NCBI RefSeq assembly: GCF_037392515.1
Contig: NC_090294.1
Coordinates: forward strand, 14,283,038-14,347,037
Direction of reading: 5' to 3'
Source of the DNA: Haliotis asinina
Taxonomy: Eukaryota
Length of the DNA: 64,000 nt
The first letter of the stretch is position 1. The number at the start of each line of letters is the position of its first letter. Shown here one piece after another: positions 1 through 64,000 of the stretch. The position numbers and the translations under genes were made by a program. Below the pieces are notes generated by a model that saw only the letters and a list, made by a program, of their open reading frames with translations, made no database searches and had not been told where the DNA came from.

Positions 1-1589
1 AAACAAGTGAATACGTATGGATTATTAATCAATGTTTGCGTGCATACTAAAATCTACACAAAACAGATACTTCGAAAGAATAATTTCTACCAATGAAGGT
101 CACTCTCAACAACCCAAGACACGACTAACGGGATCGGATGGTCAGACTTAATGATGTTTGGCTGTTGAGAAGATCGATAGTCTGTTTATTGTACACTGAT
201 TTTTGGCCCTGGGTTGTTTGGTCCCTACTGGATTACAGTTAACCTTCATGCAGCTGTGATATGGCTGTGTGGGGTGTTAAACAACAAAACGAACTGTCAA
301 GTAACGAAAAAAGTTTATATGTTAAACAGGTATGATTATTTGCATTTTACTCCAAAAACATTACTAATGGTAAGTGAGTAAGTGGAGTGAGTTCAAGAGA
401 GAGAGCTAGATGAAATTTGCCTTTACAGTCTGTTCTGATAATTGTATTAGATTCCTATGCTGACATGTCAATTATTATCCCCGGCAGAGCTCAAGAATCA
501 ACTCCTGTACACAAAGGACGTGTCCAAGCGATGTACAGATAATTAACTTCATGATTGTGGATTTAATGGAGTTATACCTTCCAATTCTCTAAAAGTACAT
601 TTCCGTCGAGAATGTTTCCTCGAGTGCAAGTAACCGGAATGTTTCACATACAGTTGCTGTTCGAAACGTACATTGCCTCCAAAAATACCAGGTAAAATGT
701 TGTTTTTAACTGTTGTGCAATACTGACCTAATTTTAACTTACGAAGGTTTTCTTCTGGAGATGACGTCACCATTATGACGTCGATCTGAGCATCTTGCAT
801 TGGCCACGGTTAGATATGACATAATGTCACAATCAAGAGCCCACAAAGTCAAATATAGACTTTTCTTATCGGAAAAGAATTAAAAGTGTCATCCTGAAAT
901 TAAACGTTCCAGACAAATAACACACAAACATTAGTTTCCCCACACGTCAATCTCAGCAGGCTCCTTGTGTGCACAATTTCATACAAAGTGTTCACTAATA
1001 TAAGAGTCAGTACGGTTTTACGGCGCTTTTAGCAATATTCTAGCAACATCTAGAAAGCGGGAAAGGGTTTCAACCTGTCATTGAACCTAACATTTATGCC
1101 TAATTTCATGAACAGACATTATTTGTCAGATGCAGTCTTTTGGGGGTCTTGGGAAGGACCAGATCGGTAAAAATGCAGTTGTGACATTTTATATCTGCTT
1201 ATCGCCTACCACGTTTTTAAGGAGAAGTAACAGGTAGTCTTGAACATTTCGGTATTAGAAAACTTTAATACACAGAATCAGTTTCCGTGTCATAACTATG
1301 GAATAATATGTTGTCTAATAATTCCCCAAACAACGGAATATAAAACGGTGATCTACGAAATCAAACTGTAATCGATGGATTTGAAAATCCGCAACTACGG
1401 GATGAAGGGATGAATTTGATTTACGTCCGCTCCGTTCGAGTGCAGAAATTCTGTGATGTATTCGTTTACATCAAAGTTTGAAAACAGATACTTACAAAAA
1501 TCATATCATAGTTCCAAAATTCATGTACGAAATGAACGGTTTATGAGACCGTAAACTGATTTCGGTACACTCTGAAAACTAGGCTTGCG

Positions 1590-1920
1590 CTGAAGTATTG
1601 TTCCACATATGGTAGGCCGCCATATAGCTGGAATATTACTGAGTGCGGCGTAAAACTAAGCTCACTCACTCACTCCACATATGGTGGTATTTACACCAGT
1701 GAATTTCCGGCGTAGAGGTGGTCTTCAGTGAGCCATGCTTGCCTCATGAGGCGACTAACGAGCCGGACCAGCTGTGTGGATCGATTATCATGCTGTTGAC
1801 CACTGGGTTCTGTTGTCCACACACTATTATTTCAGACCGCTGCCATGGAACTGGGGTATGGCTGAGTGCGGCGTTAAATAACCAACCAAAACACATCTAC
1901 GCCGACCTTGTTCCGTTCTA
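1590..1920. mobile_element. composite copy of the SINE-like family (box, (CACT)n, reverse-complemented core, second box)
   Basis: ggccgccatatagctggaatattactgagtgcggcgtaaaactaagct followed by (cact)n at about 1666-1680. Then …ccatgcttgcctcatgaggcgactaacgagccggaccagct…, the reverse complement of the family core. Then a second ggaactggggtatggctgagtgcggcgttaaataacc. Confidence 0.5.
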
Positions 1921-3629
1921 GCCTCCAACCTTTGCAAGTAGTTTGGGAGATCATAGCAAGATATATATTGTTACAGTGGGTTACCATGCTCAGTATGTTC
2001 ACAAGAAGGGGTTTGTTTTAAATTATGCTTGAATGGTTACTTGATTTCCAGTTTTAATGTCTTTCATGGAGTGCTAAGTTTGAAGTCATAGGAACGCTGC
2101 TGGCTGTGAAAGGTTTACCATAATGAATTTTCTCTGTAAAGCTAAGGGCAGCTGGAGCTCTCTGTAGTTCTTATGTTTGTTTTCAAATGCCATAATATGC
2201 AGCGATGAGCTTAATTATATCATCAATTTAACATCAAAGAATGCCCTCGAAACATTTTCAATAATGATCGAGATATTGAGGCGAATATGGAAATAGGCCT
2301 TTGTGCATTATCATCAAACAGATTAAAGTTGCTTTAAAAATTACCGAGTAATCAATGAACTTCACAAATGCACATGGTGTAATATGCACAGCACAATAAG
2401 GCCTAAAACCCCTAAATCCTCTCTAAAATAGGATTCTTGCAAGTAAAAGAGTTTCCAAGGAACTCCCGGTGATTTTACTCGAAGCATATGACTATACCTA
2501 AGTTTCATCTTGCATTTGTGCATATGTATTGCATACATGTGTTTGTACAGTATTGTCATTGTGAGACGAAGCTGTTAATACTGTTTTTGACATAAATACC
2601 ATTAATGGCGTACAGTACAGAACCTTTCGAGAGATCAAACACGTGATGTTTCAGCACATGTGCGGTATCTATAGACATCCACCTAGTGTTACCAAGCTAG
2701 TTTGAAATGTAACTGCATATTAAGAGTACAAAGTCGTCGCTCTTGAGGGTGGACAGGTTATACGATCAATGGCCAGAGGTCAGAGAATTGGGCATGGTCA
2801 TTTGAAATTGAATATCGACAACATTCATACTGAAAGTATCCCGTAGCTGCTCGCTGGTTCATGTTATTATTGCATTGTAGGTGGACGTACATGTGTGCTT
2901 GAGAAACGAACTGTATAACTTTCGTACAATGACATACAGATCTCCGTGTAAAACAACATTAACCAACGCACCTCGTTCCATATTACATGACCTAACTAAT
3001 TGCTGATATTGAATGTGGTGGTTCTGATCTTTTCTTTGCGAGTTAACATTCTTACAAAATTATATTCCCTCATTTTCCCAATCCTCAATCTCTGAGACTC
3101 TCTTCATAACATCTCATTTCATATTTTCTAATCAACAAAATCTTACCACATTGCAGAAAAGACAGATATATCCGACAAATACTTACTGGACCGTAACGTA
3201 ATTGAAGCATCCATATAACATATAGTACACTGGAACAAGTCAAGGCATGTAATTAACCTTTAACATACATATATCGATAATTGCAGATTTAATCATCTTT
3301 CTGAAGCCACTGAATCTTTCTTAGATCGCTAAAAACCATAAATAATATTCACCAAACTAATTCCGCGATTCCGTCAGTACGAAAGTGTATGTCCCCAGAA
3401 TGTGGTGATTACTGTGATATAAAGTTCAACATCTTCCACCCGGAAGCGAGTTTGGCGTTTAACGTAGTTGCATTATTCTTTAACGTGTCAAACTTCATGA
3501 AGACGAACACAGGAGACCCCATGACAAGGATTTGCAGGTGTATTCAATTAATTTGTTTTATTCAGCTCGCTGTTTCCTGGTCATATGGAGTTACGTCATG
3601 TAATAGTTTCTTGACAGCATCTATGGCAA

Positions 3630-4750
3630 GGAGTGACATTTTTCAACTCAAAGAGGCCCTTTAAATGTGAGAATGTTCATTCGAGTGACATAAATTAGAA
3701 CATAACAGGTTCCCATGCCGCTACTTCAGAGGTATGCACACACTCTGCCAACCATACAGTTAAGAAGATCGATGTCTTCACTCTTGCCACGGGCTTCCAC
3801 TCCATGTCCAATTCCCATCACCATGCATGCGTAAGTGCCATTACTTATTTAAAATGGAACATTGGTTGCAGAGGGGCGATTAAAAGTACAAATTCTAAAC
3901 TGATTGAGAAGGAATTCTGCTTTGCTGTTCTATGAGGAAAGTTTGTAATAAGACTAATAAGATTTATCAACCACCAGCGATTCAGTGTAAACCTAGTTGT
4001 CGAAACTGGAAGATTGAAATGACTCACCCAAAGATGCATTTGCACCACTTTATTCTCATAACCTTCAGAATGTTTTTCAAAACTAGCTAATACCAGTGAT
4101 GTTAGGCCACAGAATATGCTGTTTGTTATTCCACACTTTGGGCACGTCACAATCCTATAAAGGTTTTAATCCAAATGTTTCTCCCCATAATGACACCAAC
4201 AATAAACACTTCGTTTTTCTTTTCATATGTATCTTATATACCGGCAATGAGCTATATTTACTGTAAGCTAATATCTATTGTTCCTGTTAAAAAGAAAGCT
4301 GGAGGTAGGATGGTTGATGGCACTTGATGAACACGAATAATTTCAAATTGGAATGGTATGATTCCTGTAATAGTAATTACCAATTCTCCAAATTACACAG
4401 GGTAATATTCCAAGATATTAAAGGTACTAATTACAAAGTCTATACATTAATTGATATCAGATGGCCGAGTCACGTCTCTACTTGGAATCGACACGTGAGC
4501 TATTGTGATGGCTTAAAACGAATTTCCTTCTATTGATGGTTATTCTGGAAATATATGATTACCAAACCTAATTGCATGCTGCTGATATGTCAAGGCATTG
4601 TTGATGGTGGTAATAGCAAAGTCGTTACCTGGTTTGAAATTGATTCCAAACTGTCGAGCCTGACATACCTTCAAAGGCTGACCTCTGAATATAGTGATTT
4701 CAAAGCGTTTATATCAAATTATGAAGTCATAATGAATCATAAGTAGCTCG
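3630..4750 (+). repeat. ancient diverged segment, copy A (blocks R3 and R2)
   Basis: 3650-3910 (aggccctttaaatgtgagaatgttcattcgagtgacataaattagaacataaca…gcgattaaaagtacaaattctaaac) matches 9595-9860 at roughly 70% identity. 4540-4700 matches 10740-10900; ORFs 4555-4746 and 10657-10890 share …QGI-V/L-…FEIDSK/IETDSR…Y-L/P-QR. Confidence 0.5.
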
Positions 4751-5390
4751 TATGCAGCACGAGCATATAAAGAGCATTTGGCGAGTAAAATCGATACAGT
4801 GTTGTAAATTGTCGAGTCTGACATCCCATTTGCCTTTTAATTACCACTCACTTGGATTGCTGAAAACTAATTCTTGTACCAGGATCTTCACACTGTGCAC
4901 TGCACACTCACTGACACACTGAAAACGTGTCTATAGTTATGGAGGTACGAGGGGTGACTAAACACAACGATGGACTGCGTCGATGGAGGATTTTTTTACA
5001 TTCATAGCTTCCAAAAAAATGACAAACGATGCTGGGGGGATGGAATACCCCCTGGGAGACGTTTTATTTTGACTTATAAACCGACAGTGACGTCAGTCTG
5101 TTGTTCTCGGGGGACAATGTTTTCGTAATATCCCTCAAATCTGATACAATCACGCTTCCTGATGTAATTATTTAAATACTGTCAATCTGAACCGGGTCGT
5201 ATCATAATAACGTGCCTCTGGTCCGATCCGGAACTTTGAATTTTTACTTGTTCTGACTTTGTCTTGAAAACGCTGAATTTGATCGTAAATATGACATTAT
5301 TAACAATTTCCATCATGCAGTGCCGACACCTGGTTTCGAACCCGTTATCCTTTGCTCTCCGGCTTGGCGGTTGTCATCCCAGTTGATTTC

Positions 5391-5450
5391 ATATGTATAG
5401 TATATAGTATTTCATATATATAGTACACAGTATAGTATATAGTATATAGT
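5391..5450. repeat. (TATAG)-like short tandem repeat
   Basis: atatgtatagtatatagtatttcatatatatagtacacagtatagtatatagtatatag. Confidence 0.85.
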
Positions 5451-7354
5451 TTCGTTTGGTTTATAAGTTGGGTATAACATGACCCTCTGCCATTGTTGAA
5501 AGGTAAAGCTCCTTTCCTTGGTAAATGCCACTGGACCTTCGGCATTTAACACTGTAAGAGAGCTCAATTTTCAACAATGCTCGCGGGTCATGTTATAAAC
5601 TACACATAAACGGTCAGTCATTAACAGCAGGTAACATGTCATCAGTTCATATGCGTGACACATGCTTGATATTTATGCATTCAAGTTTAGGAGGATGTCG
5701 AAATCAAATGGTAAATACAGAGTTGAGTTTAAACCCACAGTAAGGACTTGCAATCATGGTTACATCAGATATCTGAAGGGATGCACTGCCCCTGAAAAAT
5801 TGTTCACCACGTTTAGTCTTGACATTCACACGTAGATGCCTAAGTATATCCGTTTAATACTGGGATTGATTGTCTAGCATTTCAGACGATAGCAATCTCA
5901 CAAATTGGCCTTCATTTTGCCTTCTCCTTCCACTGTTCTGTGTACAGATGCAGATTCTTAGCATGGGGCGTGTTCTACTTTACACATACAAACATTCAAG
6001 GGTGTGCCCTACATCCATTCGTAACCACTCCTAGAACATCCGTGTGAAACATTATAAACAGTGTTATTCTAAGAAGTCACAATTATACTTCCATTGAAAC
6101 ATCCAGACAATGCCGTAAGCTATGTTTATGAACTGTGGTAGACGGCAATTCAATGAAAGCAAATTATGCAGATACGGACTGCGTACTTTTAAATCAAACT
6201 GACGTCGTTTGCACTAAACTTTAATATATTTGTCAAGAAAGTGACGAGTGGAAATTGAAAACCTTAACGCTAGAAATGTCCAGTCTCGAACATCTCAATC
6301 CATGTGAGCGTAAGGCATATTTATAGGTGAAGAAAAGTAACTGAATGCATGGATCACTGAACATCAGTCTTCATGGAACCTGTAAACAAGCCCTGTTCCA
6401 CAGGTAAGATCCGTTCCTCCTTTGCTTATACATATTGGCACATAGTAAGACATGCCCTGTAAGTAAGTAAGATAAGGTTCCTGACTTGTATTCTGCTATT
6501 TACAGATATAAACAGGCGGTAAACCTCTCACGACATCACAGGCATTTTTTAAAGAAAACTACATCCAAGTACTGCCATGCATATGGTCCTCAAGAAGGAA
6601 GTAGTGCAAGAAGAGTGTGTGAACATTCCCGGCCCATTCGTCGTTCCATGGTCGAGGATGCATCATGTCAGGGCTCTCATAAAAGTCATACAAGATAATG
6701 AGAACAGACGGCATACACAGTGACATGCGTGCCATGATGAACCTCTGTCAGTGGCAATGATTGGTGGAATTGAACAATTTATAATGATCTGTTGATTACT
6801 TGTATAAATCGCAACATAATACATCTATTGCGCTTCTTTGTTTAGTACAGTACATCTCCTAAAATATTTGACATGGGTCTTTGTGTCCGTTCTAGTGAGC
6901 GTTGCTATAAACAGTAACTGAGAGAATGAGTATGTTTCCTAGCAAACTGGAACAACCTTAACCTGTGAATGTGAGTGACTGGCTTTTTGGCTAAGATTAA
7001 ATATTTATTCTAGAGTTCAATATCGCAGTTCGTCTGACGTCCATTTCATCAATGCATTTGTTGAACATCGCGTGTTTTAGTCGTACCGCATAAAATATAC
7101 CACGTCATGTTCGGTGGTACGCTAAGATTTCCTAAGTGCGTGGTAACAAGAATAATTCCAAAGGGGTCACATTCAAGTCACTTAATTCGTCGGCCGCTAT
7201 TTGCAGATGAGTATGTGTTAGACTCATTACCGAGCTAGATGGGGAGACTAATACTCAAAGAATAATTACAGAGGTAGTTAGACATATAGCTCTTAAGGAA
7301 ACCTTATGGCAGAATCTATTAGAACCATTACTCAGTCAAGAGGGTCGACAGCTG

Positions 7355-7490
7355 AAACTACGGTGTCTCATTTAAAGCACTTATTGCTGTCAACACTGTA
7401 CCTCGCCGGAAACAGTGATGAAGAGGGTTTTTTACTGACTGACACAGCGTCCCATGAGGGCTACAATGACAATGAAGTCACGTGTAAAGG
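7355..7490 (+). repeat. dispersed ~130-bp repeat R7, copy 1
   Basis: acggtgtctcatttaaagcacttattgctgtcaacactgtacctcgccggaaacagtgatgaagagggtttt…cccatgagggctacaatga…agtcacgtg. Confidence 0.55.
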
Positions 7491-8861
7491 AAGTGAGTCG
7501 CACATACACAACTGAAGACTGAAGACAAAAGACTGAAGGAATATTGAATCAGTTACTTCACTGCAGGTTCTGACATATCGTTTCAAGTGCCCATTGAGCA
7601 CATAAAGTTTTCTGTTTACACTAAGAATAAATGACCTCACCATGTTTATGTATATAGACGGCTATGAAAACTTAGGGTGTTCCCATACTTTTTGTTTGTA
7701 TTATATAATACTTGTTACATGGTGTTGAACAACACGCATTATATCTTCATAAGACATGCAGCATTTAATTTCATATCTCAGTGGTCATTTCTCTACAAAA
7801 TGACGATATATCAAATAGACCCACCAGTGTCATTTGTGAAATGAGTTTGTAGTCTGTATCAGGTCAGACACATAAGCCGAAACAGAAGACGGGATTAACA
7901 TCCATATTGGTTGACCAGTTCTGACTTAACACACTTCATAAAATGACCATTTTCAAATGGAAATCTGTGTCGGGTAATACTAGTTTACTTTGAAGACGAT
8001 GCTAAACAGGGGGTGCGTTGTGTTGCAGCATCAAAGATACAAACACAATGTATTTACTCATTGGAAAACCGAACCTAAGGAATACCCAATACAACATGTT
8101 GTTACAAATAAGCAAAGTAACGTTTACCTAGAATCAAACTGAGACTTTCATGTGACGGATGTGTTACAGCAAGCTGCCTCATTTTCCCAGTTCTTTCTGT
8201 TGCTATTGCATTAGTTATAGGCCTCGGAATCAGGAACACCAAACGTGAAAAGGGAAGATAATTGTATTTCTCCGCAAGATACGTGGTGTATGTAATCAGA
8301 TTAGCGAAGAAACAATAATGCATGCGTTAGGACATCCTAAATGAGAGAAATAGATATTAGATACAGAAAAGTATATACTTTCTTCTTTCCTACAGTTTTA
8401 GTTGCTGATATTCCCAGGTTCAAAGTCAGCCACGCGTGTTTGAATACGTGCTAATTGAAATATATGCCCATTCATGTTTTTTTTCAGAAGTCACTCCAGT
8501 TCACTTTGGTACCAAAATGAACGTCCAATGAAGACGTCCCCTGGTGCTGTTGGACATGTTGGTCTGAGATAGCGGGCGCCATTACCTCCACAAGGAGACG
8601 AACATGGCGTTTTTCGCTTTGATGCCTTACAACCGCTGGCATACTTGACAAGGCAAACAGTGTGACGTTGCAAGCTGCAACGAACATGTCAAATGAAGGC
8701 TATGATGTGCCTTTGGCACTACATGCTGTCAGGATGGTTTGTTTAACAATGGTAGAATGTGACGCAACTAGACGCAGTCACCCTTATGTAATCAGAAACC
8801 AAATTACATGTCAATCTTGTCTATAGTTGTCATTTGGACTTTATGCTTAGATTCGTATTCC

Positions 8862-8863
<2 letters not shown>

Positions 8864-8922
<59 letters not shown>
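8864..8922. repeat. compound microsatellite (GT)n(GA)n
   Basis: (gt)~15 runs directly into (ga)~14. Confidence 0.95.
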
Positions 8923-9569
8923 CAATACCTCGTTTTTGAAATAGAACCAACTGCTGATACCAGGTATCGCAACTGTATCTCCCAATCTCAAAGAGAAAAA
9001 GTAAACACATTTAAATGTTTTAATGTTAATAAAAGGAGCATTTCAAGCTTCTATTTTAAGATGAATTTGTGACGAAGAATATCTCAAATATACTGGAATA
9101 TATAGCCTTCAATATTCATTCATTCAAAGAATAATTCATGATCAGTAAGTTTAGTTTATTAATATGTATGTATATAGTCTACTGAATATACAAATATACT
9201 GGATGCTACTGATCGAACTGCTCGACATAGTCATCAGGTCCTTCATGAAAACTATCAAAGATTCGCATGTGTTTCACCACAGAAGATGGTATTAATTAAG
9301 TATAGGCTGGCCATGAAAACATTAAACAAGAGAGTACTGGTGTGATATTCTCGACACTACTAATCCATATGGACCAAAGATCGTGGTAGCATCTTGTTCG
9401 TTCCTTAGTCAGTTCCACAGCTGTAGGATACCGGCACTTGTTTGGTCTCAATAAATGTTGTTATCTTCAATTCAATGTTTATAAGCATTTTTTTCCGCGA
9501 CAACTCAAAATAAGTTGCAATATATCACAAAAATACAGACTATCGCAATGTCATTAATTGAACCTTATC

Positions 9570-10900
9570 CCAGCGACTGATGCTTTTCCACCTAAAGAGG
9601 TCCTTCATATGTGAAAATGTCCTTTAGAGTGACGTACATGAGAACATAATCGATTCAGATGCCACTGCTGCAGCGGGATGCACACACTCTACTCTACTCT
9701 ACACTATTCAGTTAAGACTTTCAGTGTTTCTACTTTCCCTTTGGGCTTCCCCTCAACGTCCATTTCTCATCGCCATGCCTGTGCAACTACCATTACGCTA
9801 TCAAAACAGGTTTACTGACAGGAAAGTGACTGCAAAGGGGAGATTAAAAGTGCAAATTCAAGTACAAAGTTTCTGAAGTTATTTTTCTTTAACGCCATCG
9901 ATATTCAAGCTGTACGAGAGTGCAGACAAGAGAATACAACCATGAGCATCAATCTGCGCAGTTGGGATGGGATGACGAACGAACCTGACCACCTGGTCCT
10001 GTTAGTCGCATCTTCAGACAAGCATGGGTTGCCGAAGGCCAAACCTTTTTCATAAAGTTAAAAAAGGCGTCCTGCAGGGATGTTTGCTTCTAAATTGCAT
10101 CAGTCTGTTTAGCATTAACCATTTATAGACGATGTGTCAAAAATCAACAATTTAGGGGAAAAAAACGATAACATTACTCACAACTAGTCAGAGGAAATGG
10201 TTCAGTCAAGGAGGATTTGATTGATTTTTTGGAAGGCAGGGAGACATGCTTTTCAAACTTAATAACATCAGCAAAGGCGACGGAATTGCGCTCTTGAGCA
10301 TCTCAGAATTCTATAACAGTTAGTTCAAATTCAAATTCACATTGATTAAGATCTTTGGGGCGTTTGCACTGTCAGATTTTCAGGCTAAAACACTTTAGGT
10401 TTCAGAAATACTTCGTACTCTTTGGAAACCTCACAGCCACGTGTTGCGTTTTTACCTGAAACTGGTGGGCGGGCGAGAGACGATATGTGATTCCTCAAAT
10501 AAGCTGGTACATCTTCGAAATATATTGCTGTTGCATTTAATCACTCTTGACAATTTTTTATTCAAGTCATAAAATAACTGTTCAGTGCAGTTTTGCAATA
10601 GATGGTCGTGTGAAACACCCACAGGTACTACGTCAAAGCACTGTTAAAGTCCTTGGTTGAAAATGATTCTGATGGTTGAATCACATCTCCACTTACTACC
10701 TAAACGGTTTCAGACACATTTCTTATACTCGTGGCCTTTTTGGAAATGTATGATCACCCCAGATAATTATACACTGATAATATTTCAAGGGATCTTAGAA
10801 GACTGTAATTGCAAATTCTATACCTTGATTGAAACTGATTCCAGACAGCTGAACCTCGTATACCCTCAAAGGACTAAATTCTGGACATAAGTGAATACTC
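9570..10900 (+). repeat. ancient diverged segment, copy B (blocks R3 and R2)
   Basis: Counterpart of 3630-4750, same order and orientation. The shared short block cacaatcctataa (4153 and 11000) sits at a discordant position. Confidence 0.5.
9941..10046 (+). repeat. fragment of the SINE-like family core
   Basis: catgagcatcaatctgcgcagttggga…gaacctgaccacctggtcctgttagtcgcatcttcagacaagcatgggttgccgaaggcc is similar to the cores at 15990-16110, 56893-57010 and 58690-58850. Confidence 0.45.
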
Positions 10901-11579
10901 GGCATTTACTATTTCTCATAAACCGTTTTGGTCATCTGGTTTTATTGCGATTTTATCACAAATGAATGAGCCGTAAGTAGCCCATGTGTGTATCACAATC
11001 CTATAACGTTTGGTTGGGGGAGTAACAATCATGTCGCATGTTATGGATGCATTCTCTTGAAATCGTTCCTATCCAACTGTGATCCTTGTATAAAGACAGT
11101 TTTTAGAACACATTTTTGGGTGGTAACGTTTCGATCTTTCCGCACTGTAACTTTCAAGCACATGCAGGTGAATTGTCATAATTCTTACTGCTTTGAAGAC
11201 GACATTGTTTAGAAATATCGTTTTTGCCAATAGATATTGCCAGTTTCGTGTTTAATAAATATTTCTACATGTCATGATGTTCGTAATGCTCACACTGAGA
11301 TATTCTGGCACAAAACTGAAAACATTATCCTTTGGAACAGAGATTTAAACCGACGGTCATTTAGCGCTTTCTGGTGCCTATCCGATTCCCATGACGGGAC
11401 CGACCATGACCCCCTCAGCATCAGAGATAATGCAGATATAATCTAGTCTCGGATAATACCTTGAAATATAATCAAAGATGACAATTAGACAAAAATTCTT
11501 TTAAATGCTCAACATTGATAAATCTCGGGTATGCACTTAAAACGTGTTGCTTTGACGAAACACAGACTCTGATTTTGTC

Positions 11580-11900
11580 ATTCGGTCAAAGAGGATTTGG
11601 TCAAAGTACATCTCTGACAGAAATTTACTCGCGAAATTCGTGTCCCCCACACGGGTACACCACATGAAGTCCATTTCTGGTTTCGCCGTCGTGATGTCGC
11701 TGGAACATTGCTAAAAGCGGTGTAAGACTACACTCACTCACTTTTAAGTGCGAAGTAACCTCAAAATTGAAAAATTGTCACTCAGTTCGGAAGTGTTCGT
11801 AGATAAGTGTGCGAACCCCATTTCTGGTGTCCTCTGCCGTGATTTTGCTGGAATATTGCAAAAAGCGGCGGAAAACTAAACTCAGTAGTAGATAAGTACA
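11580..11900 (+). mobile_element. two tandem partial copies of the 3' part of the SINE-like family
   Basis: …tcccccacacgggtacaccacatgaagtccatttctggtttcgccgtcgtgatgtcgctggaacattgctaaaagcggtgtaagactaca(ctca)n. It is repeated at 11818-11895 as ccatttctggtgtcctctgccgtgattttgctggaatattgcaaaaagcggcggaaaactaaactca. It matches the head-end, box and tail of the 57233-57415 copy. Confidence 0.5.
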
Positions 11901-12039
11901 TATTGGACACGTATTCCAGCTAACCCGAGCGACGGATCCTGGAGAGATATAATTACACAGAAGCCTATAGTGCTTAGGCCAGTGCTTCTTAAGGAAACTC
12001 CTTCTAGTAGATCCATCACTCAATCGAGTTGAAGACAGG

Positions 12040-12180
12040 TGAAAGTACGGTGTCTAATCTGGAACGCTTACTGCTGTCAACAGTACACCGCAACAGAAAC
12101 CAAACAATGATTAAGAGTGTTGCTTATTGGCTGCCCCGGCATCCCAGGATGAAGACGAATGCAGAGAAATCACGTAGACC
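12040..12180 (+). repeat. R7, copy 2
   Basis: acggtgtctaatctggaacgcttactgctgtcaacagtacaccgcaacagaaaccaaacaatgattaagagtgttgcttattgg…. Confidence 0.5.
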
Positions 12181-12502
12181 GGAAGGAAATTGAGGAATAA
12201 CAGTATGACTTGAAATGTTATGACCTCATATATAAGGTGAAAGGGTTAGTGTATTAAACGTATACGACTTTGATGTAATCCACGAGAACTGATATGGTTT
12301 TCCTAATGACAATGAATGTGAATCTCGGCTTTGAACACTCTGTAACTGTAAATGATTGTAACACTTATATCACGAATACACGGACTTCTTGAGATGAAGA
12401 GAGGTGAAGTGGCGTTTCATAGATTATCCGCCCATTTGACGACGTGCATGCAGGTGTATGTGTGGCTGTTTTACTAGCCCAGACGTAGGCTGGTTTTATA
12501 TA

Positions 12503-12582
12503 TTGCTAGCTCACCGAGATGTCATGCCGAACTTAAGCATGAATATCCCGAGATGTCATGCCGAACTTAAGCATGAATATCC
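12503..12582. repeat. direct tandem duplication of a ~40-bp unit
   Basis: cgagatgtcatgccgaacttaagcatgaatatccc occurs twice back to back. Confidence 0.85.
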
Positions 12583-14040
12583 CATTCAGACACAATATAC
12601 TGACTACCGAGCTGTCCTTGTGCCCCTTAAGGACGAGCGCCTGACAGGCGACAAGAAGTAGCCCAATTTAACGCCTTTTGGTTGATCGAACCTGTGACCT
12701 TCCCTCGTGCGGACGTCACTACGCCATTGCGGTCCCCGTACTTCTTAAAGGTACAGTTCTGCGGTAAGAGTGCATTTTCAGACTCTCGGGTGCATGTGGA
12801 CATTAGCCATTTGTCGAATGCAGTGTGAAGTATTATCGTTATCTCACAATACCGACGATATGATGATTACAAGGTTACCATTCATAACTGTCCTCTTAAT
12901 TTGAAGAAGACACATTTTCATTACATTTCGTGATGAGAATTTCCATCGGACAAATCTGTACTTGAACCTCTTCATCCAGCAGAATTCCGGGAGATTTAAA
13001 ATGTCAATTAAATAGACAGAAGGAAATGGTGCGTGTACATGATTGGATGTTTTGGACGGGTCATTACATCTTCAGGCTGTCTTAGATGCTGCTGTTTGCA
13101 AGCATGTTGATGAACGTTTTCATGGAACGAGTATTAACTTGTTTACCACAAAATGTAAACATATTTTATTTTAAAGGTTGAATTTCCATTAAGCCTTTCG
13201 CTCCTCCATAATCACGTAATAATCAGTGTGCAGATGAAGGAGCCATTGACACAAATGAAGCTATCAATCATTTCACAATGAAAAAGTCAAGGATTTGACT
13301 GCATCCTTATAAAATGTCGGTTTCTCATTAGGGGTGTAAATGTCAAGTTGGCAATGCGTATTCCTTTCCAGCATTTTTTGTATCACTGCTACTAAAAAGA
13401 CGTTTCGTGTGATGTAATTTACTACAGCGGTGTCAGCTCATGAACTTACAAGTTACTCTTATTGGGCATACCTTACGATTTGATTTTCCTCTGACAGATA
13501 AATAGATGCGCCGTTTATTCGTGAGGCCAGAGTCACTTCCCTGGAAACTGTTATCCTGAAGGAATCTAGAGCATATTCAGAACTTTAAAAACATATTTAA
13601 GAACGTCTTCGTGAAAAGATGTTATTAACCCGTCATTTAGGAATTTGCCAGTCAAGCAACATGTCGACTGGACATCCAATTCATTTCAAAGCTGATCACT
13701 CAATCACTCCTTCAGATATTTCCAGAGATATGAATACTTGAAACCCATTTTTTAAACTGTTTTACTGCTTGAAACCAACTTTTGTGCTCTCAACATAATA
13801 GCTACGGGAAGTTTTACTTTCTTACTTTCTTTAAATGATTATCAGTCATTTATTATTATTTTTTCTCATAGATCATTTACATATCAATGCAACTAGTGCT
13901 TGCTCCAGACGCTAGCATTTGTTTCCCTCGATGATTGGATGTCAATCGCAACGTCACATCGTATTATCAATCTCAACTCCGTAGGGATTGTACAACTGTT
14001 GTTGCCACTAGAAGCACCGAGATTAGTGTTGCTCTCTCAT

Positions 14041-14190
14041 CCTAACGAGGTATCCAATTCACAGCTGAGTGGACTGGGACAGTCCCAGTACTTTGTCCAA
14101 GTTTACTGCAGGTTGCTGTACCCGCAACTAGGTGTTTGTACGTGTTCATGTGGTCACCATCTGGTCATATACCAACGGATTCGTGGGTTC
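14041..14190 (+). repeat. diverged repeat pair member (14.0 kb)
   Basis: …ggactgggacagtcccagtactttgtccaagtttactgcaggttgctg…gtgttcatgtggtcaccatctggtcatataccaacggattcgtggg… against 53130-53260 (…ggactgggacagtactttgtccacgttttacagcacgttgctg…gtattcatgtggccaccatctagccatttaccaacggattcctggg…). Confidence 0.6.
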
Positions 14191-14928
14191 TTTACGTGCA
14201 CAGAGTTGTGCAATGAGCACACATATATCGTCATAAAAGCCAGCTAAATACATGTAGGTTGACCAATTTAGACAGTATGTGTTCATGCATGCATAGTATT
14301 CATAGTGTTGGCTAAGTGCCGTTGTGTCTTGCATGATGCATAATATGGATAGACAATTCAGCGTAACAAAATGTGATACTACTTTACTAACCCCGAAGGC
14401 TTTACAAAGGAAAACTGAGTTATCCACAGTTTCTTTCACAAACACTTCAACATGTATGAAGTGGTAAATGCAGGAAGTGATCTCATAGGATAAACTAGTA
14501 GCAGTGTACAAAGCTATTCACTAGACAAATGCTGACTAGAAGGAATGAGCATCTTGTACCATGATTTTATAATTCATCTTACCTCACACATGAATGTCGT
14601 TTTCTGACTGGCTAAGCACCATTCTATTATTTTCAATGTACCCCGCTTACAGGCGATGTATTATTTTCAATTTACTCCGCTGGGAATTCCATACTCTTCT
14701 GGTGCTTCATGGTAGTACATCTTTGTCTCGAATAACATTGAATCACGCATGAAGGACGGAAATTACCGAGGTTTTGCGATTGAAAATCGATGGAAGGGAG
14801 ATAACTCTAAATCTGTTTACCGTGTGTCCTCTGCAAAATGGCGATTCGCCTCACATTCAACAGAAGTGCTTCAAACAGTTCAATATTAAAATTCAGGTGT
14901 TCGGTAAGATAAACACGTTGATCACTGG

Positions 14929-15057
14929 TCCCTCGGGAGCCATGGGCTCATGTACCCTCAAGGTACCCCTGCATGCTCGAGGAACATAAACAAACCTGCG
15001 GGCTCGAGGAACATAAACAAACCTCGAGGGTACATGAGCCCATGGCCCCCTCGTGAC
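14929..15057. repeat. hairpin: ~32-bp inverted arms around a loop with a 23-bp direct repeat
   Basis: ccctcgggagccatgggctcatgtaccctcaagg against cctcgagggtacatgagcccatggccccctcg. The loop contains gctcgaggaacataaacaaacct twice. Confidence 0.8.
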
Positions 15058-15927
15058 TAGTGAACAACTAATAATATACGTTATATGCTTATGATCGATT
15101 AGTGCTTCTCCTCTACGGAAATGTATTAAGATTCGGGATTTGTTTCCTCTTAATCATATACGGTACGGGTATATTTTACTATGAAATGTAAGTTCGTGAA
15201 AGTAAATCAGATCGACATTGCACACTTACCTGTAATGTTTAAGTATACATGCCACTTAATTATTTCCCTCCAGATATACACATTGATAGAATGTTTACTC
15301 TGACCATAGATTCGTTATTGATACAGGCCCCAGACGTTTTCCTAGAGTGATGGAAATGATCATTGAGAACACAGATCTAAATATCGTAAACTTATGTTTA
15401 ACACAGGCTGTTAGTAATAATAATTATATTAGAGTGCCATGGCCTCTTGAGATAACCATGGTGAGTTTTAACTTAGCTGCATTGTTTCTGAAATTGATGT
15501 GAACAGTACATAATTAAAATAAAATGTCTTTTTCTTTCCCTTACAATAAGGGATGGAAACTCATTATTATTAAAATAATGGCACTAAAACTAAAATACTA
15601 GGTTAGTCAGGACTGGAATTAAATTTTGTGAACAATTAAAAAATTCCCCGAGATGTTTCCTGAACAACAAAAATGCTATGAGAACAACAATGTCAATAAC
15701 ATTATATTTTCAATATGTAGCTATTATAAGGGCGACTTGATGGACCAGGTGCAAGGTTATTTCATTAAGTTCATTATTTCATTGAACATGAACGACGCGT
15801 GCGATTATTTAGTTATCGAGATCATTCTTATGACTCAGTTGTACCATTACTGAGGCTTGAAACAAACCCATCTACTCTTGAGAAACCTACATCCTCTTTT
15901 TTCTCTCAAATTTGTCGCACACACATT

Positions 15928-16160
15928 GAGTGAGTGAGTGAGTGAGCTTAGTTATACTATGGCCACCCGGCGGCGGTCAGTAAATAATAGTCTGTACCAG
16001 ATAAATCAGTGATCAACAGCATGAGCATAGGATGGGATAAGATAACATGTGTCAACCAGGTCAGCGAGGCTGACCACCTGATCCTGTTATTCGCCTCTTA
16101 AGACAAGCATGGGTTCTTGAAGATTAAGTCTAACCCGGATCTCCACGAGTCGCACTTAAT
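15928..16160. mobile_element. SINE-like family copy: (GAGT)n, box, core, 3' module
   Basis: (gagt)n at 15928-15946, then cttagttatactatggccacccggcggcgg, then …catgagcatag…gtcaaccaggtcagcgaggctgaccacctgatcctgtt…gacaagcatgggttcttgaagattaagtctaacccggatctccacgagtc. Confidence 0.5.
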
Positions 16161-18834
16161 GACTCATAGTCACAACATTATGTCACGTGGGTGTTTATTT
16201 TTTGACAAGCATCAGAAACATAATATGTGCAATGTTTGGCTTCTTAAAGGCTAGTGGGATAAAATAGATGACATGTGCTGCAGCATCAACTATACAAATG
16301 TCATCTATTAGTAGAAAAAATGTAATTCAACATCTAGAGATGTAATTTAGTACCCAATCAGTTTAGCGATGGCAAATTATGCGTTTGGAATTGATGAGAC
16401 GATAAATGAAACCGATGAATACTAGCTACTGGCTATATTAATTATATAATTGTCATAGTCTGGTCTCATAGACATTATTTAAATAACACATTTTCGTTAT
16501 TCAAACTCAGTTCAACCGATATGTGAATCATATGGTATGAAAACGAACGTCATTAGAACGCTAGACATCTCCTAATCGTTGGATATTGTAGCTGGAGATG
16601 AAGAGTGACATATCCACCTCATCACAATTGCGTTAACCAAAGAAAACAGAATATACTAACATCTCATCTTTTGATAATAATATGAACGGCGCCTACTTGC
16701 ATCGAACACATATCATTCACACGATAAAATACTTCATGCCTGAAGATCATATTAACCACGAGAGAAATATATTATGATCTTGTTAATATGTATGTCAATG
16801 TGATTACCATTAGTTCAGCTGTTGTCAAGCACACAGTATAAACATGAATGATGTCTGTATTGCTCAAAACTGTCCTTTGGAAAGTAAACACTGACACTAG
16901 CGAGGAATTTTGCATTAATTGAAGATGATTGGATATAATGGAAGTAGACAGTAGAAACAAATTAATCATTGAATTATGCTTCTCATAAACATGACGTCAA
17001 TTGATAAAATGATATTCTCGACAATGCTAATGTTATGGTTTCACTGAGTGTGACTTCACTGCAGTGATTTCTTAGAGATCAGAAATGCCAAATACGCCAT
17101 GGCGTTTAAAACACGCTGTACGTTTCCCGTGTCCTGCTTATTATGTTCTCTTCTATGGTCGTGGTATTTTACCTTCCCCACGCGATGTCGTAAGACGGGT
17201 CCAGAGACATTCCGAAATAATGATGGCAATGAAGCTCACTGCCTGGCCCTTAGTCTGTTCTTTCGCTCTTCCAGTATTACAGGTCATCGTCACCTCCAAC
17301 GACATTGGTTAACTGGGCCTGTTTTTGTTATTCCGAATCAGCTTGCTGTTACTTCTCCGAACATACACATATAGCAATTTCCTTGGCTGAACATAATACC
17401 AGCGAGTGACAATATTCACCCGAAGGAGGTCTTTGAATCTGAAATGTGTCAATCAGAGTGACATGAAATAACAGATGTCTGATTCCCAAGCCACTATTGC
17501 AGCTGTATGCATACGCTCTAGGATAGCTGAGATGATCGGTGTCTTCATCCTTACCATGGACTTCCATGTCAAATTCCTGTTATGCATCACCACTTGTCAA
17601 ACGCAACACAGCTGTAGACAGAGCATCGGTTTTTATATTGAACCCAGAGATGCAACATGGTAGAGATGACAGAGAACGCATTCCTTCCTACTTTATGGCC
17701 TGAGTCAATTTAATGTTTAACCGTCATAAGAGGTCACTCAACGGTCGTCGAGTTAGTATAAACTATAACATGACACTGGAATCCCTTGGACATATCTCAC
17801 AGAAGAAGGAACTTCCTTGATTCTTCCTAACATTCAACGTTTTAAAACTCAAACCAGCAACGCAGGCGACGTCTGAATCATACCACCGATATCGTACAAT
17901 ATGACTCTTTAATTTACATTTAGCTCAAATTACTATGGACAAACACTGTGCTACTGTCAAGTTTCAGAACATGAATGGGCGAGGGGATCAACAAGGCCTC
18001 AACTACGAGCGGGACATCCTCCTCGCTATCGGCCTCATACAGCCAGCTGGAATACCAGACTGAGGGCCAGAATACGTGTAAACGTAGATATGTATAGATA
18101 TAACAATGAACAGACGATGAACCAAAAAGTGACACACAACGAGACAATATAATTCCTTTGTACTTATTGGTGCGATGATAGACAAGGATGAGGTTGTAGA
18201 TGCCATGATAACATATATAGTTGTAATTTATAAATGTGACGGAGGGGTACATGCTGGCTGGTACAACGCAGTGGTGATGATAATAACCGAGAGAGAGGAA
18301 CATGAAACAAATAACTGCAATGAATTTGTACATGTCTTGCCGACATGGTAGCTGGCTTTTGGAACTACATGTGTGTCCGAACACTGGTTGTCCTGAATCA
18401 GTCGCCATGACACGATTTTACGGAATACCTGCATGCGAGAGAAAATATTGGTTGGTACAATATCATATTATAATTTCCCCACTAATAACTGTGGTTTTCA
18501 AAAATGTTCTTAAGGGGGTTACACAATCTCACAGTTCGCCCATCTGATCAAAGCCTTTTACGTAATGTAATTGTATGTGTTACAATAAGACTCACTTAGT
18601 AAATATTCCATTTCATCTTTACCATCAGTGGTATACCAACACTTCTTATGGACGAGGTGACCAGAAGAACTGTAAAGTAGCCACGTTGATGTAATTCAGT
18701 TAGTTGGTGTGCGCAGATGGGAATGTAGTAAAAACATCGTCCCGTAGCCTTACTTCCTGAAATATATTAAGACAACCATTTAGAGAAGTATCTGTAGAGA
18801 AACATAATTGTAGATAATTTTCAGACAAGAGGGA

Positions 18835-18962
18835 GATTGTGGAAGATACTGTGTCTCATTTTGTTCGCGTATTGCTGCTAGCACCGGAAACCAAATGGTG
18901 GTAAAGAGCGTTTCTCATTGGGTGACGCAGCTTCTCATGAGGGATACAATGAAGTCACGTCC
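18835..18962 (+). repeat. R7, copy 3
   Basis: actgtgtctcattttgttcgcgtattgctgctagcaccggaaaccaaatggtggtaaagagcgtttctcattgggtgacgcagcttctcatgagggatacaatgaagtcacgtcc. Confidence 0.55.
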
Positions 18963-19194
18963 ACTAGAAAGAAACGGAAAAAACATGACTTCAAACGTGA
19001 CGACCTAATGTGTGAGGTGAAGAAGTTAGCGTTTTAACATATCTTTGATGACATGAGTGAGAAATGATAAGGAATAAATGATTACAGTGAATGAGAATAT
19101 CGAATTCAAACAAGTATCGTATCAATCTGCGACTATAATAAATGCACCTCATTCGCAACGACGTGAAATATATCTTGAATCAGAGGTACTTTTC

Positions 19195-19310
19195 TCATCT
19201 TGTACGGCTGTTGCTGTCAGCAACGGGACCCAAATGTTGATAAAGAGTGTTTCTTATTGAAGACACAACATCCAGTGAGGAGCAAGGACGCATTGAAGTC
19301 TACAGAATGT
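19195..19310 (+). repeat. R7, copy 4
   Basis: …ttgtacggctgttgctgtcagcaacgggacccaaatgttgataaagagtgtttcttattg…tccagtgaggagcaaggacgcattgaagtc…. Confidence 0.5.
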
Positions 19311-19343
19311 CACAACGTAACTTGAACTTTGGTCGCCTGATAC

Positions 19344-19396
19344 AGACACACGCGCACACACACGCGCACGCACGCACGTACACACATACACACACC
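19344..19396. repeat. CA/CACG-rich microsatellite
   Basis: acacacgcgcacacacacgcgcacgcacgcacgtacacacatacacacac. Confidence 0.9.
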
Positions 19397-19550
19397 GGCA
19401 CATCGTGATATGCATATATCTCTCACAATGCCGGTGGCGAAATATCCAACATCACGCTAACATACATATAATGTTATTTGCACTGAAGAGAGTCTTTTAA
19501 CAATTCCTTCTCTATTTTTGACTATATATAACAATTATACCTATCAAATG

Positions 19551-19553
<3 letters not shown>

Positions 19554-19591
<38 letters not shown>
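19554..19591. repeat. (AT)n microsatellite
   Basis: A run of about 18 TA repeats. Confidence 0.95.
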
Positions 19592-19594
<3 letters not shown>

Positions 19595-21599
19595 CGTCTT
19601 CTGTTTATGCCCTGTTTTGCAACTACCCAATTGCAATATATATATTATGAAAAACATCGCCAACAAGATCAAATGGTCGAAGGAATACTGCCGCAGGCTT
19701 TCAAGAAATGAAGTGATTGGAAAAACGAATCCCAGGAATTTCAAACGGCCAATGAGAAGGAAATTACACCCTGAAGCTGTCTGCGATGCTGTGTTGCTAA
19801 CATTGAGATAATGATGATAATCTTTGATGATATCAAATTTGCTAGGTTCAGGTTGTTATTCTGTTTGAAGTTTGATTTTCTTTACGCGGTTACTCTCCTT
19901 CATAATGCCGTGATGCGTTGATCGTGCGCAGGTGAAGGACCAATTGACATAAGTGTATCTGTTTATCATGTCATTGCGATGTAGCTATTGATCTGATTTT
20001 TATTTATTTAGTTACTAACCAAATTTTGATCGAATTGATCTACATTTCGACCTTCCCCAGACATGAAGCTCCGTCCCACGTCTCCGTGCGTTTAGCATAA
20101 CGGAACAAAAATATGCAATAAGTCATAGTAGTATACGTATTCTGTGTTTTTAACCATCGTTATATGCCGAGATGGTGTTGTTGTTTCCAGCGTGTCAAAG
20201 CAAACCGTTGGCCATTTGGACGAAAGAAAGGGATGACAATTGATACAAGATCTGTCTCATCATCTCAATCGAATGCTTTAAGTGATATAGACAGAAAATC
20301 GAATAGCTTAGTAAAAGACCATTCGTGTAGATTCCCCTTCAAATTATGGCCGCATTATATACGTCTTTTAAAGGAAATATTTGCATTATTATTTGAAGGC
20401 AAACTGAAATTTATGGTTATGAAATAGCCGAAACCATAAGTGCTTGTAGAAAGTTTATGATTTTGAAGTTTTAGTCTCCTCCATCTAAATACGTTTGATG
20501 TCTCATGCCGTGATTTTAGGATAAGATATAAAGAAAGTTTATAAATTGTAAATTCGTTCTTTTCTCATTGTCAAGGAGCACGATAAAGCCATTTCCTTCT
20601 CTGCGGTTGGCGGAAATTGGAAGTTACAATACATCGTGATGAGAGCCCGTGTAACAGACAATAACTGAAGAAGCACAATAAGCACAAAAACACATTTTCA
20701 ATTTGATGAGTCGCAGGGGTTACCAAATCAAATATAGGCATCTTAAACACTGTATGGATGCCATCAAGATACTTTCATGCCTGGCTGTACACTTTACTCT
20801 AGTTTATGTGCGTATATACGTCAATCAAATATCATGTGTATCGATAAGTTGTCATCTGTTAGGTAGTTTTTCGACAGGATAAAACCAAGGGATGAAAATT
20901 AAATTTGACTTTTCATACACTAGGGTAATACATTTTGATGAGTGTCAGTTTGACACCGCGAAAGACAAACAAAACCAATGTGTGCAGGCAGGGTTTATTC
21001 TGCCCAAATGACGTTAAGTCACTCTCTAAAAGCCAGGCCTCAGTTTCTGTTGCTGTCACAGTCCAACTGGCTCATATCTTCAAAGATCATACATGTATCT
21101 TGTAATAGATATTTAGCTAAGGCCCGTTTTAACTTGACCACAATTGCTGCAAGGTGAATACCATTATCAATTACGTTATCCCTGTGGCCATTTCTATAGT
21201 ATTTTATACTGCAATTGTATTTGTACTGCCACTGACTGTATTTATATTCAATCTATTGTGTCAGCGCCCAGCATAATGTATACCCAAATGGACCAGGCCA
21301 AAGACATCGAACCCTACACATTCAGCTTACTAACCTAAGTCAGTGGCACACATTCATCTAGCACTTGAATTAAGATAAGTACATCACCTTCTGACAGGAT
21401 CGTTTCTCTTCATAGGTTTGTACGAAACTGTCGAATGTCCAAAAGTAAATCATTCCATTTCATTAACAAGTGAGAATCGTCCGGGAAACCTTCTTTTGAC
21501 TGAAAGGCGTTCTCGAAGACAAATGACTTGTGCTTCACCATTAAGGTTACAATGAACCCCTGTTAGGTCTTTCAAAATATTTCAAAATCATCTAGAGAT

Positions 21600-22010
21600 G
21601 TGTCTCGCTACAAAGTATTTTTTTTGGATTTAAATATTGGAGATTGGCCTGAAATCAGTAATGCATTACAGCATGACATATAAGCTGTGGAGTTCTTTCT
21701 TTCGGATTCCCTATTGCATTAGGTACGGTCTATCAAACTGTTTCCAATTCAACTTGTGTTGTGTCTCGCTACAAAGTATTTTTCTGAATATATATTGGAG
21801 ACTGGCCTGAAATCAGTAATGCATTACAACATGACATATAAGCTGTGGAGTTCTTTCTTTCGAATTTCCTTTTGCATTAACTACGGTCTTTCAAAATGTT
21901 TCTAAATCAACTAGTGCTGTGTCTCGCTACAAAGTATTTTTCTGAATATATATTGGAGACTGGCCTGAAATGCACTACAGCATGACATATACGGTGAAGA
22001 GTTCGAATTC
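21600..22010. repeat. tandem repeat, ~160-bp unit x ~2.7
   Basis: gtgtctcgctacaaagtattttt…ggagactggcctgaaatcagtaatgcattaca[ga]catgacatataagctgtggagttctttctttcg… recurs starting at about 21600, 21761 and 21919. The last copy is truncated. Confidence 0.85.
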
Positions 22011-22879
22011 CCGATTGCATTTGCCCCAGGAATCAAGATCGCAGAAAGAGAAAAGATAAGATGAAAGCATTTTGCCACCATTTAATGATAGTTACAGGTG
22101 CCTTAACCCAGCCGAATACAAACTGCACACATTGCAAGATATACTTGCGTTCACCACATAAGATATTCCTGTAGCTATATAACCCATCGTACATGACTGT
22201 GTATATTATCTGAATGCATGTGTATAGTATGAATTGTCTGATTCAAGGCATGTGCCATGGCTTTCATGTTCCATCGCACAATTATTCACTGCTGTTTATT
22301 TTCACATCAAACTGAAGACGTCTCCTAATGCTGTTCCATACTGTGGTTTGAGATGAAAGGTGCCATTTCTTCACACAGTGGCATGTCTTGTTTGCTGTCC
22401 TCATACCACCGACAACCCAGGTAGAGATATTGGACTGAATCTGAGAGGCCCTGGTCAGATTATTTCCAGTTGAGTGACTAAGGCATTCATACATAAAATT
22501 ACATGTCGCGCTTGCCTCCCACTAATGAAATGATGGACATGATTCGCCTACATGTAAATGCAGATTGTCTGTGACAGCAAGTTCATTGAATGTGTCAAGA
22601 CACAGAATGTACTCACGAATAGACATAACCAGAATATAATCACGACATGTACTCACGAATAGAAATAACCAATATGTAATCGGAGTACACGTGAACCACG
22701 TCCAGTTTGAAATATGAAGATGTTTCATGAGAATGAACCAACAATTTGTACCAGGCAGCATGTGTTGATCGTTGGCGTGTTTTCATTTACTTGTTTCTGA
22801 ACTATGGAAATGCTGACATGGTATGGATACGGTCGAATGTACTCAAACCTCCGCAAATCCAAGAAAGATAATATGAAAT

Positions 22880-23370
22880 TGTTTTTGTTTTGGGTTCAAC
22901 AAGTTCCAAAATTATGGGAGAGTTCGTGTTTGCAGATGTAGCGGTGATCGCCTGGTGCCAGACTGTGTCCAAGAGGTGCTCTCTCTTAGGTGGCGAAGGT
23001 GTCATGGTATTGGATGGAATTTGTGGTCAGCAGAGAGTATGAATTGTCATTCTCCGTGGACATTACCTGCTCACAGGTACAAAGACGAATTCTTGAATTA
23101 GTTGTGTTACCACTTGTGCGTCATCAACCGAGGGGTTTGATCTTACAACATTACAATGCACGTCCGCATATGCATATTGTCAGGCTTGTACAAGACTACC
23201 TCAACTTACTGCCCTGGATATGAATCCGATAGAGCATCTCTGAAACACCTTTGTAGACAGTTGAGGCAACGGCAAACCGACAGCAGCTTGAACAAGTTCT
23301 CATGGATCTGTAGCACAGAATTCCTACTGACGTCATCCATGATGAGATTTTTGGAACGTATGAAGACGTC
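22880..23370 (+). pseudogene. Tc1/mariner-superfamily transposase C-terminal remnant with many stops and frameshifts
   Basis: Plus-strand translation across frames reads …GGEGVMVLDGICGQQRV*…VQRRILELVVLPLVRHQPRGLILQHYNARPHMHIVRLVQDYLNLLPW… then DMNPIEHL… then …QQLEQVLMDLWHRIPTDVIHDE…. These match the conserved GVMVWG, QxDNARPH, LPWPxxSPDxNPIEHLW and L..EW..IP blocks of Tc1/mariner transposases. Confidence 0.5.
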
Positions 23371-25549
23371 ACACAACTGAAGACTTGGACAGTTCCATAA
23401 TGTGACTTGAAACACATCTTGTGAATGATCTGTGATGGGGTAACATTTCATTTTGACCCCAAGTCCCTTGTGTTTGATTCCGTGACCAGATTACTATCGA
23501 TTGGTGATTCTGTCTCATGCATGGTAAATGGTTAGATTTTGTATTGTAAAACAATAGTTCTATCATATATATATGTCCTGGTGTCGTCTTCATGAGGCAT
23601 AACATCAGGTGATAAGTTTCTTGTGTACATAAGTAAGACACAAACTGAGACTACTGTCATTATCTTTATGAGACAAGCAAAGGGATGCAAGGAATATATC
23701 TGAGCCTGTACGTGTTGCTGAATAACACAAACAAAAATTGTTCGATTGTTGCTCACTCACTCACTGTCGTACGATTTAAAATATATCATAATCACGTAGT
23801 TATAAATGTGAATAATAGCGATACTAAGTATTTGCGAAACGGTGAGCTCACCATTGGTCCGAATCACTGAGATCTGGTGGTGTGCAATTAGTCAGATTAT
23901 CTGTACACACTTTTCCATTTTTGTCAGCTCTTCTGGCAAGTATGAAGCACTTTGAGTGTGGTTTTGCTGCTTATTGCCACACTCACCTATATTCCAGCGG
24001 TAGGTATGTTACAGCTGTATGAATACTGAGGGAGAAAAAGAAGGGATCACATGAAAGCAGAAGCATTCCTTTATATTTTTCAGGTTTCTCCACAAGTTGT
24101 GCGACACACAGCTTGTGAAGAAACCTTTGACAAAATAATGGAAAATACTGCATTTCATGTGATCCCTTTTTTCCTTAGGTATATACAATTGATTCTGGAT
24201 GAAACACTCTAATGATAGATATCCTGAGCATTGACCTACACAACTGAGATGGAGTGGCATACATCCAAAAAGACAGAATGGGTTGCTGAAGATCAAGCCT
24301 AAATCTTTATGAGTTGATGAAATTGTGATTTAACACATCACCTCTTTAAGAATCATTCTCAAGGGTATAGCAAAGCATGAAGACAGCATCAATTTATGTA
24401 TTTAATTATCATTTCCAAAGTCATTACTTTAACATGACTTGGGAAATCGGTTTTTAAATTATGGACTTAGCATGATGAGATCGTTTCTTGAGAATACAAC
24501 AATTCAGGTGTAACAATTCAGAAAGAACGTAGAGGACATAATCATTTCATCAGTTTGAGACAACAAATATAACTTAATCTCCTGTTTGATGTGCGGATGT
24601 ATGAGTGGTGGTTCTACGTCGGCAATATGAAACCAGAATGACTTATTGTTCAAACAAATGATGTACTATATCACCGAGCCAAATTACTAAGTCTATTCCA
24701 TCGCTCTTTACAACTAGTTAGGGACAATTTCTCATTCCTGGAGCCCCCACGCGTTAGATACAAAACCAATTCAATACAATAAAACCCCACAATACTAATA
24801 TTCAGAAGGTCTTGTATTTGCCCTGGAGGATATATCGATATATTCACTTATGTCAAATCTTTGTTTCTCCTTAGATTCTGTGAACAAAGTCAGGCAATAA
24901 TTCGGTACACTCATTTACTTGAGTCGGTTGATCACGCAACAAATGACTATGATGAAGGTTTATAGCAGGTCGAAATGAGTCGGTCAGATAGAAAATTAAT
25001 TCAAAAGTTCTACTAAAAAAGTTACGTTACCTCCTTTGCTGTCAAGTCTAGTAATCGAAATGCAAAAAAAGCGTGATATGATGTCGTATTCCAATTATGT
25101 AATGGAGGGCGAAATTATGACATTGATTACCAAACAACAATGTTGGCACCAATATAGTTATGTAAACTGCACCGTAATTACATCAGATACAGATCGTAAG
25201 TCTTCACTCTAGACGCTCTGGTAAACGTAGGGATGTGTTTGTAAGTCACGTCGACCTCAGGAGTAGTCTGGGGTCGTCGCATTAAGGCTTGATATAAGTC
25301 TGGTAATGCATCTTGTTTCTGAAGTGGACCCAGATGACAGTGTTAATCAGACTGAAGTTCAGAGTGTCACCTCAAGGGAGCCCAATAAATCAGAACGTGG
25401 TGTTTTGGTAAAACATCACAGTGGTTTTATTCGCAATCCTTTTTAACGTACTGAGGAGACGGGATGCTTCTCGCACAGTTCATCGCTCCCATGGTCATAT
25501 ATGACCTTTTATAGTAATTCTGAAAGGTTTTACCTTTTTTACAGAACGA
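23194..25549. repeat. tandem duplication, copy 1 (2356-bp unit)
   Basis: The sequence from 23194 onward recurs at an offset of exactly 2356 bp. ORFs 23196-23417, 23206-23451, 23369-23641, 23532-23756, 23685-23870 and 24009-24296 recur at 25552…26652 with only single amino-acid differences. Both copies end …ccttttttacagaacga. Confidence 0.88.
24041..24168. mobile_element. MITE-like 128-bp element with ~20-bp terminal inverted repeats
   Basis: aagggatcacatgaaagcag at 24041-24060 against ctgcatttcatgtgatccctt at 24148-24168, a reverse complement with one mismatch. It lies inside the duplicated unit, with an identical copy at 26397-26524. A diverged relative lies at about 37121-37247 (tatgggatca…tgatcccatag, internal …cagcttatgaagaaacttgaaacaaaataagggaaca…). 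Confidence 0.4.
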
Positions 25550-27905
25550 GACTACCTCAACTTACTGCCCTGGATATGAATCCGATAGAGCATCTCTGAA
25601 ACACCTTTGTAGACAGTTGAGGCAACGGCAAACCGACAGCAGCTTGAACAAGTTCTCATGGATCTGTAGCACAGAATTCCTACTGACGTCATCCATGATG
25701 AGATATTTGGAACGTATGAAGACGTCACACAACTGAAGACTTGGACAGTTCCATAATGTGACTTGAAACACATCTTGTGAATGATCTGTGATGGGGTAAC
25801 ATTTCATTTTGACCCCAAGTCCCTTGTGTTTGATTCCGTGACCAGATTACTATCGATTGGTGATTCTGTCTCATGCATGGTAAATGGTTAGATTTTGTAT
25901 TGTAAAACAATAGTTCTATCATATATATATGTCCTGGTGTCGTCTTCATGAGGCATAACATCAGGTGATAAGTTTCTTGTGTACATAAGTAAGACACAAA
26001 CTGAGACTACTGTCATTATCTTTATGAGACAAGCAAAGGGATGCAAGGAATATATCTGAGCCTGTACGTGTTGCTGAATAACACAAACAAAAATTGTTCG
26101 ATTGTTGCTCACTCACTCACTGTCGTACGATTTAAAATATATCATAATCACGTAGTTATAAATGTGAATAATAGCGATACTAAGTATTTGCGAAACGGTG
26201 AGCTCACCATTGGTCCGAATCACTGAGATCTGGTGGTGTGCAATTAGTCAGATTATCTGTACACACTTTTCCATTTTTGTCAGCTCTTCTGGCAAGTATG
26301 AAGCACTTTGAGTGTGGTTTTGCTGCTTATTGCCACACTCACCTATATTCCAGCGGTAGGTATGTTACAGCTGTATGAATACTGAGGGAGAAAAAGAAGG
26401 GATCACATGAAAGCAGAAGCATTCCTTTATATTTTTCAGGTTTCTCCACAAGTTGTGCGACACACAGCTTGTGAAGAAACCTTTGACAAAATAATGGAAA
26501 ATACTGCATTTCATGTGATCCCTTTTTTCCTTAGGTATATACAATTGATTCTGGATGAAACACTCTAATGATAGATATCCTGAGCATTGACCTACACAAC
26601 TGAGATGGAGTGGCATACATCCAAAAAGACAGAATGGGTTGCTGAAGATCAAGCCTAAATCTTTATGAGTTGATGAAATTGTGATTTAACACAACACCTC
26701 TTTAAGAATCATTCTCAAGGGTATAGCAAAGCATGAAGACAGCATCAATTTATGTATTTAATTATCATTTCCAAAGTCATTACTTTAACATGACTTGGGA
26801 AATCGGTTTTTAAATTATGGACTTAGCATGATGAGATCGTTTCTTGAGAATACAACAATTCAGGTGTAACAATTCAGAAAGAACGTAGAGGACATAATCA
26901 TTTCATCAGTTTGAGACAACAAATATAACTTAATCTCCTGTTTGATGTGCGGATGTATGAGTGGTGGTTCTACGTCGGCAATATGAAACCAGAATGACTT
27001 ATTGTTCAAACAAATGATGTACTATATCACCGAGCCAAATTACTAAGTCTATTCCATCGCTCTTTACAACTAGTTAGGGACAATTTCTCATTCCTGGAGC
27101 CCCCACGCGTTAGATACAAAACCAATTCAATACAATAAAACCCCACAATACTAATATTCAGAAGGTCTTGTATTTGCCCTGGAGGATATATCGATATATT
27201 CACTTATGTCAAATCTTTGTTTCTCCTTAGATTCTGTGAACAAAGTCAGGCAATAATTCGGTACACTCATTTACTTGAGTCGGTTGATCACGCAACAAAT
27301 GACTGTGATGAAGGTTTATAGCAGGTCGAAATGAGTCGGTCAGATAGAAAATTAATTCAAAAGTTCTACTAAAAAAGTTACGTTACCTCCTTTGCTGTCA
27401 AGTCTAGTAATCGAAATGCAAAAAAAGCGTGATATGATGTCGTATTCCAATTATGTAATGGAGGGCGAAATTATGACATTGATTACCAAACAACAATGTT
27501 GGCACCAATATAGTTATGTAAACTGCACCGTAATTACATCAGATACAGATCGTAAGTCTTCACTCTAGACGCTCTGGTAAACGTAGGGATGTGTTTGTAA
27601 GTCACGTCGACCTCAGGAGTAGTCTGGGGTCGTCGCATTAAGGCTTGATATAAGTCTGGTAATGCATCTTGTTTCTGAAGTGGACCCAGATGACAGTGTT
27701 AATCAGACTGAAGTTCAGAGTGTCACCTCAAGGGAGCCCAATAAATCAGAACGTGGTGTTTTGGTAAAACATCACAGTGGTTTTATTCGCAATCCTTTTT
27801 AACGTACTGAGGAGACGGGATGCTTCTCGCACAGTTCATCGCTCCCATGGTCATATATGACCTTTTATAGTAATTCTGAAAGGTTTTACCTTTTTTACAG
27901 AACGA
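25550..27905. repeat. tandem duplication, copy 2 (2356-bp unit)
   Basis: Same as copy 1. The junction at 25549/25550 is acagaacga|gactacctcaactt. Copy 2 ends at 27905, followed by unique sequence tgatgtgataaatt. Confidence 0.88.
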
Positions 27906-28019
27906 TGATGTGATAAATTAACAGGGAAGACAATTTCAGGACACGTTAATTTGTGAACATGTAAACTGGATTTGACCATATATGTACCAACGATATCAGA
28001 ACATCGACGAAACGGTAGT

Positions 28020-28085
28020 AACGTGAGTGAGTGGATAATATTTTACGCCGCCTCAGCATCACTTGATCCATATAGCTGGTGACCA
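28020..28085. repeat. short fragment of the SINE-like family box adjacent to (GAGT)n
   Basis: gtgagtgagtggataatattttacgccgcctcag…ccatatagctgg resembles the reverse complement of the box at 1605-1665. Confidence 0.3.
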
Positions 28086-29849
28086 ATGAAACCGTTGAGC
28101 GTTGTTTTATACGAAATACGTATATTTAGAATCTTCTCATGGATTAATAGAACATAACTGTTTTACTAATGATGAGTCTGTTACATTTACATTTGGTTGA
28201 CACTATCATAGGTCATCTGTGTTACTAACATCCGTTAGCATCCATGTAGCACAAACCGTTGACATGTATGCAGATGACCATGAGAGTTCGTATCTGTTGA
28301 TCCATACTAGAAATATGGAATAATGCTTAAAGTGGCGGTGATTATTAGCACAGTATCGTACGTTACTGATTGTACATGTTCACGTACAATGCCATCGGGT
28401 TGCGGGGATTTTACACTTCCTGTCGAAGAAGGTGGCAGATGCTTTTGATAAAAGTACCACGAAACTTGAACTGAATGACATCGATACTAAACGCATCCCT
28501 TCCGACTGTTAACGTTCTTGTTAAGTCTCAATTAAGTGTGTTAGGTGTGAAGCAAAGAATTAGAAAGCGATTCCTAAAGTGACGCAACACTGGCACAAAA
28601 TGTTTGTATTTGTACCACATGTTACAGTGTTTTGTGTTGGTGTTACAGGATATCCCATTGCTCTGTGATAGGAACAGTGATAGGAACAATAAATACATGA
28701 CCTGTTTTATGGAAAACAACTTCTTTTTTCTCTTTATAAGTCGTTGCAGAGCTCCTTTATCAAGTGAATGGGGGCTGATGAAGGATCAGTCAACATGTGA
28801 AGAAGCAAGAAATAGTCATACAAAGAATTTCAACAAGCTGTTACCATAATACGTGACTACGTTTTTGGTAATTATTCATACACACATGCGTTCCTAGTAT
28901 GGTGATCTAGCTTCTGTTGTTGGCTATCTATAGCCTGCTTTTATATTGCATTGTCTAAATAGTGATATTAGTTTTAACTTTCCATGCTAGTGTTAATTCA
29001 AATTGTGATACTCTAATTGTTTTACTGTCTTTTGTTGGCGTGTTTTTATAATGTACATATGGTCTTTTTCATTGTTGAATGTTCTCGTCACGATATGGCT
29101 GAAATATGCCGGTGTGACGTTAAATATTAACTCACTTACTCATACACACATGCACATCACTGAGTTTAGAACATCTGCCTACTACACACAAAGTTAAGTT
29201 AGTTGTTCACTCGACACACATGGCTATAATGAAAGTCCTACTACTCACTTTGTCTGTGTTTTGTTGACTGACACTCATTCCTGCAACTGAAAATACGAAA
29301 TAACCCGCTGCTTGGAAATTTTGTGCAAATGTTGTCAATTTGTTCGTTGAAGACACTGGTTAGAAACGAATTGAAATCAAGTTTCGAAAGAAAAAGTTTC
29401 CAAAGTATGCAAACTTGCTTAATCTTAAAGGTTGATGCCAAAATACCTATCAGGAATTTTTGTGTTTGAAATAAATAAACCTTAGATCTAATAACATTTT
29501 TGGAATAAAAACATGCTGTACGTATTTTCGAGTGCTGATTAAAACCAGTGCAATATTTTTTTTCTTTTCATGTGAAAGAACTTACTTAAAAATATTTTGA
29601 AATGCCAGTGAAAGTAATGATACCAACCGAGCCTATTAGTTTCTTTTTTCGCCCTGAAATCTAGAATTTAATCGTCATGTCATTTGCATGCATACTAGCC
29701 ACATAAAGAAACTGTGCACACAGAAAATGCGTTCAGAATTAGAATACAACACAACAAAGATGAAACGATGTGGACAAGTTGAAATGTTGGACCAAAACAA
29801 AATGTCAATATAACATGCATAAGATCCGTAATGATGACGTCATAAGTTC

Positions 29850-30450
29850 AAAATCGAGTAAGGGGTTACACGACGAATCAACAAAGCCAAAAAATGGTAT
29901 GGCCACCATGTGCGGTTGTCTCGATGGCGTTGTGTCAGTATGGGTTATACAGCAGGGCGTTGTGGTCGAATCCCAAACTGATGTAAAAGAATCCTGGCTG
30001 TACTGGGATGAACATAACGCAGTCTTGGAACGGCCTAGGACGTGGTAACTGCCATCTGGAACCTGTGCGGGAAATGAGTCACCCGAATCCATCTGTCCTG
30101 TGTTGGCGTCGACACTCGATGACGCTCGGAACTAGGGGGACGTCATTAGTGTTTCGATAGCAATTGACCAGTGCAGATATCGTGTTGAGATGATTTTGGA
30201 AATGGGCTGCCACCATAGGGTGACTCATTCCCGCTCGAACCATATGCACTGAGGTGGATTCGTGACGCCGAGCAGATGTTAATAATGGTGTGATGTGCAT
30301 GTGACGTCTCATGTGAATTTGTGAAAGTCTGAATGATCAGAGATCAAGCTGTCGGCAATGCAGCAATTTCTGAGTTTCACATGCTGCACACACTGCAGTG
30401 GCATCAACACACTGCATGACCAATGACGTCATGTCGCCCGGCACGTGCAT
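29850..30450. promoter_or_regulatory. locally CpG-rich block bracketed by two ATGACGTCAT (CRE-like) palindromes; candidate CpG-island promoter
   Basis: CpG dinucleotides are dense here (cgacgaatc, gcggttgtctcgatggcgttg, cgtcgacactcgatgacgctcgg, cgtgacgccgagc, cccgctcgaacc, gtcgcccggcacgtgc) against CpG-poor flanks. ATGACGTCAT at 29834-29843 and 30423-30432. Kozak-like gccaccATGt at about 29900-29909. Internal inverted repeat gggaaatgagtcaccc / gggtgactcattccc. Confidence 0.25.
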
Positions 30451-33249
30451 TGTCTCCAGTACTTGCTGTATTCACACCTTATTTATGTATAAAGACACCG
30501 TGTGCCTTTATGTCACTAGTATATTACTGCATCTATAAACGTTTAAATTCATGGCTGTGAGACGTGTTTGTATTGGTTCCACACACAATGACTGTTCCTT
30601 CAAACTATGAAAGTGTTTGGTGTCATAGGTCATACATATACTTCAACTGGATTCACTGATAGTGTGATCTATTCCCCAATAGGGACTTTTAGAAGTATAC
30701 ACTATTTTGCATGCTTGATTTATTCCCACTTAAGTGGAATAATATTGTCTGGTATATCTATTCCGTTTGGAATTCGCACTGAGACAGATTGTTGGTGTAT
30801 CGAGGGGATATCACAGAGAACTTTAGGAGATAGTGTTAAGTTATGATTGGCTTGCATGGCTGCATTTAGCCACAGTGGAATACTCAGTATTAAAGTTATA
30901 AACTAAAAACTGTAGCAAGGTTAAACAAACTTTACTTCTTTTATGAAATTAAACTGAATGAAGTAGTGCTTCAAAGTACGTTCAGTAGTAGCAGTGTATA
31001 TGAAGAGCGCTCCTGCTATATACAAATGGGTCTTGTCAAATAGATGTTTACATAGTAGCGAGTGTGACTCATCATAAACATCCGGGTTACTATCAATCTT
31101 CACAAACCCAAACCTTAGAGGGTACAGGTTCGGGTGTCAGATTCTCTGACTTCATTCATGCATGTCATCGTATCCCAAATGCATTGATTTATGCAATTTG
31201 TTATGAGGATCAGTTAATTGTAACGTCACATTAATTGACTTTTAGTTAACAAGGGTTAAAGCGCTGACTTAGGATGTAAACTCACACCTTGAACTAAGGA
31301 TGTGTTTCTGTTTTTTTATTTTATTAAGAGTAGGCACATGAGTTACCTCCCGTTTGTTCTTGTTCCCCTTGTTTCTGGTGGCGCTCAATAGCAAACAAAC
31401 TAGCAAAACCTCGTTTGACGGATCGCCTCATTGAGGACTCTTAACTCCATAGAAACCTCCCAATAAGTGTCAGGCCATGGATTAAGTTTAATAAGGAGTT
31501 CCTGCAACTTCCTGGTGAAGGATTTGGAAGACATCGCAACGCCATTCCACCAGCATCCAGACATGTTCCAATGGTCAGAGTTAGATGTCACTGAACAACT
31601 ATATCATTACGTAGTCTGGTGTTATTTTACGACGGTTTCACTCCAGGGAACATAGCGTGCAGCTCGCTGTACAGGAGTAATAGTGTTGACCGCAACGTTA
31701 AACCCAATTTGATAAAACCAAAGCTCGTCCCTCCTGGAAATGGGGAGAACACTGCTGATATGATGCATTGTATGATATGAGACTAAAACCGTCACGATGC
31801 CAAACACGCGTCTACCGTCACTAAGTAGTGTTTTTATCTTGTCATTCACGTCTGGCAAGCCATGTGTGCCTGTGTCAGCTTATATTTTATTTAAACCAAT
31901 TTCCTGAAATCAGTATGCAATACCACACATAAAAGCTAGCGATATTTGAAGTATAACAGCAATCTGATTAACAGACGGGGAAATTAGAGTAAGATGTGTG
32001 ATTAATGGACAGTCAGAGAGATTTGTTTTAGTTCGTACCTTCCTGTTCATTATATAGAATCAGGATAAGGTCATGAGGTAACTGAATGGAGAAACTGTGG
32101 AAGTGATCTTAATATCTTGTCATTCATGTCCTATGTATCCACTGATAATGACTGTTGAATATCTGAAACAGTTTCAAGTAATTTTATGTAGTAAGCCGAA
32201 TATTATTAAAAACACTATAGTGATATTAGCAATGTCGTCTCTGCATCATAAACTAGGATGTTCCTGCAAATTAGTATTCTGACTAGTTTATGATCCTTGA
32301 ATATGAGTGTCTTGTAGAGGTGGAGAGCTCATTAATGAAATCACCATGTAGTGATACACATGAACATTAGACAAGTAATAATGTATCTCGATAAACAGCA
32401 GCAACACTGTCTTAATGTTAGACACCAAATATTCCTGAAGATACAAAGTTGTACTTAATGATCATTTTGTGCTTGAAACTGTTATAACGATTGCCATAAC
32501 ACCTCTTGCTGAAGTGTTCCAAATGTCGTAGAATCAGTGTGTCAATCTCGTGTAAGGGCCTCGGTATATTTTCATGCATTTCCAATCTTCAACTTCGACC
32601 GGCGAGAGAGCGGGTCTATGAATAAAAGAATTGGAATAGAAAAAAAAGGTGTTTTCACTAATCGTGAAATAAATGTGCATGCGTTTCAAAACAGTTTTTA
32701 CCTGATGATCGTGATGATTTTTTTATGAAACATAGATGAGAAAAGCTTAAAGATCAACTTGTTTCCGCGAATGTCAACTGTAGTGTATATTTTTTCATCG
32801 CATTTGGACATTTATTTCCATAGCGGTTGGAAACGCTGAGGAACTTCATAATAACTTTACTTCACTTTAATTTAAAGTGATTCATAAACACTGTCTCTGC
32901 CATAGTACCGCATGGTGACAATCAGAGAATTGTCTGGATCAGACCATATTTGTTTACGAACAACATCGTACAGCTGTTATACTGCTGAAACAAACGTCAT
33001 CATAGTCACTGTGGTACAATCATAGGATTTTGTATTTGCAATATAAAGATACATTTATAAGAACGGTTCGCTGAAACCCAGTGATTAACCAAATAAGCAT
33101 TCCTTCCCTGTCAGTAGTGCAATTCATTCACACAATGAATAACAAGAATTATATTCCGATATTAGTACACCTATCTGTAAAAAAAACAGGCCATCAAGTG
33201 GTCATTTAAGAGAAACCCTTAGTTTTCAATGAAGCATGGACGTGTAGAG

Positions 33250-34000
33250 GTTTCGCTGCTTACAAGTAAAGAGATGTGTTTTGGAAATAGGTTCGTTTTG
33301 AAACACGAATGAAAAATATGAAAACATATCCTAGCATTATGCCGCAAACTTCATCCGAAACACTTATTACGATAGTTGGTCATCTACTTTCGCGATTAAC
33401 ACTTACTCGTCAATTTTGGTTTTTCTTCCAACGACGAAGTGTCTGTCGGTTCTTTCTGGAGTAAAAAACTAAACATTCTTACTTGAAAGGATGCCGTTTT
33501 GTAAAAACAATACATAAACTATTTTCCAGATGGTCACATCACATCAACAAATTTCTAACTGAAAGCGTCACCACAGGCTTAAAGAACAACGAAACACGGC
33601 AGGCAAAAACAGAAAAGCACATATCCCAAAGAACATAGTAATTGTTTCATCTGCCACACTTCACTTCAAAGGACTAAGATTTATTTTCTCATTTCTTGCT
33701 CTTTTTCCTTGCATCACAATGTTTTATCTTCGACATAAAAAGGGTGAGAACTTCATATTGTATCCACAAAAGGGTGAGAACTTCATATTGTATCCACAAT
33801 ATACCATGAGCAAGGTGCCAAATGGTAAGGATGACAACAGTTCCTTCAGTGGTCACAAGGTTACAGAATTCTATCCCTTTGAAGACGATCACTGACATGC
33901 AGTATTACGTAGCTGTGTCCCAAAATAATATTCTGAATCAAATTGTTGCATCATGGAGAATTGTTTATGCTTTATTTGTAATTGAATCTAATAGGACAGC
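33250..34000. repeat. diverged dispersed/segmental repeat R4, copy 1
   Basis: Blocks cgctgcttacaagtaaagagatgtg, aagaacatagtaattgtttcatctgccacacttcacttcaaaggactaag, ccctttgaagacgatcactgacatgcag and attgttgcatcatggag all have counterparts in the same order at 51340-52215. Partial counterparts lie at 42040-42280. Confidence 0.6.
33738..33797. repeat. 30-bp direct tandem duplication
   Basis: aagggtgagaacttcatattgtatccacaa x2. Confidence 0.85.
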
Positions 34001-35829
34001 AAAGCAAAGAATCACAAATATCAATAATAAAACACGTTTGATATATGCATTTTTAAGAATGCGAATGTCAAAGATGGACAGGATGGACACACATATATTT
34101 TTTATCCATTCAGTTACAATTGCAGGATTTCATGTATATTTATTCAGTCATCTGGAAGAAATATTGTGGGATCACTAATGTTAGTTTTCGTGAAAACTAT
34201 AGTTTGTCATGCACATGAGAATGAGATATTGCCAGTGGGACAAGAGAATGGTCGTTATACCCGTCAGTTGGCCATAAGCCTGTTCGATATAAGTATGAAT
34301 AAGTAAAACAGAATCAAAGTTTTGATCAGCAGATGCTGTTAGAGTAGTAGAGAGTAGTGGAGTCACTTGATCAATGCAATTGGTGTAAGTTACTTATCGT
34401 ATACAATGATTACATGTTCTGGCAGATTTTCTTCAACCAAAAGAAACTTCTTCCGCACTTCGTTATGGATGTACATTGCAGTCAATGAAATGCTTCTTGT
34501 GATGATCTAGAGTACGCATATCTTATCAAATATCATGATGATTAGTTTATATTTACTCAGCTAGATGTATCATGAAACAGACACAACAAATGGTATTTGA
34601 ACAGGAGGCTGTTCAGTATTGAAGAAATAGCTTGAACTGAAATCAAGGTGGAAACCATTTCTGTCATTTGATGAAAGTTTGGATGAGTGTGTGGATGAGT
34701 GTGTGAGCCGATGAGTGAGTGGTCTTTAGCACTATAGATTGGACTCGAAAAGGTTTCAGTGCATGTTGTTCCCAAATGTACCTTCTTTATGAATAGTTGC
34801 GTAACGGGCACATTAATAGGTATGGCCCTGCACCAAAATCCAGTCCGAATTCCACTATAAATGGTAGCTCTGTAATGTGTAAATGCATAACATTTCCTCC
34901 TCAGCTGCACCAATATCAAAGCATGTACACGGCCCCGAACCTCTGAGATTCACTAAACGAATCAGAGCATGCTTTCTTTGGCATCGTTTGAATGTCCAGT
35001 AATGATGAGATACTGCGTGAGTATGTTCACTTATCATAGGATGAAAGGAAGTTGAGATCAGAGAGATTGGACGCTTATGGAATTGTATGTTCAGACCCGA
35101 CAAGTGTTGGCGTTGCTTTGATGTACACAGAATTAGATAGGATATTTCAAAGGGAACATTTTCTGCACCCTTTACCTACCATATGGAGGAATCGATCACA
35201 TCTTTAAATGTCTATGATCATCATTATCCATGCTGCATAACTCTTTCTGAACAAAGTGGACGATCAAGAAGAAAGATCAATAGTTTAACTTATCGACAGA
35301 AAATATTTTAAAGGATATATTTGCTGGTTCTAATACCTGTAACGGCATTAGTTTTTTGTTTTCTTTTGTTTTTTATTAGGGGGATTAGGTGGGTTTTGTT
35401 TGTTTTGGGTTTTTTTCTTTTTCTTCTTGTCTATTTTTCTCGATTACATACCGTTTGGTTCCACCGCAGTTATATATATTTCGAGCTAAATAATCATTGA
35501 TGATGCTGATAATACTGATTGAATAGGTTTCTTTTTCCTTAGGCACGTTTCTACTATTATATGTATCAATGACAGTAACATTAATGTGTTTTCATTGTAA
35601 TTTTAGTACGATACCTTTATCACAGTATTTCAAATATTCATAGTTTCTTTTTGTCAATTCTAGACGTTGGAAAGTACAACATTAAAAAATACTTCATGGA
35701 CAACAAATCATATTTCCAGAGTGCGGCTTTTTGATACAGATTCTCGTACCGTTGTCAGACTGTTACCAACAATTAATCGACTTCATGATACCTAATGCAT
35801 CCGTCTGGCAATACGTATTTAATTCTTTA

Positions 35830-35985
35830 CTGGAGTTTCAGCAGCTGCCAGATGACCCAGTATGGTTATACCCTGCAGTAACTGTGGTGTCCGATTCCGA
35901 ACGGATGTCTGCGGAAAGTCTGCTGCTGGTAATACGATCGTATATCACAGTTGCAAGTTGTCTCAGATGTATTCCATTTGTGTTA
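35830..35985 (+). repeat. dispersed repeat R5, copy 1
   Basis: …ccgattccgaacggatgtctgcggaaagtctgctgctggtaata…caagttgtctcagatgtattcc. The translated fragment MSAESLLLVIRSYITVASCLRCIP parallels ORF 44036-44281 (MSAESLMLIIHMYTTSCLRCIS). Confidence 0.6.
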
Positions 35986-38900
35986 TAGGAGGTCATGTGT
36001 AATGCACAGTATTCATGAAGATGCAGAATTGTTTACGTTTACGTACATACACATCATGGCAATGTTGTACTAAGCGCTCTTTTCAAAAGAAGCTGAGTTA
36101 CTGTAAGCAAGTACAGTGCAAGGCGTTATGAGCGTATTGTGCTTTTTAAGCGACGTGCATGAGTATCGTTGCAACAGTGTGTCGGCCGATGTTCCCACAT
36201 GGACTACAGCTGGTCTTGTGGTGTTAGTATCCCGACGTCACACCAAACCACGGGACAGCAAGGGTAATAATGGCTTTATTAAATTTTAGTCGGCGTGAAT
36301 GTTTTTTTGTTGTTGTTTTGGGGTTTTTTTATATTTGCATGAGTGTCTGAGTCTGTCTGCCTAAGTCTCACTATACTTGTCCGCAGTCCGGGTGTCAGCA
36401 AACTTTGATGTCACGACGCACAATGTATATAACCTGTAAATAAAGACTTCTGTATATCTGTGATTGCTCTAAACATTCTATAACAGTGCGAAAATCGTTT
36501 TGGAATGTATAAGCAATAGACATCAACCATCCAATCACAATACTACAAGATTAGTATAGTTCACAAGACACGTCGCCATCTCATTTGACTTTCTGATCTG
36601 TGTAAGTCTGAAAACGAAAACGCTGAGGTGATCGTAACGAACAGGATCATTGCCCGATTACGTGGAGGAGAGGCTCGGGGTGTTGTCTGCTTGGTGTTGT
36701 ACATTCCTGAATAACACCTGTAATACAGTATCAGTCTGAGACATCATGCCAAAGGGTTAATATGACCATCCTGCTCTAACGCAATGTAGTGACTCCATGC
36801 CTGAGACCTCTCTTTGATTTTGATTTATCCCACAACTTTCCACCGCTAGGCAAGAAAACAATAAGTACCATCTCTTAACAGTTTTTAGTATGAAGAGACC
36901 AGGTATAGGACTAACGACCTTTCGCAGTCAGAAGCAATTGTTGCATTATCTAGACAATGTGGGCAGTTGGGTAAGACATCTCCAATTTGTAGAAGTAATT
37001 GTAAGTCAAAGGAGTTATATTGTGTTGTATCATGTAGCCATTTTGATACAACAAAACTTCACCACCTTCGCAGCGTTTTTGTTTGCCCCTGGTAAATATA
37101 CTGAGGGAAAAACATAAACCATTATGGGATCAAATGAGAGGACAATTGTTCCTTTATTTTTGACTAAAGCTTCTTCGCGAGCTTTGTATTGCACAGCTTA
37201 TGAAGAAACTTGAAACAAAATAAGGGAACACTTACGTGATCCCATAGTTTTTCGCTCCTGTTCCTGTTGTGATTTACTCACGTTTCCATGTCACAATTTC
37301 AAATGCTAAAGACAACGGTCGTGTCAGAGAGTCTCTAATTACGTTGTTTAAATTAATCAGGAAGAATCACGCATTGCTCACCTGATTCCGCCAGATATAG
37401 AGGTGACTCGTTCATACGAAGTCTTCATCGTGAATGGCCACCAAGCAAAACTCTCATTCAGAGGACCCTTTTCGGTTGGTCGCTTGTTTCAAGACGATCA
37501 TTCAGAAAATAAAAGTTGTTGAAAAGAAATGTTGGTGAGTTCTAGGTTGTTATCATGTGAGAAGGTTTACATAGAATATGGGCTAATCAGCTCCAAATAA
37601 ATAGACTAGGTATATGTAGCATTGATTTTATTTTTAATTAATTCTTTTTATTTTATTTTTTATTTATTGGGGAGGAAGGGATGGGGGTACTTTTTTGGCG
37701 TTCGATCATTATTTAAAAGCCCAACATGGCTTTCGTCACACTAAGGCATTCATATCCATCATACCTTGTTTTTCGCCCTCGGTGCACACGTAATGCTGGA
37801 CTATGATTTCAATGGCACAATCGTTGTTGTCGGACCGGATGTGATTAACAGCATTTCTATCAAGATCGATTTCTTTTCCATTTGCCTATCCTCGGCCCGA
37901 ACGACCTGGTATGTAATAGCTGAAATCTTACACAGCTGTAGCATTCGCGCAGCATCGGAGTGGAAGGTATCTACCATCTGTTTCTTTCGACACCGCTGGA
38001 TCCGGTTTGGTTAAGGTTTACTGCATAAAGTCTAAAGCTTCACAGGCCTCACTTGTCTTATCAATCTCAATAAACCCTTAACTCTCCAAAAAGTACAAGC
38101 CACATCGATATCTTTCATCATTTCTTTTTCTTTTTTCTTTTTTTAAAAACCACGTTGAAGATTTTAAATCAATTATTACATCAAGGATCTACTACATCTT
38201 TTCTCTCAAGAGAGATAGTGACAATGCATTTGCTTGGCCGCCAGGATATGTATTTGTTTATACTTCAATGATTTACTGATGCTGTGTGCCATTCTAAACC
38301 TAAACATTCTTTTCTAACGTCAGGATTGACAAGTTTAGTAATTTCGTTCTCTATTGATGATTCGATTCAAAATGCTGAGGACAATAATTAAATAGTCCAT
38401 CTTGAAATGACGAAACTTTGTCTGACATATCATGTGATTTCCTACGCCTGATTAACCAGCAGGCTGGTTGTGTTGACGCGATTCGTGTTTGTGAACGCCA
38501 TTCCCTGGTCGTGAATGTAATTCCTGCTACGACTATGTCCTACTAAATATGAAATTTGGCCGTAATTTAACACTGACAAACAAAATCGTAGAATACCGAG
38601 AGGAACTTGTGTAGTCAAACTATGGTGGAGGCCCAGTTTGGGTGGCCAGGCACCAGAGCAACTTGTGGTGCGGAGTTGCGTCCCCTTGTTCGATTGTTCG
38701 AATAAAATATGGCAGGTGGAAAATACCAAATCATATTTTGTCCACTTTGCATAATGAACAGAGAATTGAATACCACATATTGGCCATATGGGGAGTTTGT
38801 TTGCTGACAATAAATGTATTATCTAAAGATGTATGACAATATTCGTTGTAGAGAAGTATTGAGTATTATACTACTAATACAACAGAACCTTGAGACACAT

Positions 38901-40429
38901 CTGGAGGTACGTAAGTCCCCATGGTCCCTAGCATGACGATCTACATTCAGCTACTGGTGGTATGTTGTCCGCCTATGTGCTCATTACTATCTGTTCTTCT
39001 AAATACTATCAAATAGTTATGACTTCTAACTGTGATAATCCGTTTATTCTACTATCCATAGATGACAGGTTTTATTCCTTGTATTTACGAGGGGACGTCA
39101 AAAGGTAGTGAGCCTCACCACGACAGTGACATAAGCTATGTTATGTTTTTTTCCTACATAATAACTGTCAACCTCAAGCAGATCGGTTTGTCATGTGTCA
39201 GCCTCACGATCCCTATTATGTTTGACTTTTTTTCTTTGGGTACAAAAAAACCCCTGCAAAATCTGCATCGCAAACTTTAGCAAACAAAATATGTAAGAAA
39301 CATTTCGTGTGTTTGAGCTAGGTAGACGTCCGCTAAATCCAATTTGAAACTACAATCGCTTGTTAAAGTGACTCTCCCTTCATGTTTACTGAAAGAGCTT
39401 GTTTTGGAGACACTACCCAGCCCCTTCCAGATGACTTCATCATAAGGACAGGCCCTGTCTAAATCTAAATCAAGCAATCCAATTCTTTGGCTGTTGATTA
39501 TGACGGGAATACATTCAATACCATTCTGAGCGTAGGTACCTAATGGCATATCGTTTTCATTTCCTGCAATTATTTTACAAATAGTATAGCACAGTGTATT
39601 GTGACAACTCACATCTCGTGAATTACATTACCAACACATGTGAAACTTTGGACATGGCTTTGCTAATGAACCCTTCACAATAAAAATGAAACTTTACAAA
39701 CATTGAACATCGAAAATAGAGTTAGGTTCACTACTTTGGATCTCCCTTCGTAGTCTTAAGATTCAAATTCTCGTCTCGATATGGCACTACCCCACCCACA
39801 TCTCGAGGTTATTGTTATGTTTTTGCTGACGACCACAGCTGACCAGCATTCATTCATCACGTTCCAACGCGATTCATCATTGCCGCTTGCCCTGTTTGGG
39901 TACATGGCCACAATAAATTCGTGAAATATCTGCAACAGACACAAATACCGCGACGGTTTAGTAAATAAGCAAACCCACGCAATGCCGTCAAGGTGCGTGA
40001 TGCTAGTATGCTAGTATCAATCATAAGAGATGCCCTTCGTGCTGTGAGTGCCTATATATCTCTTGTTAGAAATCGAACGTTTCAGCAGATATATTCAGCA
40101 GAATAGTTCTGGGTCCGGATCCACAAAGCGTTCGTAAATCTACGACCTGTCGTAACTCTATCGTACATCATAGACGTACGAACATTGGACATCGAGTATA
40201 TGAACGTTTTCTGGATTGGGATCCTGCCCTTTATCTAAAATAGCCTTTCTTTCTTATTACATCTGTACTGCAGATACATCAGCTTCATGAGGTTGGAATG
40301 TAGATTTACAAGAAAATAAGAAGCTCTCGTGAAACGACACCCTGGAATATATTTAATGATGGTGGGAAATAGAATCTAATGAAAATGTAATGAGAATCTC
40401 CACTGCAGAGAAACACAGTTTCATATAAA

Positions 40430-40920
40430 GGTCAGTGTTAACCCCTTCATAGCAAACGCCAAAGACAACAGCACAAACATCAACAGCGCCGCTAGCGTCG
40501 TCCTCCCACGTCCGGCAAGCATTCGCTGACAAGATCTGACACTTTCGAGAAACTGTCAGTTCAGTGGAGATTATCACTGACAGTTTATATTATTATACTT
40601 CAACTTGTTCTCATTGTGTATTTCAGTACAGGCCAGGATCACCTTCCCCATCCATATTTGATTACAAAGTATATATTACAATTCGAAAGAAGGAAAGAAG
40701 CGAATTGTTTTTCAGACCTTCATCCTCATTTGGCCCCAATGAAACTTGATGTGGCAATCATTTTCTTTAGGCTAATTCAAACTGATTTCAGATTTGACGT
40801 TGAAAATAGCCATGGACAAGCAATAAACACGACAGTTTCTGTGTCCGTTACAAATTAATTTGTTTCGGAGGAAATTGGATCCTTGATCCGCGGTTTCATT
40901 TGATTTCGATCAATACATTT
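40430..40920 (+). repeat. dispersed repeat R6, copy 1
   Basis: …caacagcgccgctagcgtcgtcc…ccatatttgattacaaagtat…ctaattcaaactgatttcagatttgacgttgaaaatag…aaacacgacag…acaaattaatttgtttcggaggaaattggat… all have counterparts in 58150-58625. ORFs 40616-40858 and 58366-58623 share …IFF/IFL-S/R-L-I/V-QTDF-R/G-FDV-E/Q-NS…. Confidence 0.65.
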
Positions 40921-41533
40921 TTTACCACAGTGACAGAAAGTTCGATTAGGAAAACTGGTTCTTTCTATCAGGTGGACCAAAATGGCCTTAAAGTGCTATA
41001 AAAGAAATAAGCTTTGTTATCACTCAGACACTGATACCAAACTGAAATGTCAAAAAATGGGTGAATCAATTTTTACAGCGAAACTGAATCGCTACTGTAG
41101 TCAGAATTGTATTTTATGTAAAATATAGTTATTAATGGTGAGGTAGTGTAGTGACATTGTTTACCTGTGTACGGAGTGTATACCGCTGTGACTGTGGATC
41201 CCACAAGAACGCATTGTTCCATGTCTGTACTGTTTTAATGAGAATATATTGTCACGGGAATAACAAATCTAACATATTTTCGTAGTATGGCATTTGTGAC
41301 GAATAATACCGAGCCTAAGGTTACGTAGTTCCAATTTTCATGAACATTATCTGCCAAGCTGTTCATATGCTGGACACATCCTCGACAAGTGTGCTCAACA
41401 TGTAGTGATACAGTAGTACATTAGCTACGTTGTTTGACATAAACATAGCTTTGTTTTGTATCTTTGTCGGTGTCAAGGTTTACCTAGTTTTAAGATACTT
41501 GCTGAAAACATCAGTCATGGTCCGACAGGACCT

Positions 41534-41596
41534 ATATGTATATGTATGTTTGCGTGTGTATGTGCGTACGTGTGCGCGTGCGAGTGTGCGTGTGTC
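41534..41596. repeat. GT/GCGT-rich low-complexity tract
   Basis: tatatgtatatgtatgtttgcgtgtgtatgtgcgtacgtgtgcgcgtgcgagtgtgcgtgtgtcg. Confidence 0.85.
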
Positions 41597-42039
41597 GTAG
41601 TTTATTGATTCTAATTTATGAAAATGTTTTGAAGCGAAGGAAACTATTGCCTTAACCATTTTGACAAAAGGTAATCGTACCCTGAAGCCGCGTAGTACTT
41701 CTTTCACTTGAAAGCGGATTGTAAAGGGACAAGAGTTATTCACTAATATGAGACACGACAGCTGTGTAGAAGTGCAGATTTTACGATGCTTGGTGTTTAC
41801 ACAGCACTGTCGTGGTTATTATTATTAAACAAGTGAACAAACAAATCCACATGTGTCGCATAAAAACCTGTTCCAAGCGTTTTCCTACATTTACTTCATC
41901 TGACTTTTGCAATTTTGATTCACGTCTTTATGATCCACGTTTCTACGTCGTCTGTGCTCATACTGTCTAACTGTCTGCCAAAATCAGGTTTCCGGAGCAA
42001 AAAAAATACATTTCTTTGTGTTGAATTGTACAACAACGA

Positions 42040-42280
42040 CCAAAGCATATAAATGATAAAGTTGTTACACATCAGTTCTGTCATACACTTTTTAAATCGA
42101 CATCAACAGGCTTTTAAAAAATGGCAAAGAATCAGATAACAGGAGAAAATACACATATTACCCGAAGAACACTGTAATTGTTTCATCCACTACAATTCAC
42201 ATGAAAAAAGAACGAAAATTTCTTTCACTGTATTGATCGGTCAGTGAGAGAAAAAGGGTGCACTTTTATTTTGTTGTTAT
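42040..42280. repeat. R4, copy 2 (partial)
   Basis: cgacatcaacaggc… then aagaacactgtaattgtttcatccactacaattcacatgaaaaaag matches 33560-33700 and 51700-51800. Confidence 0.5.
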
Positions 42281-42321
42281 CAGCAATCTGACAAAAGCAA
42301 GGTGTCAAAAGATTGTTCACT

Positions 42322-42420
42322 GAATTAACATGCCATTTTATATTTCTTGCTGAAGATAAATATACGGGGACTGTTTCTTCGGCAAGAAATATAAAATGGT
42401 AGTATGTGACTTGTTAATTC
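42322..42420. repeat. hairpin with ~24-34-bp arms
   Basis: gaattaacatgccattttatatttcttgctgaag against cttcggcaagaaatataaaatgg…cttgttaattc. Confidence 0.7.
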
Positions 42421-42471
42421 ATATATGAAATGAAACCCAATTAATCTTACATATCAGTGATCGTCTTCAAA

Positions 42472-42535
42472 GACACAGGCACAGACAGAGACACACACAG
42501 ACAGACAGACAGACAGACAAACACACACACATATA
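42472..42535. repeat. (CAGA)n / (CA)n microsatellite
   Basis: acacaggcacagacagagacacacacagacagacagacagacagacaaacacacacacatatatat. Confidence 0.9.
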
Positions 42536-44094
42536 TATGAACTTCAGTTCATTGCCTGAATTTCTACTAAACTATAACCAGTGCTTTATTTGGGATCACA
42601 CTTACTCAGTAATGTACAGATTGTTTTATTCTTTCCTGAATCCCATCCGCTAGTCGAATGCACGCTGTCAGGTTGAAGCACCCAAGCGCCAGCAGAAACG
42701 ATGAGCTGTCTGAATGCATAGCCCTAGCGGCTTCCATGGAAATTGAGGTCTGACTGGCAATCTAGATCACGTATTTTGTGTATCCCTTTTACAAGTGCAA
42801 GTAATTGACAGGGCTCTCATGACCGACACTGTGAAAGAAAATGCCCTTTAAAAAGTGGTTATATGCATATATTTTTGTTTCAGTTGGTCGACTGATTCAT
42901 GTTAATGTTGACAGGGTATTCCCTTTCAGTTTCCATGACACTTATGCAATCTTAAACCAATATATACTTAATGGGTGTATTTCTAGATTAAACGAATCTG
43001 TGTAGATTGAAATTATAGCAAATGAGATTGTTTGTGCCTTGATCTTCAAAGGAGGCTGAAGTAGTGTCAAATTATTGTCCTCTCGAGAATGCACCTACGT
43101 TAAGAAGCATTTTAAGTTAATTTAAGCTTACCAGAGTATTTTTGTGATTAAATTAAAGCTAAAATTGACTACAATCGACAGCGGCTGAATGAATGATACA
43201 AATCAAGCTAGGGTCCAAGCAGGTAGCAAAGGTACTGTAAGTCCCAATGGTGCCTTGTATGGTGATCTTCAGTCGCTAGTGATCTTTGGCTCATTACAAT
43301 TCTGTATTGTACATGGAAGAGGTTTGATTTTAAAGTTCGAGGCTAGTTTTACTGATCTATTGGTGATTACCTAGTCATTTAACTGTCCTTTGCGGACAGA
43401 GTTAATAATAGATCTTTATCTGTTATTAATGAATGAATTGTTTTAGTCACTGTGTGGCTGAAATATTGCCGGTGTGAATGTAATGTTATCTCTCTTCATT
43501 TCATGAATTATCTAAGAATTATTCACAGGTGTAAACTGATACTTAAACACCTAATGGAGACATTTGAGTTCCACAGTGTTGCTACCGCAATGCTCAACAG
43601 ACAGTAAAACTCATTGTCGAGAAACGGAGAATAGGAAACATTCAAAGCAAGAAAATATGAACAATCAAGATTCTTGAGAAACAAAATCCCGAGAGGTTTG
43701 CTGTTACTAATTAGTTTCCCAAGGAAGACTGGAAAGCGTGGATTTCAGATGTCCAAAGACATAATACAGCGCACAATGCGGAGTCCAGCGATGGTTATGT
43801 TTCCATTAATATGATCACATTATAGTTTTCGAGATCTCACGACTGTCAATTATGGATCGTATTCGCTTGATTGAATATTTTCCTGGAGATAGATCGTCCA
43901 GTAAATTCTGTAATGTATCGACATATGACAGTAACCGACAATAAAGTAATCAAAATGTGATTATCAGGTAATTGTATTTTAAGTGTCCGAGAATTTCAGC
44001 ACAACGCAGGGGTATCGAAAAGCCGTTGTCAGGTTGTGCCAAATAGACGACATTTACACTGGATGCATCTCACTGGCGATAATTTCTCGTCTTT

Positions 44095-44265
44095 ACGCCT
44101 TTGCTTGAGTTTCTGTGGCTGCCAGATAATCCTGGATGGAGACCACCACAAAATGAAATGTAAAACTGCACAGTCCAGTTTCAAACGTATGTCTGCAGAG
44201 AGTCTAATGCTGATAATACATATGTACACCACAAGTTGTCTCAGGTGTATTTCACATGTGCCTAA
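44095..44265 (+). repeat. R5, copy 2
   Basis: gcctttgcttgagtttctgtggctgccagataatc…tttcaaacgtatgtctgcagagagtctaatgctgataatacat…caagttgtctcaggtgtatttc. Confidence 0.6.
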
Positions 44266-44830
44266 AGGGATGTATCGTTAATAAGAGTTGATGCTTCATA
44301 CATAGTAAGGTATAATGTTCCAGACTATTGGGCGTTAATGTACATATATATCAGGACTAGATTATTCATACTGTCAGTTTCGTTTTATAGATGGGCTTTT
44401 GGGGGTGCCTTATTGAAAGCACATGTAGTGAAAGAATTTGTAAGAGTGTTTCTGTGAATGCGTGCGTGCATGCGTGCATGCTTGTGCATATCGAGGTGTA
44501 TATCTTCCTCTAATGAGAGTAATGTTTCATCCTTTTAACAAAGGGCCCTTACACCACTCTCACATGTTACACTTTGACAATTAAAGCGTTCGTGCATCAT
44601 GAGATCATTAAGCAACTAACCATCTGCTTCCTTTGACAGCTGGACCAGATTTCCGTCGCCAAATGCCATTTGACATTTCACAGGATTTATCGATCTCAAT
44701 AAACACTAGGGAAGAACAAATCACCTCGAAGTGCTTCACCATTCAAAAACGACTTCTTCACACATCAGACCCTAAGTCAGTCATTACTTATCTCACAAGA
44801 AGCATATTGCAAATGAATTTGTTAGGGAAT

Positions 44831-45393
44831 ATAAAGTGGAATAGTATGTTTACTGATCTTCTATTACATTTCAAAACATTCTGTCTCACGTCTATATTGA
44901 CAATTATTTAATGGTCCTATTTCTATAAAGTGGAATAGTATGTTTACTGATCCTCTGTTACATTTCAAAACATTCTGTCTCACGTCTATATTGACAATTA
45001 TTTAACGGTCCTATTTCTATAAAGTGGAATAGTATGTTTACTGATCCTCTGTTACATATCAACACATTCTGTCTCACGTCTATATTGACAATTATTTAAC
45101 GGTCCTATTTCTATAAAGTGGAATAGTATGTTTACTGATCCTCTGTTACATTCCAAAACATTCTGTCTCACGTCTATATTGACAATTATTTAATGGTCCT
45201 ATTTCTATAAAGTGGAATAGTATGTTTACTGATCCTCTGTTACATTCCAAAACATTCTGTCTCACGTCTATATTGACAATTATTTAATGGTCCTATTTCT
45301 ATAACGTGGGATAGTATGTTTACTGATCCTCTGTTACATTTCAAAACATTCTGTCTCACGTCTATATTGACAATTATTTAATGGTCCTATTTC
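44831..45393. repeat. minisatellite, ~94-bp unit x ~6
   Basis: Unit tctatattgacaattatttaa[t/c]ggtcctatttctataa[a/c]gtgg[a/g]atagtatgtttactgatcctctgttacatt[t/c]caaaacattctgtctcacg repeated head to tail with a few substitutions. Confidence 0.9.
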
Positions 45394-45700
45394 AACATGT
45401 TTAAGGAAATTTTAAATGATTTATTTGCACATGACGAACTGTATCTGTAACATATAATTCCTCTGCATCTCATTTACCTGCAGGTTGGTTGGGTTGAAGA
45501 GATTCGTGAGTAAGCGCTCTTCCTAAGCCATAATTATTAATGATATTGCTGATCGGACATGTCGAACTAAATATAAATAATACATACATAATACATAATT
45601 AGATGCTGGACAGTCAGAGCACTGGATATATAGAGAATATGTAGAATATATAGAGATATGTGATACTGTGTATATGTGTTTCTTTAGAAACCATCATATA

Positions 45701-45833
45701 GACATTTGATTTAGATACTTTTGACATTTGATTTAGATACTTTTGACATTTGATTTAGACACTTTTGACATTTGATTTAAATACTTTTGACATTTGATTT
45801 AGATACTTTTGACATTTGATTTAGACACTTTTG
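45701..45833. repeat. minisatellite, 22-bp unit x 6
   Basis: gacatttgatttagatactttt repeated, with variants gacac and aatac. Confidence 0.9.
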
Positions 45834-46689
45834 TTCACCAGTTTATTAGTTTCAATCCAAAGAGATACTGAATATGTGATACGGATTTTGTTTTTCTCGT
45901 GCAAGAGAACATAACTGGATCTATAAGTGGATTCACGTTATTGTTATGTACCATCCAAAGACGCCTGTTCATCCAGCACATGCGTGAGACAACCACTGTA
46001 CGACTATGGAAACATTTCAGTTTTCAACCGGTGTAATCGATAACGTGTTGCTTTTTCCGTTACCCTTGGGGAACTTTAAATTGAGTGAGCATAACTCACC
46101 AAACTTTTAAAGTCATTATTGTCGTAGTAGTGGGCTGTAATGGAGCAAGTAAGAACAAGCAGTTAGAAAAAAATGCGGGAAATCTATGAACAAAAACGGT
46201 TTGAAGCGTGTTATTTCACAAAAGATTTCTTTTCGGGTTTACATTGTCAAGAAATACAACATCTGCAAGAAACATTGATGCATATTACACCCAGTATCAT
46301 TCCAGGGATAAACTGTATGGTTAATTATCCCTATATGTGCACGGTCAATTTTGAATGTGTATTTTCTGACCACTTATCTTTGGTTCAGGAAACTTTACGC
46401 CATTTGTTCATTGAATATATTCAAAGGTCACTTAGAGCTCAACCGATATGAATATCGCACTTTGGTCACCTTTAGCTGTTTAAACTAGTGTCACATACAT
46501 ATACAAGAGTAAGGTGGAATAGCGCTGTTTGGAGTAGTATTAGCGATAAATCTTGGCGTACAAGTTTCATAAAGGATGAAGATGGATTTTTAGGAATAGT
46601 AATACTGTTAACGATGGAGGGAAGGTAAACCTTTGAACAGGAACACCAGTCTCTTTGCAGAGAACAGGGAATGTGATGCCATGCAATTC

Positions 46690-46890
46690 AGTACAATCGA
46701 CGACAATATCGACAGCGCCGTCCCCGGCCATAACTCTGTCTGCCTTGCCTTCGCAGACAAGATGTGACACTTCGATTCACTTTAGATTTAAAATATTTCA
46801 ACTAAGGAGCCTCGTGGTCCATATTTCTGTACGGCTCGGTATCACTTTCACGAACCATATTTGATTACAAAGTATTTGTTAAATTGATGC
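46690..46890 (+). repeat. R6, copy 2 (partial)
   Basis: …atcgacagcgccgtccccgg… and …ccatatttgattacaaagtat… match 40480-40670 and 58225-58400. Confidence 0.45.
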
Positions 46891-47159
46891 AAAGAAAAGA
46901 CTGACGTTTTCTTTTGCGATTTTATACAACATTATCCGCTGGCCAAGGGGAACTTCATAATCATGTAACTTTCCAGAAATCAGCCACAAGATTATTAAAG
47001 GCAACTGAAACTAGTATAGCTGCCTTCTGCTCTACATATTCCAGTATCGCCTCCACGATCCATAGTTTATAACAACGTACATGTGACAATTCATAAAAAG
47101 AGTTACTTCATTTACTTTCAGATGTTAGTTAGGAGATAAGCATCATATGTTCATCATGT

Positions 47160-47228
47160 GAAGCACGGGAATGTTTCATTTGAAACCTCCGGCTGACGCC
47201 GTCGGTTCCAAATGCATTCCCGTGCTTC
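47160..47228. repeat. imperfect hairpin (gaagcacgggaatg… …cattcccgtgcttc)
   Basis: gaagcacgggaatgtttcatttgaaacctccggctgacgccgtcggttccaaatgcattcccgtgcttc. The arms pair with a few indels. Confidence 0.6.
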
Positions 47229-47260
47229 AAATAATCAATAACACCCGGAAATTGGCCAAC

Positions 47261-47450
47261 ACATGATGTTTATCGACATTGTAAACACAAAAGTAAACCA
47301 AAGGGTTTTACTGTCTGCACTCGTTTTCATCGAGTATGGGTACAGCAGTGAAGTCACATCAGCAGGCCGTTTCAGCTGGTTCCCATGGTAGCATCTGGAG
47401 TTGCTCATTTGTGACGTCAATCTGACTTTACGTCACAATTTGATGTAATT
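47261..47450 (+). repeat. dispersed ~190-bp repeat, copy 1 (contains TGTGACGTCA…ACGTCACA)
   Basis: ggccaacacatgatgtttatcgacattgtaaacacaaaagtaaaccaaagggttttactgtctgcactcgtttt… about 92% identical to 49088-49290. Confidence 0.75.
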
Positions 47451-48186
47451 AAATATTTTTATTGTGTTCATTAAAATTCTGGCAATCTGATTGGTTAACT
47501 GGGAACATTTCTTTTGATTTCATTTCCCAATGAATCTGAAACCGGACTTCTTTCGGACTTGAGGAATGTCGGGGAATACCTTTACACAGCGAGGGAATTC
47601 CCTTGCACTCGGGTACATTAATGAACTTTGGGTAAACATTGAAGTGATACGTTGTGGTTAACATGAACAAACAACTCAAAATTATCCTTGAACGTTAATA
47701 ACGTTGCAACGCCTCGACAAGAGCATGCGCACGTTGGAACATCAGTTCATGGCATCGCAATCCCAATCACATCACAGCCTCTTTCTACTTGCGCAAATAC
47801 TACAATCTCAGTTCCACTAATTTCATATCATTTCCAATTCTCACTTTTCAAACTGTCTCTTTCAGTTCGCAGGCAGTAGTTCAAACGTTTGAACTTGAAA
47901 CTTTGCCGATACCGTCACGTTGAGTTGTTCCACTCTGATTCGCCGACCGATGTTAGTTTGGTTGATTGACAGCTGTTTGGGGGTGCTCTATGCTGATTGG
48001 CTAATGGTTTGGTAGGCGTGTCATTTTATGTAAATGAGTCACCTGAGTCATGTCATGCCATTACCGAATTCTTACACCGAAAATGTTAATCGTTGGTAAC
48101 AAAGATATCTGTTTCGATGAATTTGATTATGTTTAAAGAAAATATTGTTGAAAGGGTATAGTATTTGTTACTTAATTTAATTAAAA

Positions 48187-48340
48187 GGATTGACTGTGTA
48201 TTTCTTTCGTTGCATTGAATTATGAAACTAAAAACCAAAGTGCACACTTTTGTAAGAATCCGCTACGAGGATTCACACAGTTTACACACTGGTTTTTAGT
48301 TTCATACTTCAATGCAACGAAAGAAATACACAGTCAATCC
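48187..48340. repeat. long near-perfect inverted repeat (51-bp arms, 52-bp loop)
   Basis: ggattgactgtgtatttctttcgttgcattgaattatgaaactaaaaacca at 48187-48237 against tggtttttagtttcatacttcaatgcaacgaaagaaatacacagtcaatcc at 48290-48340. The second is the exact reverse complement except at one position. Confidence 0.85.
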
Positions 48341-48440
48341 TTAAGTGAATAGTCTTGCAGTTTCCGAGAATCTAATACCATTTGATCATGTTTTCCAACC
48401 AGTCCGATTACAGAACACAGTGTCTTTTTGTTTACAATTA
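48340..48440 (+). repeat. ~100-bp repeat, copy 1
   Basis: cagtttccgagaatctaataccatttgatcatgttttccaaccagtccgattacagaacacagtgtctttttgtttacaat against 49340-49440 (…caaccaatcagattacagaacacagtggcttttggtttacaat). Confidence 0.7.
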
Positions 48441-49087
48441 AGGATGCATCATGACGCAATCATATACTTAGACTATCCAAACCTGATTATAAATCTGAGG
48501 TTCGAAATAACAAAGTAAGAGCTATAAACATGACGGTTTCTCTGTTTTTGATGCAGATAATTTGTGTCGGAAAGAAATGAGAATTATGTATCACTGTGTT
48601 CAAATTTATCGCGATCAATAAATTTCCACACAGACAAGGAAATTTTAAGTATCGATCTAGAAAACCCGTCGTCTCTATCACGTAATCAGCCATGGTCCCC
48701 CTAAGCTGTCTCCTGCATGACCTCAATATGTTATTAGTGTAAGAAAATGTGTTTTCAATCCGACCGTGACAACTCCAATGTTAAGGCGCACTAACATCTC
48801 AAGCTTAGGGACCTAAGTGACTTCCCACTTATAAACTTCATGTTATAAATGAGAATGACCGCAGTTGAACAAGTGGACAGTCGCTAAAAACATCCCAGTG
48901 TCATTGAATGTACTCTCGTGATCTTCCCTAAGGGAGCAATTGTGCAAGTGGTTCATTCAAATTCAAAACGAACAAAGCGTCTAGAGATACGTAATATAGC
49001 ATGACTGAATTAGGAGAAAACCATAATGTGTTGGCCATTTTCCGGGTGTTATTGAGTATTTGAAGCAGGGGAATGCATTTGGAACCG

Positions 49088-49290
49088 ACGGCCAACACAT
49101 GATGTTTATCGACATTGTAAACACAAAAGTAAACCAAAGGGTTTTACTGTCTGCACTCGTTTACATCGAGTATGGGTTCAGGAGTGAAGTGTTCCAGCTG
49201 GTTCCCATATTAGCATCTAGAGTTGCTCATTTGTGACGTCATTCTCACTTCACGTCACAATATGATTTGAATGACGTCACCACTGTTGAT
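49088..49290 (+). repeat. dispersed ~190-bp repeat, copy 2
   Basis: See copy 1. The 50 bp immediately upstream (49041-49090) is the reverse complement of 47199-47248. Confidence 0.75.
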
Positions 49291-49339
49291 GACACAAGAA
49301 AACAATTGTTTGCGACGTTTCTACGTGTTAATACGCAGT

Positions 49340-49440
49340 GAATTGTCTTTCAGTTTCCGGGAATCTAATACCATTTGATCATGTTTTTCAACCAATCAGA
49401 TTACAGAACACAGTGGCTTTTGGTTTACAATGGGTCTATA
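49340..49440 (+). repeat. ~100-bp repeat, copy 2
   Basis: See 48340-48440. Confidence 0.7.
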
Positions 49441-51339
49441 GAAACCAAGAATACACTTACCGTGAATAAAGTGTGTTAGTTTCGTTTTTCTCTGCTTCCA
49501 GCATTATTCCAGTAATATCAGGGCGGGGGCGTTGCAAGATGATGTTTTATCCGGTCAGTCCGAGTAAAACTATCCCCCAAAGAATTTAACTCTGACTCAA
49601 AAATATTATCCTCAAACCGTCACTAATTAAAATGGAAAAACAAATTGTAAAATATTTTTAAAACTTTTGATTATGAAATAAAAAATGTTTAAATTAACTT
49701 GTTAGGTTTTTGACTGTACCTGAGAATGTGTTCTGTATAGAAATAAAATTATTAACATGATTTTTATTACAAGAATGCAGTCTGAGAGAACAGTCTGTGG
49801 TCAATATAAGCTACCAATTTGACTCATAAACCACCTATTGGCTGAGAAGGTATTTCTTCAATGGTGCATTCCCACAATGTAAAAGCAAAAGTGTGTAATA
49901 TATGAAGTACTGCAAATTGAGAAGGAGAATACCAGACGTATGGTGAACAGTATCTCAACCACTGCCGGCATCCATCAGCAACACATTCAAAACATGCCAC
50001 CTGGCCACCGGAGCATAGACACACATAGTACAAGTAAAATAGGACTCTGAATCGGAATGTATTTCTGTAATGTCTTCAACATGTTGTCCACAAACCATTA
50101 CTTTGGCCGTGAATGCTTACCAAAGAATTTTTAAGCTGGATTCGTAAATATGCTTTATAGAATGCTCATCCAAGACTTTATGAGTCAGTGTCATTACTGA
50201 TGACACTGATGACTCTGTACGTTAAGTGTACAGGTGGGATCCGCCAACAACACATGCAGTAGCAAGTAAGATGTACACATGAACCATATACAAACATACG
50301 GTACAGGTTAAAATAGGAGATTGAGTCGGAAGGCCTTTCCTTTACTGATGGGCTAGGCCGTGAATATTGAAAACACAACCTTTAACCAAAGTTGAAAAAT
50401 ACTGCAGTCTTTGACGTCTCCCAAGACAGAGCATGGCTGAATACAACTTAATTAAAGCTGTGAAATATGGACATACTGGTCAGGAGTGTGCTTGACATAA
50501 GGGAACCTTTACTTTTGAAAACGTAAAGTCCTCTCTCTTGACATACGGACTTGCATTTGGTTGGTCTGAACAAGCATGGATCGAAAGACGAAAGACGATT
50601 TTGTATCATGTTGTCAAGGTTTCAAGGACTGCTTGTATCTGATGGTAAGGTCTCATCGCATTGCTGTTAATGACAACATGGACTTAAGTGAGCATCCCAT
50701 GGTAATTACGTAAGCTCAAGAGGCAAAACTCTTCGTTAATAAAATATATTTATGTCCATGAAAGGATATCAGGCCTACATTAATTACCTACGTTGTTTGC
50801 CACAATGTTGATTTGGTAAAAAATGTAGGACTTGTGTATATTGCATAGTCCTTGGTACCAAAGTTTACTAGTTTTTTGCATGTTCACAAACAGTATCAAT
50901 CATGTACTGACTGACACGATCTATGTTTGGTTTTATTACAGTAAAGTGGAACTGTTTTGTGAAACTGACATTTGGTACTGATATTGATTCAGATCGATCA
51001 AGCAACCATTTGGCTGAAATATTTCTATGGCAATGATGTTATTACACAATGCCGAACTTCATTGATTAGTGATGTACGACAGTACGTTTCATCAACTTCT
51101 CAAGGCTGTTTGTCCTGGCATTGACTAGAGGGGAAGGGTGAAGATTTCATACTGCAAAAGATTTGACGTTCCAATTAACCTTACCTAACCTTCAGATCTT
51201 TCGTCTGCGTGTACATGAGATAGCATATTGATTAGTTTCGGTTAACATTTGCATTTTCCTGCTTATCACAAATCGAATGTTACACGTACTTTTAAAATTA
51301 TTTCGCACTATTTCAAATATAGTTGTCAAATAACGTAAT

Positions 51340-52215
51340 AGCAATACGACGCTTACAAGTAAAGAAACAAACGTGTTTCACAATCCACTCGGTGTTCTTA
51401 ATGAACAAATGACTAAACAAAGGCAAACATTTTCCCCAGACAAAGTATATAGGCACGGTCTTGTATTATCCTGCAATATTTACAGTGGTAGTTTGTCCAT
51501 CTGACTTTGAGTATGACATGTGTGATCTTCGAAATACAGTTTATTTAAATCGACCAACTGTCTGATAAATCCGGGTCCTGGAACTTCGGTGGACATTGTA
51601 TTGTAAAAAACTATAAGACGGGAAAAACATTTACGTATGCACTCATCACTTCAGTCATATGCTAATCACAATCTGAATCATTTGACTTAATTATAACCAC
51701 AAACCTACCATTCAAATGCGCAAAAGTATATACCACGAAAGAACACTGTAATTGTTGCATCCGCTACACTTCTCATCAAAGGTCTAAGGTATGTTTTCAT
51801 GTTTCTTGATAACTATCTTACACACAGCAGATGGCTCACAGGGATACAAAGCTCAAAATTTCTTCTTTTTATATGTCTACAATCCCCCTAAGCAAGGTTG
51901 CTAAAGTGGGGTTGACTCAATTATGTTCAAAGCTCGAAGCCATCATACAGATGCAGATCTATATTCCTTTTGAAAACGATCACTGACATGCAGTGTGGCG
52001 TGGCGCTGATCCAGCTAGACACCATTCTGTATCATATTATTGTATACTCCCCAGGGACCTGAGATTAATACTACAATGTGACGCTGGGACTCACATTCCA
52101 TCATCGAAGGAAATAAATACCAGCGCCAGGAGCAAACACGAGTGAGCTATATAAATATCCAATAATAAAATATCATGATAATAATAATATTGCTGCATCA
52201 TGGAGTTGCATATGC
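51340..52215. repeat. R4, copy 3
   Basis: cgacgcttacaagtaaagaaacaaacgtg…aagaacactgtaattgttgcatccgctacacttctcatcaaaggtctaagg…ccttttgaaaacgatcactgacatgcag…attgctgcatcatggag. Confidence 0.6.
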
Positions 52216-53109
52216 ACTTTATATGTTTCCGACTGACAATTTCAGAGAACAAATATTCAATACATGTGGACGCACTTTTATATCATTTCACTTCGTTAAC
52301 GTACATTAGAGTTAGATCTGTGAGGACCCGGGTTAGAACTGGTTGTCAACAACTCATGCTCCCGTGACCGGACAATATTCATGCTGTACGCGGAAACTAG
52401 GAACCTTTGCACCGTACGTTTCTCATCCTGTGCGTCAGTGTTCACCATGAATACATGAAAGTCCGTCAAGGTTGTTAATGCTGTCTGTACACGCAGTAAG
52501 TATGTCACGCAGCAAGGAATAACTTGCTCCGTCAGTACAGTCACTGTAATGTATTGTAGATAGTTCTCATTGACAGTGAGATTACCACGAGATGCCTTCC
52601 ACTATTTGTGATGGAGGTACACTTGCAAACAATGGAATGCTGATTCTGAAGGTTTAGTTTCCAGACATCTTAACATCAAATCCATTGATGATTACTTTAG
52701 GTTTACGCCAATAGATGTGACAGACATAGCTGAGATAAGAGAGACAAGGAGTACCACTCTTACCGCTGACGGCAGCTGCTTAAGATATGAGGGTGCTATA
52801 CATAGGATGTGTTAGATATTCCCACGAAGATACAATCTGTAGAAAATTATAGTACTGAAATCCCAGGTCGAAGCAGATGTGGTTAACCTTTCAGTTAGTG
52901 AGGGAGTATAGGGGGTGTGGCTTCTCATACCGCTTTTGACATTTCCTGGTAGGCTTCAGAAATAAAAGAATAAATCCCATCTATAAAGTTTGTGTATGTA
53001 GTATAGACAGAGTGACATATCGGTGGAAGATATCTATGAATAAATCTGCTAAATACTGTGTATTATGACTTGCATTGTATAATTCATTCCAAGTGCTTTT
53101 CCTATCTTT

Positions 53110-53280
53110 ACGAGGTACCCATTCAATGCTGGCTGGACTGGGACAGTACTTTGTCCACGTTTTACAGCACGTTGCTGCATCTGCAGCTAGGTATTTGCAC
53201 GTATTCATGTGGCCACCATCTAGCCATTTACCAACGGATTCCTGGGCTCCTTTAAGTGAACGGGGTAGAGCACTGTTTAC
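53110..53280 (+). repeat. diverged repeat pair member (53.1 kb)
   Basis: See 14041-14190. ORFs 13900-14247 and 53058-53255 share QLG-V/I-CT-x-SCGHHL-V/A-IYQRI. Confidence 0.6.
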
Positions 53281-54187
53281 AAGATTTAGTAACATCGATG
53301 AAACAGTCTGCACACAAGGCTGACTCCAAGGGTTTTCTTTGCGCCCGATCACAGGTGGGCTCGATCCTGGCACCTGATATTGGCTGGATTACTACTTTGG
53401 GCCTTAGACAGCACGCCCTTCAAGCCCCATTTACCAATATACCAACAAACATCATTACAACACTACTTAATTCTCAAAAGATATTACCTATCTGGATTTA
53501 AGAGTTTTTTCAAACTTCCGGCAACTAATCCATATCAGTTTGATATTTCAGTCGTAATTTCATAGTCCCTTAATGCATGTGCTAGAATCATTAATTTACC
53601 CACTGGAAGTATTGATGAATAAATCGAGTTTATTTATGTCATACAGTTGTATAAGCATACAAACGAATAAACTGATACTTATAATCCTACGGGAACCATT
53701 CCGGATCTATACTGACAATACCATCTGACTCACCAGACAGAGAAGTCCTGTAAAGAGACCATTGAACGTATTATTATGTATGTCATGGAAGCTGCATAAT
53801 CCAAATCCTCGATGCCAGTATTCGGTTCCAAATGAATGATTTTTTTTAAATATTAGAAACGTCTGTATTATCTTGTTCGAAACGAAGCTCACCCTTATTA
53901 TTATTACAACGAATATCGCATTGCAGGTTCCAAAGGATGCATGCCTGCCAATTATAGGAAATATTCACTCGATTGAGGGTTTCCGTTGATAAATATCATC
54001 AAAGAAAATCATATCTCACATTGATAAAAAAAATATTTACAATAACATAATGTTTAAATAACTGTAGGAACTGCATTCAAGGCCAACTGAGATTTCATTA
54101 CGGAACCAGTGTTGTGAAAAGAAATATTTTATCACATATACATTATTGACAGACTTCATGCCACGCATATTACTGACAATAATTCCC

Positions 54188-54350
54188 CGTCTAAGCCTTT
54201 GCTTGAGTTTCTGTGTTTACAAGATAACCATTACCACTATATCCTCTGCCAGACAATGTGATAATTGTTATGCCCGATTCCAAACGTATGTCTGAGGAGA
54301 GTCTCCTGCTGATAATATGAACATCAAAAGTTGTCTCAGATGTATTGCAT
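54188..54350 (+). repeat. R5, copy 3
   Basis: gcctttgcttgagtttctgtgtttacaagataacc…ccgattccaaacgtatgtctgaggagagtctcctgctgataata…aaagttgtctcagatgtattgc. Confidence 0.6.
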
Positions 54351-54584
54351 TTTTAACTGAAAGAGTTATCGTGAATACAAAGAGACATGTAATGTATGGT
54401 ATATCATGATGGTCCAGACGTTCCAACGTGTCTCTACATACATACCATGACAAGGATATTCATACTGTCAGTTCCACTAAAAGGACGCCTTTCAGTGAGT
54501 TGTAAGCAAGTGTAGTGCATGAATTCTATAAGGTATTATGGGCGTTTGGTGATAACTGCACCTACAGTAACATGTGTGGGGTGC

Positions 54585-54585
54585 A

Positions 54586-54620
<35 letters not shown>

Positions 54621-54623
54621 ATG
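54585..54623. repeat. (GCGT)n microsatellite
   Basis: gcatgcgtgcgtgcgtgcgtgcgtgcgtgcgtgcgtgcatg, about 130 bp from the mariner terminal repeat. Confidence 0.9.
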
Positions 54624-54753
54624 TGTGCTTCTCTGGACTAGATTACTGCGGGTTTTATAGCGTTTGTTCACAGCGATAACTTGCATGTGTCTCAGTTTAA
54701 CGGTGAGGAGGTCTTGCAATGCTAATCGCCCTAGGTATACAGCTGAATATTTA

Positions 54754-54783
54754 CGAGGGGATGTCAATACGTTTTGAGCCTTG
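54754..54783. repeat. inverted terminal repeat of the mariner-like element (end nearest the transposase C-terminus)
   Basis: Direct reading of the sequence. It pairs with 56044-56073 as a reverse complement with one mismatch. Confidence 0.8.
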
Positions 54784-54818
54784 CATAGAAAAACACAAAA
54801 TATTGGTTTGAACAACAT

Positions 54819-55899
54819 TTATTTTTCAACATAGTCCCGTTGTGAGTCAAGACACTTGTTCCATCTTTTCTGCCAGGCGCTGATGCCATCTCTGTAGAAG
54901 GCGCCATTTTGGTCCTCAAACCAAGCCTCAGTAGCAGCAATGAGCTCATTATCATCCTGAAATCTACGACCACGCAAGTGTTTCTTGTGATTTGGGAACA
55001 GATGGTAATCACTTGGTGCCAGGTCTGGAGAGTACGGGGGGTAGTGGGGGTGGGGGGGTGGGGGGTCTGGGGTGCGGCAAGATTTCGTACCCGCATTCCT
55101 GGACAGCAGCGGCTGCAACGCGAGAGGTGTGTACTGGAGCATTGTCTTGATGTAGAAGAATACCACGTCTGATCTTGCCCCGGCGCTTCTCCTTGATTGA
55201 CTCTCGCACTTGCCTCAACAAGTTAGCGTAATATTCATTGTTCTTCCTTTTGGTAAGTAATCTATGTGGGTGACGCCTTTGCTATCCCAGAAGACTGTCG
55301 CCATTACCTTCTGCACTGATCTGGTGGCTTTGAAACTTTTTGGTCCTGGGAGAAGTCACATGTTTCCATTCCATGGATTCTTGTTTGCTCTCAGGCTCAT
55401 AGTGGTGGATCCAGGTTTCATCACAGGTTACTAGCCTACAGTGAAAATCTTCTGGATTTTTGTTGTATCTGGTTAGCATGGAGTTGCTTATGGTGACCCT
55501 TGTTTGCTTCATTTCATCTGTAAGCATTCTTGGCACCCATGTTGCACACACCTTAAACATGACGAGATGGTCATGAAGAATTGTCTCGATGGATCTGTGT
55601 GAAATGCCCGTGGTCTCCTCTAACTCGTGGAGTGTGATTCGACGATTTTCCAGCACAAGTCTATGCACTCTGTCAATGTTTTCCTGACTAGTGCTTGTTG
55701 TTGGGCGACCTGGACGGGGGTCATCTTCAAGACTCTCTCTACCATGCTTAAATTCATTTACCCATCGTTTGATGGTAGCAGATGAAGGGGAAGACTTCCC
55801 ATAAACTGCTGAAAGCCTTTCTTTAATGTTCTTCGCCGGGTTTGTTTCAAGAACTAAAAACGTAATTACTGCTCTATAGTCAGTTTTATTCATTTTCAC
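54819..55899 (-). pseudogene. mariner-type transposase, interrupted by at least two frameshifts and a G-rich insertion
   Basis: Three minus-strand ORF pieces cover it. ORF 55282-55899 carries the N-terminal HTH and linker (…GRPTTSTSQENIDRVHRLVLENRRITLHELEE…VTCDETWIHHYEPESKQESMEW…). ORF 55009-55221 carries …ILLHQDNAPVHTS…GYEILPHP…. ORF 54819-55166 carries …PPYSPDLAPSDYHLFPNHKKHLRGRRF…. These are the hallmark motifs of mariner transposases. The frame breaks near 55300 and near 55040-55170. Confidence 0.8.
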
Positions 55900-56043
55900 T
55901 GCCGTGGGGGGTGTCTCTTTCTGTCAATGTGAGCTGTTCAATAACTTCTGAGGGTAGGATACGAAAACTTACATATCACATCAGCTACACCCCAAGGTTC
56001 AATGTCGTACCATAGGCTGTGAAACCTGGGTATGAAAAATGCT

Positions 56044-56073
56044 CAAGGCTCAAAACGCATTGACATCCCCTCG
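56044..56073. repeat. inverted terminal repeat of the mariner-like element (end nearest the transposase N-terminus)
   Basis: caaggctcaaaacgcattgacatcccctcg is the reverse complement of 54754-54783 except at one position. It is followed by TA. Confidence 0.8.
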
Positions 56074-56892
56074 TATCGTAAGCAGAAACAGGATATGTTT
56101 TGAGATAGGATATGTGTTGGGATAGTATATGTTTTTGAACAGATCATTTAGTATTGGATAATTGACTTTCGCATATCCTCGCCAACAACAACTCGTCATT
56201 GGTCCACCGTACCTCCGTATAGAATAGCTGATTTCTTGGACAGCGGCAGCACCCCTGCAGTACATTCGTTTAGCGTCAGAGCATAAGGCAACTGCCATCT
56301 GTATCCTGCGATAGTGATGGTTCAGGATTGTTTCACTACATAGCGTCCAATATTTCACAGACCTCACTTGTCTCGTCATTCTCAATAACCCCTTCACACT
56401 TCGAAAATGACAAATCGCCTCCAAACCCCTTACCACCACTAAACACCCTTTTTACAAACCTGTTAGAAGACCTTAAATTCATTAGTACACTAATTATCTA
56501 CTACATCTTAATATTCCCTAGAAAAAGAGAAGTTGATAATACTTTACTGCACCATCAGGGTAGAAATGTGTTTAATATTTTATTGCTTTACCGATCCCCT
56601 GTGACATTTCAAAACGTAATGTTTTGTGAAGCGTCTGTATTGACGACTTTAATCAAGTATTGTCTTTTAATAGTTCAATTTTTAATGCTTGATGGCATAA
56701 TTAAATAGTCTATTTGGTAATGACGACGCAGTATCTGACGTATCATATGATTACCCTGATAAGATTCCACGTTCTTTGTGGTGAAGCGATTCATGTGGGT
56801 TTTGTATTGTTTTTTGTTTGTTTAGGGTTTCTTATTACATTTTATTTATTTTGTTGGCACTGTGTAAATAATCATGTCTGGACTAGACATTC

Positions 56893-57010
56893 CAATGATT
56901 GACATCATGAGCATCGGTCTACGCAATTGACTTGTGTCAACCAAGTCAGCGAGTCTGACCTCCCGACCCCATTAGTCGGCTTTTACGACAAGCATGGGTT
57001 GCTTGTGTTA
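56893..57010 (+). repeat. SINE-like family core copy
   Basis: catgagcatcggtctacgcaattgacttgtgtcaaccaagtcagcgagtctgacctcccgaccccattagtcggcttttacgacaagcatgggttgc. Confidence 0.45.
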
Positions 57011-57232
57011 ACATTTTCTCAGTGTTATCAGAGCGGGATATCTGAGGTAAAACCATGCAGATGGAACTGGCATGTATGATCTTTATGTAGGAGAGAGAAG
57101 AGTGACAAGGGGTGCCTCTCATGCAAGTAACTCTAAAATATATCTGGATACGATTTCACCTGATTCACGTATTTAATCCAAAGAGACTGACCAAATGCGA
57201 TTACTCTTGTGAGGCTATGACTTGAATTTGAC

Positions 57233-57415
57233 AACTGAGTGAATGAGTGAGTGAGTGAGTGAGTGAATTTACACCTCCTTTAGAAATATTCCAGCAATAT
57301 CACGGCGGGGGGCACCAGAACATGGGCTTCACACATTATACCCATGTGGGGAATAGAACCTGGGTCCTCGGCGTGACGAGCGAACGCTTTAACCACTAGG
57401 CTATCCCACCACCCC
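57233..57415 (-). mobile_element. SINE-like element: tRNA-like head, conserved box and (CACT)n tail
   Basis: The minus strand reads GGGGTGGTGGGATAGCCTAGTGGTTAAAGCGTTCGCTCGTCACGCCGAGGACCCAGGTTCTATTCCCCACATGGG, with A-box-like TAGCCTAGTGG and B-box-like GGTTCTATTCC. It continues with …CCGCCGTGATATTGCTGGAATATTTCTAAAGGAGGTGTAAATT and then (CACT)n, which appears as (GAGT)n on the plus strand at 57233-57267. The same box plus microsatellite recurs elsewhere in the window. Confidence 0.6.
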
Positions 57416-58149
57416 ATTGGACAACTAATGGATAGCATACTGCCTCTTTCCCTTATGCTTTGGACACTATATAGTGAGTGAGCGTAACGTGCCAAAGTAA
57501 GATCATTTCAGCTCGGAAAGGAACGTTTCACCAGGAGTTTTCGTCTTAAGTTTCCACAGTCACGATTGACGACAACAAATCCTGCAGCAATTCATACCTC
57601 ACCAAGAAATATCCCAGAAACATAATGTATGAATAAATGTCCCTATGCTGTGTGTATAACGTGTATTTTGATTTACTGAGATGTGAACACGAACCTTGAG
57701 TGTAGAAAGATGTCCATGTACATCCGTCATTTAATATTCTCAATTGTCACTGAATGTTTAACCGACGTGGATGCTATGACATGTTAGTACATGAGCTTGC
57801 TCAAACAATACCTTCGTAATCAGATTATCTGTCACATGAGAAGACTTTTGTGCTTTATGCGTACAATATCGTCAGTGAAATAGAACGGTTTGACAATCTG
57901 AACATTTCTGACTGTTATCTAAGATAGATATTTCGTATGACATACTTCGGACACATCTGAAAACTAATTTAAACTAATGCCCTAGTTTACTTACGGCAGT
58001 AATGTGCGTTTTTGCTGCTTTGGGCATTGTAGATACGTTATACATACACCTACCACCTTGACAAATGAGAAAGGTAGAATGGTAAAAATGTTGGAATAAA
58101 AAGGATAAAGGAAATGAGAATGTAATAAAACCTCCACAAAAACAAGTCT

Positions 58150-58625
58150 ATTTGAAGGTCACGGTTAACCCGTAGGTGGCAACTTCCAAGGAAAACAGCA
58201 CACATATCGGCAGCATCGACAGCGCCGTCCTCGTCTGTGATGTTACCTACCTATCACTCACAAAAGGTGGCACTTACGAAAAACTATCAGTTTACGAGAG
58301 ATTATGACAATATAAATTATTTGAACTGAAGAGTCTGTCACCCTTTATCGCCTTAGAGCCCATATTTGAAAACAATAGATATGTCACATTTCGTTATAAG
58401 GAAAGAAACGACTGGAATATTTTTAGATCTTAATCTACACTTCCCCGCGGGCTTCAGGCAACTTCATGTTGCAGTCATTTTCTTGAGTCTAGTGCAAACT
58501 GATTTTGGATTTGATGTTCAAAATAGTTATAAACACGACGCTTCACTGTTTCTGATACAAATTAATTTGTTTCAGGAGAATTTGGATTCTTGTAACACAG
58601 ATTCATCATACTTTGATCAATAAAT
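58150..58625 (+). repeat. R6, copy 3
   Basis: ggtcacggttaacccg…atcgacagcgccgtcctcgtc…ctagtgcaaactgattttggatttgatgttcaaaatag…aaacacgacgc…acaaattaatttgtttcaggagaatttggat…. Confidence 0.65.
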
Positions 58626-58630
58626 TTCAA

Positions 58631-58878
58631 CTCAGTGAACTCAGCTAAATGACGGCGGTCTGTAAATAATCGAGTCTGGACCAGATAATTCAGTGATCAA
58701 CAACATGAGCATCGATCTGCGCAACTGGGAACCGATGACATGTGTCAACCAAGTCAGCGAGCCTGACCACCCGATCCCGTTAGTCGCCTCTTCCGACAAG
58801 CACAGTCGCCTTTTATGGCAAGCATGGTTGCTGAAGGCCTATTCTACCCCGGGATCTTCACGGGTCAGGATATGATAG
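58631..58878 (+). mobile_element. SINE-like family copy (5' module, core, 3' module)
   Basis: …gacggcggtctgtaaataatcgagtctggaccagataattcagtgatcaacaacatgagcatcgatctgcgcaactgggaaccgatgacatgtgtcaaccaagtcagcgagcctgaccacccgatcccgttagtcgcctcttccgacaagca…ggcaagcatggttgctgaaggcctattctaccccgggatcttcacgggtc. Confidence 0.5.
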
Positions 58879-59414
58879 ATAAAGATCCAAGACAATGATT
58901 TTCATTACCTGCAACGGATATATGTCTGTGGTCACAGAAACATGATTTACGAGAGAAGGTTTTCATTAACTTGTAAACACTGTCTGTCCATTGACACAAA
59001 CGAAAGCCCAATATTTCATACTCCACAGGCTTTGACGCTTTCATTAACCTTGTCTAACCTGCTGATATTTCCTCTGTGTATACGTGATGTAACATTTTGC
59101 TTAGTTTAGGCTGACATTTGGAATAAATGATTCCATTTCATTATCATGCCCAGACAAACGGCATGATTTAGAACGAGCTGTCTGCCAGCGGTCTCCTGCA
59201 GTCGTAAGACTATTTGAGCCTTGTCAACATCCTCTGGAAATTGAAGATTACGTTTGACGAGCAAAGGAGCTTCTAATGACAGAAGGTAAATAGCGTCATC
59301 ACAAACCTAATACACCGAGTTGGTTAAGTTCACCAACAAACATTGCAAATGGAAACTTTTACGAAGCTCCTTGATCTATCTCAAATCTACCAAAACTTTG
59401 GTATTTTTCTAAGG

Positions 59415-59458
59415 GAAAAATTCATCCAGTGAAAAAATTCATCCAGTGAATTTTTCAC
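59415..59458. repeat. short direct repeat plus palindrome
   Basis: aaaaattcatccagtg x2, then gtgaaaaattcatccagtgaatttttcac. Confidence 0.7.
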
Positions 59459-60081
59459 ATGTTCAGATAATATTGGTTTCAGTTTCCATTCAATTAAGCA
59501 GGTAATACCTTGACGTAATTATGTTGTTTACCTCCTTTTCTGCTCATACGTCGACAAAGCGAACACTCTGGAGTTTTAGCAGTCTCGAACAGACGCCGTG
59601 GCTTGATAGTTCTAATGTCGGACAGATTCGCTAACTTTGTTAATGCATGTCGTCAGCCCCCGACACAACACTGCTGTCCATGATTCCAGTCTACGGTTTT
59701 AGCATCCTCCATCATAAAGAAAAAAACTCAACATCTTTATATTTTATCAAAATATGTCTGCTCCTAATGACCCTCCCAAAATATGTATATCCTCCTGCAT
59801 GACCCGCACCACATTCTCAAAGTTGTACTCAGCCCTACAAAGAATGACCTTCCATCTCATGGAATAGAACGGACAGTGCCTTATGTCTTGATGTGTTACC
59901 TTGAGACCCTGTGAGACTGACCAAAGTGTGCTCACTTATAGCTCCTGAAATCAGTGTTTAAATGCATACCCCTTTTCCCCAGACCACACCGGTAAATATT
60001 GTACATGTATCATGTATCTTTGGACCTTGAGAAGAAGACAGCGAGTGCACTGTACAACAGCAACCTAATGCATCAATGTAA

Positions 60082-60275
60082 CAACTGAGACGACACGAAA
60101 GCCCCTTCTTGTTGTCAAGGGTAATGGGAGACCCGTGGAGATCCGGGTTAGAAACGATCTTCAGCAGCCCATGCTTTCTTAACACATATCATCGTATACA
60201 AATTGGTTGCATCAATGATCATGCTGTTAGTCACATGAGTGTCTGGTCCAGACTCGATTATTTAGAATATTCTGA
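60082..60275 (-). mobile_element. SINE-like family copy in reverse orientation, lacking the central core
   Basis: The reverse complement reads …taaataatcgagtctggaccagacactcatgtgactaacagcatgatcattgatgc…gttaagaaagcatgggctgctgaagatcgtttctaacccggatctccacgggtctcc, matching the 5' and 3' modules of 58631-58878 and 16100-16160. Confidence 0.45.
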
Positions 60276-61120
60276 ATATAACTGAAAAGTTGGCGTGCGG
60301 TTTTAAACAACAAACACACAAAACAAACTGTAACGACAGCTGGTCATGATCAACTCTTAAACGGAACGCTTCTGTGTCCAAATTCCCAAAATGGACACGA
60401 TAATGTCTTGACTGAGACACTCAACAATTCTATTGGGTTGGAGGTTCAGAGAAGAATGCAAGTATTTCCACTCTGTGTTCGTTTCTTTGTCAATGGATGC
60501 AAAGTAAACTTCCTGTCGTTTTCTATTCACGAATCTGTCGTCTGTCCCTACATCGTACAACTATCTATCACGCAAAACCTCCTTCTAGAGACACGTCATT
60601 TAGTTTATGCCCTAACTATTATACTGAAAATAAGTATCCTCCCCGGAATCTTATGATAATTGTAATGACTCGCCCCATCCCCTTGTTCACTCAAGGTTTA
60701 ACCCTCCATGACGAGGACAAATGAAACAGGAATTATATATTTCTTTGTAAAATGTCCTTTCAAAATAACCCATCCTAAATGTGTTTTGTGTGTCGTCCAT
60801 CAGCATACCCTCACAAAAAGCTAAGCAACACATATATTTAGTCTCATCACATTTTCATTTATGGAAATTGCAAATCATGGAATCATGCAAATGAAAGGTG
60901 AAACATATGTACACACGATTTACAAAATGAGATCAAATGATATTGGCAATAACAGACTTACAAATCAACAAAACCATGTACCCGTCCGTCAAATTGTTTA
61001 CATTAAGTTTCAGTCAGTTTTGGACAGTGAAGCGGTGTCCAGTAACGCATGTAGCCACTTTGAGCACAAATGCAAGCTACTACTCATCTTTGCATTGACC
61101 AAATGAACCTTTAAAGATGT

Positions 61121-61620
61121 TGTTGTGGAATGTTCTGCCATTCTCTCTGTAACGCGTGCTCAAGGTCATCCAGGGCGTGGGAATGAACGTGGAGACCGTA
61201 AACACGTATTTCCAATAACGCCAGGCCAGGTGATCAGGTGACCTGGAGGGCCAGTCCATATGCCTAATGTTGTTGATCTAAACATCATCATTAACAACCT
61301 CTCTCATAAGTTTGAAGTTTGGACCCGCTTGTTGTACCAGGGGAATGAATACAGTTAGGCTTAGGCAAGTCTGGGTGCTTGTGAGATGAGTGGAGCCCAT
61401 TCATGCCATGCTGGTTGTTAGGGTGGTTGTGTTTTGGGATGTTGTCAATGTTATCAGATAGATCAATTTGACAGTCATTAAAGGTCGTGTATTCTTTGAA
61501 TATTTAGATTTCAGTAAATACAATCCAGATGGGAGCCGTACATGGAGCTGTATCATGCCGTACCATCGTTCATGAGTTTCTGCCATTTTCAGGAAGCACA
61601 CGTCTGCTAACACATTTCAA
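61121..61620 (-). pseudogene. Tc1-like transposase C-terminal remnant, frameshifted
   Basis: Minus-strand translation gives …DNIPKHNHPNNQHGMNGLHSSHKHPDLPKPN… (compare FQQDNDPKH … SPDLNPIE) and …HALDDLEHALQREWQNIPQQHL* (compare NPIEhlWd.L.rrv … L..EEW..IP), ending at a stop at 61121-61123. The upstream part is only weakly recognisable. Confidence 0.4.
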
Positions 61621-64000
61621 AGAGAAATGGTACTGGGCAAAGTGCAAGACCCTTTCGACAGTGTATAAATAAAAGTCAATAGTATTGTCGGAATATGTTT
61701 CATACTGCATGTGTCATCGGTGCCCCTGCCTTATTCATGGTTACCATCACGCGGACTCGAAGGGTGAGACCCGCTGACTGCGTGAAACAATAACGCTATG
61801 GCACAAGCAATTGTATCAGACATCGGTGTCTTCACTAACCCCCTTAAAGGCCTAACCTTACTCAGAAAACTTTTGAACAGTTGCACGATGCTCTTTGAAA
61901 CTACCAACCTTTCGATAGAAGCTAACACGTATGAAGCTTACATGCAAAGCTAATTACTTGAGTGCCATTAACACTGTTGAAACATGCCACTCCCTTATTT
62001 CAAAGTCGTATTGTGAAAATTAATGTCTTCGTTTAGCCCCCTTTCCGAAATTGTCATTTTTTTCCTAGACGAATCAGATAAAATAATTAATAAAACGAAT
62101 AGCAGAAATTATTACATTCTTTATCCAGAAAACATTGGCATCGTGCTACCAATAAGAAAATAATTAAATGCTACACCTGAACAAACCTGTTTCCTTTCTA
62201 CCTAACATTCCCAATCAATATTTGATCACTATGTACATGCAAAGGTTAGAAAGACACCAATCAGTAAGTTCACGAAAGTTAATCAAAACAACTCAGTTTT
62301 GCCAGCTGAAATTTGGTTAATCACACAGCGTTGACAATAACAATTGAAGGCTAAGATTGCAATGTTTTATGTCAAACTGATTAACGTCGGAAGAAATACT
62401 AGGCCTCACAAAGGTTTCATTTTATTCGAATCGATACTTCTCTACACAATGAACGAAGCTAAACCTCTCTAGGAAAGTAGAGGCTCCAGGAAAGTAGAAA
62501 AAGCCTGTCGCCATGGAGGCGAGCATTGAGTTTAAACATTTAAACAGCTGACTGACTTCACACTCTGTGGAACACCTTCAGGTTATTCACGTTAACAACA
62601 TCTCAATCGCTAATGTAGTCACATAACGACTGTCTGTTTTCTAACGAATGCTGTTGATGCTCTCTCTACTGGTGTCGTCATTAGTTGAGACTCGCGAACA
62701 CGTTCTGTGATAGAGAGGACCTTGATAAATGTGTGCGTCAGTCTGGCCAAATATTCACAACAAAAGATGCCTGTTACCATGGGAACAATGTACACGCTCG
62801 TGCTATGTTCATATTTGAAAGTTTAAGACATGCATCTGAACTACGATGCAATTCCAAATTGACGGAAGAGTTAAAGCGTGAGCTCCAGTAGGCAAGCACA
62901 ATGACCCATCTGTCACTGCCAGAACAGTTTCTCCTAGAGAGATGGTTCCATCACCAAACGTAACAAAAGAAGCTTCCGTCTTTGGTCTACTTTTATTTAC
63001 CAACTTCTCCATCTTTGTCAGAGAGCACCCCAAGCACCTCACTGTGGTTGCACCTACTCCATCAATCATACGCGTTTGCATCACATGGGTATGTAGTAAG
63101 ACTGAGTCTTTCGTTTGCTAACATCTAATAAAAAAGAAATGTTTTCATAATTACCCTGTTCAAGTCGTTTGAGGAAACATTTTCATCTGTCTTGTTTATC
63201 AACGCTTTCAAAATCCCATTAACTTTAAAGTAGATGCGTCCTCCATAATTACTCTAAGCCAATAATTTCATCATCCTTTTACGTATTTGAATGTGGATGT
63301 CAATCTTAATCAGCGCCTTTTAAAAATCCTTGTCTGTTTCGAAAAGGTAATGGCACTTATACACGACTCACTTACAGAAATGAACCGTTATCTGATCTAT
63401 AATGGTTTTATGTCCGCTGTGGAAATGTCAAAAGATTAAAATACGGCGTGAGAGCAATTTTTTTAAACAATCGAAAATGTATTCAGTGAAATATGATTCA
63501 TAAATATCGGTTTTTAAACAAAAAAATAATTTCATTCTCTATATGTCATCTGATAGGAAATAAGCATTGAACAATTGTTAATATCCTAGTTCAGCCTTGA
63601 AATCATCCTTCACAGAATTTATTTCATTGTATTTTTTGTTCACGGTATTTAAATTGGTGTTTTCCATCTGTATTGAATCAAATGAAAATGACTGACTGTC
63701 TTGACTGTTATCTGCCGCTGACATTCTGAGATAAGTGTGCCTAGGTAACTGAAGGTTATGTTTGTCGCGGTGAGCAACTTTTGAGAGAAAGCAGATACAT
63801 CCATAGGAAAACCAGTCTACAGAGTTGGTTAATGTCATTATACACTTTGCATCGAGAGCTCGCCAGAAGCATCACAAGGGGTATTCAATTAATGTCTGTT
63901 CAAAAATTCAGATTTTACGATTGCCTCAAACATATCCAATTCCGCACTTTTCGACGCGTGTGGAAAAAGAAGCATTTGTTGATTACAACTGGTAATGTGA

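What the first reader, a model, noticed from the sequence alone, without database searches (positions are those of the whole stretch)
1590..60275. Abundant modular SINE-like family: tRNA-like head, conserved ~100-bp core, and (CACT)n tail, in at least nine copies in 64 kb
Copies or fragments lie at 1590-1920, 9941-10046, 11580-11900, 15928-16160, 28020-28085, 56893-57010, 57233-57415, 58631-58878 and 60082-60275. The modules recombine. The 57.2-kb copy has the tRNA-like head, the box CCGCCGTGATATTGCTGGAATATT… and (CACT)n. Other copies join the core CATGAGCATCGATCTGCGCAACTGGGA…GTCAACCAAGTCAGCGAGCCTGACCACC…GACAAGCATGGGTTGC to a 3' module …AACCCGGATCTCCACGGGTC. Some lack the core, for example 60082-60275. 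This chimeric modular structure resembles SINEs with conserved central domains, and the tetranucleotide (CACT)n tail is distinctive. I cannot tell without a search whether the core corresponds to a named central domain.
Basis: partly seen in the sequence, partly recalled or inferred. Interest (0 to 1): 0.5.

Follow-up and report, generated by a model that had tools for sequence, protein, structure and literature searches.

The report
Two abalone retroposon families sharing a tail
The repeats are real but ordinary: decayed copies of a tRNA-derived SINE and a second short retroposon, which share a LINE-type 3' stem-loop tail and are common in abalone (Haliotis) genomes.

Summary
The listed copies exist and are far beyond chance (self-BLAST/nhmmer E 1e-8 to 1e-62). 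They are not one family.

- **Family A** (about 165 bp) is a classical tRNA-derived SINE. It has box A, box B, a short body, a stem-loop tail and (CTCA)n. The window holds one full copy, 57233-57415(-), plus 5'-truncated copies.
It has no pol III boxes and no Rfam match. It ends in (CTCA)n or (AAAC/AACC)n.
- **Shared part.** A and B share only about 45 bp: a stem-loop (CGCCG…GCTGGAATATTGC…CGGCG) followed by GTAAAAC.

Target-site duplications of 10-13 bp and 5' truncation show LINE-mediated retroposition. Both families are abundant in Haliotis rufescens and H. cracherodii loci. The window's mariner remnant is also closest to Haliotis proteins, so the host is abalone-like.

This matches the modular mollusc SINE biology already published (Matetovici 2016; Nishihara 2016). 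No partner LINE lies in the window. Named central domains and Repbase/Dfam identity could not be tested. The one open point is the origin of B's head. Interest is low.

The parts
57233..57415 (-). Family A, the only full-length copy. It has a tRNA-like head (57325-57415), a short body, the stem-loop tail and (TCAC)5. It is flanked by an 11-bp target-site duplication, AGTTGTC[C/A]AAT.
   Evidence: It is 90% identical to the A consensus. TSD p~0.017. Box A is perfect at position 13 and box B has 1 mismatch at position 56. Rfam tRNA gives 15.4 bits against a gathering score of 29. ARAGORN finds nothing.
11631..11744 (+). Family A copy, 5'-truncated within the tRNA-like head, with a (CACT)3 tail.
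   Evidence: nhmmer E 1.3e-34; 81% identical to the consensus.
11800..11886 (+). Family A copy, 5'-truncated so that only body and tail remain. It is flanked by a perfect 10-bp target-site duplication, GTAGATAAGT.
   Evidence: nhmmer E 2e-23; TSD p~0.003.
1004..1077 (-). Family A tail fragment.
   Evidence: nhmmer E 1.3e-17; motif hit.
49468..49529 (-). A-like tail fragment, degenerate.
   Evidence: nhmmer E 1.5e-7; 80% identical to the consensus.
1606..1674 (+). Tail-only insertion, extremely 5'-truncated, with the B-type loop GCTGAGTGCGGCG and (CTCA)3. It is flanked by a perfect 12-bp target-site duplication, TCCACATATGGT.
   Evidence: TSD matched by 0 of 300 random controls; nhmmer E 1e-8.
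1693..1894 (+). Family B copy with a roughly 45-bp internal deletion and an AACC/AAAC-type tail.
   Evidence: nhmmer E 6.6e-49; alignments.
113..288 (+). Family B copy, 5'-truncated and old, with an AAAC-type tail.
   Evidence: nhmmer E 4.1e-18; 69% identical to the consensus.
9901..10049 (-). Family B fragment lacking the 5' end and the tail.
   Evidence: nhmmer E 7.8e-33.
15927..16153 (-). Family B full-length copy with a (CTCA)5 tail.
   Evidence: nhmmer E 2e-62; 78% identical to the consensus.
24182..24302 (-). B-like fragment inside copy 1 of the 2.36-kb tandem duplication.
   Evidence: nhmmer E 1.1e-7.
26538..26658 (-). The same B-like fragment inside copy 2 of the tandem duplication.
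   Evidence: nhmmer E 1.1e-7; duplication shown.
28021..28085 (-). Degenerate tail fragment, GCGGCGTAAAAT...(CACT)n.
31077..31221 (+). Old B-like copy.
   Evidence: nhmmer E 2.8e-10; 66% identical to the consensus.
32911..32988 (+). B-like fragment.
   Evidence: nhmmer E 4e-5; BLAST E 7e-7.
52315..52374 (+). A 60-bp B-head-like segment joined to an unrelated downstream sequence.
   Evidence: Head-only nhmmer E 2.1e-13; sequence.
56852..57003 (-). Family B fragment, truncated at both the 5' and the 3' end.
   Evidence: nhmmer E 9.7e-46; 82% identical to the consensus.
58621..58868 (-). Family B copy of the subfamily with a roughly 22-bp internal duplication (CATGCTTGCC.TAAAAGGCGACT x2). The terminal repeat is lost.
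   Evidence: nhmmer hits; 84% identical to the consensus; 89% identical to H. rufescens copy L015:16955-17179.
60128..60322 (+).
   Evidence: nhmmer E 5.4e-43; the flank has no repeats; no Rfam hit.
28890..29140 (+). Family C, a third repeat family. It ends in a homologous tail hairpin with compensated arms (GTCAC...GTGAC) followed by GTTAAATATTAA(CTCA)-like repeats.
43250..43510 (+). Second copy of family C.

Best explanation
The window is abalone-like (Haliotis-type) genomic DNA. It is littered with old copies of two non-autonomous, LINE-dependent retroposon families.

**Family A** is a tRNA-derived SINE. Its internal box A and box B would drive RNA polymerase III transcription (inferred).

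**Shared tail.** The 3' tail is a roughly 45-bp stem-loop (CGCCG - GCTGGAATATTGC loop - CGGCG), then GTAAAAC and a tetranucleotide repeat. It is the likely recognition site for the reverse transcriptase of an unidentified partner LINE (inferred). That enzyme copies the RNA into a nicked target. This leaves 10-13-bp target-site duplications and frequent 5' truncation (both shown).

**Family B** uses the same kind of tail. Its ends are (CTCA)n or (AAAC/AACC)n. It starts with a fixed non-tRNA 5' end and has a different roughly 190-bp body. Its transcription mechanism is unknown. The most likely options are a borrowed LINE 5' segment (the 'LP-SINE' type) or read-through transcripts.

**Mosaic pattern.** Tails shared between otherwise unrelated bodies are the known result of template switching by LINE reverse transcriptase (established for SINEs, not shown here).
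For: **Reality of the repeats.**

**tRNA origin of A.**
- The consensus has a perfect box A at position 13 and a perfect box B at position 56.
- The better-preserved H. rufescens copy L015:14616-14687 scores 30.1 bits on the Rfam tRNA model, above the gathering score of 29, with E 9.7e-5.

**Retroposition.**
- Window target-site duplications: 57k (11 bp, 1 mismatch, p~0.017), 11.8k (10 bp, p~0.003) and 1.6k (12 bp, 0 of 300 controls).
- Haliotis A copies have 9-13-bp duplications with graded 5' truncation.
- Haliotis B copies have duplications abutting the fixed 5' end: CTCTGAACACG and ATAGACGTCAGA.

**Shared tail.**
- In the stem-loop, 86% of cells are paired, against 24-67% in slid controls.
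- Only 1 of 500 shuffles reaches the observed covariation score.
- Family C keeps the hairpin with compensated arms GTCAC/GTGAC.
- Five of the seven (CACT)n tracts of 11 bp or more lie directly 3' of the tail module.

**Host and abundance.**
- The best named hits of the mariner ORF are all Haliotis, at 66-73% identity.
- About 10 A and about 14 B segments lie in 62 kb of H. rufescens and H. cracherodii DNA.
- One B copy and the start of an A head lie on contig PEAW01034287.1.

**Literature precedent** for mosaic mollusc SINEs with stem-loop LINE tails: PMC4758252, PMC4824008, PMC11481361.
Against: - No partner LINE was found. The window has no reverse-transcriptase ORF, and the Haliotis loci yielded none. 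The LINE origin of the tail is therefore inferred from its architecture.
- Family B fails the strict SINE definition. It has no box A or B and no small-RNA similarity.
- Target-site duplications of the full-length B copies inside the window are not significant. They were seen only in the Haliotis copies.
- The covariation support for the tail hairpin rests on few independent changes: 5 cells across 4 pairs.
- The proposed 5' hairpin of B shows no covariation.
- The tRNA species of origin could not be assigned.
Confidence: 0.85

Rival explanations
1. One reading: one modular SINE family (tRNA head + 100-bp core + (CACT)n tail) whose modules recombine among copies.
For: A and B share the tail. 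B occurs with two kinds of terminal repeat. A B-head-like segment is joined to another body at 52315.
Against: No copy in the window or in 62 kb of Haliotis DNA joins the tRNA head in sense orientation to the B body. B has its own fixed 5' end, flanked directly by target-site duplications. The 'core-less' copies have different deletion end-points, as expected from decay.
Confidence: 0.07
2. Family B is not an element of its own. It is the 3' UTR of the partner LINE, seen as 5'-truncated LINE copies.
For: B carries the presumed LINE-type tail. It has no pol III promoter. LINE copies are usually 5'-truncated.
Against: At least eight copies from three sources start at the same nucleotide stretch, GA(C/T)CCGTGAAG. 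Two of them have target-site duplications directly adjoining it. Random truncation would give scattered 5' ends. Upstream flanks are unrelated to one another.
Confidence: 0.06
3. The repeats are MITEs or other DNA-transposon derivatives.
For: The window contains a mariner remnant and several palindromic repeats.
Against: A and B have no terminal inverted repeats. Their target-site duplications vary from 9 to 13 bp. They show graded 5' truncation and a polar 3' simple-repeat tail.
Confidence: 0.02

Closest known systems
tRNA-derived SINEs with 'stringent' LINE-type 3' tails (stem-loop plus short tandem repeats), as in the UnaL2/UnaSINE1 pair and the CR1/L2-tailed mollusc SINEs BivaV-SINE2 and BivaCORE-SINE1/2 (PMC4824008)
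   Same: Family A has a tRNA head with A and B boxes, a short body, a 3' stem-loop followed by a simple repeat, target-site duplications and 5' truncation. Compensated stems occur between families that share the tail type.
   Different: The partner LINE and its clade are unidentified. Family A has no long conserved central domain: only about 25 bp lie between head and tail. The terminal repeat is (CTCA)n.
Mosaic 'jigsaw' SINEs of gastropods and bivalves (Matetovici et al. 2016, PMC4758252; Martelossi et al. 2024, PMC11481361)
   Same: Different heads and bodies are combined with homologous tails within one genome. Tetranucleotide terminal repeats occur there too: (CACT)n is reported for Bathymodiolus MESC SINEs and (CAAA)n as a common repeat.
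   Different: The published Haliotis MESC/MetaSINE (Hdi = HalSINE1) is described as ending in (CACCT)n with an internal (CA)n tract. Neither A nor B has these.
LP-SINEs: retroposons with a roughly 70-bp head derived from a LINE 5' UTR, reported in Haliotis diversicolor and H. midae, Littorina, and Ostrea and Saccostrea (PMC4758252)
   Same: Family B resembles them in several ways. It has a non-small-RNA head with a fixed 5' end, target-site duplications and a tandem-repeat tail. It lives in a Haliotis-type genome and shares its tail with a tRNA-derived SINE. A B-head-like segment also occurs on another body (52315-52374).
   Different: Homology of the B head to the Nimb-17_LMi, I-3_DR or RTE-9_CPB 5' ends could not be tested. 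[quoted passage not shown]
RIME/ingi and NARTc/L1Tc of trypanosomatids: non-autonomous deletion derivatives that keep the LINE 5' and 3' ends
   Same: This is a possible model for B: a short element that keeps a conserved 5' segment and the LINE-type 3' end without a small-RNA head.
   Different: No LINE with the B head is known here. This is an analogy only.

Membership tests
tRNA-derived SINE (family A) | 5' head derived from a tRNA, with internal pol III box A and box B at the proper spacing | tested here: met
   The consensus has box A TAGCCTAGTGG at position 13 and box B GGTTCGATTCC at position 56. The window copy has 0 and 1 mismatch respectively. Rfam tRNA gives 30.1 bits (gathering score 29) for L015:14616-14687 and 15.4 bits for the decayed window copy. 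ARAGORN finds none, as expected for a pseudo-tRNA.
tRNA-derived SINE (family A) | Short, non-coding, dispersed and multi-copy | tested here: met
   The element is about 165 bp. There are 5 segments in the window and about 10 in 62 kb of Haliotis DNA.
tRNA-derived SINE (family A) | Insertion by LINE machinery: variable target-site duplications, 5' truncation and a polar 3' tail | tested here: met
   Window duplications. Haliotis copies have 9-13-bp duplications with graded truncation.
tRNA-derived SINE (family A) | 3' tail homologous to the 3' end of a partner LINE | not testable with these tools
   No LINE was found in the window or in the fetched loci, and no repeat library is available. Only the stem-loop-plus-repeat architecture was shown.
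SINE in the strict sense (family B) | Head derived from a small pol III RNA (tRNA, 5S, 7SL, snRNA) with an internal promoter | tested here: not met
   There is no box A or B within 1 mismatch. Rfam gives no hit at E<=10 for window 60060-60340 or at E<=5 for L015:7500-7790.
LINE-dependent non-autonomous retroposon (family B) | Fixed 5' end, target-site duplications, a 3' simple-repeat tail and no ORF | tested here: met
   The common 5' end GA(C/T)CCGTGAAG is shown. Duplications of 11 and 12 bp directly flank L015 copies. The tails are (CTCA)n or (AAAC/AACC)n. Duplications of the window's own full-length B copies are not significant.
LP-SINE (Matetovici 2016) | First ~70 bp homologous to the 5' end of Nimb/RTE LINE 5' UTRs (Nimb-17_LMi, I-3_DR, RTE-9_CPB) | not testable with these tools
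   The reference sequences are only in figures and Repbase. The paper text holds no sequence.
MESC/MetaSINE of Haliotis (Hdi = HalSINE1) | tRNA head followed by the 66-100-bp Meta/MESC domain; Haliotis members carry an internal (CA)n tract and end in (CACCT)n (PMC4758252) | tested here: not met
   A has only about 25 bp between head and tail. B has no tRNA head. Neither has a (CA)n tract or a (CACCT)n tail. Domain homology itself could not be tested.
Other conserved-domain SINE superfamilies (V/Vhc, Deu/Nin-DC, CORE, Snail, Ceph) | Sequence homology of the body to the named central domain | not testable with these tools
A full-text search for six 14-17-mers of A and B found no paper.
MITE / DNA transposon | Terminal inverted repeats and fixed-length target-site duplications | tested here: not met
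   The ends are asymmetric: head against simple-repeat tail. Duplications vary from 9 to 13 bp, and copies are 5'-truncated.

The most novel reading that the evidence does not exclude
Family B may be a 'headless' retroposon whose conserved 5' 60 bp, with a possible hairpin TGAAGA...TCTTCA, is borrowed from the 5' end of its partner LINE. That segment would act as a promoter or processing signal, as proposed for LP-SINEs and as in RIME/NARTc. B would then be an abundant abalone example of non-pol-III SINE-like mobilisation, sharing its 3' recognition hairpin with a classical tRNA SINE in the same genome.
Probability: 0.3. Interest if true: 0.35.

Novelty: new member of a known kind. Interest (0 to 1): 0.15.

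Why it matters
It matters little beyond annotation.
- It identifies about 4% of this window as two (or three) retroposon families typical of abalone genomes.
- It explains why (CACT)n microsatellites in this DNA sit next to a conserved 45-bp box.
- It gives consensus sequences that could be used for masking.

The only point of wider interest is family B. It is a short, abundant element flanked by target-site duplications, it has no pol III head, and it shares a tail type with a tRNA SINE. Such elements bear on how non-autonomous retroposons get transcribed. The phenomenon (LP-SINEs) has already been described in Haliotis and other molluscs.

Tried and rejected
1. **5S rRNA origin of the B head.** An apparent resemblance of the 60082-60127 flank plus B 5' end to the 3' part of 5S rRNA was rejected. 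Rfam gives no 5S or tRNA hit. The 45-bp stretch upstream of 60128 is unique flanking DNA.
2. **Pattern scans of public collections.**
 - The four viral-contig hits (L001-L004) are chance matches inside phage coding sequence.
 - Genome contigs gave nothing in two scans.
 - Two further viral scans gave nothing.
 - The metagenome scan gave one informative contig, L005.
3. **Translating the B consensus** to fish for TE-derived predicted proteins. Only the ORF on that same contig was found.
4. **Exact-protein look-ups.** The look-up of the window's mariner ORF failed. Two H. asinina proteins were also not on record.
5. **ENA loci L008-L013.** They carry a related mariner but no A or B copy, so they come from a different organism or are uninformative.
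6. **Search for a partner LINE.**
 - The window has no ORF longer than 213 aa. Only a mariner HTH domain was found.
 - RT motif greps gave isolated YADD strings with no RT context.
 - Two ORFs in L007 are not RT.
7. **Literature.** Searches for sequence strings, accession PEAW01/GCA_002753775 and (ACTC)n microsatellites in abalone gave nothing usable.
8. **B 5' hairpin.** RNAalifold did not predict it. Pair counting showed conservation but no covariation.
9. **Lead from memory only, not tested.** The tail (…GCTGGAA…GCGGCGTAAAAC) resembles the stem-loop region …GCGGCTGGAAGGGCATCCGCTGCGTAAAAAC… near the 3' end of zebrafish DANA. This might point to a CR1/L2-like partner.

Full report
**What the window is.** The window is AT-rich (about 39% G+C) eukaryotic DNA, rich in repeats, with no long open reading frame. 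The one recognisable coding remnant is a mariner-type transposase at 54767-55923(-). Its best named relatives are all from Haliotis rufescens, H. asinina and H. cracherodii, at 66-73% identity. Identity falls to 58% or less outside that group. The host is therefore an abalone or a close relative. This is an inference, backed by the repeat families described below.

**Checking the observation.** Each of the nine intervals contains sequence that matches other intervals far better than chance.
- Pairwise BLAST E-values run from 1e-8 to 1e-32 at 65-85% identity.
- Profile searches reach E 2e-62.
- A 24-nt degenerate tail motif occurs five times, against 0.02 expected in shuffled sequence.

The repeats are real. 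Aligning them with the simple-repeat tail placed at the 3' end shows two families, not one.

**Family A.** The consensus was built from the window and Haliotis copies. Its first 12 nt come from a single copy.

GGGGCGGTCGGGTAGCCTAGTGGTTAAAGCGTTCGCTCGTCACGCCGAAGACCCGGGTTCGATTCCCGACATGGGTACAATGTGTGAAGCCCATTTCTGGTGTCCCCCGCCGTGATATTGCTGGAATATTGCTAAAAGCGGCGTAAAACCATA(CTCA)n

- It has a perfect pol III box A at position 13 and a perfect box B at position 56.
- The window has one full copy at 57233-57415(-). It is 90% identical to the consensus and is flanked by an 11-bp duplication with one mismatch.
- There are 5'-truncated copies at 11631-11744 and at 11800-11886. The latter has a perfect 10-bp duplication.
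- Tail fragments lie at 1004-1077 and 49468-49529.
- The tRNA-like head occurs only once in the window.
ARAGORN finds nothing. The Rfam tRNA model gives 15.4 bits, below the gathering score of 29.
- A better-preserved copy in H. rufescens scores 30.1 bits, E 9.7e-5. The tRNA origin is therefore established. The tRNA species is not.

**Family B.** The consensus is.

GACCCGTGAAGATCCCGGGTAGAATAGGTCTTCAGCAACCCATGCTTGTCGTAAAAGGCGACTAACGGGATCGGGTGGTCAGGCTCGCTGACTTGGTTGATGCATGTCATCGATCCCAATTGCGTGGATCGATGCTCATGATGTTAATCACTGGATTGTCTGGTCCAGACTCGATTATTTACAGACCGCCGTCATATAGCTGGAATATTGCTGAGTGCGGCGTTAAACAACAAAC(CAAC)n

- Window copies, 66-84% identical to the consensus:
  - 15927-16153(-), full length, (CTCA)5 tail
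  - 58621-58868(-), subfamily with a 22-bp internal duplication
  - 60128-60322(+) and 1693-1894(+), each with a different internal deletion and an AAAC/AACC-type tail
  - 113-288(+), 9901-10049(-), 56852-57003(-), 31077-31221(+), 32911-32988(+)
  - 24182-24302(-) and 26538-26658(-), two copies of one fragment inside a tandem duplication
  - 1606-1674(+), a tail-only insertion with a perfect 12-bp duplication
- B has no box A or B within one mismatch.
- It has no Rfam match, either in the window or in a well-preserved H. rufescens copy.

**Evidence from elsewhere.**
- A metagenome-collection contig, PEAW01034287.1, carries a B copy and the start of an A head.
- I fetched 62 kb around mariner genes in H. 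rufescens (L007, L015) and H. cracherodii (L014).
  - They contain about ten A and about fourteen B segments.
  - Some are 88-89% identical to window copies.
- In these younger copies the insertion signatures are clear.
  - A copies have 9-13-bp duplications with graded 5' truncation.
  - B copies have 11- and 12-bp duplications that directly abut GA(C/T)CCGTGAAG.

B is therefore a discrete element with a fixed 5' end. It is not a randomly truncated LINE 3' UTR, and it is not a DNA transposon.

**The shared module.** A and B share only the last 45 bp or so: a stem (CGCCG(T/C) with G…CGGCG) around a loop that contains GCTGGAATATTGC, followed by GTAAAAC/GTTAAAC and the simple repeat.
- Across 27 tails, 86% of stem cells form pairs, against 24-67% when the partner columns are slid.
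- Only 1 of 500 shuffles reaches the observed covariation score.
- A third family, C (28890-29140 and 43250-43510), ends in the same hairpin with compensated arms GTCAC/GTGAC.
- Five of the seven (CACT)n tracts of 11 bp or more in the window lie immediately 3' of this module. This explains the distinctive microsatellite.

A stem-loop followed by short tandem repeats is the architecture of 'stringent' LINE 3' ends. It has been reported, with compensatory changes, for CR1/L2-tailed mollusc SINEs (PMC4824008). No LINE is present in the window or in the fetched loci. The partner therefore remains inferred.

**Mechanism.**
- Shown: the tRNA-type promoter boxes in A, the fixed 5' end of B, the target-site duplications, the 5' truncation, the polar tail, and the conserved tail stem-loop shared by unrelated bodies.
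- Inferred: pol III transcription of A, recognition of the tail hairpin by a LINE reverse transcriptase with target-primed reverse transcription, and acquisition of the common tail by template switching.
- Unknown: how B is transcribed. A LINE-derived head of the LP-SINE type, already described in Haliotis diversicolor and H. midae (PMC4758252), is the leading idea. A B-head-like 60 bp joined to another body at 52315-52374 fits a portable head module. Homology to the published LP head could not be tested. The candidate 5' hairpin shows no covariation.

**Comparison with what is known.** Mosaic SINEs with exchangeable heads, bodies and tails are well documented in gastropods and bivalves (PMC4758252, PMC4824008, PMC11481361). 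SINEs make up 1.64% of the H. asinina assembly in routine annotation (PMC11393055). The named Haliotis MESC/MetaSINE ends in (CACCT)n and has an internal (CA)n tract, which neither A nor B shows. Whether A and B already have Repbase or Dfam names, and whether the B body contains a named central domain, cannot be decided here.

**Verdict.** The interpretation 'modular SINE-like repeats' is right in kind. This is ordinary, old repeat content of an abalone-type genome. The one modestly interesting open point is the origin of family B's head.

Noticed in passing
window 23190-25549 and 25546-27905: A 2,360-bp direct tandem duplication, 99.8% identical. It is either a very recent segmental duplication or an assembly artefact. 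Each unit carries a B-like fragment and a 136-bp palindrome (24037-24172 and 26393-26528).
   Followed up: no
window 44830-45393: A tandem array with a 94-bp unit, about 6 copies, 96% identical.
   Followed up: no
window 21566-22021: A tandem repeat with a unit of about 160 bp, 78-83% identical between units.
   Followed up: no
window 54767-55923 (-): A decayed mariner/Tc1-type transposase with HTH_48 and HTH_32 domains. Its closest named relatives are Haliotis 'SETMAR-like' and 'GVQW3-like' proteins. I used it to fetch the Haliotis loci.
   Followed up: partly
window 28890-29140 and 43250-43510 (+): A third repeat family, C, of at least 250 bp. It ends in a tail hairpin homologous to that of A and B but with compensated stem arms (GTCAC/GTGAC) and a CTCA-like repeat. 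Its head was not characterised.
   Followed up: partly
window 56217-56796~37909-38488; 58113-58638~40378-40933; 53915-54532~43814-44444~35772-36141; 9566-9890~3622-3923; 18601-18974~7093-7492~11890-12185: Several other dispersed repeat families of 300-650 bp, 60-67% identical between copies, unrelated to A and B. They are unclassified.
   Followed up: no
window 48185-48342, 5459-5611, 47150-47238, 42333-42399: Palindromic (self-reverse-complementary) segments of 67-160 bp, 72-85% complementary. They may be MITE-like elements or foldback repeats.
   Followed up: no
L014:12246-12369 (H. cracherodii): A 5'-truncated A copy with a 13-bp target-site duplication (TATTCTGTAATGG). It begins with an untemplated G-rich run, GGGAGGAGGGGGGGGGGG, between the duplication and the element. 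This looks like extra nucleotides added at the 5' junction during retroposition.
   Followed up: no
L008-L013 (ENA assemblies ERZ25073280 and ERZ25073285): Long contigs from assemblies filed as metagenomes carry an intact mariner 72-75% identical to the window's remnant. They have no A or B copies in about 55 kb of non-redundant sequence. They probably come from a different invertebrate host genome.
   Followed up: no
L015:13264-13474 (H. rufescens): A B copy truncated at its 5' end lies directly against an antisense A head. This is a nested or adjacent insertion of the two families.
   Followed up: no

Follow-up and report, generated by a model that had tools for sequence, protein, structure and literature searches.

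A near-identical 2,356-bp tandem duplication of non-coding DNA with its left breakpoint inside a dead Tc1-like transposase

The window, a continuous stretch of 64,000 nucleotides of Haliotis asinina DNA, contains a 2,356-bp unit that occurs twice, arranged head to tail. Copy 1 lies at 23194-25549 and copy 2 at 25550-27905, with a period of exactly 2356 and no spacer. This structure probably reflects a genuine tandem duplication of non-coding DNA, young in evolutionary terms, that originated without homology between its ends, and we infer that it exists in the organism and not only in the assembly. The duplicated DNA shows no sign of function: genes, recognised RNAs and intact mobile elements are all absent from it.

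Identity between the two copies was assessed by an ungapped comparison at an offset of 2356 and by BLASTN. In the ungapped comparison 2353 of the 2356 bases were the same, with three substitutions and no indels, and BLASTN returned 99.873% identity and 0 gaps. The divergence is thus 0.127% (95% CI 0.026-0.37%). Outside the unit, the match at the same offset dropped abruptly on both sides to 7-22 of the 50 positions per 50-nt bin, which is chance level, giving a copy number of exactly 2.0 without a partial third. An earlier note on this DNA had described a two-copy head-to-tail duplication of very low divergence with precisely these coordinates, but called it perfect, which overstates a near-perfect match with three substitutions. 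These are T at 23349 against A at 25705, T at 24338 against A at 26694, and A at 24949 against G at 27305, so that copy 1 reads T-T-A at the variant sites and copy 2 reads A-A-G. The examples of differences given previously (K/N, N/Y and gagatttttgg/gagatatttgg) are real, but all of them reflect the single substitution at 23349: the two amino acid changes are this substitution read in two minus-strand frames, and the third example is the same change at the DNA level. Homopolymer-length error is typical of long-read consensus, and none of the three differences is of this type. BLASTN found no further copies of the unit in the window, which contains no second repeat comparable to the duplication in size or identity and no N bases. 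The window also contains two much shorter tandem duplications, each perfect and in two copies, of 34 bp (12514-12583) and of 30 bp (33738-33799), a point in favour of a genuine event here.

The novel head-to-tail junction at 25549/25550, where TTTTTTACAGAACGA runs into GACTACCTCAACTT (junction 31-mer CCTTTTTTACAGAACGAGACTACCTCAACTT), contains neither filler bases nor a gap. Counted strictly, microhomology amounts to 1 bp, the A at 23193 being the same as the A at 25549, in agreement with the 1-2 bp at most that had been claimed; counted loosely, three of four bases match (ACAA versus ACGA). Beyond this one base, the surroundings of the breakpoints (23194 versus 25550/27906) have nothing in common.

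The left breakpoint falls within a degenerate, frameshifted Tc1-like transposase remnant on the + strand (22898-23343), as the earlier note had proposed. The remnant was recovered with a family-specific profile, made from 50 Tc1-like proteins of the database that contain PF01498 and PF13358, and run on all six frames. It corresponds to the catalytic and C-terminal part of the protein (profile positions about 86-246 of 268), and its pieces are distributed over three frames but collinear with the profile order. Stitched together by eye, they scored 81.5 bits over profile positions 92-246 (E 3e-27 for one target). A match in one frame (hmm 139-185, corresponding to 23056-23205, iE 1.9e-7) spans 23193/23194 unbroken. 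Copy 1 is therefore contiguous with the left flank, and the left edge of the unit is an arbitrary point in older sequence rather than a mobile-element terminus. On the profile, this edge corresponds to a position of about 181, after the former second catalytic D but before the E of NPIEHLW. This D is now Y (QHYNARPH), and decay is further apparent from in-frame stops, at least two frameshifts and the loss of about 9 residues upstream of NPIEHLW. The Tc1-like element is dead, a remnant and not a gene.

Copy 2 contains the 3' part of the same remnant (25550-25699, + strand) without its upstream half. On its own this fragment is matched weakly by the profile (hmm 222-246 at 25625-25699, iE 2.7). 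The stretch coding for LPW and DMNPIEHL at about 23206-23240 is found again at about 25562-25596, and the PWxxSPDMNPIEHL-coding segment is thus indeed present twice. Since the stop codons and the frameshift are identical in the two fragments, the duplication postdates the decay of the transposon.

General searches with the remnant were far less informative. Pfam found nothing transposase-related in the stitched pseudo-protein, only a spurious sub-threshold EF-hand_3 match. A word-indexed search of 5.8 billion proteins gave no match, a PDB sequence search returned noise only, and phmmer, queried with the in-frame ORF of 77 aa, had 0 matches among 1.84 billion representatives. BLASTP against a Sleeping Beauty sequence yielded a weak collinear match (E 0.005), to be taken as a lead only. 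No convincing terminal inverted repeats were found around 21.9-24.0 kb, and an N-terminal DNA-binding domain was not detected in the remnant. The lesson for method is that a small family-specific profile run on six frames can recover a transposase that Pfam and billion-sequence searches miss.

Each copy of the unit also carries a near-palindromic, MITE-like element, at 24037-24172 in copy 1 and at 26393-26528 in copy 2, with identical sequence in both. The earlier note had reported a 128-bp MITE-like element per copy; its presence in each copy stands, but the outermost arms span 136 nt, around a GGGATCAC...GTGATCCC core of 124-128 nt. The outer arms (24037-24056 and 24153-24172) are 20 nt long with 95% complementarity, and the inner arms are 20 nt long with 90% complementarity. 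The predicted DNA hairpin has an energy of -42.4 kcal/mol (z = -10.6). A diverged relative, 71-75% identical, lies 13 kb away at 37126-37233 and is the sole independent relative in the 64 kb. Direct reading of the flanks of the palindrome revealed no matching short direct repeats that would represent a target-site duplication. The single TGACGTCA site previously attributed to each copy was found at 23328-23335, within the IPTDVI-coding stretch of the Tc1 remnant, and at 25684-25691.

The coding and RNA content of the unit was explored with several scans. Pfam assigned no family to any stop-to-stop ORF of at least 55 aa in the unit, nor to ORFs of at least 85 aa in the rest of the window, mariner excluded; two low-complexity ORFs near 19.5 kb were left out of the window scan. 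In the unit, neither Rfam at gathering threshold nor a tRNA scan gave any match. With relaxed Rfam settings, only plant miRNA families matched the palindrome, on either strand and with scores half the gathering threshold; these are generic-hairpin matches and were rejected. A bacterial promoter and terminator scan, irrelevant for a eukaryote, stayed at or below shuffle expectation. Related loci were sought by exact-protein look-ups with seven ORFs of the window, including a 32-aa ORF spanning the junction, which led to no independent contig, and by scanning metagenome contigs for the final 30 nt of the unit, which found nothing. The two contigs with the best mariner relative (L001 and L002) have only the mariner in common with the window, at 71% identity, and yielded no orthologous locus. 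Transposon debris is abundant in the region.

Altogether, these features suggest the following course of events. The ancestral state would have been one copy, with the long-dead Tc1-like remnant continuous into the unit. A single non-homologous event would then have rejoined the base after 25549 to 23194, either through end joining of staggered sister-chromatid breaks or through a template switch during replication, with a backward jump of 2.36 kb. Both routes could have used the microhomology of at most 1 bp. The three point substitutions would have accumulated afterwards, or would be those that survived gene conversion. The outcome would be that the 3' fragment of a transposase, one MITE-like hairpin and some anonymous sequence now occur twice, with no discernible function.

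The alternative to be weighed most seriously is an assembly artefact, in which a single real copy is represented twice because reads or contigs that overlap, or two haplotypes, were strung together and left unmerged. In that case the three differences would represent heterozygous SNPs or leftovers of polishing. The earlier note had opposed a real young duplication to an artefact of assembly; this is the right framing, and the indirect evidence leans toward a real one. For heterozygous species, assemblies commonly contain false duplications, amounting to 0.3-16% of their sequence (Ko et al. 2022, PMC9516828), and abalones are highly heterozygous, with published values of 1.37% (PMC9709998) and 1.56% (PMC9709981). 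A mis-joined overlap could account for an exact tandem copy with arbitrary breakpoints and few SNP-like differences, and a mis-trimmed overlap in a long-read layout, subsequently polished, could even produce it without a gap. However, gaps between copies on the same scaffold are a hallmark of false duplication (Ko et al. 2022, PMC9516828), and no gap separates the copies here. The same study distinguishes heterotype and homotype false duplications, heterotype copies differing at the level of allelic heterozygosity, and also uses as criteria a read depth that is halved or very low, together with k-mers specific to one haplotype (Ko et al. 2022, PMC9516828). With three differences and no indels over their 2,356 bp, the present copies diverge by about one tenth of the heterozygosity of the two abalones, although local heterozygosity varies. 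At 1.37% the probability of three differences or fewer in the unit is 6e-11, a figure that assumes uniform heterozygosity, whereas runs of low heterozygosity exist. The differences are also not of the homopolymer-length type, and the duplication is the only such repeat in the 64 kb. Moreover, should the assembly of the window be based on HiFi reads, for which a mean length of about 15 kb has been reported (PMC9709998), the 4.7-kb structure would fit within single reads. The locus thus resembles false assembly duplications (PMC9516828) in that two near-identical copies stand side by side in what is probably a highly heterozygous species, but differs from them in the missing gap and in a divergence far under the expected heterozygosity. 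Because of these two differences an artefact fits less well, and we consider it unlikely; if it were nevertheless the case, the locus would mark a local mis-join that deserves correction.

Two other scenarios accept the duplication as real and add to, or change, the account of its origin. In the first, it would be a segregating structural polymorphism in which the near-perfect 136-nt palindrome in mid-unit, extruded as a hairpin or cruciform, stalled a replication fork and provoked a backward template switch to the sister chromatid, enclosing the palindrome. We regard this as improbable; if it were true, MITE-like palindromes would be local drivers of kilobase tandem duplication in this mollusc genome. 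In the second, the unit would have been excised, or copied, as an extrachromosomal circle, end-joined at 25549/23194 and re-integrated at its own locus by homologous recombination. The end product would be identical, and the internal junction would correspond to the circle junction with its 0-1 bp of microhomology, a correspondence that comes from reasoning on the expected product. However, this route requires two events and not one, and no sequence feature separates it from sister-chromatid end joining or template switching. We consider a circle to be a slim prospect.

It is very improbable that the unit is a mobile element that inserted as a dimer, such as a rolling-circle element of Helitron type or a composite transposon, and equally that it is a nascent macrosatellite array. 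On the minus strand the unit starts with TC after an A, which superficially resembles a Helitron 5' end, but it ends in ...GGTAGTC, without the CTRR terminus. Furthermore, the Tc1 remnant continues from the flank into the plus-strand 5' end of the unit in the same frame, so that the unit edge is not an insertion boundary. Terminal inverted repeats are absent from the unit ends, and no other copy of the unit occurs in the window. A Helitron or transposon dimer was thus rejected on the missing CTRR end and on the position of the edge inside a continuous Tc1 remnant, and a satellite or macrosatellite on the presence of two units, not three or more, and the absence of a partial third. Finally, unequal crossing-over (NAHR) between short dispersed repeats flanking the unit, for which transposon debris could in principle supply substrates but no specific support was found, is effectively refuted by the comparison of breakpoints and flanking bins, since it would leave one common repeat at all three boundaries (left edge, junction and right edge), whereas the breakpoints are alike at one base only and the adjoining 50-nt bins match at chance level.

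Both the transposase remnant and the palindrome within the duplication can be related to known families. The remnant has the GRVRV...GG..VMV, QxDNARPH and NPIEHLW motifs of Tc1/mariner transposases of the DDE_3 (PF13358) type, but differs from Tc1-like transposases by the loss of an intact DDE triad, of a continuous frame and of terminal inverted repeats. The palindrome resembles MITEs in its length of 124-136 nt, its non-coding and almost fully self-complementary sequence, its GGGATCACATGAAA / TTTCATGTGATCCC termini and the presence of a relative nearby; it differs from them in having no target-site duplication and a single relative in the 64-kb window.

A young, non-homologous tandem duplication, the reading we prefer, is an event of a kind already well known, and it carries little biological weight. 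If real, it would add one case to the record of how often spontaneous kilobase tandem duplications arise, and what junctions they leave, in a marine invertebrate of high heterozygosity, and it might serve population work as a presence/absence marker. Non-homologous tandem duplications and copy-number variants with microhomology at their junctions have been catalogued in Drosophila, in C. elegans mutation-accumulation lines and in human CNV studies. The present unit is particular in consisting purely of non-coding transposon debris and in being read from an assembly alone, but it shows no structural difference from these catalogued cases. It shares with them the head-to-tail arrangement, the kilobase size, the arbitrary breakpoints and the near-identical copies, as well as a junction microhomology of 0-2 bp and the absence of flanking repeats.

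When the window was compared with a copy of itself shifted by 2,356 bases, 50/50 positions matched in nearly all 50-nt bins between 23200 and 25549, and bins directly outside the unit fell to chance level (7-22/50). This comparison returned the coordinates proposed in the earlier note for two head-to-tail copies of a 2,356-bp unit, 23194-25549 and 25550-27905; the unit is present exactly twice. A base-by-base listing revealed three mismatches over 2,356 positions and no indels (BLASTN identity 99.873%): T at 23349 for A at 25705, T at 24338 for A at 26694, and A at 24949 for G at 27305. The word "perfect" in that note's title was therefore slightly wrong. Its examples of divergence (K/N, N/Y and a DNA change) correspond to a real difference, but all of them go back to one base change, at 23349, which was read both as DNA and in two frames of the minus strand. 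When the entire window was searched against itself with megablast, no other long young repeat appeared, and the window contains no N bases.

The left flank joins the unit at 23193/23194 as GCTTGTACAA followed by GACTACCTC, the first copy joins the second at 25549/25550 as TACAGAACGA followed by GACTACCTC, and the second copy joins the right flank as TACAGAACGA followed by TGATGTGAT. Perfect microhomology is limited to the single A preceding the breakpoint, within the 1-2 bp at most announced earlier. On a loose count, ACAA and ACGA are alike at 3/4 bases, which explains why the megablast match is 4 nt longer. The boundaries contain neither filler bases nor a gap, and the two breakpoints do not have a repeat in common. 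Unequal crossing-over between repeats is therefore excluded, and, as far as the assembled sequence can tell, the junction points to end joining or a template switch. One non-homologous event, using 0-1 bp of homology, would be the simplest explanation of this structure, either by end joining of staggered breaks on sister chromatids or by a backward template switch in replication. Circularisation of the unit and its re-integration by homologous recombination would give an identical product, and cannot be distinguished from these routes. A splice-acceptor-like string, ccttttttacag followed by aacga, was also observed at the unit end (25530-25549 and 27886-27905). Downstream of it, stop codons occur in all three frames within about 25 nt; thus, the resemblance is probably due to chance.

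The left breakpoint lies in a degenerate Tc1-like transposase. Visual inspection of all three plus-strand frames, both before 23194 and over that position, picked out GRVRVCRCSGDRLVPDCVQEV, GGEGVMVLDGI, ILQHYNARPHMHIVRLVQDYLNLLPW, DMNPIEHL and LEQVLMDL.HRIPTDVIHD. Pfam gave nothing relevant for this remnant, a word-indexed search of 5.8 billion proteins gave no match, PDB sequences gave only noise, and phmmer with the in-frame 77-aa ORF found 0 matches among 1.84 billion representatives. Searching with a typed consensus for Tc1-like transposases gave 7,303 hits carrying PF01498 and PF13358, one with the UniRef name "Tc1-like transposase DDE domain". A profile made from the 50 listed hits among these, each of at least 250 aa, was run on the six-frame translation of the window. 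Four collinear plus-strand matches were obtained: profile positions 86-113 at 22898-22981 (independent E-value 0.058), 115-140 at 22986-23063 (0.092), 139-185 at 23056-23205 (1.9e-7) and 222-246 at 25625-25699 in the second copy, equivalent to 23269-23343 in the first (2.7). The stitched pseudo-protein scored 81.5 bits over positions 92-246; joining them by eye introduces a degree of bias, although each piece had been detected separately and their order follows the profile.

The 139-185 piece crosses 23193/23194 in a single frame, placing the breakpoint inside the transposase as first described and indicating that the left edge is an arbitrary point within older continuous sequence. This edge corresponds to about profile position 181, after the site of the second catalytic aspartate, which has become Y, and before the NPIEHLW glutamate. 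The stop after NPIEHL and the frameshift are common to both copies, which indicates that the transposon was already dead when duplicated, its decay predating the duplication on this sequence evidence. Terminal inverted repeats were not found for the fragment, and it qualifies as a remnant only.

Each copy also carries a near-palindromic, MITE-like element (24037-24172 and 26393-26528), whose outer and inner arms are each 20 nt long, with complementarity of 95% and 90%, respectively. Folded as single-stranded DNA, it reaches -42.4 kcal/mol (z = -10.6 against shuffles). The length of 128 bp given for it previously is that of the core with two further bases at either end. A diverged relative at 37126-37233 (71-75% identical, hairpin z = -4.2) lends modest support to the MITE-like label, which is unproven; no target-site duplication was seen. 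Matches of the palindrome to plant miRNA families, obtained on both strands at a relaxed threshold and scoring half the gathering score, were rejected as generic-hairpin matches. No sign of function was found in the unit by Pfam (every stop-to-stop ORF of at least 55 aa), Rfam (at gathering score) or tRNA search. The central palindrome might have provoked the template switch and the duplication might be a segregating polymorphism, a combination we regard as very improbable.

G+C is about 39% throughout the window, which is littered with tandem repeats, satellite and transposon remnants. A 158-bp tandem repeat (21566-21971; 2.6 copies, 88% identity), 1.2 kb upstream of the duplication, is older than the unit and unrelated to it in sequence. 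A 94-bp satellite (44830-45393; 6.0 copies, 97% identity) lies 300 bp ahead of a 22-bp minisatellite array (45701-45833; 6 copies, 95%). Small young tandem duplications recur, with perfect two-copy examples of 34 bp and 30 bp (12514-12583 and 33738-33799; 100% identity) and a 27-bp one at 14968-15024 (93%). The Tc1 profile also detected minus-strand fragments, C-terminal at 61042-61283 (36.5 bits) and N-terminal at 29903-30067 (10.9 bits, iE 6e-5), the latter situated 2 kb to the right of the duplication. The minus strand at 54752-55923 carries a decayed mariner (Mos1/SETMAR-like) transposase; its 205-aa N-terminal ORF bears HTH_48 and HTH_32 (Mos1-type HTH), and its C-terminal part is frameshifted. 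Among named sequences, the best relatives of the mariner ORF all belong to Haliotis (H. rufescens, H. asinina, H. cracherodii; 66-75% identity). Judged by this transposon similarity, the source of the window is probably an abalone or a closely related animal. Beyond mariner, Pfam revealed no family among window ORFs of at least 85 aa, two low-complexity ORFs near 19.5 kb being left out.

The palindromic octamer TGACGTCA occurs at 762, 5088, 16992, 23328, 25684, 29835, 30424, 47412, 49234 and 49272, ten sites against 1.4 expected from dinucleotide-preserving shuffles (0/100 shuffles reach 10), or nine with the duplication counted once. Those at 23328 and 25684 fall within the transposase fragment and are the one per copy reported earlier. 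Contexts differ, and several sites have further ACGTCA/TGACGT half-sites close by. The excess may be transposon-borne. A dispersed direct repeat of about 190 bp (47254-47444 and 49090-49266; 87% identical), every copy with TGACGTCA and a close ACGTCAC motif, probably represents two members of a small repeat family.

False duplications are recognized by same-scaffold gaps between copies, haploid depth and haplotype-specific k-mers (Ko et al. 2022, PMC9516828). Here the copies abut without a gap. Published abalone heterozygosity (1.37% and 1.56%; PMC9709998, PMC9709981) predicts about 32-37 allelic differences plus indels over 2,356 bp, far above the three substitutions and no indels observed (P about 6e-11 at 1.37%, assuming a uniform rate), and none of the three is a homopolymer-length change. 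These features favour a real duplication, which we consider probable from the assembly sequence. An assembly artefact is unlikely, although a mis-trimmed overlap, later polished, could mimic the pattern, and the argument from expected differences is weakened by variation in local heterozygosity and by its dependence on an abalone origin judged from the mariner. Neither exact-protein look-ups of seven ORFs, including a junction-spanning 32-aa ORF, nor scanning of metagenome contigs with a 30-mer turned up a second, independent instance of the locus.

For a real duplication, the divergence of 0.127% (95% CI 0.026-0.37%) implies an age of roughly 0.1-0.6 million years when neutral change is assumed to proceed at 1-5e-9 per site per year; this age may be an underestimate because gene conversion between the copies is possible. 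As for known types, a satellite is ruled out by the count of exactly two copies, a transposon dimer by the unit edge inside a continuous older element, and an NAHR product by the absence of repeats at the breakpoints. The structure fits the textbook picture of a tandem duplication of non-coding DNA with non-homologous origin, or else that of an assembly duplication.

What the first reader, a model, noticed from the sequence alone, without database searches (positions are those of the whole stretch)
33200..58650. Ancient three-fold tandem repeat of a ~9-kb segment with conserved block order
Three unrelated diverged repeat families each occur three times, and always in the same order, orientation and similar spacing. 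R4 lies at about 33.6, 42.2 and 51.8 kb. R5 lies at about 35.9, 44.2 and 54.3 kb. R6 lies at about 40.4, 46.7 and 58.2 kb. Block identities are only about 65-80% and there are many indels, which points to an old tandem triplication of a ~9-kb unit. The triplication was later remodelled by a mariner insertion in unit 3, minisatellite expansion in unit 2 and SINE insertions. The ORF track treats these as unrelated sequence. Alternatively, all three blocks may belong to one large uncharacterised element (more than 7 kb) inserted three times in tandem.
Basis: seen in the sequence. Interest (0 to 1): 0.6.

Follow-up and report, generated by a model that had tools for sequence, protein, structure and literature searches.

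The report
Ancient non-coding tandem triplication
A stretch of about 26 kb of non-coding animal (probably mollusc) DNA consists of three very old head-to-tail copies of one segment that have since drifted apart and been riddled with transposon insertions; it is real but ordinary genome wear and tear.

Summary
Window 33416-59135 holds three head-to-tail, same-strand copies of one unit. The copies share six to seven collinear blocks (A, A', B, C, D, E, F), not three. All 27 inter-unit HSPs lie on the + strand, against about 0 in dinucleotide shuffles. The three units are roughly equidistant (K2P 0.50-0.55; 61-64% identity), so the two duplication steps were close in time and no homogenisation followed. 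The blocks are non-coding. Mismatches show no codon periodicity, indels are not multiples of three, amino-acid identity is below nucleotide identity, and frames are open on both strands. Pfam finds nothing in units 1 and 3 or in a majority-rule ancestral consensus, and Rfam and RNAalifold give no support. DNA between the blocks is not homologous, and every recognisable insertion is unit-specific, so all postdate the duplication. These are a mariner with a TA target-site duplication, two SINE-like copies, other interspersed repeats, and a 94-bp x6 minisatellite that is an amplified piece of block C. The units have no terminal repeats and no copies elsewhere in the window. The best reading is an old tandem segmental triplication decaying neutrally. 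A large non-autonomous element in tandem, or weakly constrained non-coding modules, cannot be excluded without the rest of the genome. Interest is low.

The parts
33416..41814 (+). Unit 1 of the tandem array. Blocks: A 33416-34041, A' 34375-34584, B 35747-36228, C 37876-38552, D 39931-40086 (weak), E 40346-41052. The expected F copy at the unit 1/unit 2 junction is lost or unrecognisable.
   Evidence: blastn and nhmmer self-comparison; F profile search
41815..51390 (+). Unit 2, the most remodelled. Blocks: A 41815-42327, B 43812-44499, C 44573-45609, D 46028-46453, E split into 46459-46979 and 48438-48783, F 51001-51270.
51391..59135 (+). Unit 3. Blocks: A 51391-52145, A' 52536-52727, B 53913-54667, C 56163-56798, D 57425-57894, E 57944-58639, F 58864-59135, which is the right end of the array.
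44830..45393 (+). Minisatellite, 94-bp unit x 6.0, 97% matches. It is an amplified internal segment of block C (profile positions 385-484), not foreign DNA.
   Evidence: TRF; block C profile hits each repeat copy
54751..56077 (-). Mariner-family DNA transposon inserted between blocks B and C of unit 3. It has about 32-bp TIRs (CGAGGGGATGTCAAT...), a TA target-site duplication on both sides, and a frame-shifted transposase.
   Evidence: Inverted repeat 54752-54783 / 56044-56075; flanks read directly; Pfam Transposase_1, HTH_48 and HTH_32; homologs named SETMAR-like in Haliotis
56852..57004 (+). SINE-like interspersed repeat copy, unit-3-specific, between blocks C and D.
   Evidence: At least 7 copies in both orientations across the window; 3 copies in an unrelated metagenome contig L001
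58650..58812 (+). SINE-like interspersed repeat copy, unit-3-specific, between blocks E and F.
46985..48437 (.). About 1.45 kb inserted inside block E of unit 2. It contains a younger repeat (47253-47450 and 48343-48444) with a second copy at 49089-49434 (87-92% identical) and a palindrome at 48185-48342.
38875..39071 (+). Interspersed repeat 'Y' in unit 1, between blocks C and D. Other copies lie at 43194-43496 (unit 2, between A and B) and 28883-29137 (outside the array). The positions are not collinear, so these are independent insertions.

Best explanation
This is an ancient head-to-tail tandem triplication of a non-coding genomic segment. Its ancestral content is blocks A-A'-B-C-D-E-F, of which about 3.7 kb is recoverable. 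The inferred mechanism has four steps. A local duplication arose by unequal crossing-over or a replication-based event. A second unequal exchange between the two young copies, or a single triplication event, followed quickly and produced three copies. Recombination between copies then stopped, and each copy accumulated substitutions, indels and its own transposon, SINE and minisatellite insertions independently, swelling the units to 7.7-9.6 kb. No function is implied; the blocks are what remains alignable after neutral decay. Shown here: tandem collinear same-strand structure, junction continuity, near-equal deep divergence, absence of coding, domain or RNA-family signal, and unit-specific insertions. 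Inferred: the recombination mechanism, neutrality, and the single-locus status of the blocks.
For: Six to seven blocks keep the same order and strand in all three units, with HSP E-values down to 1e-61. There were 27 of 27 inter-unit HSPs on the + strand against about 0 in shuffles. Block F lies about 140 bp upstream of A3 and about 230 bp downstream of E3, and most of that 230 bp is a SINE, so units abut with no unique spacer. K2P distances are 0.552, 0.495 and 0.517 on 1714 shared columns, which is star-like with no sign of homogenisation. Codon periodicity is absent and indel lengths are arbitrary. Amino-acid identity is below nucleotide identity, with frames open on both strands. Pfam found nothing in units 1 and 3 except the mariner, which served as positive control, and nothing in the majority consensus, which also did not restore ORFs. 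Rfam found nothing, and there is no supported RNA structure. Inter-block intervals are not homologous, with z from -1.7 to 1.6 against 10-23 for the blocks, and they hold unit-specific mariner, SINE, Y and X repeats. Block profiles hit nothing in the other 38 kb of the window. A second ancient triple repeat and a recent 2.36-kb duplication in the same window show that the region undergoes tandem duplication.
Against: Only about 30-45% of each unit is alignable, and the rest shows no residual similarity. That fits insertion and deletion turnover, but it is also what selective retention of the blocks would produce. Two short cores are better kept than the background invariant fraction of 0.46: about 55 bp in block A, and 35895-35934 in block B with 31 of 40 invariant sites (p=5e-5). 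F is missing at the unit 1/unit 2 junction. Genome-wide copy number of the blocks could not be measured, so a dispersed repeat family is not excluded.
Confidence: 0.75

Rival explanations
1. Each unit is a copy of one large (3.7 to more than 7 kb) uncharacterised, probably non-autonomous, transposable element. The three copies either integrated head-to-tail, as Penelope-like elements and some Helitrons do, or were generated as an LTR-internal-LTR type array.
For: The array has sharp limits near 33416 and 59135 and holds exactly three A-to-F units. The genome is rich in mobile elements, including a mariner and SINE-like repeats. Near-equal divergence of the three copies would also fit a single burst.
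Against: No reverse transcriptase, integrase, transposase or other domain was found in unit 1, unit 3 or the ancestral consensus, while the same scan did find the mariner. The first and last 1.5 kb of each unit share no direct or inverted terminal repeats. No block copy occurs in the other 38 kb of the window or in 40 kb of related mollusc contigs. The block C open frame has no relatives among 1.84 billion representative proteins; this is a weak test because the source genome is absent from that library.
Confidence: 0.1
2. The blocks are functional non-coding modules, such as exons of a tandemly triplicated lncRNA or paralogous cis-regulatory elements, retained by weak purifying selection while the DNA between them turned over.
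For: Conservation is patchy, with sharply non-homologous intervals between the blocks. Two cores are better conserved than background.
Against: Block divergence is very high, K2P about 0.5 with frequent indels. The conservation islands are only marginally significant once the roughly 2,000 windows tested are taken into account. There is no Rfam match and no covariation-supported structure. Demonstrable insertions explain at least part of the patchiness.
Confidence: 0.08
3. The units are long-dead pseudogenes of a tandem protein-coding gene family, and the blocks are decayed exons.
For: Tandem three-copy arrays with conserved short blocks are typical of gene clusters. A few frames are open in two or three copies, for example the ...PKNxVIVSSATLHxKGLR... 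frame in block A.
Against: Mismatches are spread evenly over codon phases, indels break the frame, and amino-acid identity (27-60%) is below nucleotide identity (60-80%) in every candidate frame, with open frames on both strands. The majority-rule ancestral consensus does not lengthen ORFs and has no Pfam hit.
Confidence: 0.05
4. R4, R5 and R6 are independent interspersed repeats that lie together here by chance.
For: None beyond the general abundance of repeats in the window.
Against: Six to seven families each occur exactly once per unit, in the same order and strand, three times over. They have 0 copies in the remaining 38 kb, whereas the true interspersed SINE-like repeat has 5 copies there.
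Confidence: 0.01

Closest known systems
Tandem segmental duplications (low-copy repeats formed by unequal crossing-over or replication slippage)
   Same: Head-to-tail, same-orientation, collinear copies with continuous junctions. After the duplication each copy shows independent decay and its own transposon insertions.
   Different: Most catalogued segmental duplications are recognised at 90% identity or more. This one is at 61-64%, near the limit of detection, and contains no gene.
Macrosatellites (for example D4Z4, DXZ4, RS447; named from general knowledge, not tested here)
   Same: Kilobase-scale units arranged in tandem.
   Different: Macrosatellites have many copies kept near-identical by concerted evolution. 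Here there are only three copies, with no homogenisation (K2P about 0.5).
Tandem arrays of transposable elements (Penelope-like elements, Helitron tandems, LTR-internal-LTR arrays)
   Same: Multi-kilobase units head-to-tail in a transposon-rich animal genome.
   Different: No reverse transcriptase, GIY-YIG, Rep/helicase or integrase remnants were found, there are no terminal repeats, and no dispersed copies were detected.
Tandem gene clusters and their pseudogene remnants
   Same: Three paralogous units whose short conserved blocks are separated by unconserved DNA.
   Different: The blocks show no coding signature of any kind.

Membership tests
Tandem segmental duplication | Copies adjacent, in the same orientation, with homologous blocks in the same order | tested here: met
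   27 of 27 HSPs on the + strand and collinear; shuffles gave about 0.
Tandem segmental duplication | Homology continues across unit junctions, with no unique spacer between copies | tested here: met
   Block F lies between E2 and A3 and again directly after E3. It is met only in part, because F is not detectable at the unit 1/unit 2 junction.
Tandem segmental duplication | Unit sequence is single-locus, not dispersed through the genome | not testable with these tools
   The source genome is not available. There were 0 copies in 38 kb of flanking window, 0 in L002/L003, and 0 for the block A core in the viral and metagenome collections.
Macrosatellite | High inter-unit identity maintained by concerted evolution | tested here: not met
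   61-64% identity, K2P 0.50-0.55.
Macrosatellite | Copy-number polymorphism between individuals | not testable with these tools
   Only a single sequence is available.
Autonomous transposable element (LTR, Penelope-like, DNA transposon, Helitron) | Remnants of element-encoded proteins | tested here: not met
   Pfam scans of units 1 and 3 and of the ancestral consensus found only the unrelated mariner.
Autonomous transposable element (LTR, Penelope-like, DNA transposon, Helitron) | Terminal direct or inverted repeats | tested here: not met
   No HSP at E<0.1 between the first and last 1.5 kb of any unit.
Autonomous transposable element (LTR, Penelope-like, DNA transposon, Helitron) | Multiple dispersed copies with target-site duplications | not testable with these tools
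   No genome is available, and the divergence is too high to recognise target-site duplications.
Tandem protein-coding gene family | Conserved blocks show codon-structured conservation and a shared open frame | tested here: not met
Clustered structured non-coding RNA genes (miRNA or snoRNA clusters) | Match to a known RNA family, or a conserved structure supported by covariation | tested here: not met
   Rfam gathering-threshold and E-value modes gave only chance-level hits. RNAalifold was weak or empty. Three sequences give low power.
Mariner/Tc1 transposon (the insertion in unit 3) | Terminal inverted repeats, TA target-site duplication and a DD(D/E) transposase with an HTH domain | tested here: met

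The most novel reading that the evidence does not exclude
Blocks A-F are not neutral debris. One possibility is that they are the exons or regulatory modules of a triplicated non-coding locus retained under weak selection. The other is that they form a new large non-autonomous mollusc element that builds head-to-tail arrays. The neighbouring, unrelated three-copy array at 3.5-20 kb, of similar age, would then be a second example of the same process.
Probability: 0.1. Interest if true: 0.45.

Novelty: new member of a known kind. Interest (0 to 1): 0.15.

Why it matters
It matters little beyond annotation. It shows that deep (K about 0.5) tandem duplications can still be recognised in non-coding mollusc DNA from collinear block order. 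It also gives an internal timeline: every mariner, SINE-like and minisatellite event in the array postdates the triplication. The window holds two ancient three-copy arrays and one near-identical 2.36-kb duplication, which suggests a locally duplication-prone region. No gene, RNA or novel mechanism is implied.

Tried and rejected
1. Coding exons or pseudogenes. Six-frame blastp, phase and indel statistics, a per-frame exon scan, ancestral consensus ORFs and three Pfam scans were all negative.
2. Pfam on raw DNA references failed because the tool refuses translations that contain stops. I used X-masked or stop-free segments instead. Unit 2's inter-block DNA was not scanned.
3. Known RNA families and tRNAs: none found.
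4. RNA structure in the two best-conserved cores: unsupported.
5. Relatedness of the upstream P-S repeat family to A-F: none by nhmmer.
6. My first inter-block homology test was badly designed, because free end gaps let all scores collapse, and it was discarded. The redone test is.
7. Locating the source genome by exact ORF look-ups: four failures.
8. Public DNA scans. The block A core had 0 hits in viral and metagenome contigs. The SINE core had 0 viral hits and 1 metagenome contig.
9. Related ENA contigs L002 and L003 share only the mariner.
10. The block C open frame against 1.84 billion representative proteins gave one marginal hit, E=9e-4. The query itself was not recovered, so the negative result is weak.
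11. The SINE superfamily could not be assigned from PMC4758252, because consensus sequences are not in the text.
Full report
**Context**

The window is AT-rich (about 38% G+C) throughout. It has no tRNA gene and no Rfam match at gathering thresholds. Its longest ORF is 205 aa, a mariner transposase fragment. That transposase's closest named relatives, at 66-75% identity, are all annotated in abalone (Haliotis rufescens, H. asinina, H. cracherodii). A roughly 200-bp SINE-like repeat occurs at least seven times in both orientations in the window. The window is therefore eukaryotic, most likely from a gastropod mollusc. The exact source could not be found.

**Checking the observation**

With more permissive scoring (word size 7, +1/-1), the picture becomes much stronger than three families. 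A tiled nhmmer search and block profiles refined it further. The blocks, all on the + strand and in the same order, are:

| Block | Unit 1 | Unit 2 | Unit 3 |
|---|---|---|---|
| A | 33416-34041 | 41815-42327 | 51391-52145 |
| A' | 34375-34584 | not detected | 52536-52727 |
| B | 35747-36228 | 43812-44499 | 53913-54667 |
| C | 37876-38552 | 44573-45609 | 56163-56798 |
| D | 39931-40086 (weak) | 46028-46453 | 57425-57894 |
| E | 40346-41052 | 46459-46979 + 48438-48783 | 57944-58639 |
| F | not detected | 51001-51270 | 58864-59135 |

- The best single HSPs have E=1e-57 to 1e-61.
- All 10, 7 and 10 HSPs between the unit pairs are on the + strand. Twenty dinucleotide-preserving shuffles of one partner gave a mean of 0-0.05 HSPs.
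- The block profiles hit nothing in the remaining 38 kb of the window, apart from one weak E-like match at 62205-62464. The real interspersed SINE-like repeat has five copies in that same 38 kb.
- Chance co-occurrence of independent repeats is therefore rejected for this window.

**Tandem junctions**

Block F lies about 140 bp upstream of A3 and again about 230 bp downstream of E3, and 163 bp of that second gap is a SINE-like insertion. The ancestral order was therefore ...E-F-A..., with no unique spacer, which is the signature of a head-to-tail tandem array. Read as A-to-F units, the array holds exactly three units, from about 33416 to 59135. F is not recognisable at the unit 1/unit 2 junction.

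**Age and order of duplication**

On 1714 columns present in all three units, identities are 61.2%, 64.0% and 63.0%. The K2P distances are 0.552 (units 1-2), 0.495 (units 1-3) and 0.517 (units 2-3), and ts/tv is about 0.8. The tree is effectively a star. Both duplication steps happened close together in time, and there has been no later gene conversion.

**Is it coding?**

No.
- Mismatches in the unit 1 versus unit 3 alignments are spread evenly over the three phases, and gap lengths are arbitrary (1, 2, 4, 5, 8, 13, 19...).
- Six-frame protein comparison gives only weak hits, on both strands.
- In every jointly open frame of 22 codons or more, amino-acid identity (27-60%) is below nucleotide identity (60-80%), with no excess of third-position changes. 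This includes the superficially attractive block A frame ...PKNxVIVSSATLHxKGLR....
- Pfam found nothing in the stop-free segments of unit 1.
- Pfam found nothing in unit 3 except the mariner, which acted as a positive control (Transposase_1 E=4e-13, plus HTH_48).
- The three copies are star-like, so a majority-rule consensus approximates the ancestor. That 3,681-bp consensus does not have longer ORFs than the individual copies, and it has no credible Pfam hit in any of its six frames.

**Is it a structured RNA?**

A permissive Rfam scan of 33000-59400 gave only two chance-level matches, at E=0.14 and E=0.93 and far below their gathering scores. RNAalifold on the two best-conserved cores gave a weak fold for block B and none for block A. 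Conservation islands are marginal. Against a background three-way invariant fraction of 0.46, the best 40-bp window (35895-35934) has 31 invariant sites, p=5e-5, among roughly 2,000 windows.

**What lies between the blocks**

Global alignment of the inter-block intervals gave z-scores indistinguishable from unrelated control pairs (-1.7 to 1.6, with only A-A' at 4.3). The blocks themselves scored z=10-23. An earlier version of this test was badly designed and is discarded. So the intervals are not homologous. Every recognisable element in them is unit-specific:
- **Mariner:** at 54751-56077, with TIRs and a TA duplication.
- **SINE-like copies:** at 56852-57004 and 58650-58812.
- **Repeat Y:** at 38875-39071 in unit 1 and 43194-43496 in unit 2, at non-equivalent positions, with a third copy at 28883-29137 outside the array.
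- **Insertion in block E of unit 2:** about 1.45 kb at 46985-48437.
- **Minisatellite:** 94 bp x 6 at 44830-45393. The block C profile shows it to be an amplified internal piece of block C.

All of these postdate the triplication. The SINE-like copies are 74-81% identical to one another and the units 61-64%, which agrees with that order.

**Transposable-element alternative**

The units have no terminal direct or inverted repeats and no element-encoded protein remnants. No further copies appear in the window or in 40 kb of related mollusc contigs fetched through the mariner. The block A core has no match in the viral or metagenome collections. A 143-aa open frame lying wholly inside block C found one marginal hit (E=9e-4) among 1.84 billion representative proteins. 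That library did not return the query itself, so the source genome is not in it and this negative result is weak. The element hypothesis is unsupported but not excluded.

**Mechanism**

The best-supported account is a local tandem duplication of a non-coding segment, followed quickly by a second unequal exchange or produced as a single triplication event. The three copies then decayed independently and neutrally, with heavy insertion turnover. The structural facts are shown here. The recombination mechanism and neutrality are inferred. From general knowledge, not tested here, an alignable fraction of about 30-45% at K of about 0.5 resembles what is seen between neutrally evolving mammalian genomes at similar divergence.

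**Comparison with known kinds**

It meets the testable defining features of a tandem segmental duplication. It fails the identity criterion of macrosatellites, the protein and terminal-repeat criteria of autonomous transposons, and the coding criterion of gene clusters. It is an ordinary, very old example of a known phenomenon.

**Verdict**

Novelty and interest are low. The one decisive test that could not be run is a search of the source genome for blocks A-F.

Noticed in passing
window 3562-19973: A second, unrelated, collinear three-copy + strand repeat lies upstream. Its blocks are P 3562-3923 / 9530-9890 / 17338-17600; Q 4510-4711 / 10706-10908; R 7093-7493 / 11890-12337 / 18601-19112; S 13063-13275 / 19763-19973. 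Identity is 59-68% and K2P 0.42-0.62, so its age is similar to that of the A-F array. nhmmer finds no homology to A-F.
   Followed up: partly
window 23190-27901: A perfectly adjacent 2,356-bp tandem duplication with only 4 mismatches (99.83%). It contains an imperfect palindrome at 24037-24172, repeated at 26393-26528. It is either a very recent duplication or an assembly artefact.
   Followed up: partly
window 15971-16119, 9901-10037, 56852-57004, 58650-58812 (+); 1768-1853, 31124-31227, 60100-60322 (-); L001 1-53, 1026-1215, 1635-1721: A roughly 200-bp SINE-like interspersed repeat (core ...TGTGTCAACCAAGTCAGCGAGCCTGACCACCCGATCCCGTTAGTCGCCTCTTACGACAAGCATGG...). ARAGORN and Rfam detect no tRNA-like head. 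Three copies sit in a 1.7-kb metagenome contig, PEAW01029925.1, at up to 97% identity over 69 bp. Its superfamily was not assigned.
   Followed up: partly
window 62205-62464: A weak + strand match to the 3' part of the block E profile (E=0.018; E2 sub-profile E=0.0024), about 3 kb beyond the end of the array. It could be a remnant of a fourth unit or chance.
   Followed up: no
window 47185-49434: A younger local repeat. 47253-47450 plus 48343-48444 match 49089-49434 at 87-92% identity. There is an inverted segment 47185-47274 / 49016-49105 and a 158-bp palindrome at 48185-48342, which looks like a MITE. One copy interrupts block E of unit 2.
   Followed up: no
window 21566-22021: A short tandem repeat of roughly 160-bp period (21566-21878 vs 21727-22021), 83-86% identical between copies.
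   Followed up: no
window 13850-14215 vs 52040-52181 and 53104-53275: Two adjacent pieces at 13.85-14.2 kb match two places in unit 3, one inverted at 73% identity and one direct at 78%. This suggests another interspersed repeat family inserted in unit 3.
   Followed up: no
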